Positions 1-64,000 of a stretch of 64,000 bases of DNA are shown here, in pieces. This DNA comes from Malacoraja senta (Eukaryota), in contig CM075988.1 of NCBI GenBank assembly GCA_038087875.1, forward strand, positions 7,752,001 to 7,816,000. Direction: 5' to 3'. The notes under the pieces are model-generated. The model searched no databases. It saw only the letters and a list, made by a program, of their open reading frames with translations, and was not told the origin of the DNA. The position numbers and the translations under genes are program-made. Positions within the stretch are counted from its first letter, which is position 1. Every line of letters starts with the position of its first letter.

Positions 1-359
1 CAAAGACATACTTGTTTGTAAGGTTAATTGGCTTGGTATAAATGTAAATTGTCACTAGTGTGTGTGGGATAGTGTAGGTGTGCGGGGATCGCTGGCCGGT
101 GGGCCGACGGGCTATGTTTCCACGTTTTATCTCTAAACTAAACTGAACTAATCTCACAAGCTTCTGTGCTATATTTGCATTTTTACAATTTATGCAAAAC
201 CATTATTTTATTTAGGAGGCATAATTGATGTTTGTTGGCTCTGCCTTATTCTCTACCATTGTGCCAAAATGATGGAACTCTTGTCGTCAGCTACTTCAAC
301 TATCTAAAGATAACATTGCCCTGTCATTATAATTTAATTTGAATCGGTATAAATTTAGG

Positions 360-680
360 TTTTATTTAGTTTAGAGATACAGCGTGGAAACAGGCCCTTC
401 GGCCCACCGAGTCTGCACCGAACAGTGATCCTCGCACATCAACACAAGCCTACACACACTCGAGACAATTTTACACTTATACCAAATATACAAACCCAAG
501 CCAATTAACCTACAAACTTGTACATCTTTGGAGTGTGGGAGGAAACCGAAGATCTCAGAGAAAACCCATGCGGTCACGGGAAAAATGTACAAACTCCGTA
601 CAGACAGCACCTGTAGTCGGGATCGAACCCGAGTCTCCAGCGCTGCAAGGCAGCAACTCTACCTATGCGCCACCGTGCCG
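360..680 (-). mobile_element. tRNA-derived V-SINE (HE1-like), near full length; other minus-strand copies near 770-1085, 5048-5325, 9015-9320, 17985-18290, 18430-18690, 19545-20645, 21260-22060, 22180-22460, 32745-32910, 37765-37880, 46165-46400, 58675-58875
   Basis: Minus strand shows a tRNA-like head with A box (ggtggcgca..ggtagag) and B box (ggttcgatccc), central ggtttcctcccacactccaaaga domain, CR1-like tail gggccgaagggcctgtttcc and (ctaaa)n. Confidence 0.85.
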
Positions 681-2427
681 CAGTAGACTTGATATTCTAT
701 ACATTTTAGTCCATTGCACATAGACAGTTAGTTTTCTCAATTTCTCAAAAATTATTGCTGTCAATTTATGTATAGAGATACAGCATAGAAACATGCTTCT
801 CGGACCATCGTGTCCACACTGATCATTGCTCACCCCTTCACACTAGTTGTATGCTGTCCCATGGTCTCATCCACTGCCTGCACACTAGGGACAATTTAAT
901 GAGGCCAATTAACCTACAAACCTGCACACCTTTGGGATGTGGGAGGAAACTGGAGCACCCGAACGAAACCAGCACAGTCACGGGGAGAACGTGCAAACTC
1001 CACACAGACAGTACCCAAGGTCCGTATCGATCTCGGGTCTATAGCGTGGTGGGGCAGCAGGTCTACCTGCTGCACAACTGTGCCAGCTGTTATGTTTTGA
1101 TGATCCAATACATAGAAACATTAGAGATGAGTGGAAGAATATCCATGTAACTAAAGTTTAATGTGGCTGATACCTATTAAATTATTGTCCATTAATATCC
1201 AGGAAATGTGAGGCATGGGACAGGTATTATCAAAGGTTAAAACTGATTCTTTAATTATTAAAACAAATAAAATTGTATTTATTTTTCATCAAAGTAGGTA
1301 ATATTATAATATGAGAGTGGATCATTGGCACGCCTTATAATGGCATCCTAGTTTTGTTTTAACATATAGGGGTACTTCATTATTTTCATATTGCTTGCTA
1401 ACATGGAACAAAGATGTGTGAAGTGAGGGTGAGGGCAGTGCTAACGAGCATGAGTGTCTGTGCAGGAATGAAGGGAAAATAGTTTAAATGTTCTCATAGT
1501 TGTCTGAAATTTAACGAATGTTTAGGTAGACGTCCAGACCAACATTAGGGTGCACTGTGCGACAAAAAAATAATAGTATAGATGTTTTCCAAGATAAAAC
1601 ATTGACATTGGACTGCATAACACAGACACAAATTGAGCAATTATTTTGTCATTGATGTCTGGCGCAACTGCACGAGGGTAATGAAAGTCTGGAATCAGCA
1701 GGGATAGAAAAACAGTCTTTGAAATAACACTGGAAAAAATTATGTCACTCATTCCCTTTCACAAATAACGTGTGAGATGCTTTGATTTTCTTCCTCCTTC
1801 CCGCCACCATTTTCTGGTCTGGCGCTTGGTGTTCGTATGAAAGACGGTGAAAGGCTGCAAACTCTCAACACCTATTCTCATGTTACTTTGGCTTAAAGAA
1901 AGATATCTCCTTATAGATGGGGAAATAAACAAAGAATGCACAACTCAATAATACCTGATGATAATTCCTGATGATATCTTAATGCAATTTTATCACAAAG
2001 ATTATTTTTGAAGTACAGTTAATTCCTCATTAATTGTATGAATATACAGTGCGCTTGCATATATTTAGTGTATTAACATGCTAAACATTGCACACTTTAT
2101 CCAATACATTTTGACCATAACTGACCTGGAGAAATTAGGAAACATTCCCAAAGGTTTTGCCAGAACTTGATTGTGAGGAGTTTATAGAAGAATCCAGCAC
2201 TTCCTACTGTGTAGAGGAGGTGACTCTACCCATTGAGTCCATGTCCCATTCATTACATTTCCCTATATTCTTCAATATTATTCTCCTCACACAAGCCCAT
2301 CAACTCTCATTTGATTCGAATCAGTAATGTGTAGTAGCCGGTTAATAGAAGATCAAAATCAAGATCAAAATATTGCTGGTATAATGACTCCTAGTCAGCC
2401 AAATCTAATTGGGTGAATGGGATCTTA

Positions 2428-2676
2428 GGCCCCCTTCGGTCATGGCTGACCATGGGTGTCTCCAGGGTGCTATTCCCTATATGGAGGACGTCTGTGCGTG
2501 ACTTTGTTTAACGTGGGGAGACTGGTGCACAGACAGCCACCCCACGGTCCTTGACAGATCTGGGTCAGGATCCAGTGGCATGGAGTCCAAGACGACTGGA
2601 GACGGCATCGCTCTTAGGATCCCAGGTCCACACAAGCTTCTCCACCACAACAAGGTGACAATCCACGGAGAAGTAG
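2428..2676 (-). mobile_element. Non-autonomous RTE-type (BovB/Expander-like ends) short element
   Basis: Minus strand begins ...tgtcaccttgttgtggtggagaagcttgtgtgg..., resembling recalled RTE 5' ends; TSD gaatgggaYctta (2415-2427, 2677-2689). Confidence 0.55.
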
Positions 2677-2880
2677 GAATGGGACCTTATATTTATCAAA
2701 CATAGAAGTTTTCAATTATCTCATTCAAATAGGGGGGTTGGCCAGGAGAAAGTTGGGACAATCAAATACCTACACATGACTGAGGAGTTCAACGGGAGAT
2801 GAACTGACAGCAGCAGAGAAAGGCAATTATATGGTGATAGCATGCAAAGCATATATTATGAAAATATAAGAAACTTGTTT

Positions 2881-2912
<32 letters not shown>
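2881..2912. repeat. (TA)n microsatellite (also (TA)n near 52480-52516, (GA)n near 29955-29982, (TG)n near 16929-16948 and 53358-53379)
   Basis: Direct reading. Confidence 0.9.
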
Positions 2913-3189
2913 CTACATTATGACATAGAAGCTAACAAACCAGACTGGGTTAAGCAAGATTGCACCAATTGTCGTCACTGCAACATTGGACCTCACCTTC
3001 TTGCTGGAGTAGGGCCAAAGGGGATCTCTTCTACCTCCGTCACTTCCAATCCAGAACCAAGGTCACTCTAACATTGCTTGTGAAGGTTCACTGTGCAGAA
3101 AATGCTCATTCAGAGGCAGAATCACTGAGCATTTGTTCTCTGAAGCATATAGAGAATGGGTGATGCAACTAGGTTTCTGCAGAGTTAAG

Positions 3190-4170
3190 ACAATAGACAA
3201 TAAACAATAGGTACAGGAGTAGGCCATTCGGCCCTTTGAGCCAGCACCGCCATTCAATGTGATCGTGGCTGATCATCCCCAATCAGTACCCCGTTCCTGC
3301 CTTCTCCCCACATCCCCTGACCGCTATCTTTAAGAGCCCTATGTAGCTCTCCCTTGAAATTATCCAGAGAACCGGCCTCCACCGCCCTCTGAGGCAGAGA
3401 ATTCCACAGACTCACAACTCTCTGTGTGAAAAGTTGTTTCCGCATCTCCATTCTAAATGCCTTACCCCTTATTCTTAAACTGTGGCCCCTGGTTCTGGAC
3501 TCCCCCAACATCGGGAACATGTTTCCTGCCTCTAGCTTGTCCAAAGCCTTAATAATCTTATATGTTTCAATTAGATCCCCTCTCATCCTTCTAAACTACA
3601 GCGTATACAAGCCTAGCCGCTCCATTCTCTCAGCATATGACAGTCCCGCCATCCCGGGAATTAACCTTGTAAACCTACGCTGCACTCCCTCAATAGCAAT
3701 AACATCGTTCCTCAAATTAGGGGACCAAAATTGCGCACAATACTCTAGGTGTGGTCTCACTAGTGCCCTATACAACTGCAGAAGGACTTCTTTGCCCCTA
3801 TACTCAACTCCTCTTGTTATGATGGCCAACATGCCATTTTCTTTCTTCACTGCCTGCTGTACCTGCATGCTTACTTTCATTGACTGATGAACAAGGACCC
3901 CCCCAGATCCCATTGTACTTCCCCTTTTCCCAACTTGACACCATTTAGATCATAATCTGCCTTCCTGTTTTTGCTACCAAAGTGGATAACCTCATATTTA
4001 TCCACATTAAAATGCATCTGCCATGCATCTGCCCATTCACCCAACCTGTCCAAGTCACCCTGCATTCTCATAGCATCCTCCTCAAAGTTCACAGTGCTAC
4101 CCAGCTTTGTGTCATCTGCAAATTTGCTAATGTTACTTTGAATCCATCTAAATTTGAATCCCTTCATCTA
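3190..4170 (-). mobile_element. CR1-clade LINE 3' fragment (RT C-terminal part and 3'UTR)
   Basis: SKFADDTKLG, LYRALVRPHLEYCAQFWSP, RGDLIETYKI, RTRGHSL, FTQRVV across frameshifted ORFs; (caataga)n tail. Confidence 0.92.
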
Positions 4171-7078
4171 AAGACCTTCTTCCAATCTTCCCTCCTGGCG
4201 AAGGCAAATATCAATGATGAATTCACCATCACTTTCCAATGCTCCAGCATAGACCTTGGCTGTCTGATGAAATGAATGTTTCAAGATTAAGATGTCAAAC
4301 TTAATACAAAGCACTTGTTAACCAGGCAACAGACATCCTGTCCTGTTTAATCAGAGATGGATTACCTTCACTATAGGGTTATGGCGTTGCTTTACTGTGG
4401 TAAACGTCACCGAACCAGAGTACATAGGTTTAAGGTGAGGGGGGAAAGATTTCATAGGAAGCTGAGGGGTAATTTCTTCATACAAAGGGTGGTGGGTGTA
4501 TGGAACGATCTGACAGAAGAGGTAGTTGAGGCAGGGACTATCATAACGTTTAAGGAAAAATTTGGCAGGTACATGGATAGGACAGGTTTAGAGGGATATG
4601 GGCCAAATGTATGTAGGTGGGACTAGTGCAGATGGGACATGTTGGTCAGTGTGGGCAAGTTGGGCCGAAGGAACTGCATCCACGCCGTATAACTCTATGA
4701 CACTAGGTGTGGGGTGGAGTTAGGGGTGGTCATAGCATTCCATGTGTAAAATTAAATCCTGTTGAAGCCTCCACCAAGGCTTGCTATAAACACCATTTAG
4801 AAAATTGAGAATTTCAATTCTGAAGGAGTTGCAATCACAGGTTAAAGCTGATTATATCATTGTTAGGTTTATTTGGTGAGACAAGGGTTTGGAAATGTGC
4901 CGTTCATTTATGCCATAGATAACTTCTTGGAATGTTAATTCATTCAGGATCTGTAACAACTGTCTTGGAATGGTACAGACATTCAATGCTCACAGTGATC
5001 GGGATTCACAAAGCGTGGGGAAAATGTTCTGACACACACTGGACCAGTTTAGACTTTAGAGATACAGTATGGAAATAGGGCCTTCAGCCCACCAAGTCCA
5101 CACTGACTAGTGATCATCCCATACACTAACACTATCCTACACATTAGGGACAATTTGCCATTTTACCGAAGCCAATGTATGTCTTTGGAGTGTGGGGGGG
5201 AACCAGAGAAAATCCCACAACAGGGAGAACGTACTAACTCTGTACAGACAGCACCCGTAGTCTGGATCGAACCTGGGTCTCTGGCGCTGTAAGGCAACAA
5301 CTGTACCACTGCACCACTGTGCCATGCACACAGTTAAACCTCATGGATAAAGTGGGCTAGAATGCATGTTTCTATACAGTACAATTCCATGACTCTGTGT
5401 AGAATCAATGTTGTTGGTTGGTGTGAAACCTATAGACTGAAGGACCAGTTTCTATGCATTATCTCCCTGACTGTAAGTAACTATTGGGTGATGGTAGCAA
5501 TGGGCAGAAGCAAGTCTTATGGCGTGGAAGAACAAACCAAAAGAAGTCTCAGTATATTTCAACTGGTGCGGAAATCAGGAATTGGAGAACAGCAGTAGCT
5601 CAGAGTTAATGACAACACCACATTGTTGACAGTGCGTGCAGGATCTGATGCGAGTGAGGGGCACAAGTGGACAAACACTAGAAGGTGCCTATGCCATTTC
5701 GACATGTCCCCAACAACTCTCACCAACCTCTCTAGGTGCGTCATAGAAAGCACTTTATCGGAGGCATTACAGCATGGTTTGGGAACAGTTCCATCCAAGA
5801 CCACAAGAAATTGCAGAGAACAGCAGGTGCAGCCCAGACCATCACGCAAGCATATCTCCTTTCAATTGACTCCATCTACACTTCACGCTGCCTCGGCAAG
5901 GATGCTAGCAAGGCCGATTCTCACCCCGGACACTCCCTCTTCTCTCCTTGTCCATCAGGCAAGAGGTACATAAGTGTGAAAACGCACCCCTCCAGATTCA
6001 GGGACAGTTTCTTCCCAGCTGTTATCAGGCAACTGAACCATCCTATCACCAATTAGAGAGCGGTCCTGACCTCCCATCTACCTCATTGGAAATCCTTGGA
6101 GTTTCATTAATCGGACTTTACTGGGCTTTATCGTGCACTAAACCTTTCCCCATTATCCTGTATCTGTACACTGTGGATGTCTTGAATGTAATCATGTACA
6201 GTCCTTCCACTTACTGGATAGCACGCAACAAAAAGCTTTTAACTGTACGTGACAATAAACTAAACTAAATGTTTTTGTGCTTTGAGTAGAAATTACAGTC
6301 AGAACAATTTTAAAGGCAATAAATTTATTAGCATTCCTGTGGCTAATATTTTAATAAGATCATTACAATTAACATGCAAAACATGCTTCTTCTTCTTGTG
6401 TGCACAGCCTAAAATTCTAAGACAACTTGTTCTATTTGATCTTATTTGGTTGTGCACATCAGGTTGATTGCATTCATCGAAACAGGGCATTCGTTGCCAC
6501 GTGAAGGTGGCAATCTCCCACCCCGCAAAACATGCTGCAATAAAGTTGAGGCTGGCAGCAGAAGATCTTATCTTTGTTGACCAAGGAGCAACAGTAAACT
6601 CTATCCTAAAAGTGGAAATAATGTGATGTTTCAAATATGGCTTTAGATTTTAACCAAATCTACATGTAACCCCGCTGGATTCAAAATAAATTGTTAGCAG
6701 TTTGCACATGTACGATGTTTAAGCCAAATGACAAATGGCCAACCTTCTGGAATCACTAATATGCACATGTTGAGGATAGATTGGAACCATGAAAAATTCT
6801 TACTAAAGGCGGTGCTCTTCTGTTTTACTGCTTGCGGTAACTTTTTGCCAATGTATAATTTTGTGCTGACATTTTGATTGGGTTATGTGTACTTTCCCAT
6901 ATTAGTTGGGGACATGATATGACTGTTGAAGATATTAACGTAATGCTCTCCTCCAGAAAAGTGTTCTCCTTCTCATTCAAATCACTGCTGGAGAACTCAG
7001 GAGTAAAAGACAGGATGAGGGAAATGTGGGAAAAAAACACCAGAAAATACTGGAGGAACTGAGTAACGGCTCACTGGA

Positions 7079-7339
7079 AAAATTGACATCAAGATCTGGA
7101 GTAACTCAGCAGGTCAGGCAGCATCTCTGGAGAACGTGCATAGGTGATGTTTTATGGGTCGGGACGCTTCTTCAGACTGGAGAAGGATCCCGACCCAAGA
7201 CGTAATCCGTGGAGCCTGAAGAAGGGTCCTGATCTGGCATGTCCACTATCCATGTTCACCAGAGATGCTGCCTGACCCCGCGAAGTTATTCCAGTTCTTT
7301 GTCTTTATCTGCAAACCATCATCTGCAGTTCCTTGTACC
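7079..7339. mobile_element. Short palindromic Penelope-terminus-derived element
   Basis: Inverted arms (ctggagtaactcagc...gatgctgcctgacc); TSD aacRgctcactgga (7065-7078, 7340-7353). Confidence 0.7.
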
Positions 7340-7699
7340 AACAGCTCACTGGAGTCACCTCCTTAATGTCCATTGTTGATACCCTTGCCTGGGTTCTTAC
7401 AGCTGCCCCTACACAAAATAATTTCAAAATTGTGGAAACCATAGTCATAGAATCAACAGTGCAGAATCAGGCCCTTTGCCCCTTTTGCACCAGCCATCCA
7501 TTAGCCATTTAAATTAATTCCACTGCAATCTCATTTTAATCTCTCCAGATTCACAACAACATCTGTTAGATTTTACGACTCACCTACAAATAAGGGCAAT
7601 TTACATTGGCCAATTAACCTACTAACAATATGCCTTTGGAGTGTGAGGCGAAACCCTTGCCGTAATGGAGAGAACATACTCTACATTGATATCACCCAA

Positions 7700-7842
7700 T
7701 TGCACTTTTTCCTTCACTTTCTTCTCTCTTTCAATCTTTTCTTTCTCTAGTGTAAAAAAATAAATAAAGGGAGTACATTAATTGTAAGAAGATATAAATG
7801 ACGAGTATTAATGTATGTGGTTGTAATGTAATGTACTTCTAA

Positions 7843-7881
<39 letters not shown>
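7700..7881 (+). mobile_element. Retroposed poly(A)-tailed 3' end (probably an L1 3'UTR)
   Basis: AATAAA followed by about 33 A; 12-bp TSD gatatcacccaa (7688-7699, 7882-7893). Confidence 0.7.
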
Positions 7882-7883
<2 letters not shown>

Positions 7884-7896
7884 TATCACCCAAGGT

Positions 7897-8140
7897 AGAT
7901 AAAAAATGCTGGAGTAACTCAGCAGGTGAGACAGCATCTATGGAGAGAAGGAATGGGCGATGTTTCGGGTAGAGATCCTTCTTCAGACATCCCCCCTCCG
8001 ACATCAGTCTGAAGAAGGGTCTCGACCCGAAACATTGCCCATTCCTTCTCTCCATAGATGCTGTCTCACCCGCTGAGTATCTCCAGCATTTTTTTGTCTA
8101 CCTTCAATTTTCCCAACATCTGCAGTTCTTTCTTAAACAC
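7897..8140. mobile_element. Short palindromic Penelope-terminus-derived element (inverted pair)
   Basis: Two inverted arms of about 95 bp matching the Penelope 3' end; flanked by gatatcacccaaggt (7882-7896, 8143-8157). Confidence 0.8.
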
Positions 8141-9568
8141 TTGATATCACCCAAGGTCAGGATTGAACCAAGTTTGCAAGAGACACATCTACTCTCTGCA
8201 CCACTGTGTCACCCCAATATCCCCACTTTGTCCAAATGATCTACATCATAAGATCTAGCCCACTCATTCTGCTATCCTTTTACTCTTCTGTTAAGAATCG
8301 AACCCCTTAAGAACATCACCTAGTTTGTCATGACAGCGGGAAGACGTGACCTCATGGACAGAGGTCCTCGCTAGAGACTGCATAAGCTGGAATCTCAGGC
8401 AAAAAGCAAACGGCTAGAGAGTTATCTGTGTTGGGAGAGGAAATATCCATCTTTTGTTGATGCAAGTCTCGACTTGAAACATGAACACTTCTTCTCCTTC
8501 CTCAGGTGCTGCTTGACCTGCGGAGTTCTTCCAGCAGTTTGCCTTTTGATATATTTGGCCCACTTCCCTGCTCTTTCCCCATGTTCCAGGAAATAAACAG
8601 GATGGTGTAATTTACTTTTGTGAATACCAGCTAAAAATTGGTGGCGGTTTCTTCTTGGAATTAGATTAACATCAACAAATTTAGGAGAGCTATGTTGAAA
8701 GAGGGAACGATCTAATTTTGTTTTGTACCGCATGGCATACACAGATAACCTCCATAGTCGGGCCATAGTCGGGAAGAATGGTGTCCGATATTGCCGATTG
8801 TCTTCTATAACCGAGTATGGTTATTTGCTCCAACCCCCTAGTGGCCACTCTAACAAAGGTCTTCTTAACAGCTAGAAATGTAATTATTGTTACTGCAAAC
8901 TAAAAATACAAAAGGCTGTTTGTTACTTTGTTTAATGGAGTATCATCGCACAAGTGTTGATCAAAGTTATTGCTTGTCTATTTCAACCTCTGCAGACTAA
9001 CTAGCAGCTTGTGTTTGGTTTAATTTAGTTTAGAGATACAGCATGGAAACAGGCCATTCGGCCCACCGAGTCCGCACTGATCAGCGATCTCCGCACATTG
9101 ACACTATCCTACACACACTAGGGACAATTTACATTTATACCAAGCCAATTAGCCTACAAACCTGTACGTCTTTGGAGTGTGGGAGGAAACCGAATATCTA
9201 AGAGACAGGTCACAGGGAGAACTTACAAACTCCGTACAGACAGCACCCGTGGTCAGGATCGAACCCAGGTCTCTGGCACTCTAAGGCAGCAACTCAACCA
9301 CTGCGCCACCATGCCACCCTTAAGAGTTCAAGTTCAACTTAGGAGTTCAACTTAAAGAGACAGCGGTGTCTGATCAATGTGAGGACGCTATAACCAAAAT
9401 CTGTTATAAAGAGGTCCGTAATATCAAGGGTAGAGTGAATTCTCACTGAACAGTTCCACTTAATTGTATGATTACTTTGGCTTTGTCATAAGTTGCTGAT
9501 GCGATGAGTTAAAGTTGACTATTCTCAATTCTGTTTTTGTTCCTTCCCGTTAACCCACTCCCACGCAG

Positions 9569-9740
9569 ACACCCACTCTTTCCGCTCCTCGCCCTCCTGT
9601 TTGAGAAGTGCGAGCAAGCCACACAGGGGTCAGAGTGCATCACATCGGCCAGCTTCGACGTCGACATTGAAAACTTTGTCCACCAGCAAGAACAGGAGCA
9701 CAAACCCTTCTTTAGCGATGATCCAGAAATAGACAGCTTG
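9569..9740 (+). CDS. PKNOX2: PKNOX2 (PREP2) internal coding exon, MEIS/PKNOX N-terminal (HR1) region
   Basis: Pyrimidine tract and cgcag acceptor (AG 9567-9568); donor gtaagt at 9741; 172 bp, phase 2 to 0. Encodes (R)HPLFPLLALLFEKCEQATQGSECITSASFDVDIENFVHQQEQEHKPFFSDDPEIDSL, nearly identical to vertebrate PKNOX2 as recalled. Confidence 0.96.
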
Positions 9741-11177
9741 GTAAGTTATTCTTTGATAAATATTGAGAGATAAAAATAAAAATGTGTCACCCATGTAAAT
9801 GAGGAGCTAAGTTAAAAGGTAATGGGCACTAAAATGTTCTCTTACATTTCTTTTTATGTGGGTCACAGGTTCGCTAATACTTTTTTAATTACGAAAATTA
9901 ATCATCAGCTAGATGTTCTGTTTTAAATGGATTTAAGTCCTTTGAATGGATGCTTTGCCTTCACCTCCTGCTACTGAAGGTTGAGGGGATGTCAGAAGCT
10001 GACAGGGCATTGAATTCACATTAGGAGTTTCTTGCTTCCAGCTGCTGTAATGTGATCTCTGTACACCAGCCTGGAAATTCCTGCACACAACTCCACAAAA
10101 ACCCTGTCAATGCAGTTGAAAACAGGCTTAACCTTGAGCAAGATTACTTCAAGTTTTGGGTATCACATTGACAAACAAATTCGATTCCAGACTTTTCAGT
10201 GGGATCTTGGTTTGCCAAAGTAATTTTCATTCACATTAGAGTCCCTCATCAACAATGGTGCAATGCCCAACACTCATCATCTCCATTGTGACGTTCAACT
10301 TCACTAATCTTAATTACTATTAAAGACACAAAATGTTGGAGTAACTCAGCAGGTCAGGCTGCATCTCTAGAGAACATGGATAGGCGACATAAAGATAGAC
10401 AGAAAGTGGAACAGCATACGTCAGATTTGGCGACATTTTCAAGTCCCTGTTGTTGTAAGTGCAGTTTCCTAACCTGCCCCTGAAGGCCAGTTGTCGTGGC
10501 GGAGTTGCAGGGTCGGCCTGGCCAAGCGTAGCCGTTGGTATCTTCCACTGCTTCGTGCAGCTGTAGCTCGCTTCCGGTCCACGTGCTCGGCCTCTTGGAA
10601 CAGTGACCGCTCCAGCCGAGTCCCAGGCTACTGCAGGGCCTCCAGCGGCCCCCCCCACCATGGAGGTGCACTGCACTGCCTCCCGCAGCCGGTCCGCTTA
10701 CCGGCCCTCTGTCCCGACTCTAACTTCCTCATCCTTGAGGCAAGCAGGGGCCGGGGTTGGCGGCTTCTCTCTCCGGAAGAGTTCCCAGGTAGCCGCGTCC
10801 TCTGTTGCTCATTCTCTTCCCCTCTCATGATGAAAGGATACATTCCTTCATCAGCAACACTGCCCCATAGTCTGCAAGAGTGCGACTTGTATTGTGGGAT
10901 GCTCTTTTTAGTGCTGCCCAATGGGATTTGAGCTGCTAGATTAAATATCAGCCATTGTGAGAATATGCAGTAAGTAATAAATTTGTTCAGCTTTTCACAT
11001 GGAAAGCTGGAAAACAGTATAGGATGACAAACATGGTTTTTCCCAGCCCTCCTCCCCATGGCCAAAGAACTGCTCTCCCAGCCATATTGCGGATTCCATA
11101 AGGACATAGTGCAGATATTCTTCATTGTGTATCATTCCGACGACTAATGCAGGAAGCAACATCAGCTATTATAACTG

Positions 11178-12830
11178 GCATTTTTCTTCACTTTTTCGCC
11201 ACCTCCAACGGGATCCCACCACTGGCCACATCATCCCATCTCCTCCCCTTTCGGCTTTCTGCAGAGACCGCTCCCTCCGTAACTCCCTGGTCAATTCGTC
11301 CCTTCCCACCCAAACCACCCCCTCCCTTGCAACCGCAGGAAATGCTACACTTGACGCTTTACCTCCCCCCTTGACTCCATCCAAGAACCTAAGCAGTCTT
11401 TCCAGGTGCGGCAGAGGTTCACCTGCACTTCCTCCAACCTCATCTATTGCATCTGCTGCTCTAGTTGTCAGCTGCTCTACATCGGTGAGACCAAGCGTAG
11501 GCTTGGCGATCACTTCACCCAACACCTTCGCTCAGTTCGCAATAACCAACCTGATCCCCGGTGACTCAGCACTTCAACTCCCTCTCCCATTCCGAATCCG
11601 ACCTTTCTATCCTGGGTCTCCTCCATTGCCAGAGTGAGTTCCACTGTAAATTGAGGAGCAGCATCTCATATTTCGCATATTACGGAAGCGGCGGCGCTGT
11701 CGTACAGCAGCGGCTCGCCTGCAGTCCGTCTGTTTTTACTTTTTTTTGTTGTTTTCTTTTGTCCTGTTTTAGTTAAATTTTAGTTTATTGGGTTGTGTAT
11801 GTGTGGGGTGGGGGGGTGAAACATGACTTTTGTCTCTTCCTTCGGGGGAATGCGACTTTTTCTTGTCGCATCCCCCTTCTCTGCCTCCGTCTGCGCTGAT
11901 GCCAAAATGGCGGAGCTGCCGGCCTCCAACTCCAACTGCGAGCGACCGACCGACCTCGAGGCTCCGGAGGCAGAGCCAGGACTTACCAGCGCGAGGCTGG
12001 CCAACTTCGGGGCTGCGGTGGCGTTCCGGCGGTGGTGACCAAAGACGCCGGTGGCTACCTGAATCCGGAGGCTCGGCCGCGGGCCCAGTGGACGACATCA
12101 TCAGGAGCGCGCAGGTCACAGGTTGGTGACCTGTTTTTCTGGGGCTCCCGCAACTACAGCTGCGTCCGCTGGACTGGAGGGCGGCAGCTTCGGCCACCCC
12201 GGGCCGCGGAGTTTGAACCGGCCCGTCGCGGAGCACGGATTCGGGCCGCGGAGTTTGAGCCGGCCCGTCGCGGAGCACGGATTCGGCCGCGGGACTGGCT
12301 TACCGTCGCCCGGCGGGGTCACAGCATCAGAAGCCTGGATCGCCTCAGCGCAGAGGGAGAACAAAGCGGGAAGAGACAGAGACTTTAAGACTTTTGCCTC
12401 CATCACAGTGAGGAGGTGCCTGGTGAACTCACTGTGGTGGATGTTAATTTGTGTTTATTGTGTGTTTTGTCATTTATTATTATATGTATGACTGCAGGCG
12501 ACGAAATTTCGTTCAGACCGAAAGGTCTGAATGACAAATAAAGGAATCTCTCTAATCTCTCTAATTACACCAGCAGTATGAACATTGACCTCCAATTTCA
12601 GGTAGTCCCTGCTTTCTCCCTCTTTCCCCTCCTCTTCCCAGCTCTCCCGCAGCCCACTGTCTCCGCCTCTTCCTTTCTTCTTACCGCCCCCCCACCCCCA
12701 CATCAGTCTGAAGAATGGTCTCGACCCGAAACGTTACCTATTCCTTCGCTCCATAGATGCTGCCTCACCCGCTGAGTTTCTCCAGCATTTTTATCTAGCT
12801 TCGATTTTTCCAGCATCTGCAGTTCCTTCT
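11178..12830 (+). mobile_element. Penelope-like 3' fragment interrupted by a GC-rich insertion
   Basis: Same GIY-YIG-coding sequence as 25710-26559, with frameshifts; split at about 11684-12564 and resumes with cagcagtatgaacattgac. Confidence 0.85.
11684..12564 (+). mobile_element. GC-rich non-coding retroposon with a LINE-type tail
   Basis: Ends in hairpin TTCAGACC-GAAA-GGTCTGAA, tgacaaataaagg and (aatctctct)n; internal 42-bp tandem repeat; second copy at 19597-20391 on the minus strand. Confidence 0.7.
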
Positions 12831-13389
12831 TAAACTTTTTCTTGACTGAAGTCATTTGTGGAGCACACTCCGCATATTTAGCTGCATGCATGAATTAATT
12901 CCCTTGGATTTTCAGCATAATAGTTTACAAGTTGTGATGTTAACATTGGACCCAATCTCAGCGTTGATGTCAGTTCATCATTTACTGCATCTCATCTCAA
13001 TCATAGAAAGCAGACTGTCAGGTTGCATCACAGTTTGGTTTGGGAAAAGCTCTGTCCAAAAGTGCAAGACATTGCAGTGTTGTGGATGTAGCCCAGTCCA
13101 TCACACAGACCAGACTTCCCACCATGGACTCCATCTACACTTCATGCTGCCTCAGATAGACAGCCAACCTAATCAATGAGTGGTCCTTTATCATCCTGTA
13201 CCCGTTCAACTCAGAAGTTTGAAAGCATGCACCACCAGACTCGGGAACAGCTTTTGCTCCTCTGTTAACAAGCTTCTGAAAGGTTCCTTCCATAAGCCAT
13301 GGTCCTGTCCGATTCACCTCTACCCCATTATGGACATTGGACTTTGTCTATGGAATTGATGTGCTACAATGCTGAGACGTACATTCTAT

Positions 13390-14278
13390 CAAGTCAAGTC
13401 AAGTCAAGTCACATTTATTTATATAGCACATTTAAAAAACAACTCTCGTTGGCCAAAGTGCTTTTCATTTGTATAAGAATAGTATAACAGACAAACTACA
13501 AACTACAGAGGACGTCAAGAAAGGCTTGGGAGTACAGATGGGTTTATAGTCTCGACTTAAAGGAGTGGATGGAGGGGGCAGTTCTGATGGGAAGAGGGAT
13601 GCTGTTCCACAGTCTAGGAGCTGCAACCGCAAAGGCGCGGTCGCCCCTGAGCTTATGCCTAGACCGCGGGATATTCAGCAACCCCAAGTCGGCCGATCTG
13701 AGGGACCTGGAGGTGGAGTGGTGGGTGAGCAGACTTGTAATGTAGGTGGGGGCAAGCCCATTGAGGGCTTTGTAGACATGGAGGAGGATCTTGAAATTTA
13801 TTCGGAACCGCACAGGGAGCCAGTGGAGGGAGGCCAGGATCGGGGTGATGTGGTCCCTTTTTCGGGTGCCCGTCAGGAGTCTCGCTGCGGCGTTTTGGAC
13901 CAGTTGCAGGCGGGACAGGGAAGATTGGCTGATGCCAGCGTAGAGGGAGTTGCAGTAATCTAGGCGGGAGGAGATAAATGTGTGGATGATCTTTTCGAGG
14001 TCATCAAATTGGAGGAATTGTTTATTTTAGCTATCGTCCGAAGCTGAAAGAAGCTAGCTTTTACCACGGCATTGACTTGTTTGTCAAATTTCAGTGCTGA
14101 GTCAAATATCACGCCAATGTTTTTGACGTGAGGTTTGAGTAGTGGGGTAAGGCTTCCAAGGCTGCCTGCTATCATTTTGATTGAGTCCGAGGGGCCGAGA
14201 AGGATGACCTCGGACTTACTCTCGTTTAGTTGGAGGAAGTTCTGGGCCATCCAACACTTTATATCCTCGAGGCAGCGG
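13390..14278 (-). mobile_element. L2-clade LINE 3' fragment
   Basis: MAQNFLQLNESKSEV, GVIFDSALKFDKQV and RINFKILLHVYKALNGLAP..RSLRSAD..RAFAVAAPRLWNSIP; (ttgac)n tail; sits inside a Rex1-type 3' end. Confidence 0.88.
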
Positions 14279-17200
14279 ATTCTGCACGTTGTGTCTTCCC
14301 CTTTGCTCTATCTATTGTACTTGAGTTTGACGTGATTGTATTTATGTATAGTGTATGTGTTCTCTTTGAATCGCATGCTAAACAATGCTTGTCTCTGTGC
14401 CTCGGTACACATGATAACAATAAACCTAAACCTAAGCATGCTAGGCTGGAGTTAATTAGGAGAGATAATGGAACTGTTCAACCTGTGTTGTCACCACTCC
14501 AGAATCAAGGCTACCCCAGTTTCAATGATCAAGACATTGTTTGCACATGTTCTGAGTCAAGCATTGGCTCACTTGCCAAAGCATACAAGAGAATGAGCTA
14601 TATATTTAACATATGTAAAACATGTGCCCTTCTTGCAACCTGTCCCTATGTAACAGCAACCTCTGACAATAAACCTCTATGGTAAGATTCAGGAAACACT
14701 ACCCCTTCCATTGTCTTGGCAGCCAACTTTCAATACAGGCAGATGTCATTGATGAAATTTCGTATCATCTAAGCACACCAGTACCGCCCAGTCTTTGGCT
14801 GCCTTGAGGTCTACTGGGCAACAGTGATCCCTTTCCTCCTGTAAAATAGCAAAGAAACTTCTGATTGTATTGGCAGCTGGGCAGCATAGTAAGAAAGAAC
14901 AGCTTTGGAAGGAACTGCAGATGCTGGTTTACACCGAAGATAGACACAAACATCTGGAGTAGCTCAGCGGGTTCGGCAGCTTCTCTAGATAGAAGTAATA
15001 GGTGACATTTAGGGTCAAGACCTGAAACGTCTGAAAACGGTGTCGACCCGAAACGTCATCTATTTTCTCCAGCGATGTTGTCTGACCTGCTGAGTTACTC
15101 CTGATTTTTGTGTCTATCTTAAGCATATGTGTTGACTGTCCCATCTATCCTGTTTTACATTGGAGTCAGATCTAAGTAATCCTGATAATTAATATATCAT
15201 AATGCTCAACATTTGGCAGACCAGAAATGCTCTTACCTTCCTTTGATGGAACACCAACTCTTTGCTGAGTTGCATGTTCCATTATCTTGACCCAGTAGCT
15301 ACTTTTTTTCCATGGGAGTTGCAGACAGTGAATGATTGCAAGCAGAAAAATGACGTACAATATGCCTGAATATGGCATCACTATGTCTCCATATTAGTGC
15401 ATTATTTTCCCATGGAGATTAGCCTTGCTGAATTAAATCCAGCTCCTGTGTAATTTCTTTATTAAATATGGTGGGCGAGTTACAACAATTGTCGCATTCC
15501 TGCAGGGATTAGAGATTACAATGATGTGATTTCAACAATGGAGTGTTTCGGGATAGAGTAACAAGCAGTGACAATAGACAATAGGTGCAGGAGTAGCCCA
15601 ATCGGCCCTTCGAGCCAGCACCGCCATTCAATGTGATCATGGCTGATCATCCACAATCAATACCCCGTTCCTGCTTCTCCCCAAATCCCTTGACTCCGCT
15701 ATCTTTAAGAGCTCTGTCTGGCCCTCTCTTGAAAGCATCCAGAGAACCGGCCTCCACCGCCCTCTGAGGCGGAGAATTCCACAGACTCACAACTCTTTGT
15801 GTGAAAAAGTTTTTCCTCATCTCCGTTCTAAATTGCTTGCCCCCTATTCTTAAAGAAGTGAAGTGGGTAGGATGGACCTGCGGATGCTGGTTTACACCGT
15901 AGTTAGACACAAGAAGCTGGAGTAAGTCAGCGGGACAGGCAGCATCTCTGGAGAGAAGGAATGGGTTAATATAACCTGATGTTAGTGGACAAAACATTTG
16001 CAAATGAGTGGTTGATTGGTATTGAACAGATATTTTGTACATTTCTGTTGATGCGGTCTCGCAGCCATGTTGAACACCAGTAGCTCCGTCATATGGAGAG
16101 ACAATGACAAGCACACATCCCCTCCTGTGCCGTGATTATTTTCTCTCCACAATCCTGCAAGGTAAAGCCAGCAAAGTCCAGTCAAGGATAGTCCGAGGGA
16201 CATCAAAGAGGAAGATTCAGCTGCCTGAACCATCCTACCACAACCAGAGTGCAGTGCTGAACTACTATCTACCTCTTTGATGACCTTCTGACTATCGTTG
16301 GCCGGACTTTGCTGGCTTTACCTTGCACTAAACGTTACCCCCTTATCACGAATCTATACGCTGTCAATGGATTGATTGTAATCATGTATTGCCTTTCTGC
16401 TGACGGACTAGCTGGCGACAAAAAAGCTTTTCGCCGTACCTCGGTACACGTGACAATAAACTAAACTGCAACTGAAAGGAGTGAAAAATGAAAGCTGATG
16501 AGCTCGGCGCACTGAGCACTGTGGACTCAAGGCTTGAACTTGTAGGTCATGGATTTCTGCACACTGACAGTGACACGAATTATTGCTCTCTTCTGGTGGA
16601 TTATTAGCTGTGATTCCAGGGTGTTAACGATGGATTATTACACGGATGATAAATGGAGAGTATGAGTGGCAGCTTTTTTTTATTGGAAACCGTTTTTTAG
16701 GTTGCGACCACAAGTGTACACTTTAAGCTGTCTTTAAATTGGAGATTTCCTAAATAGGTGCTTCTGTAGCCATTGGCTGCTGCTTCTGCACGGCACCCGA
16801 TAAAGTTTGCTTGTTGAATATTAATGAGACCCAAAGCATTGATGTAACATTTAATTATCTGTTAGCTGCTTTCTGAAAGAAAACATGGCAATATGCAAGG
16901 AATGTTGCTTCTGCCGTTATCAGTGCTATGTGTGTGTGTGTGTGTGTGAGAGAGAGGAGTGGGGATGGGTGAGAAAAGAGAGAGAAAATGGGTGATATCT
17001 GACAAGGGTGAATGGGAGCATTCCATCAGTCAACAAATTTAAATTTGCTTTCATCCAAATCGCCAAATCTCAAATACTTTCATGAATCAAAGAACGTCGT
17101 TTCCCTCTGAAGAATCAGCTGAATTCATTGCTGGACCTGAAGCCATCTCATCCATTTATACAGCTGCGAAACTGCTGCATTTGGTCCCAGTAGCCTCTGT

Positions 17201-19596
17201 ATTCTGGAAGTAGAATGGGATGCATGCGTGAACGGGTAACTGGAAAATTTAGAAATGCAGGAGTTGCTGAGGTACCGCTGAATGGATCCTCGTCATTATT
17301 TCATTTATTGGCCTCTGCCTGGTGAGATTGAGGATGTTGGGAAGAAAGGTGTTTGGTGGAAGGCCATTGTTTGGGAATGGTGGGAGAAAGGAAAAGATTG
17401 CCAACCTGAGTGAGAGAAGGAATTGAACAGCAGCACAAGGTCACTTGATTCAATGGTGGCTTCTAACGTTGGCATTGTAAGATTAGGGCAAAAGATAAGA
17501 TGGCAGGAGACCAAATGTTGGAGGCTACTATTTGGTACCGGCATCCTCCTGCAGAGACCACTGGGACCAAATGAAGCAACATCTCCGCTGTTAAGGTGGG
17601 TGAGATGGCTGTTGGCTTCTGGGCCAGGACTGAAGGGATGAATTCACCTGATTCTTCAGAGGGAAACAATATTCTTTGATTCAAGAATGCATTTGAGACG
17701 GTGACTAGGTTGAAACCAAAGTTAAATTTGTTGACTGATCGAATTTCCCCACTCACCATTGTCAGATAACACCCATTTTCTCCCTCTTTTCTCAGCCCTT
17801 CCCTGCACTCCTCTCCCTCATACACAATTGCAGAGTGAGAGCAGACCACAGAAGGCAAGCTTTGGGGGGCAGGGAGAAGCAGTCTTCTTCCAGCTGGCCC
17901 TTGGGTAGTGATGGAGAATCCCTCGTCTATTCATAAATGGGAATTGAACCTGTTGGAAACACTTTTCAGGTCAGGTAGCATCTTAGTTTAGTTTAGTGAT
18001 ACAACGGGGAAACAGGCCCCTTCAGCCCACTGAGTCTGCACCGACCAGCGAACCCTGCATGTTAACACTATCCTACACACACCAAGGACAATTTACACAT
18101 ACACCGCCAATTAACCTACAAACCTGTACGTCTTTGGAGTGTGGGAGAAAACCGAAGATCTCTGAGAAAACCCACGCGGTCACGGGGAGAACGTACAAAC
18201 TCCGTACAGACAGCACCCGTAGCCTGGATCAAATCCGGGTGTCTGGCGCTGCAAGCGCTGTAAGGCAGCAACTCTACCGCTGCACCACCATGCAAAAAAG
18301 AGGTACCTTACAAGAGTCCACCATTAAACATGAGCTCTTGTTTCTCTCTCCACTGATGCTGCCTTATCTGCTGAGAATTTGCAACATTTTCTGTTTTTAT
18401 TTCAGATTTCTAGCTTTGGCAGTTTTTGAGTTTAGAGTTTAGAGGTACAGCATGGAAACAGGCCATTCGGCCCCACCAAGTCCGCGCCGTCCTGCGATCC
18501 CCACACACTAACACTGTCCTACACACACGAGGGACAATTTACTATTTTACCAAAGCCAATTAACCTACAAACCTGCACATCTTTGGAGTGTGGGAGGAAA
18601 CCGGAGATCCCGTGCAGACCGCACCCTTGGTCAGGATCGATCCCGGGTCTCTGGCTCTGCGAGGCAGCAGCTCTACCGCTGCGCCACCCCTTGAATCCGT
18701 ACCTCTTCATCCTTCTGCCAGTGTTTAATCTACCTTGATTTTCAGCATTTACCATGCGTTCATTTTTAGAATCAGAAACAAAGAGGTAAAAATCTGCCGA
18801 TGGAGAGAGAGCGAATAAATGCCTGGTTTCACTCCAGCACAACACGGGAAAAGATAGCCATGAACATTTATGGTACTTGGGATGGACTGTCATATTTCAT
18901 AAGCATTGAGCTTTCTATGGGGCTGTACGTTCACAGAGTAATTAGAAAAGGTCAGAATTCATCATTATCCACCAAATCAGGCGAAGCACTGTGAAGTCAA
19001 TTAATTTTGCATCTGTATTTTTTATGATCCGTTCAATTTTTACATCTGACTGTAGGTCTTCATCAGGACAGATATACTGCAGCAGGGCAGTAAATGAGAA
19101 TTTCTCACAAATGAGCTGCAGTAATTGGCATATTTATTAACTGCTCCCCCACTCCCCCCCCCCCACACACACAAATGCCCTTGTACAGTGACTTAAACAA
19201 CAAGCCGCTCTCTCGGGCTGCTGCTGTGAAACTGCGCTTAATCCTTAGTTTACTGTAGAAGGAATTTGATCCAAAGCCCCTTGCTCAGACTCACTTGCCT
19301 ATTTGCCTGTGGTGGGGATTGAACGTGAGAGTTTTATTCCAGGAATGCACAAATGTCAAATCTGGTGTCTGAGTTGGGCATTATCCTCTGACTGAGATAT
19401 GCTGCACAATTATCTCATTAAAATCCCATTGCACAGCCAAGCAGTGCCAGTTTACTCGTGTCAGGAGCTGTGTGTGATTTGCGGTTTAAATACTGTCATG
19501 TACTAAAGGGCTCAATTGATAGCAATCGCAAATCTGTAGGTCAGGTTTAGCTTAGTTTAGAGATTCAGTGCGGATACAGGCCCTTCGGCCCACCGA

Positions 19597-20391
19597 TTAG
19601 ATAGATAGATAGATAGATATGCCTTTATTGTCATTCAGACCGAAGTCTGGACAAAATTGCAGCAGTCATAAATATAATACAATAAAAACAACAATAAACA
19701 CATATTAACATCCACCACAGTGAGTCCACCCAGCATCTCCTCACTGTGATGGAGGCAAAATTCTTAGGTCTGCAGTCTCTTCCCTCCTCTTCTCCCTCTG
19801 CGCTGAGGCGATACCCCCCGGGCGATGTTATAATCAGTCCCGCGGCTCAAACACCGTGGCCCGGGGTGGTCGAAGCTGCCGCCCACCAGTCCTGCTGGCC
19901 CGCGGCCGAACCCCGGACCCAGGCCACCACCGCCAGAACACCGTCCCAGCCACCCTCACGTGAGTACCGTGCCGTCTTCAGCCTCGGGCTGGGCCGCCCC
20001 GACATGGGCGCCGAACCTCCCCTGGGCCGGGCTGCCCCGACATGGGCGTCGCTTCTTCCCCGGGCCGGGCCGCCCCGACATGGGCGCCGAACCTCCCTCG
20101 GGCTGCGAGCGCCGCACCTCCCCGAGCTCGGCCGCTCCAACGGGAGCCTCGTTCCACCCTTGGGCTGGCCGCCCTCACGAGAGCGCCACAACCTCTCACG
20201 GGACCACTGTTCCAGCCCTGAGCCAGACCACCCTCACGGGAGCGAGCTAGCTCAGGGCGAGTCCTGACGGGCTCTGCCTCCGGAGCCTCGAGGTCATCAG
20301 CTCCATTAGGCCTCAGCGCAGACGGAGGCAGAGAAGGGGAATACGACAAAAAAGTCGCATTCCCCTGCAGGGAGAGACTGCAAACCCCGTT
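19597..20391 (-). mobile_element. GC-rich non-coding retroposon, second copy, inserted in a SINE
   Basis: Shares blocks with 11684-12564 in reverse complement; (tatc)n tail; internal tandem repeat of about 38 bp. Confidence 0.7.
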
Positions 20392-20744
20392 TCCGCACTG
20401 ACCAGCACTAAATCCGCACTGACCAGCGATCTCAGTACACTCACACTATACTATGCACTTCGGACAATTTTTAGTTTTTATCAAAGCCAATTAACTTACA
20501 AATCTGTACATCTTTGGAGTGTCGGAGGAAACCGGAGCACCGGGAGAAAATCCCACGCAGTCATGGGGTGAACGTACAAACTCTGTACAGCCAGCATTGT
20601 AGTCAGGATCGAAGACAGCAACTCTACCGCTGCGCCACTGTGCGCCACTAAGAGGTTGCGTATCCTCTTCAGGGTATGGAGCACAATATTCAGACTGGCA
20701 ATTCAGTGTAATGCTAGGAGTTCAGTTTAGTTTAGTGATATACT

Positions 20745-21245
20745 GACTGGTTGCATTGTGGTTTGTTTCGGTAACATGAGCGTCCAGGAGCGGAAAAGAA
20801 TGCAGAAAGTTGTAACCACTGCCCAGTCCATCATCGGCTCTGACCTCCCCACCATCGAAGGGATCTATCACAGTCGCTGCCTCAAAAAGGCTGCCAACAT
20901 CATCAAGGACCCACACCATCCTGCCCACACACTCATCTCTCTGCTGCCATCAGGTAGAATGTACAGGAGCCTGAAATCTGGTACATCCAGGTTCAGGAAC
21001 AGCTACTTCCCCACAGCGATCAGGCTATTAAACTCGCCATCAAACAAACTCTGAACAATAACAGCCTATTGCACTTCATCTGTTTATTTATGTGTATATA
21101 TATATATATGGTCTATGCTATATAGACACACTGAACTGTTCTGTATTTATGCTTACAATATTCTGTTGTGCTGCAGCAAGCAAGAATTTCATTGTCCTAT
21201 CTGGGACACATGACAATAAACTCTCTTGACTTGACTCTTGACTTG
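20745..21245 (+). mobile_element. Rex1/Babar 3' fragment (others near 5680-6270 +, 13000-14435 +, 34840-35145 -, 43640-43970 -, 56070-56610 +)
   Basis: KAANIIKDPHHPAH..LLPSGRMYRS...RFRNSYFPTAIRLLN; tail tgacaataaa plus short tandem repeat. Confidence 0.85.
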
Positions 21246-21506
21246 AATCAAGTCCATCAGCCCTAATGTGTCCTTGCCGACCATCGGTCACACTAGTTCA
21301 ATGTTAGCCTAGTTTCCCACCCATTATCTATACACTGGGCGCAATTTACACAGATGCCAAATAACCTATAAAAGCGCAACTCATGTTTGGATGTGGGAGG
21401 AAATTGGAGCACCTGTAGAAAGCCCACACGGTCACTGGGAGAATGTACAACTCCTTACAGAATAGCACCCATTGTCAGGATGGTACCCGGGTCTCTGGTG
21501 CTGTAA

Positions 21507-22022
21507 AGGGCCTGTCCCACGGGCATGCGACTCCATGCGGCAAGCGCGACCTAACCGCAAGCGGGGGCCGTGCGGAGGTCGAGTGATCCCCGTACAGGGC
21601 CGGTCCCACCAGCATGCGGCTGCATGCGGCAAGTGTTACCAAACCGGAAGCGGGGGCCGCGCGGAGGTCGAGTGACGTCAAGACGGTGCGTACGGCGGCG
21701 AGGCGGTGCGGACGGCCATTGAGGCGTGCGCACGGCCTCGAGGCGGCTGCGTCTGGCATCGAGGCGGCGTGCACGGCCTCGAGGCAGCTGCATCCGGCGT
21801 CGATGCGGCGCGCACGGCCTCGCAGCGGCTGCGAGGCGGCAGGCCGTTGCCGCACGGAATTTTTGAACAGTGTCAGTTTTTCGGAGCCCCGCACGATGTC
21901 GGGACCAACTCCATATGGTTCCGGCGATCGAAGTGGGACCGGCCCCGCGACCTACGCACGGCCCCCACTTGCGGTTAGGTCGCGCTTGCCGCATGGAGTC
22001 GCATGCCCGTGGGACAGGCCCT
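21507..22022. mobile_element. Non-autonomous PIF/Harbinger-like MITE (family A)
   Basis: TIRs of about 75 bp beginning AGGGCCTGTCCCAC; exact TAA duplication (21504-21506, 22023-22025). Inserted in a SINE whose empty site ctgTAAggcagc is reconstructed exactly. Confidence 0.85.
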
Positions 22023-24730
22023 TAAGGCAGCAGCTCCACTGCTGCACCACTGTGTCACCAGATCAGTAGATGTTTTTGATATTGAGGGATTCAAGGGATA
22101 TAAGGATAGTGCAAGAAAATAGTGGTGGATAATGATGGAGGAGGAGCATGCTGGAGATGACCTCCTGAAAGAGCATTTGTTTAGTTTTAATTTAGCAATA
22201 CAGCTTGCCCTTCAGCCCACTGAGTCCACGCCTACCAGCGAACACCCGTACACGAGTTCTGTCCTACACACTAGGGACAATTTACCTACAAACCTGCACG
22301 TGTTTAGCACGTGGGAGGAAACAGGAGCACTGGGAGAAGACCCACGCAGTCACATGGAGGACATGCAAACTCCACACGAATAGCACTCCAGGTCAGGATC
22401 AAACCTGGGACTCGGGTGCTGTGAGGCAGCAGCTCTACCAGCTGCGCCACTGTGCCACTCTTTACTGGAGATGTTATATTGAGTAGTGGATGTGTAAATG
22501 ATGTGGTGTGATTTTGAAATAAAGTAGGGGATGTTCTTCCTGGTGCTTCGGCCTATATATATATCCCGCAACAGACAACAATGGTCATTTCATACACTGC
22601 AGTTTGTGGAAGTAAATAATCTTCCAACTGTGGCTTCCAACGTAGAACAGTACAGCACAAGAACAGGCCCTTCAGCCCACAATGTCTGTGCCGATCATGA
22701 TGCCAAGATAAACTAATCCCCTCTGTCTGCAATTATCCATATCCCACCATTCCTTGCATATCCATGCACCCGTCTAAAAGCCCCTTGCACTCTACTCTTG
22801 TATCTGGTTCCACCACCACCACCCCCGGCAGCATGTTCCTGGCAAGCACCACGCTCTGTGTAAAAGAAAACTTGCCGCGGAAATTTTGCTCCTCTCATTT
22901 TAAAGATATTTCTTCATGTCTTTGACATTTCCACCCTTGGGAGAAGAAGTTCTGACTAATTTCCATTTCTATGCCTCTCATAATTTTATACACTCCTTTC
23001 AGTTCCATCATTGTGCAGTGTTCCAGAGAAAACAATTCACTTTGTCCAACCTCTCCTTGTAGTTAGTTTCTCTTTCTATTTTTACTTCAAATTGACATTA
23101 ATTGTTGTAAAATGCTTTATGATGCAGATTTGTCAAGAATGTTCTTTGATAAATGGAAATAATCTTCCTTTGATTTTATGAAAGTCTTGACTACCTAACT
23201 TGTTTTCTGGTAAGAAACTTGTGTTTAGTTTCAGTAGGTTATGGTTCAGTAATTCACTGGTTATGTCACTGGATTCAGTCAGAAATCAAGAGTTATCGTT
23301 CACAGGAATGGCATCGAGCATTAAATGAGCGTGAAAGGTTGCGGGTCATTGTCTTTATCAAGGAAGATGCCACAGGAATCTCAGCTGAAGAAGATGTAAC
23401 GATTTTGAATGGGTAAAAATTGATTGGGAATAACAAAACAGCTTGAAGTGGTCAAGTGGAATGGTTACCTGGTCAAGATTGAATGCAAACTGGGCGGCTG
23501 AGAGAGGGAGGAAGGAAGGAAGATGTAGAGGCCATGCTAATAATCTTCCAAACATTTGTAGACTCATGGGTGGTGCCTCAGTACTAAATGAATGTGTGTG
23601 TGTGTGCATGCGTGTGACAGTGAGTCTGTTACACACTTGTTTGAAATGGGGAAAAGGGATAAATCCTCAGGAATACATATATATGCAGCATATGTGTGCA
23701 TATGTGTATGTGTTTACACACGTTTCTCCTAAGGTGGTTGGATGAAAACCAGGGAATTGGCAGGTTGTTGAATCTAATGTTAATAGCCATCCAAAGCCCT
23801 GTAATGAGGAATTGAAACAGGTACCACACTAAAGTAAAATGGTCACTCAGACCAAATTAAAAATAGCTGTTCGAAATAAAAGCAGAAACTGCTGGAAATA
23901 TGCAGCAAGTCAGAATCGGTAGGAAAATAAATAAATAGTCAGTATTTCATGTTGATGACATTTCATTAGAGCTGATGTTTTTTAATTTACATGGATGGCA
24001 CAACTTTTGGTATTGGCTGATCAATCGACTTGAAAATATTGAGAAATAAATAGAACAAAGTGTGGGATTTTCTCTGAGACCGGACCTGACAATAAAGCTG
24101 TGTCGAAAGGTTTCTAGGACATCAGCAAATCTAAAGAATGACAACTTATCTGAGAGTGTGCAGGCAAGTGTTGTGAAGCAATGAGTGAATTTACCACAGT
24201 CTTGCTACCTTACTTGAAGGTCCTTGCTTTGTGAGTTGTCTTCTGAAATGATCGATGTGTGAAATGGGTAACTTTTGAATGAGCAGGATTGACCTTTGGA
24301 CTGTTTAGAAGGATGAGGGTGGACCTCATTGAAACTTGCGAATAGTGAAAGGCCTGGATAGAATGGGTGTGGAGATGATATTTCCACTGGTGGGAGAGTC
24401 TAGGACCCGAGGTCATAGCCTCAAAATAAAAGGACATTCCTTTAGAAAAGAGATAAGGAGAAATTGATTTAGTCAGAGGGTGATGACTGTGGAATTCATT
24501 GCCACAGACAGCTGTGGAGGCCGTCATTGGGCATTTTCAAGGTGGAGATTCTGTGTCAGGGGGTTATGGGGAGAAGGCAGGAGAATGGGGTAGAGAGGGA
24601 AAGGTAAATCAGCCCTGATTGTATGGAGGGGTAGACAATGGGCCGAATGGCCTAATTCTGCTCCTATCACTTATGAACTCATGACTGGGTTAGAATTGCC
24701 GGGTTTGATAGCCGTTCTGTTTTCTTGCAG

Positions 24731-24919
24731 ATGGTAAAAGCCATTCAGGTTCTGCGAATCCATCTACTAGAACTGGAGAAAGTCAACGAGCTTTGCAAAG
24801 ACTTCTGTAACCGCTACATAACCTGTCTTAAGACGAAGATGCACAGTGACAACCTACTTCGCAATGACCTAGGAGGTCCATACTCCCCAACAGCTGTGAC
24901 ACATACCCTCCCAGCACAG
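24731..24919 (+). CDS. PKNOX2: PKNOX2 internal coding exon (HR2 region)
   Basis: tttcttgcag acceptor; CAG|gtagga donor; 189 bp, phase 0 to 0, in frame with the previous exon. Encodes [63 protein letters not shown]. Confidence 0.96.
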
Positions 24920-25709
24920 GTAGGAGCATGGAACATGTTCCAGAGTTACTTTCTTTAATGCGGCCTTTGGGAAAAGATGGAGCAGGTGTTCCAGCAATGT
25001 GCTGTTCTCTACTCAACCAAAGTAGGGTTTTTTTTTGGAAACAAACAACTGCAGATGCTGGTTTAAAAACAAAGACACAAAGTACTGGATGAACTCAACG
25101 AGTCAGGCAGCATCTCTGGAGAACGTGGATAGGTGATGTTTTGGGTCAGGACCCATCTTCTGACTGATTGTAGCCTTTGCTTGCCTTTGCAAGTGGGGAA
25201 AGAAGGCTGGAAGAGAAGAGGGGCATGACAAAGCGTAGCAGATAATAAACGGTGGGGGGGGGGTTGATAGGCACATAGTTGGATAAAGGCATGAGATGAA
25301 AAAAAAGGTGTGAAACAAAAAGATCGTAGAGTTGTGAATTCCCAGTTTCCAAATCAACTTATAGTAGTGAACTAGTAGCCCAGCGACACTGCGCTGTTTT
25401 ATGGAGGACAATTCGATTTTTAAAAAAATGGTAAAATATATTCTGTGGACGTAGAGCCAGGCAGCTAAAACCCAGTGGGTAAACCCAGTATTAATGTTGA
25501 TTCATCAAATTTCAAGTAACCCCTGTATTCCCCTCTTTCCCCCCTCTTCCCCACCTTAGTTGTCCTGCTAGTTCCACTGTTCACATCCCAGTATCCCTTG
25601 GTTATCCCCTCTTCCCCAGCCAACAATGGGCCATTGTGAGCTCCTCCCCTTCCTTGGTCATCTGTTGCCAGCCCTGATTTTTTCTGGCCTTTTCCTACCT
25701 CTAGTTCCC

Positions 25710-26559
25710 CATCTCTCATTCCCCATCCCCCCACTCGTAACAAGGGCAGAGTCGCCCTTGTCCTCACCTTCCACCCTTCCACCTACCAGCCGTCACGTAC
25801 AACATATAATCCTCCGACATTTTCCGCCCACCTCCAACGTGATCCCACCACTTGCCACATCTTCCCATCTCCTCCCCTGTCTGCTTTCCGTAGAGACCGC
25901 TCCCTCCGTAACTCCCTGGTCAATTCGTCCCTTCCCACCCGAACCACCCCGTCTCTCGGGCACTTTCCTTTGCAACCGCAGGAATGCTACACTTGTTGCT
26001 TTACCTCCCCCCTTGACTCCATTCAAGGACCCAAGCAGTCTTTCCAGGTGCGGCAGAGGTTCACCTGCACCTCCTCCAACCTCATCTATTGCATCCGCTG
26101 CTCTGGATGTCAGCTGCTCTACATCAGTGAGACCAAGCGTAGGCTTGGCGATCGCTTCGCAAAACACCTCCGCTCGGTTCGCAATAACCAACCTGATCTC
26201 CAAGTGGCTCAGCACTTCAACTCCCCCTCCCATTCCAAATCCGACCTTTCTGTCCTGGGCCTCCTCCATGGCCAGAGTGAGGACCACCGTAAATTGGAGG
26301 AGCAGCATCTCATATTTCGCTTGGGCAGTTTGCACCCCCAGCGGTATGAACATTGACTTCTCTAATTTCAGGTAGTCCTTACTTTCTCTCCCCTTCTCAG
26401 GCTCTCCCTCAGCCCACTGTCTCCACCTCTTCCTTTCTTCTTCCCGCCCCCCCACCCTCACATCAGTCTGAAGAAGGGTTTCAACCCGAAACGTTGCCTA
26501 TTTCCTTCGCTCCATAGATGCTGCCTCCCCCGCTGAGTTTCTCCAGCATTTTTGTGTAC
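25710..26559 (+). mobile_element. Penelope-like retroelement 3' fragment (GIY-YIG endonuclease plus 3' end), nested in another Penelope-type copy
   Basis: Translation FTCTSSNLIYCIRCSGCQLLYISETKRRLGDRFAKH...HFN...EEQHLIFRLGSLHP is a PLE-type C-terminal GIY-YIG domain. 12-bp TSD cctctagttccc (25698-25709, 26560-26571). Outer copy 25449-26684 has TSD aatatattctgtgg. Confidence 0.88.
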
Positions 26560-27864
26560 CCTCTAGTTCCCTCACCTCTACTTTCAGCCGGAAGAAGGGT
26601 TCCGACCTGAAACATCACCCATCCTTTTTCTCCAGAGATCCTGCCTGACCCGCTGAGATACTCCAGCGCTTTGTGTCTATCTCCAATATATTCTGTGGCT
26701 TCATTTATGCAAGGACAAAATCAGTAGATGTAGGCATGAGAAAAACAAGTGCATTCCAAGCCATAGAGAAATGTTGACTATTTAGGTTGATATTAAGGGT
26801 TCAGGCCCAGCCTCTGTTCAAACCTTCCTGGGCAACAGCCAGGCACGGAAATCTCAGCTGCAGGAGGCGACTGCCAGAGAATCGCAGGAAGGGTCTCCAG
26901 CAGTCTTTGAGTGGCTGCAGGTAGTGGTCCAGAGATTACTACATCAGCATTTTATTTTTCTCCGTTATGTACTATGTTTACATATTCTGTTGTGCTGCAG
27001 CAAGCAAGAATTTCATTGTCCTTTTTGAGACATATGACAATAAAACACTCTTGATTCTTGATAAGGAGAGGTTTCTCACTGCAACTGAGGCCCAGAGACC
27101 AGAGGAAAGATTTTTTCAAGTTGGCAAGAAAACATTTGCTTAAAATATTTTTACCTCTCTAGACCTCAATCCAGCTCCCTGCTGCTTGGTTTTGGTGGGG
27201 CAATCATATTTATTCCATCGATACGTCCTTGCAGATTAGATCCTGATAACCCCCAACATGACTGCCATGTGCATCTCAAAACCATGCAACCATGAGACAA
27301 GTGGCCTTGGTACTATTTAACATTGAAGTCAGTCACCTCATATCAAAGTTGGGAAGGAATGGTCGACCAGCACTGTGTTATGAGACTCTCTGAGTCATTA
27401 GCCAAGGGTCGGGAGTGGGAGGGTTAAAGTTAAGGCAAGTGAGCCCGCCAGCTACGTTAAGCAAGTTGGCAGAATGATATTAATCATAGATCAAAACAAT
27501 ATCATGCTGCATCAGTCAGTCGCATTTAGAAGTCAGACCCTAAGATTAGACAACAGATGGACGGGCAAGGGAGAATATGGATCTCACAGGCTGACACGGG
27601 TCAGTAAGTTTATGCCTGACCAAGACACTGCTTACTGTATGTCAGACCACATTTAAAGTTGAAAGTCCAGTTACATAAAGTCAAAGTCAAATTTATTCAT
27701 CACATGCACCAACGAAGGCACAATGAAATTAATTTGCCACGCAGCGATACGTGTGGCAGATAGTGGCAGTAATAAGACATAATATACTAAATACTAATAT
27801 ATCTCCTACTAAGTAAGTTTTAATGGATTTTTAGTCAATGCAACCAACAACACAGACTATCTGT

Positions 27865-28087
27865 GGAGGAAGGAACTGCACATGCTGGTTTACACCGAAG
27901 ATAGACACAGAATGCTGGAGTAACTCAGCGGGACAGACAGCATCTCCGGAGAGAAGGAATGGATGGCGCTTTGGGTCGAGAATGCTTCGGGGCAGTCTGG
28001 TAAAGGCTCCCGACCTGAAACGTCACCCATCCTTCTCTCCAGAGATGCTGCCTGTCCCGCTGAGTTACTCCAGCATTTTGTGTCTAT
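27865..28087. mobile_element. Short palindromic Penelope-terminus-derived element (similar copies near 14905-15120, 47340-47505, 54654-54830)
   Basis: gatagacacagaatgctggagtaactcagcgggaca... and its reverse complement ...tgtcccgctgagttactccagcattttgtgtctatc. Confidence 0.75.
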
Positions 28088-29076
28088 CACTCATTTCAAT
28101 GGCTTGTTGTATAACCTTGCTCTCTGTTATACTGTTGCTGTTTGTTCCAATGAAGGAGCAGTTACTCACGATAAAATCATTGTTAGGGGAATGCTTTGGA
28201 AAAAAAATCATAGAGCAATGGTAACGTGTTATGTAAAGGCTGATAAATCTTCCTTCCTTCCTTCCTTCCTGCCTGCATTGTAAAAACAGGATCTAATTAT
28301 TGAGGTTTAAATAAATATTGTTGTGTACGTATGAATATTAACCTGTGCTTTGCAATATTGAGTAGAATCTGGCTGTTTACATTACAAATGTTTGTGCTAC
28401 ATTAATAAGTTATGTGCAGGTTTACTCCCCCACCTCTCTCCTTCCCTGTTGCCATCTTATCGCACTGTGTCCACATGCACTCAATATCCCTGTCAACTGA
28501 CTGAGGAATATTAAAAATATTAGTACCAAGGGATAATTGCAATGAAATAAACCCTGCTAGCAATCATTTGATGAATGGATTAAAGGCCATCCATTCGATC
28601 AGTCCTGGATCCTTGCATCTGTACGGTGGTTGAACACAGTAATACATTTGGGGTCAGCTGACATGGCTCCAACTGTATGAGGGTTCATATGACGGTGGAC
28701 AATTATCCAGTTAGGTCCTCTCTATAAATAGCAGACTGCTAACACTCTCTCCAGTCCACCAGTATTCTTTCAGTATAAAAACTAGGAACTGCAGATGCTG
28801 GTATCTACCAAAGATAGACACAAAGTGCTAGAGTAACTCAGTGGGTCAGGCTCTTTGGAGAAAAAGGATGGGTGACGTTTCGGGTCGGGACCCTTCTTCG
28901 GACTTGTTATGTTAATGATGAAATCGGACATAGTCCTGGAGATACTGGCCTGGTGCTCATCTCTGGGGTTATGGTCGAGGGGTAGGTAAGAGGAGGCGTC
29001 TGAGAGCTGACGACAAGAGTGCTTTATTGTCATATGTCCCAGATATGGGAAGAAGAAATCCCTGCTATACGAGCGG

Positions 29077-29097
29077 ACACACACACGCACGCACGCA

Positions 29098-29187
<90 letters not shown>
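29077..29187. repeat. (CA)n microsatellite with a short (CACG)n interruption
   Basis: Direct reading, about 110 bp. Confidence 0.98.
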
Positions 29188-29191
<4 letters not shown>

Positions 29192-29951
29192 CAAAAGCAG
29201 CACGGTACAGTTCAGGCTGCCAGACTACAATGGCACCATCCTTGTCGGCAGGTTTGAGGATACTCTTTCAGGGATCTTATGAATGATGGAATGGATTGCT
29301 GATAGTGCTGTCAAACTGTGTACCTACTCCACGATATTTTTGGTGTTGCCTGGAGCCATGGCAGGGTAGACAATCAGAACCTTTTTATTCAAGGGTTGAA
29401 AAGTCAAAGACTAGAAGGCATAGCTTTAAGGTGAATGGGACAAAGTTTAAATGAGAGGTGCAGGGAAAGTATTTTCCACAGAGGGTGGGTGGGTGCTTGA
29501 AACACATTGCCAGGGGTTCTGGTGGAGGCAGATGTGATGGTGGTGTTTATAAGGCTTTTAGATATGCAGGAATGGAGGGGTATGGATCATATGCAGGCAG
29601 ATGAGATCAGTTTAGCTTGGCATCTTGTTCGGCTCAGACATTGTGAGTTGAAGGGTCGGTTCCTTCACTGTACTGTTCTATGTGGCATTATTATTACCAC
29701 TTGGTGCAAAAGGATTAGAGTTCCAGTGGCAAAGTGAGAATGATGACTCTTGATATCAAAGCAGCATTTGACCAAATGTGACACCAAGCAGCCTAAGTGA
29801 AAATGAAGGCCATATAAATCAAACAGTTACACCTACACAAAGAAACATAGTTGTGGTTCTTGAAGGCCAATCATTTCCAGTGCTATTAAATAGGATACAT
29901 GCAAGAGTTCCCATGAGTTCAGACTGATGGAGTAGGGAGAAGAAAGCTGGG

Positions 29952-29986
<35 letters not shown>

Positions 29987-30609
29987 TGAGGCAAAGCATG
30001 GCAAGTGATATGTGGATGTAGTGAGAGAGTGATAAAGGCTTGAGATGAAATGGAAACAAAATGGAGATGAAAAGCTCATTTGTGTTCCAAAACTCCAGGC
30101 ACTGGGTGCTTTGAGGGTGAAATCACTGGTGCATTTTGAGGTTAGAGAATCATACAGTATGGAAACAGGCCCTTTGGCCCATCTGGTCTGTGGTGACCAA
30201 GATGCCCCATCTAAGCTGTCCCATTTACCCACATTTGGACATATCCCTCCAAACCTTTCCAATGCATGTATCATTGAGCATTGAGCTTTTGAGCATTTGC
30301 TGCTCGGTGGTTTTATTTTAAACTATCACATATACACGCTAGTTTAAGCTAATGACGCTTAAACTAAGCTGCGATGGAGTTGACCGTCAGCCACCTGTGG
30401 GCTGAGCTTAATTTAACGCTAGGTGTTGGATAATTGATTCAATCTTCTTTAGCCTGTGTAAGCTTTGTATTTTGAGATTTACGTAAAATACATGCTCCAG
30501 GCGACTTTTTTCTTGTATGTTGCATGAAGGAATTTAATCTAAAGTGTTGTTGCTAAGTATGCACCATTTGGAAAGTTTATCCCCAGTTCTTTGTGCCCAT
30601 GTTCACGTG

Positions 30610-30985
30610 TGTGGGCCCCATATCTGAGGAGGGATGTGCTGCCCTTACAGAGGGTCCAGAGGAGGTTTATGAGAATGATTCCAGGGATGATTGGGTTAAC
30701 ATATGATGAGCGTTTGACGGCACTGGGCCTGTACTCGCTGGAGTTTAGAAGGATGAGGGCAGACTTACCAAATAGTGAAAGGCCTGGATAGAGTAGATGT
30801 GGAGAAGATGTGTTCACTAGTGGGAGAGTCTAGGACCACAGGCCATAGCCTCAGAATAAAAGGATGTACCTTTAGAAAGGAGATGAAGTGGAATTTCTAT
30901 AGTGAGAGGGTGGTGACTCTGTGGAATTCATTGCCTCAGATAGCTGTGGAGGCCAAGTCAATGGATATTTTTAAAGCGGAGATTT
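30610..30985 (+). mobile_element. CR1 3' fragment (others near 4410-4700 +, 15575-15855 -, 24300-24680 +, 35600-36080 -, 40080-40380 -, 51310-51975 -, 61940-62325 -)
   Basis: RVQRRFMRMIPG...LGLYSLEFRRMR and GHSLRIKG...RVVTLWNSLP motifs. Confidence 0.85.
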
Positions 30986-30988
30986 TTA

Positions 30989-31525
30989 AGGGCCTGTCCC
31001 ACCAGCATGCGATAGCATGCGTCTAGCGCGACCAAACGTGGTCGCTTGAGGCGTACGGCCTCGCGGGGCCGGTCCCACTTCGATCGCCAGAGGCGTATGT
31101 AGTTGTGCGGGGCTGGTGCCGACATTGCACGGGGCTCCAAAAATCTTGCACTGTCCGAAAATCCCGCGCGACAACGGCCTGTCGGCCCGCAGCCGCATTG
31201 AGGCCGTACGCAGTGCCTCGACGGGCGTACGCAGCATCTCGATGTCGTACGCAGCGTCTTGACGCCGTACGCAGCGTCTTGATGGCATACGCGAAGCGCG
31301 TGGCGTTGCGCGATGACGTCACCGCCCGACGCCGTGCGACGTTCAAATTCAGTCGGCCCGCCTCCTGCCCAGCTGATTGGTGAGTTTGATATCGGGACCA
31401 GCCCCGCACAACTCCAGACGGCTCCGCGGTTGGAAGTGGGACCGGCCCCGCGAGGCCATACGCCTCAAGCCACCACGTTTGGTCGCGCTAGACGCATGCA
31501 GTCGCATGCTGGTGGGACAGGCCCT
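30989..31525. mobile_element. Non-autonomous PIF/Harbinger-like MITE (family A relative, opposite orientation)
   Basis: Imperfect TIRs of about 135 bp with the same terminus; TTA/TAA flanks; interior matches the reverse complement of part of 21507-22022; internal 20-bp tandem repeat. Confidence 0.85.
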
Positions 31526-32097
31526 TAAGGGTAACTGGGATGGGTGGTCTGACGAGAATGATGCCCCATACTACACTCCGCCAAATAGCGTGTTGGAGTT
31601 ACATGCCATCATTTCCATCGGGCAGCTGTTTATGGTTAGAACAGAATCACAAAACACAAAAGGAAAACCTTCAGCTCATTTTGGGCAGACTGGCTTTGAA
31701 AGCGCTATTTTAATTAGTCCTACACCCTACTGCTTCCCCATGGACCTGTAATCATTTTGTATGTATTAATCGGCTATTTATAGAACACCAAGAAATAAGT
31801 AACAATGCAGAAACACAATGGTGGCCTTAAAAAGAACTGTATTAGGAAAACTCTAACTAGGTCGCACAAACAAAAGATTTTTGTTGGCATTAATGCAGCA
31901 CCTTATACACCCTGACAACTCAGTAATACGTTCCATGCTGATTACTCCTTTTTCCCATTCTTTTCCTTTTACTGGCTGTGAACTAATAGCCGACTACACT
32001 GATGTCCTCCACATCGGAACAAAAAAATATAGAGACAGGTTTAGCAGTACAAAAACTGAGGTGTTTTAGGTGCTAACATAAAATAAGCAGTTCCTGA

Positions 32098-32324
32098 TGG
32101 GCCTGTCCCACTTAGGCCACTCTTCAGGCGACTGCCAGGGACTCATTTTAATGGAATTCACCTACGACACCTGGTGACAGCCTACGATAGCACCTACGTG
32201 AACCTACGACAACATACGACTGCAAAAATTGTCGCCACTGTCGCCGATAAATTTTCAACATGTTGAAAATTTTGCGGCAGTCGCCTAGAGTCGCCCAAAA
32301 AATTGCCTAAGTGGGACAGGCCGA
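32098..32324. mobile_element. Harbinger-like MITE (family B, short)
   Basis: TGGGCCTGTCCCACTTAGGC...GCCTAAGTGGGACAGGCCGA termini; TGA/TAA flanks; internal palindrome ATTTTCAACATGTTGAAAAT and CCTACGAC repeats. Confidence 0.75.
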
Positions 32325-32909
32325 TAACAGACCTTTTCACAAGGCAATCACTCACTTTACAGCTATTGAGAAACGGCCTAGGATAATTAATTGGAATCCT
32401 TCTGCTTCAACTCGGGAATTTCTATTAGGTGCAAGAAAACGTTAGCAACAACAGGTAACATATGACCCAAAACTATAAAGATAAATTCTAAGGCATTGCA
32501 TGCCATCGTTATCAAAAAATATCGAACACTCAGAGAAACAAGGAACTGTAGATGCAAGAACCTTGAGCAAAACACAAAGTGCTGGAGGAACTCAGCGGTG
32601 TGCAACTGTGATAACGTTCTGGGTCGGGACCCTTCTTTAAATCAGTCATAAAAATGCTGGAGCAGTTGAGTCAATTGTTTAATTGTAATATGTACCACAA
32701 ACAAAAAAATGAAATTCTTACTTGCACCGACATAGCAGGAGTAGTTTAGTTTAGTTTAGTTTAGAGATAGCATGGAAATGGGCCCTTCGGCCCTTCAAGT
32801 CCACGTTGACCATCTATCACCCATACAATAGTTCTATCCTACACACTAGGGGCAATTTACAGAGGCCAATTAACCTGCGAGCCCGCATGTCTTGGAATGT
32901 GTGAGGAAA

Positions 32910-34668
32910 CATAGAAAATAGGTGCAGGAATAGGCCTTCGAGCCTTTCAATATGATCATGGCTGCATTCAAAATCAGTACCCCGTTCCTGCTTTTTCCCT
33001 ATATCCCTTGATTCCTTTAGCCCTAAGAGCTAAATCTAACTCTCTTGAAAATATCCAGTGAATTGGCCTCCAATGCCTTCTGTGGCAGAGAATTCCACAG
33101 ATTTACAACTCTCTGGGTGAAAAGCTTTTTCCTCAGCTCAGTCCTAAATGGCCTACCCCTTATTCTTAAACCATGACCCTTAGTTCTGGACTCTCCCATC
33201 ATGGGGAACATTTTGCCTGCATTTAGCCTGTCCAATCCCTTAAGTATTTTACATGTTTCTATATGATCTCCTATCATCCTTCTAAATTCCAGTGAACACA
33301 AGCCTAGTCGACCCATTCTTTCATCATATGTCAGTCCAGCCATTCCGGGAACCAGCCTGGTGAAGCTACGCTGCACTCCCTCAATAGCAAGAATGTCCTT
33401 CCTCAAATTAGGAGATCAAAACTGCACACAGTACTCCAAGTGTGGTCTCATCAGGGCCCTGTACAACTGCAGTAGGACCTCCTTGCTCCTAAACTCAAAT
33501 CCTCTTGCTATGAAGGCCAACATGCCATTCGCATTCTTCACTGCCTGCTGTACCTGCATGCTTACTTTCAGTGAGTGATGTACAAGGACACCTAGGTCTC
33601 GTTGCTCCTCCCCTTTTCCAAATATGACACCATTCAGAAAGTAATCTACCTTCTTGTTCATGCCACCAAAGTGGATAACCTCACATTTATCCACATCATA
33701 CTGCATCAGTATGCAACTGCCCACTCATCCAACCTATCCAAGGCAACCTGCAGCCTCAGAGCATCCTCCTCACAGATCACACTGCCACCCAGCTTTGTGT
33801 CATTCGCAAACTTGGAAATGTTACATTTAATTCCCTCATCTAAATCATTACTGGGGTCCCGGCACTGAGCCTTGCGGCATCCCACTAGTCATTGGCTGCC
33901 ATTCTGACAAGGATCCGTTGATTCCCATTCTTTGCTTCCTGTCCGCCAACCAGTTCTCTATCCATGTCAATACCCTACCCCCACTACCATGTGCTCTAAT
34001 TTGTCACACTAATTTCTGGTGTGGGACCTTGTCAAAGGCTTTTTGAATGTCCAGATACACCACATCCACTGGTTCACCCTTATCCATCCTACTTGTTACA
34101 TCCTCAAAAAATTCCAGAAGATTAGTCAAGCATGATTTCCCCTTCATAAATCCATGCTAACTTTGACCGATCCTGTCACTGCTTTCCAAATGCGCTGCCA
34201 TTACAACTTTAATAATCGACTCAAGCATCTTCCCCACTACTGACGTAAGGCTAACTGGTCTATAATTCCCCGTTTTCTCTCTCCCTCCTTTCTCAAAAAG
34301 TGGGGTTGCATTAGCTACCCTCCAGTCCACAGGAACTGATCCAGAGTCTATAGAACATTGGAAAATGATCACCAATGTGTCTATGATTTCTAGGGCCACC
34401 TCCTTGAGTACTCTGGGATGCATACCATCAGGCCCTGGGGATTTATCAATTCCAACCGTTTACCTAACACTATTTCCTGACTAATGTGGATTCCCTTCAG
34501 TTCCTCCCTCCCACTCGATCCTCGGTCTCCTGGTATTTCTGGGAGATTGCTTGTGTCTTCCTTAGTGACGACAGAACCAAAATATTTATTTAACTGGTCT
34601 GCCATTTCCTTGTTTCCCATTATAAATTCACCTGTTTCTGATTGTAAGGGACCTACATTTGTCTACAC
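32910..34668 (-). mobile_element. CR1-clade LINE fragment (RT domain), degenerate, inserted in a SINE
   Basis: GSVPVDWRVANATPLF, NYRPVSLTSVVGKMLESII, LYRALMRPHLEYCVQF and FTQRVVNLWNSLP motifs with stops and frameshifts. Confidence 0.92.
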
Positions 34669-37600
34669 TGGGAAGGAAATGTGTATGTGTCGGAAGGAAA
34701 CTGAAGCATTTGAAGAAAACCCACACAGTCACAGGGAGAACGTACAAACCATACAGAGAGCGCTCGTAGTCAGGATCAAACATGGGTTGCTTATGTTGTA
34801 AGGCAGCAACTCTACCACTCTGCCACTATATACACTGTTCATGTAAACACTGAATAAACACAGTGCTCATAGAAAATATAAGTTAAAAAATCAGTCCATT
34901 TAAAAATCCCAACACTATTGCAAAAAGCCCAAATTCCTTAGTGTACCAAGACAGTTTGTAGTCCATTGTTTAGTTAATGTATTGAGTTCAATAGCCTGAT
35001 AGTTGTTGGGGGAAAGCTGTTCTTTAAACTGGAGGTCACGGTTTTCAGACTCCTATATCTCCCATCTGATGGCAGGGGTGAAATGACAGTATAGCCAGGG
35101 TGGTGTGAGTCCTTTATGATGCTGGCTTCCTGTTTGAGGCAGGGAGTCCTTTTTCAGGAGTTGAGAATCAGTTTTCTTGAAGGGTTGTCAGACTGAGGGA
35201 GAGATTGCAGAGATAGGGAGAGCAAGTCGACCAAATAATTAGTTGAGCTTAGTTTAGTTTATTGTCTCGTGTACTGAGGTCAGGCAAGAAAAGTAATTAT
35301 ACAATTGAGCCATTGCTGAAAGAGAAGCAAATGTATAAAATGATGTACACTCTTGAGTACAAGAGTTGCGATGTCATGTTACAACTGCATAAGGGACCAC
35401 AATTGGAGTATTGTGTGCAGTTCTGGTCACCTGGCTCCAAGAAAGATGTTATTAGGTTTGAGAATGTACAAAAATGATACAAACAATGTTACCGTGACCG
35501 AAGGGGTTGAGTTGTAAGGAGAGACTAGATTGTCTGGGTTTTCTTTTCCCTTGGAGACTAGGGGGTGAGGAGTGTCCTTGTTAGAGGTATGTAAAATCAT
35601 GATGGACATAGAGTCATAGTCATACTGCATGGAAACAGGCTCATCGCCCAAACTTGCCCACTCCGACCAATATGTCCCATCTACACTAGTCCCACCTGCC
35701 TCTATTTGGCCCATACCCCTCTAATTCTATCAGATCCATGTATCTGTCTAAATGTTTCTTAAATGTTGCGTTAGTACCTGCCTTAACTACCTCCTGGGCC
35801 AGCACATCCCATATACCCACCACCCTTAGTGTAAATAAATCACCCCTCAGGTTCCTTAGTTCTCTTTCTCCCTTCACCTTATACCTATGTCCTCTGGTTC
35901 TCGATTCCCCTACTCTGGGCAAGAGACTCTGTGCATTTACCCGATCTATTCCCCTCATGATTATCAAGACTTCTAAAAGATCATATCTCATCCTCCTGAG
36001 ATCCAACAATGCCTGTCCTAGCCTGCTCAACTGCTCGAGTCCTGGCAACATCCCTGTAAATCTTCTCTGTGCCCTTTCCAGCGTGATTTGGTCACAGGTT
36101 TTCTATCAGGGTAGGGGAGTCTAAAACTGAGGGCTTAGATTTAAAGTAAGAAAATAAAGATTTACAGGGGACAGGATGGGCAACTTTTACATGCGGGGTG
36201 TGGTGGATATGTGGACAGCACTACCAGGCTGTACCTTAGATGCTTACTTATAGTATGACCTGATTTATTTGGATAGCACGCAAACAAAAGCTTTTTAATG
36301 CACCTTGGTACACGTGACAGTAATAAACTAATATCAATATCAGTGGCAGTGATAGAGGTGGGTGCAATAACAACATTTAAAAAAACATTTTGACAGGTGC
36401 ATGGATAACAATGGGTTAGGGGCATATGGGCCAAATGCAGGCAAATGTGACTCGCTCAGTTAGGCGATTTGGTCGGCGTGGGCAAATTGGGCTGAAAGGT
36501 CTTTTTCTGTGCTGTATAACACTGTGTTAGATCTCAAACAGCAGAGTTTTTAATAACAAGTTTTGTGGAGCTAGAATAAGGGTGGCCAGACAGAAATATA
36601 TGGGAGTTCTCATCTCAAAATGCAAAGAAAATAACATTTGTTTCAGTAGCTGCGACACTGGTGGCAACAGGATGCCTTGGTGAGTATGTAATGGATGGGA
36701 TTAGAAGCAAATATAACAGTAAAGGTTTGGACTGTTTATCCTTGATATTTGGTATGTAGAAGTATGGAATAACTGGCTAGTGGATGGAGTTTGTGTCAGG
36801 GACTGAATCGAATGCAGTTCATTTATTTTATTTTTTGAGAGCAAGGTAAGGATGGCTGTTTTAAGGAAGATGGTGGGGAGTTTCACTCTCTATCTAATTA
36901 CTGGCATGTATGAAATTGTGTCAACCTCACAGTAAACGCCTGCATCCATTTCTAGAGGGAAAGTTAATCAAAATTAATTGTCTCCGACACAAATCTTCTC
37001 AAAATGGAGAATGCAGGTGGCAGGAAGAGCTGGGAGTCATTGGTTTCAAGATTTTCTAATTTGCACGTTTTGAGGAGGAGGATGTGCACGATAGTTGGCA
37101 CCTCGGCTATTAAATATTATAACACACATCAGCAGCAGTACAGTGTTTTACAAGTTGGAAAATATGCTGATAGCTTGGCTATTTTCAGTGCAGTGCACAC
37201 TTTGAGCAGAATGCAGTGGTAGAGAGCTGTAGCAAGCAGCCTACTGTTCGATTTTGCATTGAATATTACGTGACTCAAGTACAGTTTACTATTGCCCAGT
37301 ATAATGAGAGCTGCAGAGCTTTGTTCAGTGAGTTGTGGGGCGCTCAGTACTAAATTTACTATTACAGGCATGTTAATGGGCACCACACTGTCATGGCTGG
37401 CAGGAGGAAAGGACCCAATCCAGTTATCCTCAACGCAATCTAGAGAAATGAATGTCCCATGGTTGTAATAAGCTAGTTAGAGCAGGAGGTCTATCTTGCA
37501 TTTACATGGTGCCTTATCATGTCTGTCACAATCAGCTCAATATTTCACTGGTAATGAATTATTTTGAGGTGCAGTCAGTGTTGCAAGATACGTAAATGAT

Positions 37601-38055
37601 AAGTAAATGCAACATCCTTCAGGATTATCCCGGGGCCTCCATGAATTATAGATTAATCTTCAAGATGCTATTGCAAGCAGTAATCAGAAGAAAAAAAATA
37701 GAGAAACATTTACATAATTGTGTTTTATTCCTCTCTTTTGTTTTCCAGTGATATTTATGTTTTACTTAGTTTGGTTTAGTGATACAGCGTGAAAACAGGC
37801 CCTTCGGCCCACCGAGTCTGCACCAACCAGCTATCTCCGCACATTAACACTATCCTACACACACTAGGGACAATTTACACATACACAAGAGGAATGTATA
37901 TAGTTTATGGCAAGACGCTTAACATCTACTCCTGCACCTATTTTATATGTTTCTGTCATGTATTAAGGTCATAAGGAATAGGAGTAGAATTAGGCTATTC
38001 GGCCCATCAAGTCTACTCCGCCATTCAATCATGGCTGATCTAACTCTCCCTCCTT

Positions 38056-39944
38056 TTCTTTTAAAATCTTTTTATTCGGTTTTTTTTCAAAAACAAAAAC
38101 AAAAAAACAAACAAAAAAATAATGATAAACATAACAATGATATTGATACATAGGGATCAGGATTACATTAATAACAGGTATAACCTAAATATGAGTCCAG
38201 TGTCAAAATACACATTGAATATAGACCTCCCGGTCTCTATGTAAATATAGTTAAGTGTTTAAAAGAGAACTTGTATATATAAAATCAAAAAGATAAAAAG
38301 AAAGAAAGAGAAAAAAGAGAAAAAAGAGAAAAACAAAACCCCCTAAACTAGAAAAAAAAGCAAAAACAGAATCTGGGCTGCAAAGAATTTCAACAATTTA
38401 AGTCCCTGTTTGTCGTCAAGTCCGTTCCACCATATAAAGGTAAAAAAATTATTATAACAGTTGGAGAGGGGACAATTTGTGTTGTGTGAAAATGTTGAAT
38501 AAAGCTTCCCCAAGTCCTATCAAATTTAACCAAGGGTTCAACAATGTCACTCCTAATTTTTTCTAAATTTAAACATGATATTGTTTCAGAGTACCAATGG
38601 AGTGTGGTCGGAGGATTAGAGTCTTTCCATTTAAATAAAATAGATCTTCTGGCAATTAATGTGGTAAAAGCAATCAGACGATGGGCGGAACGGGACAGAT
38701 GAATAGAATCTAACATTGGTAGCCTAAAAATTGCAGTAATAGGATGAGGTTGTAAATCAATACCTAAAACTACAGAAATAGTATCAAAAATTTATTTCCA
38801 ATATTTTTCCAAAAGTGGGCAGGACCAAAACATATGAGTCAATGAGGCCACTTCAGAATTACATCTGTCACAGGTAGGATTTATATGACCATAAAAACGA
38901 GCTAACTTATCTTTTGACATATGAGTTCTGTGAACCACCTTGAATTGTATCAAAGCGTGTCTTGCACACATTGAGGAAGTATTAACTAATTGAGGAATCC
39001 TCTCCCATTTCTCTATAGGTAGAGAAATTTGGAGTTCTCTTTCCCAGTCATTCTTAATTTTATCAAATGTATCTATTTGTAATTTCAAAATCAACTCATA
39101 AATTGTCGTTATTAAACCTTTCTGATAAGGGTTCAAATGTAAACATGTTTCCAAGATTTCGGTTTGATGTGGTAACGGAAAAAAAGGTAGAGTAGCCTTC
39201 AAAAAATGTCTAATTTGTAAATATCTAAAGAAATGTGAGTTAGGTAGATTATATTTATTGGAGAGTTGTTCAAAAGACATAAAACAACCATCCAAAAACA
39301 AATCAGGAAAAGCTGCTAATCCCTTCCTCTTCCATAACAGAAAGCCTTGATCAGTATTAGAAGGTTGGAAGAAAAAATTAGATATGATAGGACTCGATAA
39401 GATAAAATCATTCAATCCAAAAAACTTACGAAATTGAAACCATATGAGGAATGTATGTCTTATTATTGGGTTAGTCGTATATTTATTCAATCTCGTAATT
39501 GTAAAAGGTAACGAGGCCCCTAGAATAGAAGCCAATGATAGCCCTTGCATAGAATCACGTTCAAGATTTATCCATCCTGGGCATTGGGTATCTTCTAAAT
39601 CTTTTGTCCAAAATGTTAGATAGCAAGCATTAACTGCCCAATAGTAGAATCTAAGGTTCGGCAGTGCCAAACCACCGTCTTTTTTTGATTTCTGTAAGTA
39701 TTTTTTACTTAGTCTGGGATTTTTATTCTGCCATATATATGAAGAAATTTTGGAGTCAATAATATCAAAGAAAGAGTTAGCAATAAAAATTGGTATCGTC
39801 TGAAATAAATACAAAAATTTAGGTAGGATAAACATTTTAATAGCATTGATTCGGCCGATTAAAGATAAGGACATTGGTGACCATTTAGTAAACTGTTGTT
39901 TGATATGGTCAATTAAAGGCGTAAAATTGGCTTTAAATAGAACC
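38056..39944 (-). mobile_element. L1-clade LINE, 5'-truncated (ORF2 C-terminal region and 3'UTR)
   Basis: ORF 38792-39970 has L1 motifs LSLIGRINAIKMFILPKFLYLFQ, GGLALPNLRFYYWA and zinc knuckle CDRC..HMFWSC; continues at 38390-38716; AATAAA and A-rich tail near 38060-38090 on the minus strand. Confidence 0.92.
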
Positions 39945-40994
39945 CCGCACATTAACACTATCCTACACACCCTAGGGACAATTTACACATGCACAAGAGG
40001 AATGTATATAGTTTATGGCAAGATGCTTAACATCTACTCCTGCACCTATTTTATATGTTTCTGTCATATATTACGGTCATATGGAATAGGAGTAGAATTA
40101 GGCTATTCGGCCCATCAAGTCTAATCCGCCATTCAATCATGGCTGATCTATCTCTCCCTCCTTACCCCATTCCCTCTAACACCTGTACTAATCAAGAATC
40201 TATCTATCTCTGCCTTAAAAATATCCAAAGACTTGGCCTCCACAACCTTCTGTGGGAAAGAATTCCACAGATTCACCACCCTCTGACTAAAGAAATTTCT
40301 CTTTATCTCCTTCCTAAAAGAATGTCCTTCAGTTCTATGACCTCTAGTCCTAGACTCCACCACTAGAGGAAACAGCCTCTGGGGATGGTGGTGGAGGCAG
40401 ATACGATAATGGCGTTAAAAAGGCTTTTAGATAGGCATGTGAATATGAAAGGAATGGAGGGATATGGATCACATGCAGGCAGAGGAGATTTAGTTTAATG
40501 TGGCATTATGTTCAACACAGGTATTGTAGTCTGAAAGGCATATTCCTGTACAGTAGTGTTCTATGTCCTTGGCTATGAACTGTTTGATCGGAAGAAGGTT
40601 CCGATCACATTCAAGTCTCAAGCATAGGACATGGGTTCTAACCGGGATAATTCACTGTTTCACTAAATGAAATGCGGGCTTTACTTAGACTGGATGGGAA
40701 GGGGGGGAAGGGTGCTTGATGGGTGAGTGGTGGTGACCCTGTGGGGAAGAGGGTGAACTGCACTCGTGTTATAGTAGAATTGATTCTAGTTTAAGGTATA
40801 AATAGTCTTGACTTGTTTGAGATGAGAAACAATGCTGCATTGCAATAGTCTGAAGTTTAGTTCAGTCTAGTTTATTGTCACGTGTACCGAGGTACAGTGA
40901 AAAGCTTTTGTTGCATGCTAACCAGTCAGCGGAAACACAATACAGAATGGTTTTGTCCCGAAACGTCACCCCTATTCCTTTTCTCCGGAGATTA

Positions 40995-41515
40995 AAAAAA
41001 AAACAAAATAGACTTTATTCAAGTAAAAAAAAAAAAAAATACAGGAGACAATCACAAAAAGTAGGAGTAGTCAACACAGGCAGCATCTCTGGAGAGAAGG
41101 AATGGGTGATGTTTTGGGTCGAGACCCTTCTTCAGACAACTGTGCAAAAGATTCATCCAACATTCTCGGAGCCTATACAAACATTCAGGACTGTTTACCC
41201 AAATCACAATTTACCCCACACCCTTGCCACTCTTGTGGCTCACTGGCGTGAAATCCCTTCCCTTATTTTGAGGGCCATCTCCATCACTCTCTGGCCCCCC
41301 CCCCCATGTCCAGCAGCGGAAGGACCCGAGACTGTGGTCCTCCCCCACAGAGCTTAGGTGTTGGCTGCACCGAGCTTCAGTGCGTCCCTCAGCACGTACT
41401 CCTGTAGGTCAGACGGACATCTCGCTCTGCTGGGAGGTCAACAAAGCTCGGGCAGGCCAAAGAACATTTTTCACCGAGTTGATGACCTTCCAGCAGCACT
41501 TGATATCCGTCTCTG
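40995..41515 (-). mobile_element. Tx1-clade LINE 3' fragment, interrupted by a Penelope-derived arm
   Basis: Minus strand reads DIKCCWKVINSVKNVLWPAR...LQEYVLRDALKLGAANT*ALWGRTTV, resembling recalled Tx1-type ORF2 C-termini. Confidence 0.6.
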
Positions 41516-42226
41516 ACCCACTGTGTTACTCCAGCATTTTATGCCTATTTGCAACTGCAGGTGTCTCGGATAATAATATCGCTGATTTACGTCAAGATTG
41601 TCGCTGTGCTGTGTAGGTTAGCCCTGCGAACCAGTGGATATTTTAACTGGGATTGGCTTTAATATTGCGTGCACAAGTTCTCTGGAGTCCGTCTGGCTGC
41701 AGGGTTTGTCTTTTGATGAATGAGAAATGGAGACAAAAGTCTGAACAATAGCCAGAGTTAGTCAACCTCTGAATAACATTTGTCTTTCCGCTGAAGTTAA
41801 AGTAAGCAATCCCTTCATCGGAAGTTGTGTTTGCGCGAACAACATTGCTATCTGTTCCTGGGTGTGAACCGGCCCAAGGGCGTAAAGGTACTTTGATATG
41901 GGTTCAGATCAGGATCCAAGGTCTGAATATTTGTTTGCACCTGTCAAAAAAAAGTTGATGAAATTCTAAATAACTACGGTCTCCATTTCAAGAGCAGCCA
42001 ACACCAAGTGGGACAACTGCCCTCAAAACAGAATGTGCATTCTGCTGAATATTAGACATGCAGACTGAGCTTTCAGAAAATTCTTAATCCACTTCAAAAT
42101 CAAACATGGCAGGGCCGTGTGTGAAACTGTGGGAGATATCTCTGTGCACAACACCCTTGACAATTCCTGACTCTGCCAAACGATTTCGCTGAGTGGGAAT
42201 TTAGAGCCCAATGAATGAATAAGTTT

Positions 42227-42329
42227 GGAGGTACACAAAAATGCTGGAGAAACTCAGCGGGTGCAGCAGCATCTATGGAGCGAAGGAAATAGGCAACGTT
42301 TCAGGCCGAAACCCTTCTTCAGACCCGGA
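42227..42329 (-). mobile_element. Solo Penelope-terminus-derived short element
   Basis: Single arm of about 100 bp; 14-bp TSD gaatgaataagttt (42213-42226, 42330-42343). Confidence 0.75.
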
Positions 42330-43135
42330 GAATGAATAAGTTTATTGGCCAAGTAGATTCACATACAAGGGATTTGCCTTGGTACTCCGCCTGCAAGTGA
42401 CAACATGACATACAGCGACAGTTAGGAATTACACATAAAACATTAAACATTAATAATAAAACATTATCGATTAAATGTGAATTAAATAAAATACCAGAGC
42501 AAAAGGAGGGTACAGATCTTTGGTTATTGAGTAGAGCTACTACTTGTCAAAAAAAGCTGTTTTTATGTCTGACTGTGGCAGCTTTGACAGTCCGGAGTCG
42601 CCTTCCAGAGGGAAATTATTCAAAGAGTTTGTGGCCAGGGTGAGAAGGGTCAGAGGTGATTTTACCCGCTCACTTCCTGGCCCTTGCAGTGTACAGTTCG
42701 TCAATGGAGGGAAGGTTGCAACCAATAACCTTCTCAGCTGATCGGACGATTCGCTGCAGCCTCCAGGTGTCGTGCTTGTTGGCTGAGCCAAACCAGACCA
42801 TGATGGAGAAGGTGAGGACAGAGGCCGTATAGAATTGGACCATCATTACCTGTGGCTGATTGTGCTTCCTCAGCTGCCACAGAAAGTACATCCTCTGTTG
42901 TGCCTTTTTGACTGTGGAGTCGATGATGGCCTCCCATTTAAGGTCCTTGGAGATGATGGCTCCCAGGAACTTAAAAGGCTCCACAGATGTGACTGTGGTG
43001 TTGTTGATGGTGAGTGGGGTGAGTAGAGGGGGAGTTCTTCTAAAGTTTACAATCAATTCCACTGTCTTAAGAGCATTGAGCTCCAGGTTGTTACGATGGC
43101 ATCAAGATGCCAGCTGTGTCACTTCCTGTCTGTAG
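42330..43135 (-). mobile_element. Rex1/Babar-clade LINE 3' fragment
   Basis: ELIVNFRR...FKFLGAIISKDLKW...KKAQQRMYFL...SVLTFSIMVWFG motifs. Confidence 0.85.
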
Positions 43136-44103
43136 CTCTAATTTTAAGAGGAACGGGGAGTGATTGTGCCCCCTGTCTTTATGCATATTGATCCCAGTAG
43201 GCTATTTGATTATCACATAGAGGTACTTTGTGCTAGTTCCATTATTATAGAGTTATATAGCTTGAAAACAAACCCATCAGCCTAATTCATGCATGCCAAC
43301 CACGATATCTATCAGTCCTATTTGCCAGATTTTTTTCAAAATAGTCATATTTGCCACATCCTACTAAACCTGTCCAAATATATTTTAAATGTTGTAATTG
43401 TATCTGCCTATATGGTTTCCTTTGTCAGCTCATTTGATATACCCACCACAAAATAGCGGAGTCAGGGGATATGGGGAGAAGGCAGGAACGGGGTACTGAT
43501 TGGGGATGATCAGCCATGATCACATTGGCTGGCTCGAAGGGCCGAATGGCCTACTCCTGCACCTATTGTCTATTGTCTATTGTCACTTGGTGTGGAAAAA
43601 GGTGCCCCTCGGGTCTCTTTTAAGTAAATACAATAATAAACAACAAAAAGAGTTCTGGTTATTTAGCAAACAGACAATATTATTGCAAAGACTTAAACAA
43701 TAACCTCAAGTCTATGTAGTTCGGAGTTTATTTGGAGGTTGTAGTATTTAATAGCCTGATGGCTGTTGGGAAGAAGCTGCTTCTGAACCTGGGCATTACG
43801 TTTTTCAGGCACCCATATCCTCTTCCCGATGGCAGGTGTGAAATGAGTGTGTGGCCAGGGTGATGTGGGTCTCTGATGATGCTGGCTGCCTTTTTGAGGC
43901 AGGGCTCCTGTAAGAGCCATTCGATGGCGGGGAGGTCAGTACATGTGATAGTCTGGGCAGTGTTCACTATTTAGGTTAATTTTGGCTTGTAACAGTCATC
44001 TCAGGAGGGATCTATGTTTGTGGCGCAGCCCTCTGTTCGCATGCCTTCACCATCAGACATAATACATTGCATCAACTTTATAGGAAGTATCAAAGCTGAC
44101 CCA

Positions 44104-44320
44104 AGATAGACACAAGAGGCTAGAGTAACTCAGCGGATCAGACCGCATCTCTGGAGAACAGGAATAGGTGACGTTTCAGGTCGAGAACCATCGTTAGAAG
44201 ATCTGAAGTCTGAAGAAGAGTTTCTTTTCTCCAGAGATGCTGTCTGATCCACTGAGTTACTGCAGCTTTTTGTGTCTATCTATGGTTTAAATCCGCATCT
44301 GCAGTTCCTCCCTACGCATT
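44104..44320. mobile_element. Short palindromic Penelope-terminus-derived element
   Basis: Inverted arms; exact 14-bp TSD tcaaagctgaccca (44090-44103, 44321-44334). Confidence 0.8.
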
Positions 44321-45416
44321 TCAAAGCTGACCCAGGCAGTGCTTGTTTTCTAATGTCGATGCAAGGACCTACAGATGCTGGTTCACCAAAATAGACACAA
44401 AGTTCTGAAGTAACTCAGTGCGTCAGGCAACATCCCTGGAGAACATGGATAGGTGACGTTTCAGGTCGGGACCTGTCTTCAGACTGATTATGGTGGGGGA
44501 CAGGGGGTTAGGTGGGAGAAAGCTGGAAGAGCGGAGGGCATAACAAAGCCTGGCAGGTAACATGTAGAAATAAGGAACTTCAGGTGGTGGTCTTCAGAGC
44601 GTGCCCACCTGAAACCTCACCTATCTATGTTCTCCAGAGACGCTGAGCTACTCCAGCACTTTGTGTCCTTTTCTGTAAACCACCACCTGAGTTGCTCCAG
44701 CACTGTGTCCTGACAAGTAATAGGTTGATATAGGTGAAGGGAGAGGGGGTTAGGTGGGAGAAAGGCGGAGTACCAAGGCAAATCCCTTGTATGTTGATAG
44801 GCAGATGGTTGGACAAAGGACAGAGGAGAAAACACAGAGGATGACAGACAAAAGGATTGAAGAGTTGCAAATTGTGAAGTTAGAGGAAGGAATGTAGGTG
44901 AGGGGAGAAATAGATGTAAATCCAGGTGGGGCACAGGAGAGGGGGTGCGGGGGAAGAAGGGAGGTGGGGGAGGTTTTGTAGTTAGCTAAAACATTTTATA
45001 TTCTTGGAACCAGGGAGATAAAATAACCAACTGTGCCCTTTTTCTAAAGATGGTCTGGACATCAATTGTACTCCCCTCTGCTTCATGCAAACTGACGCTT
45101 TGTGCTCTTCAGTCTGAAGAAGGGTTCTGACCCAAATCGTCACCCATCCTTTTCCTCCAGAGATGCTACCTAACCCGCTGAGTTACTCCAGCACTTTGTG
45201 CCTACTGAACCCACTTAGGTTTATGTGGTAGTATGACGATGTTCTCTGTCTTCATCTAATAGCTGCCCTCCTTGGCTTCAATTTGACAAGATTATTTGAT
45301 GCCACAGTGCATTTGTGTGTCATATATTGCAAAATGGCTTTGATTGTCCTTTCAGCTGAGGTTGTGGCTTTAGCTAGAGTTGCAGCAATGACTAGAAGCT
45401 CTACCTGAGGTAGTGA

Positions 45417-45879
45417 AGACTGTCCCACTTGGCCGTCATTTGTGCCTCATTTACGCGTCATATGTAAAATAAGTCGACGCATTGTGACGCACGGGTAGCG
45501 TGTGGGTAGAGCGGGACGGGCGCATGGAGAGGCGTGGAGGAGTGTGGAGTTGCGCGTGGTATCGTGCGGCGCTCCAGGATTTCGTGCCTAACGAAATCCT
45601 CGTTCGCCACCTGCATGACGTATCGCGTACGCACGCTGACGCATTGGCGTCGCATGCTGCGTCCCGACATCTCATGTGTATCGCGTGGTGACGCATGGTT
45701 ACGTCACCATGCATAACCATGCGTCGCCGCGCACCGCAGGGTATTCTAATGACGTCTCGTGCACCAGACGGCAGGATGACGCGTGATTTGTGCGCGATGT
45801 CGCGCATAACGACGCGTCGACCTATTTTACATATGATGCGTAAATGAGGCGCAAATGACAGCCAAGTGGGACAGGCCCT
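45417..45879. mobile_element. Harbinger-like MITE (family C)
   Basis: TIRs of about 60 bp (CTGTCCCACTTGGCCGTCATTTG.../...CAAATGACAGCCAAGTGGGACAGGCCCT); left tip degraded; CpG-dense interior. Confidence 0.75.
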
Positions 45880-47739
45880 TCAACATGCATATCTTAAGTC
45901 TAGTGTTAACACCCCATTATTGCTGGGTAAACAACACATGTTCCAATATGTTTGTGTGATAGGTAGCAAAAGGTGTTTTATGTAATTTGTAGTTAGCTGG
46001 AGCTGTCTCACTGTTTGTGTCATACACATTTTCCATCAGAATAAGTTCCTTTAAAAAACACCCCATGCTTTCAAACCTCCGAGGAATATAAATTGCTTCA
46101 CAGCTAATTGACTAATTTAGTTTAGTTTATTTGCACGTGTACCAAGGTACAGTGAAAAGCTTTAAGTTTTTGTTTAGTTCAGAGATACAGTGCGGTAAAC
46201 AGGCCCTTCGGCTCACCGAGTTTGCGCCGGCCAGCGATCCCCGCACACTAACATTATCCTACACACACCAGGAACAATCCACAATTTTTATCGAAGCCAA
46301 TTAGCCTACAAGCCTGTGCGACTTTGGAGTGTGGGAGGAAACCGGAACACCCGGAGAAAACCCACGCAGATCACGAGAAGAATGTACAGTTACCATACTG
46401 CAAATAGAATCAGATGGAGAACAGGTGCGCTCCCCAAATTCCACCATTTACAGGTGCCATACACTCCCATATTTCCATCTAATGTCCCTCCAGTTGCTCT
46501 CCCTCCTGTCCTTTCATTCATTGGAATTTTAGAAGTCTTGATCAGCAGTGCAATTTAGTTAATCACGGGCATCAAACCTGCACATAAATTAAAGCAACAG
46601 AAAATGCTTAACCATTATAAACCTGATAATGAGGGTATGCTAGGCTGGGAAATTTCAGCCTTGCAGTTTTTACTGTTTAGGTGAAAGTAAACAATGCTAG
46701 CTGACAAAGAATCAGCAAACAATAAAACCTGCGATAATTGCGGAACATTTTGTACTTGTACCCAGATGTTTAATTGTATTGATTTTCATGTTGCGTCTTT
46801 CGTAAGTAAAACACGTGTCTTTCAACGAGCAGGTCTAAAGACTTGCCATCTGAGTCTCATCAATATTGCAATATGGATTTTCTTTTTTAAATAATAGAGG
46901 TCATTTATTGCACCTTTCTACTGGACATATAGTAACAGCAGCTCTGGCTCACACCAGAACAGTAATTATCTCTTTGTTTTGTCACAAAACAAGGAAGGAT
47001 GAGAAGAGGTTTAATCTGCTGAAAGAAAGAGGAAGGAGAACTGTTGCGAGTAATGGTGGATTGAGAGATCATTACTGGAAATCCTGGTTAGGTCTGAACT
47101 GGGAGGCCTGAGGCCTATCCATGTTCTCCAGGGATGCTGTCCGACCCGCTGAGTTACTCCAACATTAGGTGTCTTTTTTTAATCTGCTGAAATTGGGTAC
47201 AGTGTGTATGATTCCTTATGAATTCTGTGGAGTGAAAGGGATGGAGTTTCATCATGTATAATTCCGCATCATGGAATAGTGCGGAGAGACACACACAGAC
47301 AAAGAATGGAGACACAACAAAGTGTACGTGCGAGAAGCTTGAGCAAAACACAAAGTGCTGGAGGAACTCAGCGGGTCAGGCAGCATCTGGGGAGGGAATG
47401 GACAGGTGATGTTTCAGGTTGGGACCTCTTCAGATTCAGCACAAGATGGACAGAGCCTCCCCAGATGCTGCCTGACCTGCTGCGTTTCAATAGCGCTTTG
47501 TACTTTGCCACAGACATAAGAATACACTTTCAGTAGTGAACGGGATAAAAATGGTAAAGAAGCAAAATTAAAAGGCACACAACATTCCCAGCAAATCAGT
47601 GGTACAAATGGAAATCAATGAGAACTATCAGTTGACAGCCATTCCAGAGAAGTAAATTGACAATGTAAAAAAGTCTAAAGATCCTGGATGCAAAAAGAGA
47701 ATGGGTACTATTGATAATAAAAGAAGGGATAAAGTTAGG

Positions 47740-48200
47740 TGAGACAAAGGCTAGGTAGAATTAGCTCAGAAATATTGTGGGGGAGAAAAAAAAATAAGGG
47801 TTCTCTGTAGACCCCCAACCAGTGGTTATGTGGGGTTTATTATAAACCAGGAAATGGGTGTTTGTGTAACAATGGTAATGAAACAATCACGAGAGCTGCA
47901 ATCCACATGAAGAGTGGATGAATTAATTATTAGAAAGTGTGTGGTATATGTGGTTATGGCATGTGTAAAAGATTATGTTTTTAGAGCATAATGAGAAGGA
48001 ACCAGTTAGGGAATAGACGATTTTAGACCTAATATAGTGCCATGAGAAAAGATTGGTTAGTAATCTTGTAGTTAAGTTAAGGGGTCAGAGGGGAGAGTGA
48101 TCATAAATAGGATAGAATTTTATATGAAGATTGAAAGTGATTCCGTTTAATATGTCTAAACAAAGCAAACTGTTAGGTATAAGCCATGTTTCAGCAATGG
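47740..48200 (+). mobile_element. Highly decayed CR1 endonuclease-region remnant
   Basis: Traces of RPP, ILDL and SDH..IEF-like motifs in AT-rich, broken frames. Confidence 0.35.
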
Positions 48201-48342
48201 TAGATTGAGAACCTATTTTTTCAAAAATAACAGTGAAAAATCAAAGGCTTGTCTTTAATGTTGTCCCTTTAAGGGACAAAACACAGTAAAGTGGTCCAAC
48301 TGCGACTTAACAAGAGAAGTTAAAAATATGTAAGGACTCTAT

Positions 48343-49365
48343 CCCCAATTTCTCCATCTATGTCGCATCTGCTCCCAGCATGAGATGCTCCATACTAGGG
48401 CATCGGAGATGTCCTCATTCTTCAGGAACGGTGGTTCCCCTCTTTTATTATAGATAAGGCTCTCACCAGGGCCTCCTCTATATCCTGCAGCTCAGGTCTT
48501 ACTTCCCCTCCCCCTATTCGTAACAAGGACAGAGTCCCCCTTGTCCTCACCTTCCACCCCATCAGCCGTCGCATACAACATATAATCCTCCGACATTTTT
48601 GCCACCTCTAACGGGATCCCACTACTGGCCACATCTTCCCACCTCCTCCCCTTTCTGCTTTCCGCAGAGACCGTTCTCTCCGTAACTCCCTGGTCAATTC
48701 GTCCCTTCCCACCCAAACAACCCCCTCCCCAGGTATTTTCCCTTGCAACCGCACGAGATGCAACACCTGTCCCTTTACCTCCCCCATCGACTCCATCCAA
48801 GGGCTTAATCAGTCTTTCCAGGTGAGGTAGAGGTTCACCTGCACCTCCTCCAACCTCATCTACTGCATCCGCTGCTCCAGGTATCAACTCCTCTATATCA
48901 GCGAGACCAAGCGCAGGCTCGGCGATCGCTTCGCTGAACTCAGTCCGTCTTAACCAAGCTGATCTCCCGGTGGCTCAGCACTTCAACTCGCCCTCACATT
49001 CCCAATCCGACCTTTCTGTCCTGGGCCTCCTCCATTGTCAGAGTGAGGCCCGGCGCAAATTGGAGGAACAGCACCTCATATTTCGCTTGGGTAGTCTACA
49101 CCCCAGTGGTATGAACATTGACTTCCCTAACTTCAAATACCCCTTGCTTTCTCCCTCCTTCCCCTCCCTTCATAGTTGTCTCACAGTCCTACTGTCTCCT
49201 ACATCCTTTCTCCCCCCCCTCCCCTGTAATCAGTCTGAAGAGGGGTCTCGACCCGAAACGTCGCCTATTCCTTCTCTTCATAGATGCTGCCTCAGCAGCT
49301 GAGTTTTATCCAGCATTTTTTGTCTACTTTTGATTTTTCCAGCATCTGCAGTTCCTTCTTAAACA
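48343..49365 (+). mobile_element. Penelope-like 3' fragment (end of RT region, GIY-YIG, 3' end)
   Basis: Degenerate RRICSQ..RASEMSSFFR..GFP-like region followed by GIY-YIG sequence (AQHFNSPSHSQSDLSVLGLLHCQSEARRKLEEQHLIFRLGSLHPSGMN). Confidence 0.85.
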
Positions 49366-49552
49366 TTGATTCCCTTACTCTGGATAAAATGCTCTGTGCG
49401 TTTACCATATCTATTCCCCCCATGATGTTATCCACTCCCTAAAATCAGTCTGAAGAAGGATCCCAACCCGAGATGTCACCTACCCATGTTCATCAGGGAT
49501 GCTGCCTAACCCGCTGAGCTACTCTCTCACTTTGTGTCTTTTATTCCCCTGG

Positions 49553-49857
49553 TGGCGGCACAGTGGCATAGCGGTAGAGCTGCTGCCTTACAGTCCCAGA
49601 GACCCGGGTTCAATCCTGACTACGGGTTTTGGAGTCTTTATGCTCTACCTGTGACCTTGTGGGTTTTCTCCGGGTGCTCTGGTTTCCTCCCACACTCCAA
49701 AGACGTACAGGTTTGTAGGTTAATTGGCTTTGGTAAAAATGATAAGTTTTCTCTAGTGCGTAGGATAGTGTTAGTGTAGGAGGTCAGCGGTCATTGGTCA
49801 GCGTGGACTCGGTGGGCCAAAGAGCCTGTTTCCGCGCTGTTTCTCTAAAGTCTAAAG
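49553..49857 (+). mobile_element. tRNA-derived V-SINE (HE1-like); other plus-strand copies near 1-150, 54245-54395, 57335-57635, 58005-58318
   Basis: ggcggcacagtggcatagcggtagag...gggttcaatcc...ggtttcctcccacactccaaagacgtacaggtttgtaggttaattggc...tail. Confidence 0.85.
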
Positions 49858-52145
49858 TAGTAGTAATAATTGCCTCAGTATTAAATCACTCATCCTTGTT
49901 TCAAAACCCTTCTCTCCCTCATCTCCGTGATGTCCTGTAACTCAGTGTCTATCTGATAAAAACAGGACTTCTCTAATTCTGATCTTTCGCTCATCCATTA
50001 AAATAACTGAGGTGCCTTCAGTGTCAAGGCCCTCAGCCTCACAATCCCTCCCATACATCCACCCACATTTCTTCGTGCACTCCAGGCCCTTCCACAAATT
50101 TTGACCTAGCTTCCTTGAGTTGGCATCAAATGCTTGTTTGTTTACACTTCTGTGCAGTGACTTTGATCCTTTTAATTGCATCATATAAATAAAGTCATAA
50201 TTAAAATATTAGAAAATTCATTTTGTTGGTGGGGTAGGAGTTTAACCCATTAGAATTCTACACAGTGGGAGGCAATAAGAAGGAGTTTCTTTCTTTGTGT
50301 CTGAAGCCACTAACATTTACAGACCTTAACTGAGATAAATAAGCAGGACTTTAAGTGTTGCCTGACATGCAAGTCTGTCTCGTTTCTTTATGCATTTTAT
50401 TTAGGGGGGAATTAATATATTGTTTTTATTCACCATCATTCAATGCGTTAATTCCTCTCTCTCAAGCCCAATCAGGCAAAAATCTCTTCATACAGAAACC
50501 CCACCGTGTTTTGGTGTTGCAGTTAGCCTTGTGAGGTAAATTAGCAGGAAATCTGCATATACAGATTGATAATTGTGAGTCTGGTGTCTCGATTGTAATT
50601 TATTAGTTTCTATTATTGCGGGTTACCATGACAACGACTCGCAGCCAGGCGACGAGAGAGATGTTAGATATGCGATGATGAAGCTCCTAGCCCCAACAAA
50701 TTGAGATGCACATTTTTATCAGCAATTTTCTGAAATAATAAGTAGGAATTTAATGAGATGTAAATCTGTCCTATGGCTGCTGCAGCTTGTGTTATTTTCC
50801 CCTCTAGTTTTTTTTTTGCCTTTTTTTTGCAGCGATCTAATTAGAATGAGTTGTACAGGGAAGTAATGGGGATTACGTTAATCAGTAAGATATAAGGATA
50901 AAGTCAAAAATGCCCTGAGTGTGTATAAAAGAAGCGGGGGAGGGGTGGAATTAAGCAGGGGAAAGTTTGTCTCACTGATAAATGTCAGCCAGGGAAAACC
51001 TTGTTGGATGCCAATGGGTTTTGCATTGCAATGCTACTGGATCCTCAGATACCAGCATATGAGAACTGACAGTAAAGAATAGACCCAGTGGCCCATCCAG
51101 TCTGTTGTGTATTTTGTTTCATTCACAAGCACTCCTGGCCCCAGCCTGAATCTGAGCGACCTCGTGAAAATGGCACAGCACTTGATTAAAAATCCTCTCT
51201 GTCCACAACATCAGCAGCGTGAGGCCGTCCAAAGAATCAAATGTTACTCCTGTTTTTTTATGTCAATCTACAGTATCCTGTTTATTACTACATCGCCATG
51301 TATGTGAGTCACAAAGCACAGAAACAGGCCCTTCGGCCCAACTCATCCATGCCGATCAAGAGAACCCATCAAAATTGCCCGTTTCTGGCCAATATCCCTC
51401 TAAACCTTTCTTATCCTTGTACTTGTACAATTGTCTTTTAAATGCTGTTATAGTACCTAACAACTACCTCCTCTGGCAGCTTTGTTCCATATACCAACAC
51501 CCTCCAAATGAAAAAGTGCCCCATAGGTTCCTGTTAAATCTTTCCCCTCTCACCTTAAACCTTTGTCCTCTGGTTTTTGATTCTCATACTCTGGGCAAAA
51601 ATTCTAGTCTGTCGTTAATCCGACTTTATCGGAATTTATCTTGCACTATATGTTGTATCCTTTATGCTTTATCTATACACTGTGGACGGCTCGATTGCAA
51701 TCATGGCCTGGATAGCACGCAAACAAAGGCTTTTCATTATCTCTGCACACATGAGAGTAATGAACTAAACTAAAAGACTCTGTGCATTCATCCTATCTAT
51801 TCCCCTCATGATGTTATACATCTCGATAAGATCACCCCTCAACCTCTTGTGGTTCAAGGAATAAAATCCTAGCCTGCCCATCTTCTCCATATACCTCAGG
51901 CCCTCGAGTCCAGATAAATCTCTTCCAACTTAATGACACCCTTTCTACAGCACGGTGACCAAAGCTGAACACAACATATCTCTCTGTATGTCTTCAACCA
52001 TATCCTATTTTATCGACCTGTGTATACCAGTCTGGCCATATCTCCTCATGGGACTGCTTCATTGGCCTTCCTGCTCCCTCTGTCACAGCTGGTGAGTGGT
52101 ATGTGCACTAATTTCACACAACATGGAGTAATCCCTGCAACATGA

Positions 52146-52479
52146 TGGGCCTGTCTCACTTAGGAGAAATCTTTTTTTTTTTGATATTATATTAATTTTA
52201 TTAATTGGCTTCTTTCGAATTTAATCTTTTTATTTGAATTTCACGGCAATTTACATACATACAATAATAACAGACAGTAATAATCAAGGCATAATTGTAC
52301 AAGAGTATGTAAGCGATCCTCAAAACCCTTACCCTTACCCACCTTCAACCCACCTTCAACCCACCCAATTCAGGTCGGAGCCAAATGGGGACAAACAACA
52401 CTCACAGACGTACACATCCACACACAAATGGTAAAATAGACGAAACAAAATGTGCTATATAAAAATAAAAATAGAAAAA

Positions 52480-52512
<33 letters not shown>

Positions 52513-53486
52513 TATCTAAATAAACAATTGTAGGGAGGGGGGGATTAAGGGGAAAGCAGCTGCTGTAGAACAAAACGATGATGGAGAACACTCAGTCCTC
52601 TTCCGAGTCCGGGGACAAGGTAAGAGAGTTAACCAGTTCAAAGAAAGGGTTCCATGTATCTAGGAATGTCTTGGTAGAGCCTTTGAGAGAGCAGAAGACT
52701 GCACTCGCCACATGGTCGCCACATGTTCGCTGGTGGTCTTCGGTGAGTCTCCCTCATGGTCGCGAGGAGCTCCCGCATTCTGGGAACTAGTCGCGGCCTC
52801 AGTATGGTCGCCGCAAATTTTTCAACGTTGAAAAATTTTCTGCAACCAAAAATTGGTCGCCATGGAGAAAATCAATAATCCTGTAGTCGTAGGAGCAGTT
52901 GTAGTGGGGTCGCCATGTAGTTCTAGGTAGTCGAGGTAGTCGTAGGGAGTTTTAGTTAATCGCCTTTGCTGACCGGTCATTTTCATTGGCTCATTGAGGA
53001 AAAAAAAACGTAAGCAGGAGTTTTCAGAACCAAGGAGAACCGACCGGTAATGTGAAATGACCGCCGAACTTCACAGCTGTGTATCTCTGGCTTATTACAA
53101 GTTGTCTGGCTTCTTAAAAGTTGTCTCCACTCCTTCTCCCCCCTTCTCCCCCCCTCTACCCCCATCTACCCCCCTCACCCCCCTTCTCCCCCCCTTCTCC
53201 CCTCTTTTAAAGGACTTACCATACACTGCTAGCCATCTTAATTACAGCGCCATCCTTCCTGTTCATCGTGGTGTGTGTATGTATCACCTTGGATTTGTAC
53301 CGTGTAAATTTCAGACAGCGCACCCCTGCTTGCCCTGGCCCCCGCCTTTGCGATGTATGTGTGTGTGTGTGTGTGTGTGTTCCACTCTGACAGTCGCCGT
53401 TCCAGTTCCCGGTTTTTCAGGCGACTGCCGGCAACTTGACAATCGCCAGCAGTCCGCTGAAAAATCGCCTAAGTGGGACAGGCCCT
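52146..53486. mobile_element. Harbinger-like non-autonomous element (family B, long) containing a nested L1 fragment
   Basis: TGGGCCTGTCTCACTTAGG...CCTAAGTGGGACAGGCCCT; exact TGA duplication (52143-52145, 53487-53489); shares the TTTTCAAC..GTTGAAAA palindrome and GTCGTAGG repeats with 32098-32324. Confidence 0.75.
52172..52700 (-). mobile_element. L1-clade 3' fragment
   Basis: Minus strand reads SLKGSTKTFLDTWNPFFE (L1 ORF2 C-terminus-like), followed by an AT-rich UTR, AATAAA and poly(A) (T-run near 52172-52182). Confidence 0.7.
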
Positions 53487-54452
53487 TGATCCTCCCTCCC
53501 CACTCCAAGTCAAAAGAGTTTTGAACCCCCAGCTGAGGATCAGACAGGTGAGGCAGAAGCACAGCATCTTGCAGTCTCAGTTACCTCCCAGGCAGGCAAG
53601 CAACCTGTTCTACTTTGGACGGTATCATCTGAAGAAGGGTCTTGACCCGAAACGTCACCCACTCCTTCTCTCCAGCATTTTGTGTCCATCTTCAGTTTAA
53701 ACCAGCATCTGCAGTTCCTTCCTTCACATCACACTTCCAGTCATGTACTTTCCCTGCAGGACTCATCTTACAGGGCTGAGCTCGGCGGCAACATCATTTT
53801 TGCAGTTCCCCGCAGGCCGGCACTGCCTACGCTTCGCTCCTAGATCCCTGCACTGAGTTCGGCAAACTCAGCAATGAGCGGAAAATGTGTGTTGTTGCAG
53901 CTTGCACTGAACAAAATCTGAATAATGCAATGTCAAAAATTAAAAGTTTATTTTAGAAATGCTGAACGCTAGAATTTTGATGATTTTGTGCAGCCGCCCC
54001 TGACAGCCGCTCTTGGAACAGTCACGAGATGGTTTCACGTACACCCACAAAGGCAGGCAGTTCCTCAATATAACCTCTCAGAAGGGAGGCAACACCTTTG
54101 CTAGTGCTGTACTAAGCATTCTATGAAAGTAGACATTACTGGCTTCACCTTGCACTAAACATTATTCCCTTATCATGTACTATATCTACACTGTAAATGG
54201 CTCTATTGTAATCATGCATGTAATCATCGATTGTAATCAACTGAGGTTCGTAGGTTAATTGGCTTCTGGACATTGCCCGTAGTCTGTAGAGAGTGGATGG
54301 GAAAGTGGGATAACGCAGGACTAGTGTGAATGGGTCATTGTGGTCTGGGTGGGCTGAAGGTCTTGTTTTCATGCTGTTTCTCCAAACCCTCTAAATGCAC
54401 CTTAATATTATGTGGTGCACAATGTTGTTCACTATCAGTTTTATTAAAGTGA

Positions 54453-54558
54453 AGACAGGCACAAAATGCTGGAGTAACTCAGCGGGACAGACAGCATCTC
54501 TGCATAGAAGGAATGGGTGACATTTCGGGTCGAGACCCTTCTTCAGATTCAGATTTTC
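54453..54558 (-). mobile_element. Solo Penelope-terminus-derived short element
   Basis: Single arm; 11-bp TSD ttattaaagtg (54442-54452, 54559-54569). Confidence 0.72.
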
Positions 54559-56119
54559 TTATTAAAGTGGGTACATTTTAAGTCTTTCATTTTACAGAAT
54601 TTCTTTAATGCCTTGAGGATTATTTTTGCGTCTTGAAACAGACGACGATTTATAGAGATTCCAAGGAACGGCAGATGCTGCTTACCGAAAAAGATACAGA
54701 GTGCTGGAGTAACTCAGTCTCTGGAGAACATGAGTCTGGAGAAGGCTCCTGACCCGAAACGTCGCCTATCCACCTTCTGCAGAGATGCTGCGTGACCCGC
54801 TGAGTTACGTTAGGGCTTTGTGTGTTTTTTGATGATTTATCTGTTTTCTCTTCTACGTGCTACTGCGAGGTCAGTGTTTGGCACTGCATCATATCAGCAG
54901 ATTACGATAACTACATTGTGAGTGATCACCATCTGAGTTTTTTTCCTTTCAGTCATTCGTAATGTTGAATGATTGCGAGGCTGAATACTTGGCTGGCACT
55001 ATCAAATAAGCACAGAAAAATTAGAATTTGCAGTATGTCCAATTTCATAACTAGTCCGAGATGTGCTACCAAATTAATTTGAAATTGAAAAATGAATTTC
55101 TGATCACCGTGTAATATTTAATCTTCCTGTTGTAATCTCTCTCCCGAGACCACTTGTACTATATCAGCTCAAAGATCCCAACGCCATTAATTGTTTAATA
55201 GTAAACTCATGACCTTTGCTGCTGATTTGAAGTTATCATACATATTATGTGCATCGCTGAGGATATGAAGTTTGCTATGATTAACTAGTGTCATCCTACT
55301 GCTTTCCACATCTATTTGCTCTTGGGATACGAATGAAGGTTCTGAAGCAGCATTTCTGGTAACTGATTGCCCATTGTCCAGTTGCCCAGAGAATAGCAGG
55401 GCAGGTACAGACCACAAATTAAACAGAAATTATAAATCAGTAAGAGGCTATTCAGCACAATTCATGCATCATTTTGTGTTGACGTTTATCCTTTGTGATT
55501 TCCCCCCTGCAACCCTCAAATGGAATTCTCCCACTCTCTCTGTACAAACTCAGGAAAGGAATAGTTCAGGTAAATACACAGTCTTTTGTCCAGAGTAGGG
55601 GAATTGAGAACCAGAGGATATAGATTTAAGGTGAGGGGTAACTTTTTTATTCAAAGGGTATTGGGTATGTCGAACGGGTTGCCGGAGGAAGTACTTGAGG
55701 CAGGTAGTAATGAGATGTTTAAGAAATCTTAAACTTGGGCCAAATGCAGGCAGGTGGGACTAGTGTTGATGGGGCATGTTGATCGGCGTGGGCAAGTTGG
55801 GCCAAAGGGCTTGATTCCTTATTATATGACTCTATTACTCTAATTTAACATACCTTGATGTTAATCATTTATTTATGCTTTCTTCCTGGAACCCCTCAAA
55901 CTCTTGAGGTGGGATAAAAAAGTTTGCCACGAAGCCCAATGGACTTTGCCTCCCTTCATAATTCTAAGTTATGATCATCAGCCCAGACTGCCAATCTCCA
56001 TTGGTCTCCACTGAGTCTTCCCAAGCATGGAAGCCTCCAATAGTTTACTCTTCCTCCTCTATTCCCATTTTCCTCTCTCATCGGGCAAAATGTGAAAACA
56101 CACACCTCCAGATTCCGGG

Positions 56120-56311
56120 TAGACACAAAATGCTGGAGTAACTCAGCAGGACAGGCCGGACAGGACAGGCTTCAGGCTGAAGTAGGGTCTCGACCCGAAA
56201 CGTTACCTATTCCTTCTCTACAGAGATACTGCCTGTCACGCTGAGTTACTCCAGCATTTTGTGTCTACCTTCGATTTACCTTCTTGTGTCTACCTTCTGC
56301 AGTTCTTTCCT
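56120..56311. mobile_element. Short palindromic Penelope-terminus-derived element inserted in a Rex1-type 3' end
   Basis: Inverted arms; exact 18-bp TSD acacctccagattccggg (56102-56119, 56312-56329). Confidence 0.8.
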
Positions 56312-58995
56312 ACACCTCCAGATTCCGGGACAGTTTCTTCCCAGCTGTTATCGGGTAACTAAGCCATCCTACCAATAACTAGAGAGCAGTCCTGAGCTAC
56401 TATCTACCTCATTGGAGACCCTCAATCTTTGATCGGACTTTACTGGGGGTTTTCTTGCTCTGAACATTATTCCTTTTATCCTGTATCTGTACACTTTAGA
56501 TGACTCGATTGTAATCTTGTATTGTCTTTCCGCCGACTGGTTAGCACGCAACAAATGCATTTCACTGTACCTTGGTATACGTGACAATAAACTAAACAAA
56601 ACTAAACTATTCTAATAAAATACTTTGGATATGCCATCGTGGTTAATACTCCTTGCATTGGGCAGAGTTCCCTGTGCTGCACCACCTCTCTATTCTAAAG
56701 TCACCTGCACACATCGCAGGCCTTGAAGGACCCCACAACTACTGACTCCCCCTCTCCTAATCACTCCAATCCCACTCTGGGTTCTGGTGGTGCATTTTCG
56801 AATTCCAACAAGAGCAACCAAAGCTTGCAGCAGCACCTATGATGATAAGGATTTGTCCAGCCCAGCATCAGGCAATCAAGGCAACAAAGAGCTGGAGTAA
56901 CTCAGCATGGGCAGCATCTGTGGAGAACATATCTGTGGATAGCTGATGTTTCGGGTTGGGGAGAGGTGAAGAAAGCTTGAACAGAGGAGGGGTAGGACAA
57001 AGGTTGGCAGGTAATAGATTGATACAAGTGAGGTTTTTTTTTGTGATAGGCGGAAGGTGGACAAAGGCTAGAGATGAAAAGACTGAAGGTGTGAAACAAA
57101 AGGATCTTGTAACAGATTATATTCCATTGAATGTATGCTGTACTCTACTCCTTCATCATTTATGCAATAGTGCATTTGAAGACATTTTAGTTGATGAGGG
57201 AAAACCAAAATGAACAGATCAGTCTAATAGTGATCACAATTAGGATTTGCCGAGCTTTACCATCACATTTACCATGATTTAAATTTGAATTCAATTTGAA
57301 TTCACACATTGATAGATGCCAACAAGATGAGGATATGGCAAAGTGACACAGCGGTAGAGTTGCTGCCTCACAGCGCCAGTGACCGGGGTTTAATCCTGAC
57401 TACGGGTGCTGTTTGTACGATTAGTGTTTGTACGTTCTCCCCGTGACCACGTGGATTTTCTCCGGGATCCCCGGTTTCCTCCTACACTCCAAAGACGTAC
57501 AGGTGTGTAGGTTAATTGGCTTCGGTAACCTGTACAATTGTCCCTCGTGTGTGTAAGTTACTGTACAGGGTGATCGCTGGCCGGCATGGACTCGGTGGGC
57601 CGAAGGGCCTGTTTTCGCTTAGTATCTCTAACGTCTAATGGGGAAACCAAAATGAATTGACTAGTCTAATAGTGATCATAGTGGATTTGTATAGTTTTAC
57701 CATCACATTTCTGCTTTTGTATCCTGCAATTTATTATCTTAAAATTCAGAGGAACAAGGGCCTAATTTAAAACATGTCATAGGAACGCTCAGTTCCACTG
57801 AAAATAGACACAAAAAGCTGGAGTAACTCAGTGAGACAGGCATCATCTCTGGAGAGAAGGAATGGGTGATCTTTTGGGTTGGGACCCTTCTTCTAACTCC
57901 AGAAGGAACTGGGGATGAATAACTTGTGATGAACTCTCGCCTGCAGGTTATCATCTTACAATCTGAGATAACATCAGGACTTAAAGAACAATCTGTGTAT
58001 GACAGAGTGGTGCAGCAGGTAGAGCTGTTGCCACACAGCACCAGAGACCCAGGTTCGATCCTCACCTCAGGTGCTGTCTGTGTGGAGTTTGCACCTTCTC
58101 CCTGTGACTGCACGAGGTGGTCCGTGGATGGTCCGGTTTTTCTCCCACATCCCAAAGGCGTGAGAGTTTGTCTTCTGTAAAAGAAAATGCCCCTAATATA
58201 GGGAGTGGACGACAAGGTGGGATAACATATAACTAATGCGAATGTATTGGTTGGCATGGAGTCGATGGGCTGAAGGGCCTGTTCCCATGCTGTATCTCTA
58301 AACTAAACTAAACTAAATTGACGAATCAATATTTCCTCCACTGATATAAGTAAATCCCATGATAATTTATTCACAAATTAACACCTTCAATAACCTCATT
58401 CACCCTAAGACGTCTGAAAGGCTGACCTGTCATATTATCTCTGGAATCCAGATAAAAGTGAATTTAGAAATAGCTGACATGACATTTAGTCCAGCAGTTG
58501 GGTATTTTGTCCACTTTTAAAATAATCATCAACAATCATAGATCTTTACTGAAGAAATCCCGATATCGATATCATTATTTGGAGTCATAGAGTCATGCAG
58601 CAGAGAATAAAATGCCCTTTGGCCCATATTGTCCATGCTGACCAAAATGTCTGGCATGATGGTTTATTTATTTATTCATTTAGAGATACAGCGTGGGGGT
58701 GGGAAACAGGCCATTCGGCCCAGCGAGTCCATGCCGACCAACGAACATCCATACACTAGTACAATCCTACACACTTGGGACAATTTATAGAAGCCAATTA
58801 ACCTACTGATTTGCACATCTTTGGGATGTGGGAGGGAACTGGAGCAGCTGGAGAACATCCACGCAGTCACAGGGATTATGATTAAACAGGAGTCACACTG
58901 GAATACTGCCGTCAGTTCCTGGGCAAAGCTCTCAATGCTAGCTTTGCTTACTATTTTCTTTCATGCTTTTTCTTATCTTTATGATGTTGTTGCAG

Positions 58996-59107
58996 GGCTC
59001 TCCATCCTCTCTGACAACAATAACCAACGCTGTCAACTCCCAGGGGATCGTGGTGCCGACCTCTGCACTACAAGGGAATTCTGCCATGTCAACTCAGGTG
59101 GTTACAG
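58996..59107 (+). CDS. PKNOX2: PKNOX2 internal coding exon (linker upstream of the homeodomain)
   Basis: ttgcag acceptor after a T-rich tract; ACAG|gtaagg donor; 112 bp, phase 0 to 1. GSPSSLTTITNAVNSQGIVVPTSALQGNSAMSTQVVT(G) resembles the recalled PKNOX2 segment NSPNSMSGVSNNPQGIVVPASALQQGNIAMTTVNSQVVSG. The exact 5' boundary is uncertain (see findings). Confidence 0.85.
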
Positions 59108-59454
59108 GTAAGGGCTGTCAATGTGTGTTGAGAATGGCTGGTTACCTTCATATTTGTTCTTCCCCTTCCCCCCCCTCCCCCTCCTCCAGCTTGTACCCTT
59201 TGCCTCTATCCTTGCCCCATACACTCTACCTCCATAACACTTGAGGAAATAGCCACCAGAGAATAGAGAAACAAGGAATCATCTGTAGAAGGGTCCTGAC
59301 AGGAAACGCCACCTATACATCTTCTCCAGAGATGCCCCCTGACCTGTTGAGTTACTCCAGCACTGTGTGTCCTTTTCTGTAAACCAGCATCACCAGTTCC
59401 TTGTTTCTACATGTTACCTGCCGGGCTTTGTCCTATCCTTCCATTCTTCCTTCT

Positions 59455-59630
59455 TTCTTCCCCCACCCCACTCCCCACCAACCCCCCACCCACCCCCCAC
59501 CCCACTCCCCACCCACCCCCCACCCACCCCCCACCCACTCCCCACCCCACTCCCCACCCACCCCCACCCACCCCACTCCCCACCCCTCTCCTCACCCCTC
59601 TCCTCACCCCCCAACCCGCTCCCCACCCCC
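59455..59630. repeat. C-rich low-complexity tract (CCCCA/CCCA/CTCC units)
   Basis: Direct reading; many C3-C7 runs. Confidence 0.95.
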
Positions 59631-59738
59631 ACGCTACAATCTTTTTTGTCACCAGAGAATACTTCTTCCTCTTCCCCGAGAGGTAAAGAAGGAGGGTGTT
59701 ACAGTTAGAAATGTGTAGTGTGGCTTGTTGAATAGGTA

Positions 59739-60029
59739 AGGGCCTGTCCCACTTTCCCGAGTTACTTAAGAATTCTCCCGAGTTTTCCCCTTGTTTCAAA
59801 CTCGGAGAATATCCGTAGCGATGCCGTAGATATATCGTAGCGGCTCGTTATGCCAGCCGTAGGTACTCGGGGCATCAGGTAAATCGGGACTTTTTTTTCA
59901 GCATGACAAAAAAGTCCATGAGTAAAAAGATAGTCGGGTGGAGGAGTTCGTAGATCACAAAAATCGTGATTTTTTTATTTTAAGGTCCTTTCAACTCAGC
60001 AGAGGACTCGGGAAAGTGGGTCAGGCCCT
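59739..60029. mobile_element. Harbinger-like MITE (family D)
   Basis: 24-bp TIRs AGGGCCTGTCCCACTTTCCCGAGT / ACTCGGGAAAGTGGGTCAGGCCCT; GTA/TTA flanks. Confidence 0.75.
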
Positions 60030-60670
60030 TTAACATAGCCATCTTGGTAGTCTTAAATAAAAAAAAAATGCTGGAAATACACCCTGTAACTTTTGGACCA
60101 ACCCTCTATTTGTCAACATGATTCAGGCAGCATCTGTGTAGATGTTTCAGGTTCAAGACCAGGTTCAGAAGTGAGGAGGGAGGTAACTGTTCTACTCGGT
60201 ATAAGAATACTTCAACCATTTACAGTCCAGCTACCTCCTTATAAATTGTAATCAATCTTTTTGATCATTGTTGATCACCTTGAAAGCTTGAATTGTCTAA
60301 AATGAAATAAATCTTTACCCGTTAATTTTATATTTTTGTATTCGTTTTTTTGGTGTATAAAATTAAACATTTTCTAGACCAATCATAGAGTCTTACAGCG
60401 TGGAAACAGGCCCTTCGGCCCAACTCGCTCACGTCGACCAACATGTCCCATCTACACTAATCCCATCTGGCTGCGTTTGGCCCATATCCCTCTAAACCTG
60501 TCCTATTCATATACCTGCCTAAATGTTTCTTAAACATTGCAATAGTACCTGCAATCCCTTAAGGTCTGGACAATATTTTATTTCAGTAGCTTGTTGAACT
60601 AGATAGAATGTGTTTAATCTGAGCTTCAGCCTTGTATCTCTGCTCAGAGCCTTATATACAATAAAGGATG

Positions 60671-61616
60671 GTACACAAAAATGCTGGAGAAACTCAGCGG
60701 GTGCAGCAGCATCTATAGAGCGAAGGATATAGGCAAAGTCTCGGGCCGAAACCCTTCTTCAGACTGATAGGGGGTGGGGAGAAGAAAGGAAAAAAGGAAA
60801 AATGCGGAGGAGGAGCCCGAGGGCTGGGGGAGGGGAGGAGACAACCAGAGGGCTGATGAAGGGGAGGGGACAGCAAGGGCTAGCAGAATTGGGAGAATTC
60901 AATGTTCAAGCCCCCAGGATGCAGACTGCCCAAGCGGAATATGAGGTGCATTTCCTCCAATTTACGGTGTTGCTCGCTGTGGCCATGGAGGAGACACAGG
61001 ACAGAGAGGTCAGACACGGAATGGGAGGGGGAGTTGAAGTGCTGAGCCACCGGGAGGCCAGGTTGGTCATTGAGGACCGACCGGAGGTGTTCGGCGAAAC
61101 GATCGCCAAGCCTCCGCTTGGTCTCACCGATGTAGATCAGCTGGCATCTAGAGCAGCGGATGCAATAGATGAGGTTGGAGGAGATGCAGGTGAACCTCTG
61201 TCGCACCTGGAACGACTGCTTGGGTCCTTGAATGGAGTCGAGGGGGGAGGTGAAGGGTCAAGTGTTGCATCTCTTGCGGTTGCAAGGGAAAGTACCAGGG
61301 GAGGGGGTGGTATGGGAGGGAAGGGAAGAATTGACAAGGGAGTTACGGGGGGAGCGGTCTTTGCGGAAGGCAGACATGGGGGGAGATGGGAAGATGTGGC
61401 GAGTAGTGGGGAGAGAGAGCAGTGTTGCGGGGTATGGCAGAGACCCTGGTGCGAGCCTCATCTATGGTGGAGGTGGGGAACCCCCGTTCCCTGAAGAATT
61501 AGGACATTTCAGATGCCCTGGTGTGGAACACCTCATCCTGGGAGCAGATGCGGCGTAGATGGAGGAATTGGGAGTGGGGGATGGAGTCCTTACAGGAAGC
61601 AGGGTGGGAAGAAGTG
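60671..61616 (-). mobile_element. Penelope-like 3' fragment
   Basis: ORF 60880-61206 RFTCISSNLIYCIRCSRCQLIYIGETKRRLGDRFAEH (GIY-YIG); exact 13-bp TSD acaataaaggatg (60658-60670, 61617-61629). Confidence 0.9.
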
Positions 61617-63190
61617 ACAATAAAGGATGTTGATTTGCAGTCAGATACTTTGCTCACCCGGGTTACGAATATGGGTGGAACCTTATCTCCACCCTTGGAC
61701 AGGCAGCATTTTGTTTTCTATATTCATTAGTATATTTTTGAGGCTGCAGCTCATCAATCCTGATGTAGCTGCATTTATTGACAAGATGGCAGTTCACATG
61801 AGCGTGTTGTTCGATTATTTTCGAGAGCAATTTAGTAATGGGCCTGGATGGAGTCACATCAAGACCAGCCCAGATAATAATCACCTGGTTCTCTGCTATA
61901 GGAACATTGCTGACCTGGATGGGGTCTAAGGGTAGCCCACAAGGTCATAAGTGACAGGAGCAGAATTAGGCCATTCGGCCCATCAAGTCTACTCCGCCAT
62001 TCAATCATGGCGGATCTATCTCTCCCTCCTAACCCCATTCTCCTGTCTCCTCCCCACAACCCCAGACACCTGTACTAATCAAGAATCTATCTATCTCTGC
62101 CTTCAAAATATCTATTGACTTGGCCACCACAGCATTCTGACTAAAGAAATTCCTCCTCATCTCCTTCCTCAAGGAACATCCTTGAATTGTGAGGCTGTGC
62201 CCCCTAGTGCTAGACTATCCCACTAGTGGAAACATCCTCTGCACATCAACTCTATCCAAGCATTTCACTATTCGGTAAGTTTCAATGAGGTCCCCCCTCA
62301 GCCAGCGAGTACAGGCCCAGTGCCGTTAACGCTATTATTTCAGTCACATTAACTGATACCAACCTTTTGCATCCATATTTCAATGCAATAGTGCATCTTT
62401 TGTCTTACCTGAGAATAGAGACCACTCTTTCTTCATCACAGAATCTTGGTTATGGTGTCAATCATTTTATATCTACACTTCAACTTGCAATGACAAAAAA
62501 ACAACACATTTTCCAGGCCCAGTTTTGGCCCGAGAATCTGAAGAAACAAAACATTACTTCTCCATGTTCTCCAGAGATGCTGCCTGACCCGCAGAGTTAC
62601 TCCAGCACTTTGTGCCCTTTTGTGTATTAACCAGCAACTGCAGTTGTTTGTTTCTACTATTTAGAAACATAGAAAACATAGAAACATAGAAAGTAGGCGC
62701 AGGAGTAGGCCATTCGGCCCTTCGAGCCAGCACCGCCATTATGATGATGGCTGATCATCCAGAATCAGCACCCTGTTACTGCTTTTTCCCCATATCCCTT
62801 GATTTTTGTATGGATAATCCTGATGTAGACCCCCCCTCCCCCCCAACCCATGGTACATTATAACGAGGGTTTGCTGTATTTCTGTGGTATATAGGACACT
62901 TTGGGGTATATAGTTTGCAGACTGTACCAGGTTATTAGTACTGACCAGTGAGTACACTGTGGATTTTGTGCTCGTAGTTCCAGATCTTTTACAAGTTCTG
63001 ACTGGGACTGGGGATATTTACGTGCGTGACTGTGTGGATGTTTGGAGCTAATGTGCGGCTAATGGCTGTGATTTTCTGGGGTTACTCTGCCCACAGGCAC
63101 CACATGACAAAGTACCAAGTTCCTCGAGTTTCTCAGCTCCTCTGCAGCCGTTCAGAGCTTTAGCCAGTCCAGTGAGCCCCTTCATCCTCA

Positions 63191-63411
63191 GGGGCCTGTC
63201 CCACTAGGGCGTCATTTGCGCGTCACGCAGATGGCGCGCAAAGATTTTGTACATCCCAAAATCCTGGGGCGCCGCGCGTGACCGCACGTCACTGCCTACG
63301 TCACCACGCACCATGAACACGTAATGTGCACCATGCGCGCGTCGTGCGTCGTGACGTGTAAATGATGTCGCGTAAATGACGTGCAAATGACGCCCAAGTG
63401 GGACAGGCCCT
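63191..63411. mobile_element. Harbinger-like MITE (family C, short)
   Basis: GGGGCCTGTCCCACTAGGGCGTCATTTGC...GCAAATGACGCCCAAGTGGGACAGGCCCT; TCA/TAA flanks; related to 45417-45879. Confidence 0.78.
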
Positions 63412-64000
63412 TAAGCGGAGTAAAATGACTGGGAAGAAGGAGGTTATGTCCAATTAACTTTAGATTTTTTTTTGATTTATTAAGTGGGCTAAAGTGTATT
63501 AGATTTTTTTGCAGTCCAGGTCCACCACCGATTCCCGTAGTTCCAGAGCCTTTCTGGATTATCCATTTACCGGACCAACAGAGGTCGCAGCCTCTGAGAG
63601 GAGATGAACAGTACCGGAACAAAAGTAATCTTGGCTGTGGGAACGGATTCTCTCCGGCTGGGCTGGAGTTCTAGAGCCCCAGCCACAGGAGACAAATTCG
63701 ACTCAACGACCAGCCACAGAAGTCCCGATGAGGTTGAGATCGGCCGCCTTACCTGGCCCAGGCTCCACATTTTCGGGGGGACTTCTGAGGGAGATTTTAA
63801 ATACACCCTCGTACTTTTGTCCGGATCAAAGGACGTGTAGGACCACCAGTTGCTGGAATATTGGTGGTCAACCTGTATTTCAAGGTTTTAAATTTTGTAT
63901 CAAAGTTTGGCAGGCTGTGTCATAATTAACTGTCAAAGCTAATCCTGGGCAGGGCTTTTGCTTAAGAGTTACTCTCCTTGTGAAAGTTTGTACCAGGAAT

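What the first reader, a model, noticed from the sequence alone, without database searches (positions are those of the whole stretch)
7079..60765. Minimal hammerhead-ribozyme-like cores repeated about 20 times in Penelope termini and their short derivatives
Seen: the 3' end of each Penelope fragment and of many 100-250 bp elements carries CTGAAGA-A-GGGTC(tc)GACCC-GAAA-CGTY. CTGAAGA occurs on + at 8009, 12708, 26468, 49235 and 53629, and on - at 7980-7986, 41129-41135, 42316-42322, 54540-54546 and 60756-60762; further degenerate copies exist. Established: the hammerhead core is CUGANGA-stemII-GAAA-stemIII-UH. Penelope-like elements are known to carry minimal type-I hammerheads whose palindromic helix III forms only in dimers, and an extra A after A9 is tolerated in a viroid hammerhead. 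Inference: the self-complementary ACGT in GAAACGTC/T fits that dimeric design, so this could be a high-copy elasmobranch ribozyme family, with + strand copies present in PKNOX2 pre-mRNA. Caveat: stem I is only 2-4 bp in most copies (best GGGU/GCCU in the minus copy at 42291-42326), and many copies have core mutations.
Basis: partly seen in the sequence, partly recalled or inferred. Interest (0 to 1): 0.8.

Follow-up and report, generated by a model that had tools for sequence, protein, structure and literature searches.

The report
Penelope-element minimal hammerhead motifs, mostly decayed
The repeated motif is real: it is the minimal hammerhead-ribozyme motif that Penelope-like jumping genes are already known to carry, sitting at the head of a roughly 105-base terminal repeat that likely has several hundred thousand, mostly decayed, copies in this genome, and whether it would actually cut RNA is untested.

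Summary
Observation confirmed and interpretation supported, but the thing is of a known kind. CTGAAGA-A-GGGTCYCGACCC-GAAACGT-C/T heads a conserved module of about 105 nt. The window holds 42 module copies, and 5 of them pass a strict minimal-hammerhead descriptor. The module ends 3'-fragments of a retroelement that carries, on the motif's strand, reverse transcriptase, then GIY-YIG endonuclease, then a pyrimidine-rich UTR of about 120 nt. Units of about 3.8 kb carry the module at both ends. The motif shows the four signatures published for Penelope-like-element (PLE) min-HHRs (PMC4209133): an extra nucleotide after A9, G10.1-C11.1, palindromic ACGU replacing helix III, and location in the terminal repeat. 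Head-to-head pairs, 5'-truncated stubs and an optional tail are also known PLE traits. The exact 27-mer occurs 20,906 times in the 1.94-Gb genome, and sampling extrapolates to about 7x10^5 modules. Against an active ribozyme: no Rfam hammerhead hit, a helix I of 2 (+2) bp, no stem II covariation, copy 5' ends at C3 rather than at the cleavage site, and no RNA-end data. Cleavage is untested. Interest is low.

The parts
26468..26495 (+). Strict-intact min-HHR motif (stem II GGGTTTCAACCC, GAAACGTT) at the head of the terminal module of a long PLE 3' fragment
49235..49262 (+). Strict-intact min-HHR motif (CTGAAGA-G-GGGTCTCGACCC-GAAACGTC)
53629..53656 (+). Strict-intact min-HHR motif in a short stub
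44455..44482 (-). Strict-intact min-HHR motif with an A-U first pair in stem II (AGGTCCCGACCT)
   Evidence: genome counts show this double change is no commoner than chance
42295..42322 (-). Strict-intact min-HHR motif of the subfamily with two G.U wobbles (GGGTTTCGGCCT); the flank gives a fortuitous 4-bp helix I
12708..12735 (+). Near-intact motif (10.1 is T, giving a mismatch) at the end of a PLE fragment, lying between the two host exons
8009..8036 (+). Motif with intact boxes but ACGT decayed to ACAT (CpG decay); right arm of a head-to-head pair
54519..54546 (-). Motif with ACGT decayed to ATGT
25713..26559 (+). Long 5'-truncated PLE fragment (endonuclease-coding remnant, pyrimidine-rich 3' UTR, module). 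It is 91-93% identical to genomic copies that give GIY-YIG hits
26582..26681 (+). Second, decayed module 23 nt downstream in direct (tandem) orientation
48503..49328 (+). Long 5'-truncated PLE fragment ending in the module
60667..61410 (-). Long 5'-truncated PLE fragment ending in the module (core decayed: GAGACTT)
11192..12792 (+). PLE fragment in two pieces (11192-11676 and 12570-12792) ending in the module
7894..8101 (.). Head-to-head (5' ends facing) pair of modules, a palindrome of about 200 nt. Further pairs lie at 7086-7308, 14939-15118, 27900-28088 and 44105-44280
   Evidence: Rfam sub-threshold miRNA-like hairpin hit
9567..9755 (+). Host exon encoding Meis_PKNOX_N positions 11-81 (context, not part of the element)
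24731..24850 (+). Host exon encoding Meis_PKNOX_N positions 77-116 (context)

Best explanation
These are copies of the ~105-nt terminal repeat of a Penelope-like retrotransposon, and its first 28 nt carry the minimal type-I hammerhead motif already described for such elements; the motif is predicted to cut after GUC/GUU only weakly, as a dimer or with the element's own protein, and most copies are likely dead. Shown: the unit is module, ORF (reverse transcriptase then GIY-YIG endonuclease), a pyrimidine-rich 3' UTR of about 120 nt, then the module again, sometimes followed by a tail. The motif reads C3-U-G-A-A-G-A9, one extra A, a stem II of 4-5 bp closed by G10.1-C11.1, then G12-A-A-A15.1-C-G-U16.1-H17. 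It has no helix III loop, so helix III can form only when the ACGU of two motifs pair. Inferred from published PLE biology: reverse transcription starts inside the RNA about 60-76 nt (or, with the tail, about 40 nt more) past the cut site. This sets the 3' end of every insertion. Short stubs and head-to-head pairs would arise from heavily 5'-truncated or both-strand-primed insertions. The 5' ends of stubs and of at least one long unit lie at C3, not at the cut site, so ribozyme cleavage does not shape the genomic copies.
For: The motif is enriched far over chance. A strict descriptor hits 16 times in 464 kb against 0 in the reversed sequence, and all 16 have the 1-nt bulge and the CG palindrome. 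On the motif's strand, of 26 ORFs scanned from related loci, RVT_1 is hit in 3 (L006, L053, L055) and GIY-YIG in 4 (L007, L008, L053, L056). L053 has both, upstream of its module. Atlas neighbours are RVT_1/DUF8422/HTH_animal and GIY-YIG/HTH_animal clusters of animals. L053 has modules at 1145-1230 and 4931-5033. The L052 unit starts at (C)TGAAGA. A tail (TTCGATTTTCCAGCATCTGCAG...) follows some 3' modules. Among 92 full-span copies, CTGANGA is intact in 64, the bulge is A in 83, the 10.1-11.1 pair is G-C in 58 and G.U in 13, and H17 is C in 71 and T in 15. The three largest subfamily consensus strings share identical core boxes and differ in loop II, position 1.1 and a variable stretch of 12 nt. 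Non-CpG core columns match the consensus at 0.927 against 0.819 downstream (p 2e-4). Literature: the four signatures and opposite-strand pairs (PMC4209133, text read); inverted 5'-truncated copies, tails and HHR near the 3' ends (PMC8557442, passages); internal RT start 111-118 nt into the ORF with the HHR cut site 26 nt in, both strands cleaved and extended, and a protein-assisted HHR (PMC11167929, main text read).
Against: No Rfam hammerhead family matches at gathering score, at E<=10 on the window, or on a 96-nt stretch around an intact copy. Helix I is only U-A/G-C, then a 2x2 mismatch, then two weaker pairs (74, 72, 8, 16, 52 and 38 of 92 paired). Stem II variation is transitions to wobbles or mismatches. 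For the 10.1-11.1 pair the genome counts are GC 1694, GT 802, AC 147 and AT 86, which is no covariation (chi-square p 0.14). Downstream blocks CTCCAGAGATGCTGCC (0.883) and GCTGAGTTACTCCAGCA (0.865) are conserved almost as well as the core. The core figure is also inflated by my requirement that alignments reach C3. Minimum-free-energy folds of monomer and dimer do not adopt the hammerhead. Only 16 of 182 copies are strict-intact. Copy 5' ends: 99 of 160 lie within 11 nt of C3 and only 1 at +28, where a cleavage product would begin. No RNA-end data could be had. Published min-HHRs cleave poorly in vitro, and the Anolis element inserts without cleavage.
Confidence: 0.8

Rival explanations
1. The motif descends from a PLE hammerhead but no longer works as a self-cleaver in this family. 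It would be kept as an RNA structure or protein-binding site at the 5' edge of the terminal repeat, for example as part of what the element's protein recognises or where cDNA synthesis ends.
For: Copy 5' ends cluster at C3, not at the cut site. Helix I is minimal, and an RNA starting at C3 would lack its 5' strand. There is no covariation. MFE folds disfavour the hammerhead. In Anolis PAc, cleavage is dispensable for insertion and no RNA-seq reads end at the site (PMC11167929). PMC8557442 notes that HHR-less PLEs proliferate well.
Against: All 11 catalytic-core positions are kept in the consensus of the three largest subfamilies, together with the G10.1-C11.1 pair and the ACGU palindrome. A mere binding hairpin would not need these. 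The PAc HHR does cleave when its protein is present, with C3/G8 rescue genetics (PMC11167929).
Confidence: 0.3
2. It is a chance look-alike: an abundant SINE-like or MITE-like repeat whose sequence happens to contain CTGAAGA, a hairpin and GAAA.
For: No covariance-model support. The whole module is conserved, not only the core. Many copies form inverted pairs that resemble MITE terminal inverted repeats, and antisense frames stay open over some long copies.
Against: The strict descriptor gives 0 hits in the reversed 464 kb. The module is a direct terminal repeat of units of about 3.8 kb that encode RT then GIY-YIG on the same strand. Motif position and all four published signatures match PLE min-HHRs. 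The antisense ORFs have no Pfam hit.
Confidence: 0.03

Closest known systems
Minimal hammerheads (min-HHR) in the pseudo-LTRs of metazoan Penelope-like elements (Cervera & de la Pena 2014, PMC4209133; dimer cleavage in Lunse, Weinberg & Breaker, RNA Biol 2016/17, title seen only in the reference list of PMC6765202)
   Same: CUGANGA and GAAA boxes, an extra unpaired nucleotide after A9, G10.1-C11.1, palindromic 15.2-16.2 with no helix III loop, and location in the terminal repeat. Most copies are solitary and truncated, with opposite-strand pairs close together and massive copy numbers.
   Different: Stem II is shorter here (4-5 bp against 6-8 bp reported for Schistosoma and D. virilis). Helix I is as short as in D. 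virilis (2 bp). The estimated copy number (about 7x10^5 modules, about 5x10^4 strict-intact) is far above the 4,000-9,000 quoted for coelacanth and Xenopus, although their counts used a different descriptor.
Poseidon PLE of Anolis carolinensis (PAc; PMC11167929)
   Same: The HHR lies shortly upstream of the internal reverse-transcription start that defines the 3' end of insertions. There are two alternative ends (a 'tail'). Both-strand priming fits the head-to-head pairs.
   Different: In PAc the ORF starts inside the HHR. Here the long frames of the decayed copies I looked at open only downstream of the module, and the true start codon was not established. The terminal repeat here is only about 105-145 nt.
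Non-LTR retrozymes of animals (PMC7229834, listing and abstract only; bioRxiv 10.64898/2026.07.22.740005, abstract and passages)
   Same: Non-autonomous, HHR-bearing derivatives of PLE terminal repeats. The preprint reports them in its one Chondrichthyes species.
   Different: Retrozymes are head-to-tail tandem arrays with canonical type-I HHRs that give circular RNAs. Here direct tandems are the minority (18 against 35 head-to-head among neighbours within 400 nt), and units do not run from cut site to cut site.

Membership tests
PLE min-HHR (Cervera & de la Pena 2014) | Catalytic boxes CUGANGA and GAAA in type-I order | tested here: met
   Present in the consensus of the three largest subfamilies. 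CTGANGA is intact in 64 of 92 and GAAA in 57 of 92 full-span copies.
PLE min-HHR (Cervera & de la Pena 2014) | One unpaired nucleotide between A9 and 10.1 | tested here: met
   A base is present in 88 of 92 copies and is A in 83 of 92. All 16 strict hits need the bulge.
PLE min-HHR (Cervera & de la Pena 2014) | G10.1-C11.1 closing pair of helix II | tested here: met
   G-C in 58 and G.U in 13 of 92 copies. C11.1 lies in a CpG.
PLE min-HHR (Cervera & de la Pena 2014) | Palindromic 15.2-16.2 (helix III possible only between two motifs) | tested here: met
   ACGT in 38 of 92 copies and its CpG-decay products ACAT/ATGT in another 38 of 92.
PLE min-HHR (Cervera & de la Pena 2014) | Helix I of about 4-5 bp (2 bp in D. 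virilis) | tested here: inconclusive
   Pairs 1 and 2 are paired in 74 and 72 of 92 copies, pairs 3 and 4 in 8 and 16, pairs 5 and 6 in 52 and 38.
PLE min-HHR (Cervera & de la Pena 2014) | Consensus families with compensatory changes in the helices | tested here: not met
   Only transitions to wobble pairs separate the subfamilies. The 10.1-11.1 2x2 table in the genome shows no association. The family is too uniform for this to count strongly.
PLE min-HHR (Cervera & de la Pena 2014) | Sits in the terminal repeat of an element encoding RT plus a C-terminal GIY-YIG endonuclease | tested here: met
   The Pfam scores are below the curated cut-offs but recur in 3 copies (RT) and 4 copies (EN). Atlas results agree. 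The window's own three ORFs gave no Pfam hit.
PLE min-HHR (Cervera & de la Pena 2014) | Self-cleavage 3' of H17 (as a dimer or protein-assisted) | not testable with these tools
   Only assembled contigs of public runs were on offer, so RNA ends could not be read.
Rfam hammerhead families (type I/II/III, HH9, HH10) | Covariance-model score at or above the gathering threshold | tested here: not met
   No hammerhead hit at gathering score, at E<=10 on 64 kb, or on 96 nt. This is expected for a motif without helix III.

The most novel reading that the evidence does not exclude
The 105-nt hammerhead-led repeat is not just debris of truncated elements. It would be a self-standing mini-element (terminal repeat only) that has outgrown its parent to about 7x10^5 copies, about 3% of the genome, mostly as head-to-head hairpins. 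Its 5' end falls at the first core nucleotide rather than at the ribozyme's cut site. This would mean that in this lineage the hammerhead fold marks the RNA or cDNA end, or binds the element's protein, instead of cutting.
Probability: 0.2. Interest if true: 0.55.

Novelty: new member of a known kind. Interest (0 to 1): 0.25.

Why it matters
This is a very abundant vertebrate family of hammerhead-bearing Penelope stubs, with an estimated 5x10^4 copies that still match the full motif, many inside introns on the sense strand. That makes a convenient natural test bed for two open questions about PLE hammerheads: whether they cut at all in vivo, and what they do for the element. It does not change the picture already in print.

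Tried and rejected
Rfam at three settings gave no hammerhead. The best hit was a sub-threshold miRNA-like hairpin, which is simply a head-to-head module pair.

RNA evidence: no RNA holder was listed. All 24 runs are assembled contigs with the kind only guessed. Laying four of them showed thousands of look-alike contigs in four coded organisms but no read ends.

The MITE/DNA-transposon reading (inverted pairs as terminal inverted repeats, antisense ORFs at 25793-26497 and 60733-61494) was rejected. Those ORFs have no Pfam hit. Full units carry the module as a direct repeat, with RT and EN on the motif's strand.

The A-U variant of the first stem II pair at 44455-44482 looked compensatory, but genome counts fit independent mutation.

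An alternative helix (GAAGAAGGG with CCCAUUCCUUC) dominates MFE folds but exists in only one subfamily.

PDB sequence searches with the RT and EN frames gave nothing.

L009:1193-3994 proved to be an unrelated LINE.

Lunse et al. (PMC5785218) is not held. I did not open the supplements of PMC4209133 (its alignments and species lists), and bioRxiv supplements are closed. These could show that this very family or host group is already listed.

Searches for print coverage were 37 papers, 25 listed; 12 papers; 10 papers; most were seen only as listings.
Full report
**Observation**

The heptamer occurs 30 times against 12.4 expected, and 0 of 100 shuffles reach 30. The composite CTGANGA-N(4-30)-GAAACGT occurs 6 times against 0.02 expected. 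GGGTCNNGACCCGAAA with up to 3 mismatches occurs 32 times against 4.07 expected.

Printing the flanks and aligning 13 copies showed that the motif is the first 28 nt of a conserved module of about 105 nt. The module reads (ATCAGT) CTGAAGA-A-GGGTCYCGACCC-GAAACGT-C/T, then ACCYAT, a variable stretch of about 12 nt, CTCCAGAGATGCTGCC, GCTGAGTTACTCCAGCA, and ends near ..GTGTCTAYC. A profile of this module finds 42 copies in the window and 140 in forty arbitrary 10-kb samples of the same genome, 182 in 464 kb in all.

The exact 27-mer occurs 10,406 + 10,500 times in the 1.94-Gb genome, with 0 for the reversed control. The sample density extrapolates to about 6.8x10^5 modules, about 3% of the genome. 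This is a rough estimate.

**What carries it**

Self-comparison of the window shows four long copies that end in the module: 25713-26559+, 48503-49328+, 60667-61410-, and 11192-11676 with 12570-12792+. There are also many short stubs. The window's own frames give no Pfam hit.

Genomic copies 91-93% identical to the window copy extend further upstream. They give RVT_1 in 3 copies (L006, L053, L055; E 2.8e-4 to 2e-3) and GIY-YIG in 4 copies (L007, L008, L053, L056; E 2e-4 to 1.7e-3). These are hits among 26 ORFs scanned, all on the motif's strand and in the order RT then EN. The scores lie below Pfam's curated cut-offs, so this rests on recurrence. Atlas look-alikes add support: RVT_1/DUF8422/HTH_animal for the RT frame and GIY-YIG/HTH_animal for the EN frame, score 0.96-0.97. 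PDB sequence searches gave nothing.

The ORF ends at ..TTCAGGTAG. A pyrimidine-rich UTR of about 120 nt follows and ends in ..ACATCAG|T, directly before CTGAAGA. Longer units carry the module at both ends: L053 has it at 1145-1230 and 4931-5033, about 3.8 kb apart. In L052 the unit begins at (C)TGAAGA next to unrelated DNA. The module runs on into TTCGATTTTCCAGCATCTGCAG.., a stretch that also follows some 3' modules as an optional tail.

An RT with a C-terminal GIY-YIG endonuclease, short direct terminal repeats, heavy 5' truncation, inverted 5'-truncated partners and a 30-40-bp tail are the published hallmarks of Penelope-like elements (PMC8557442, passages; PMC6765202, passages).

**The motif as a hammerhead**

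Read as RNA, the motif is C3 U4 G5 A6 A7 G8 A9, one extra A, and G10.1-G-G-U(-C) / (G-)A-C-C-C11.1 with a UC or CUCG loop. Then come G12 A13 A14 A15.1, C15.2 G16.2 U16.1, and H17 (C in 71, U in 15 and A in 2 of 92 copies). There is no helix III loop: A-C-G-U is self-complementary and could pair only with a second motif.

These are the four non-descriptor signatures that Cervera & de la Pena list for PLE min-HHRs: the nucleotide between 9 and 10.1, G10.1-C11.1, the palindromic 15.2-16.2, and consensus families. Their paper also describes location in the terminal repeat, mostly solitary truncated copies, and pairs on opposite strands 100-700 bp apart (PMC4209133, text read).

My strict descriptor finds 16 motifs in 464 kb and none in the reversed sequence. 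All 16 belong to this module, 5 in the window and 11 outside.

Subfamilies defined on the downstream part alone have identical core boxes in the three largest clusters (n = 23, 17, 6). They differ in loop II, position 1.1 and the variable 12 nt. Two small, older clusters (n = 5, 3) show GAAACAT and CTGTAGA.

**Evidence that weakens an active ribozyme**

- No Rfam hammerhead model matches at any setting.
- Helix I is U-A and G-C, then two mismatches, then two weaker pairs.
- Stem II varies only by transitions. The one apparent compensatory G-C to A-U change, seen at 44455-44482, is not enriched genome-wide: GC 1694, GT 802, AC 147, AT 86, p 0.14.
- Non-CpG core columns match the consensus better than the rest of the module (0.927 against 0.819, p 2e-4). 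Two downstream blocks are nearly as conserved (0.883, 0.865), and my selection of alignments that reach C3 biases this comparison.
- Thermodynamic folds of monomers and dimers prefer other pairings.
- ACGU has decayed at its CpG in 38 of 92 copies, and only 16 of 182 copies are fully intact.

**Ends and arrangements**

With a model extended 400 nt upstream, 160 copies reach the 3' part of the module. Of these, 99 begin within 11 nt of C3, 37 begin further upstream, and 24 begin inside the module. Only 1 begins at +28, where a cleavage product would start. The 3' ends peak at +86 to +89 and at +95 to +104 from C3. That is about 60-76 nt past the cut site, with some copies running into the tail.

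This geometry matches the Anolis Poseidon element. [quoted passage not shown]

Among neighbouring copies within 400 nt, 35 pairs are head-to-head, 18 are direct tandems and 9 are tail-to-tail. Arms of 30 abutting head-to-head pairs are more alike (0.838) than they are to other copies (0.77), and the partner is in the top 5% in 8 of 30. This fits a single origin for each pair.

I infer, but cannot show, that stubs are copies made from the start site back to an RNA 5' end near C3, or are both-strand-primed events. In either case ribozyme cleavage does not define genomic ends.

**Context**

Two exons encoding Meis_PKNOX_N lie on the + strand at 9567-9755 and 24731-24850. The window therefore sits in a MEIS/PKNOX-family gene, and + strand motifs such as the one at 12708 are in its pre-mRNA. 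I did not test which paralogue it is, nor the host taxon. Copies show no strand bias in the window (22 on +, 20 on -).

Contigs of four coded organisms contain the family at 85% likeness or more. Their majority letters restore GGGTCTCGACCC where the window copy has GGGTTTCAACCC. These runs are not shown to be RNA.

**Comparison and verdict**

This is a member of the known class of PLE minimal hammerheads. It fails only the Rfam models, which require helix III, and the covariation criterion, for which the family is too uniform.

A 2026 preprint reports HHR-bearing PLE derivatives (retrozymes) in its single Chondrichthyes species (10.64898/2026.07.22.740005, passages). I found no description of this particular module, but I did not see the supplements. 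I had reached my reading before seeing it.

Novelty is limited to a new, extremely abundant family. Activity is untested.

Noticed in passing
window 7894-8101; also 7086-7308, 14939-15118, 27900-28088, 44105-44280: Head-to-head module pairs form near-perfect hairpins of about 200 nt. One scores as a sub-threshold miRNA-precursor look-alike (MIR6462, 42 bits against 96 gathering, E 4e-4). If transcribed, such hairpins could feed small-RNA pathways.
   Followed up: partly
window 26405-26467 and the equivalent stretch of L001-L008: A long polypyrimidine tract ending in ..ACATCAG lies directly before the motif and looks like a 3' splice acceptor. The ORF stop (CAG|GTAG) about 120 nt upstream resembles a donor. 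In D. virilis Penelope an intron is reported to end at the 5' side of helix I (PMC4209133). Splicing was not tested here.
   Followed up: no
window 9567-9755 (+) and 24731-24850 (+): Two exons of a MEIS/PKNOX-family homeobox gene (Meis_PKNOX_N, 76 and 67 bits).
   Followed up: partly
window 38792-39982 (-): An open frame of 396 aa with a zf-RVT hit (E 6.6e-6). This is a remnant of a different retroelement, unrelated to the finding.
   Followed up: no
L009:1193-3994 (+): An unrelated LINE next to a PLE copy: Exo_endo_phos, then RVT_1 (E 1.5e-32), then an ALKBH8_N-like stretch (E 3.6e-13).
   Followed up: no
L059:1646-2225, L052:1612-2225: The 5' part of the PLE body holds an internal array of short tandem repeats, seen as many offset self-matches in BLAST. 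Its coding or structural meaning is unknown.
   Followed up: no
window 28926-29192 and 7852-7883: A (GT)n microsatellite and a poly-T run abut module copies. They produced spurious weak Rfam hits (SCARNA2, RUF6-5).
   Followed up: no
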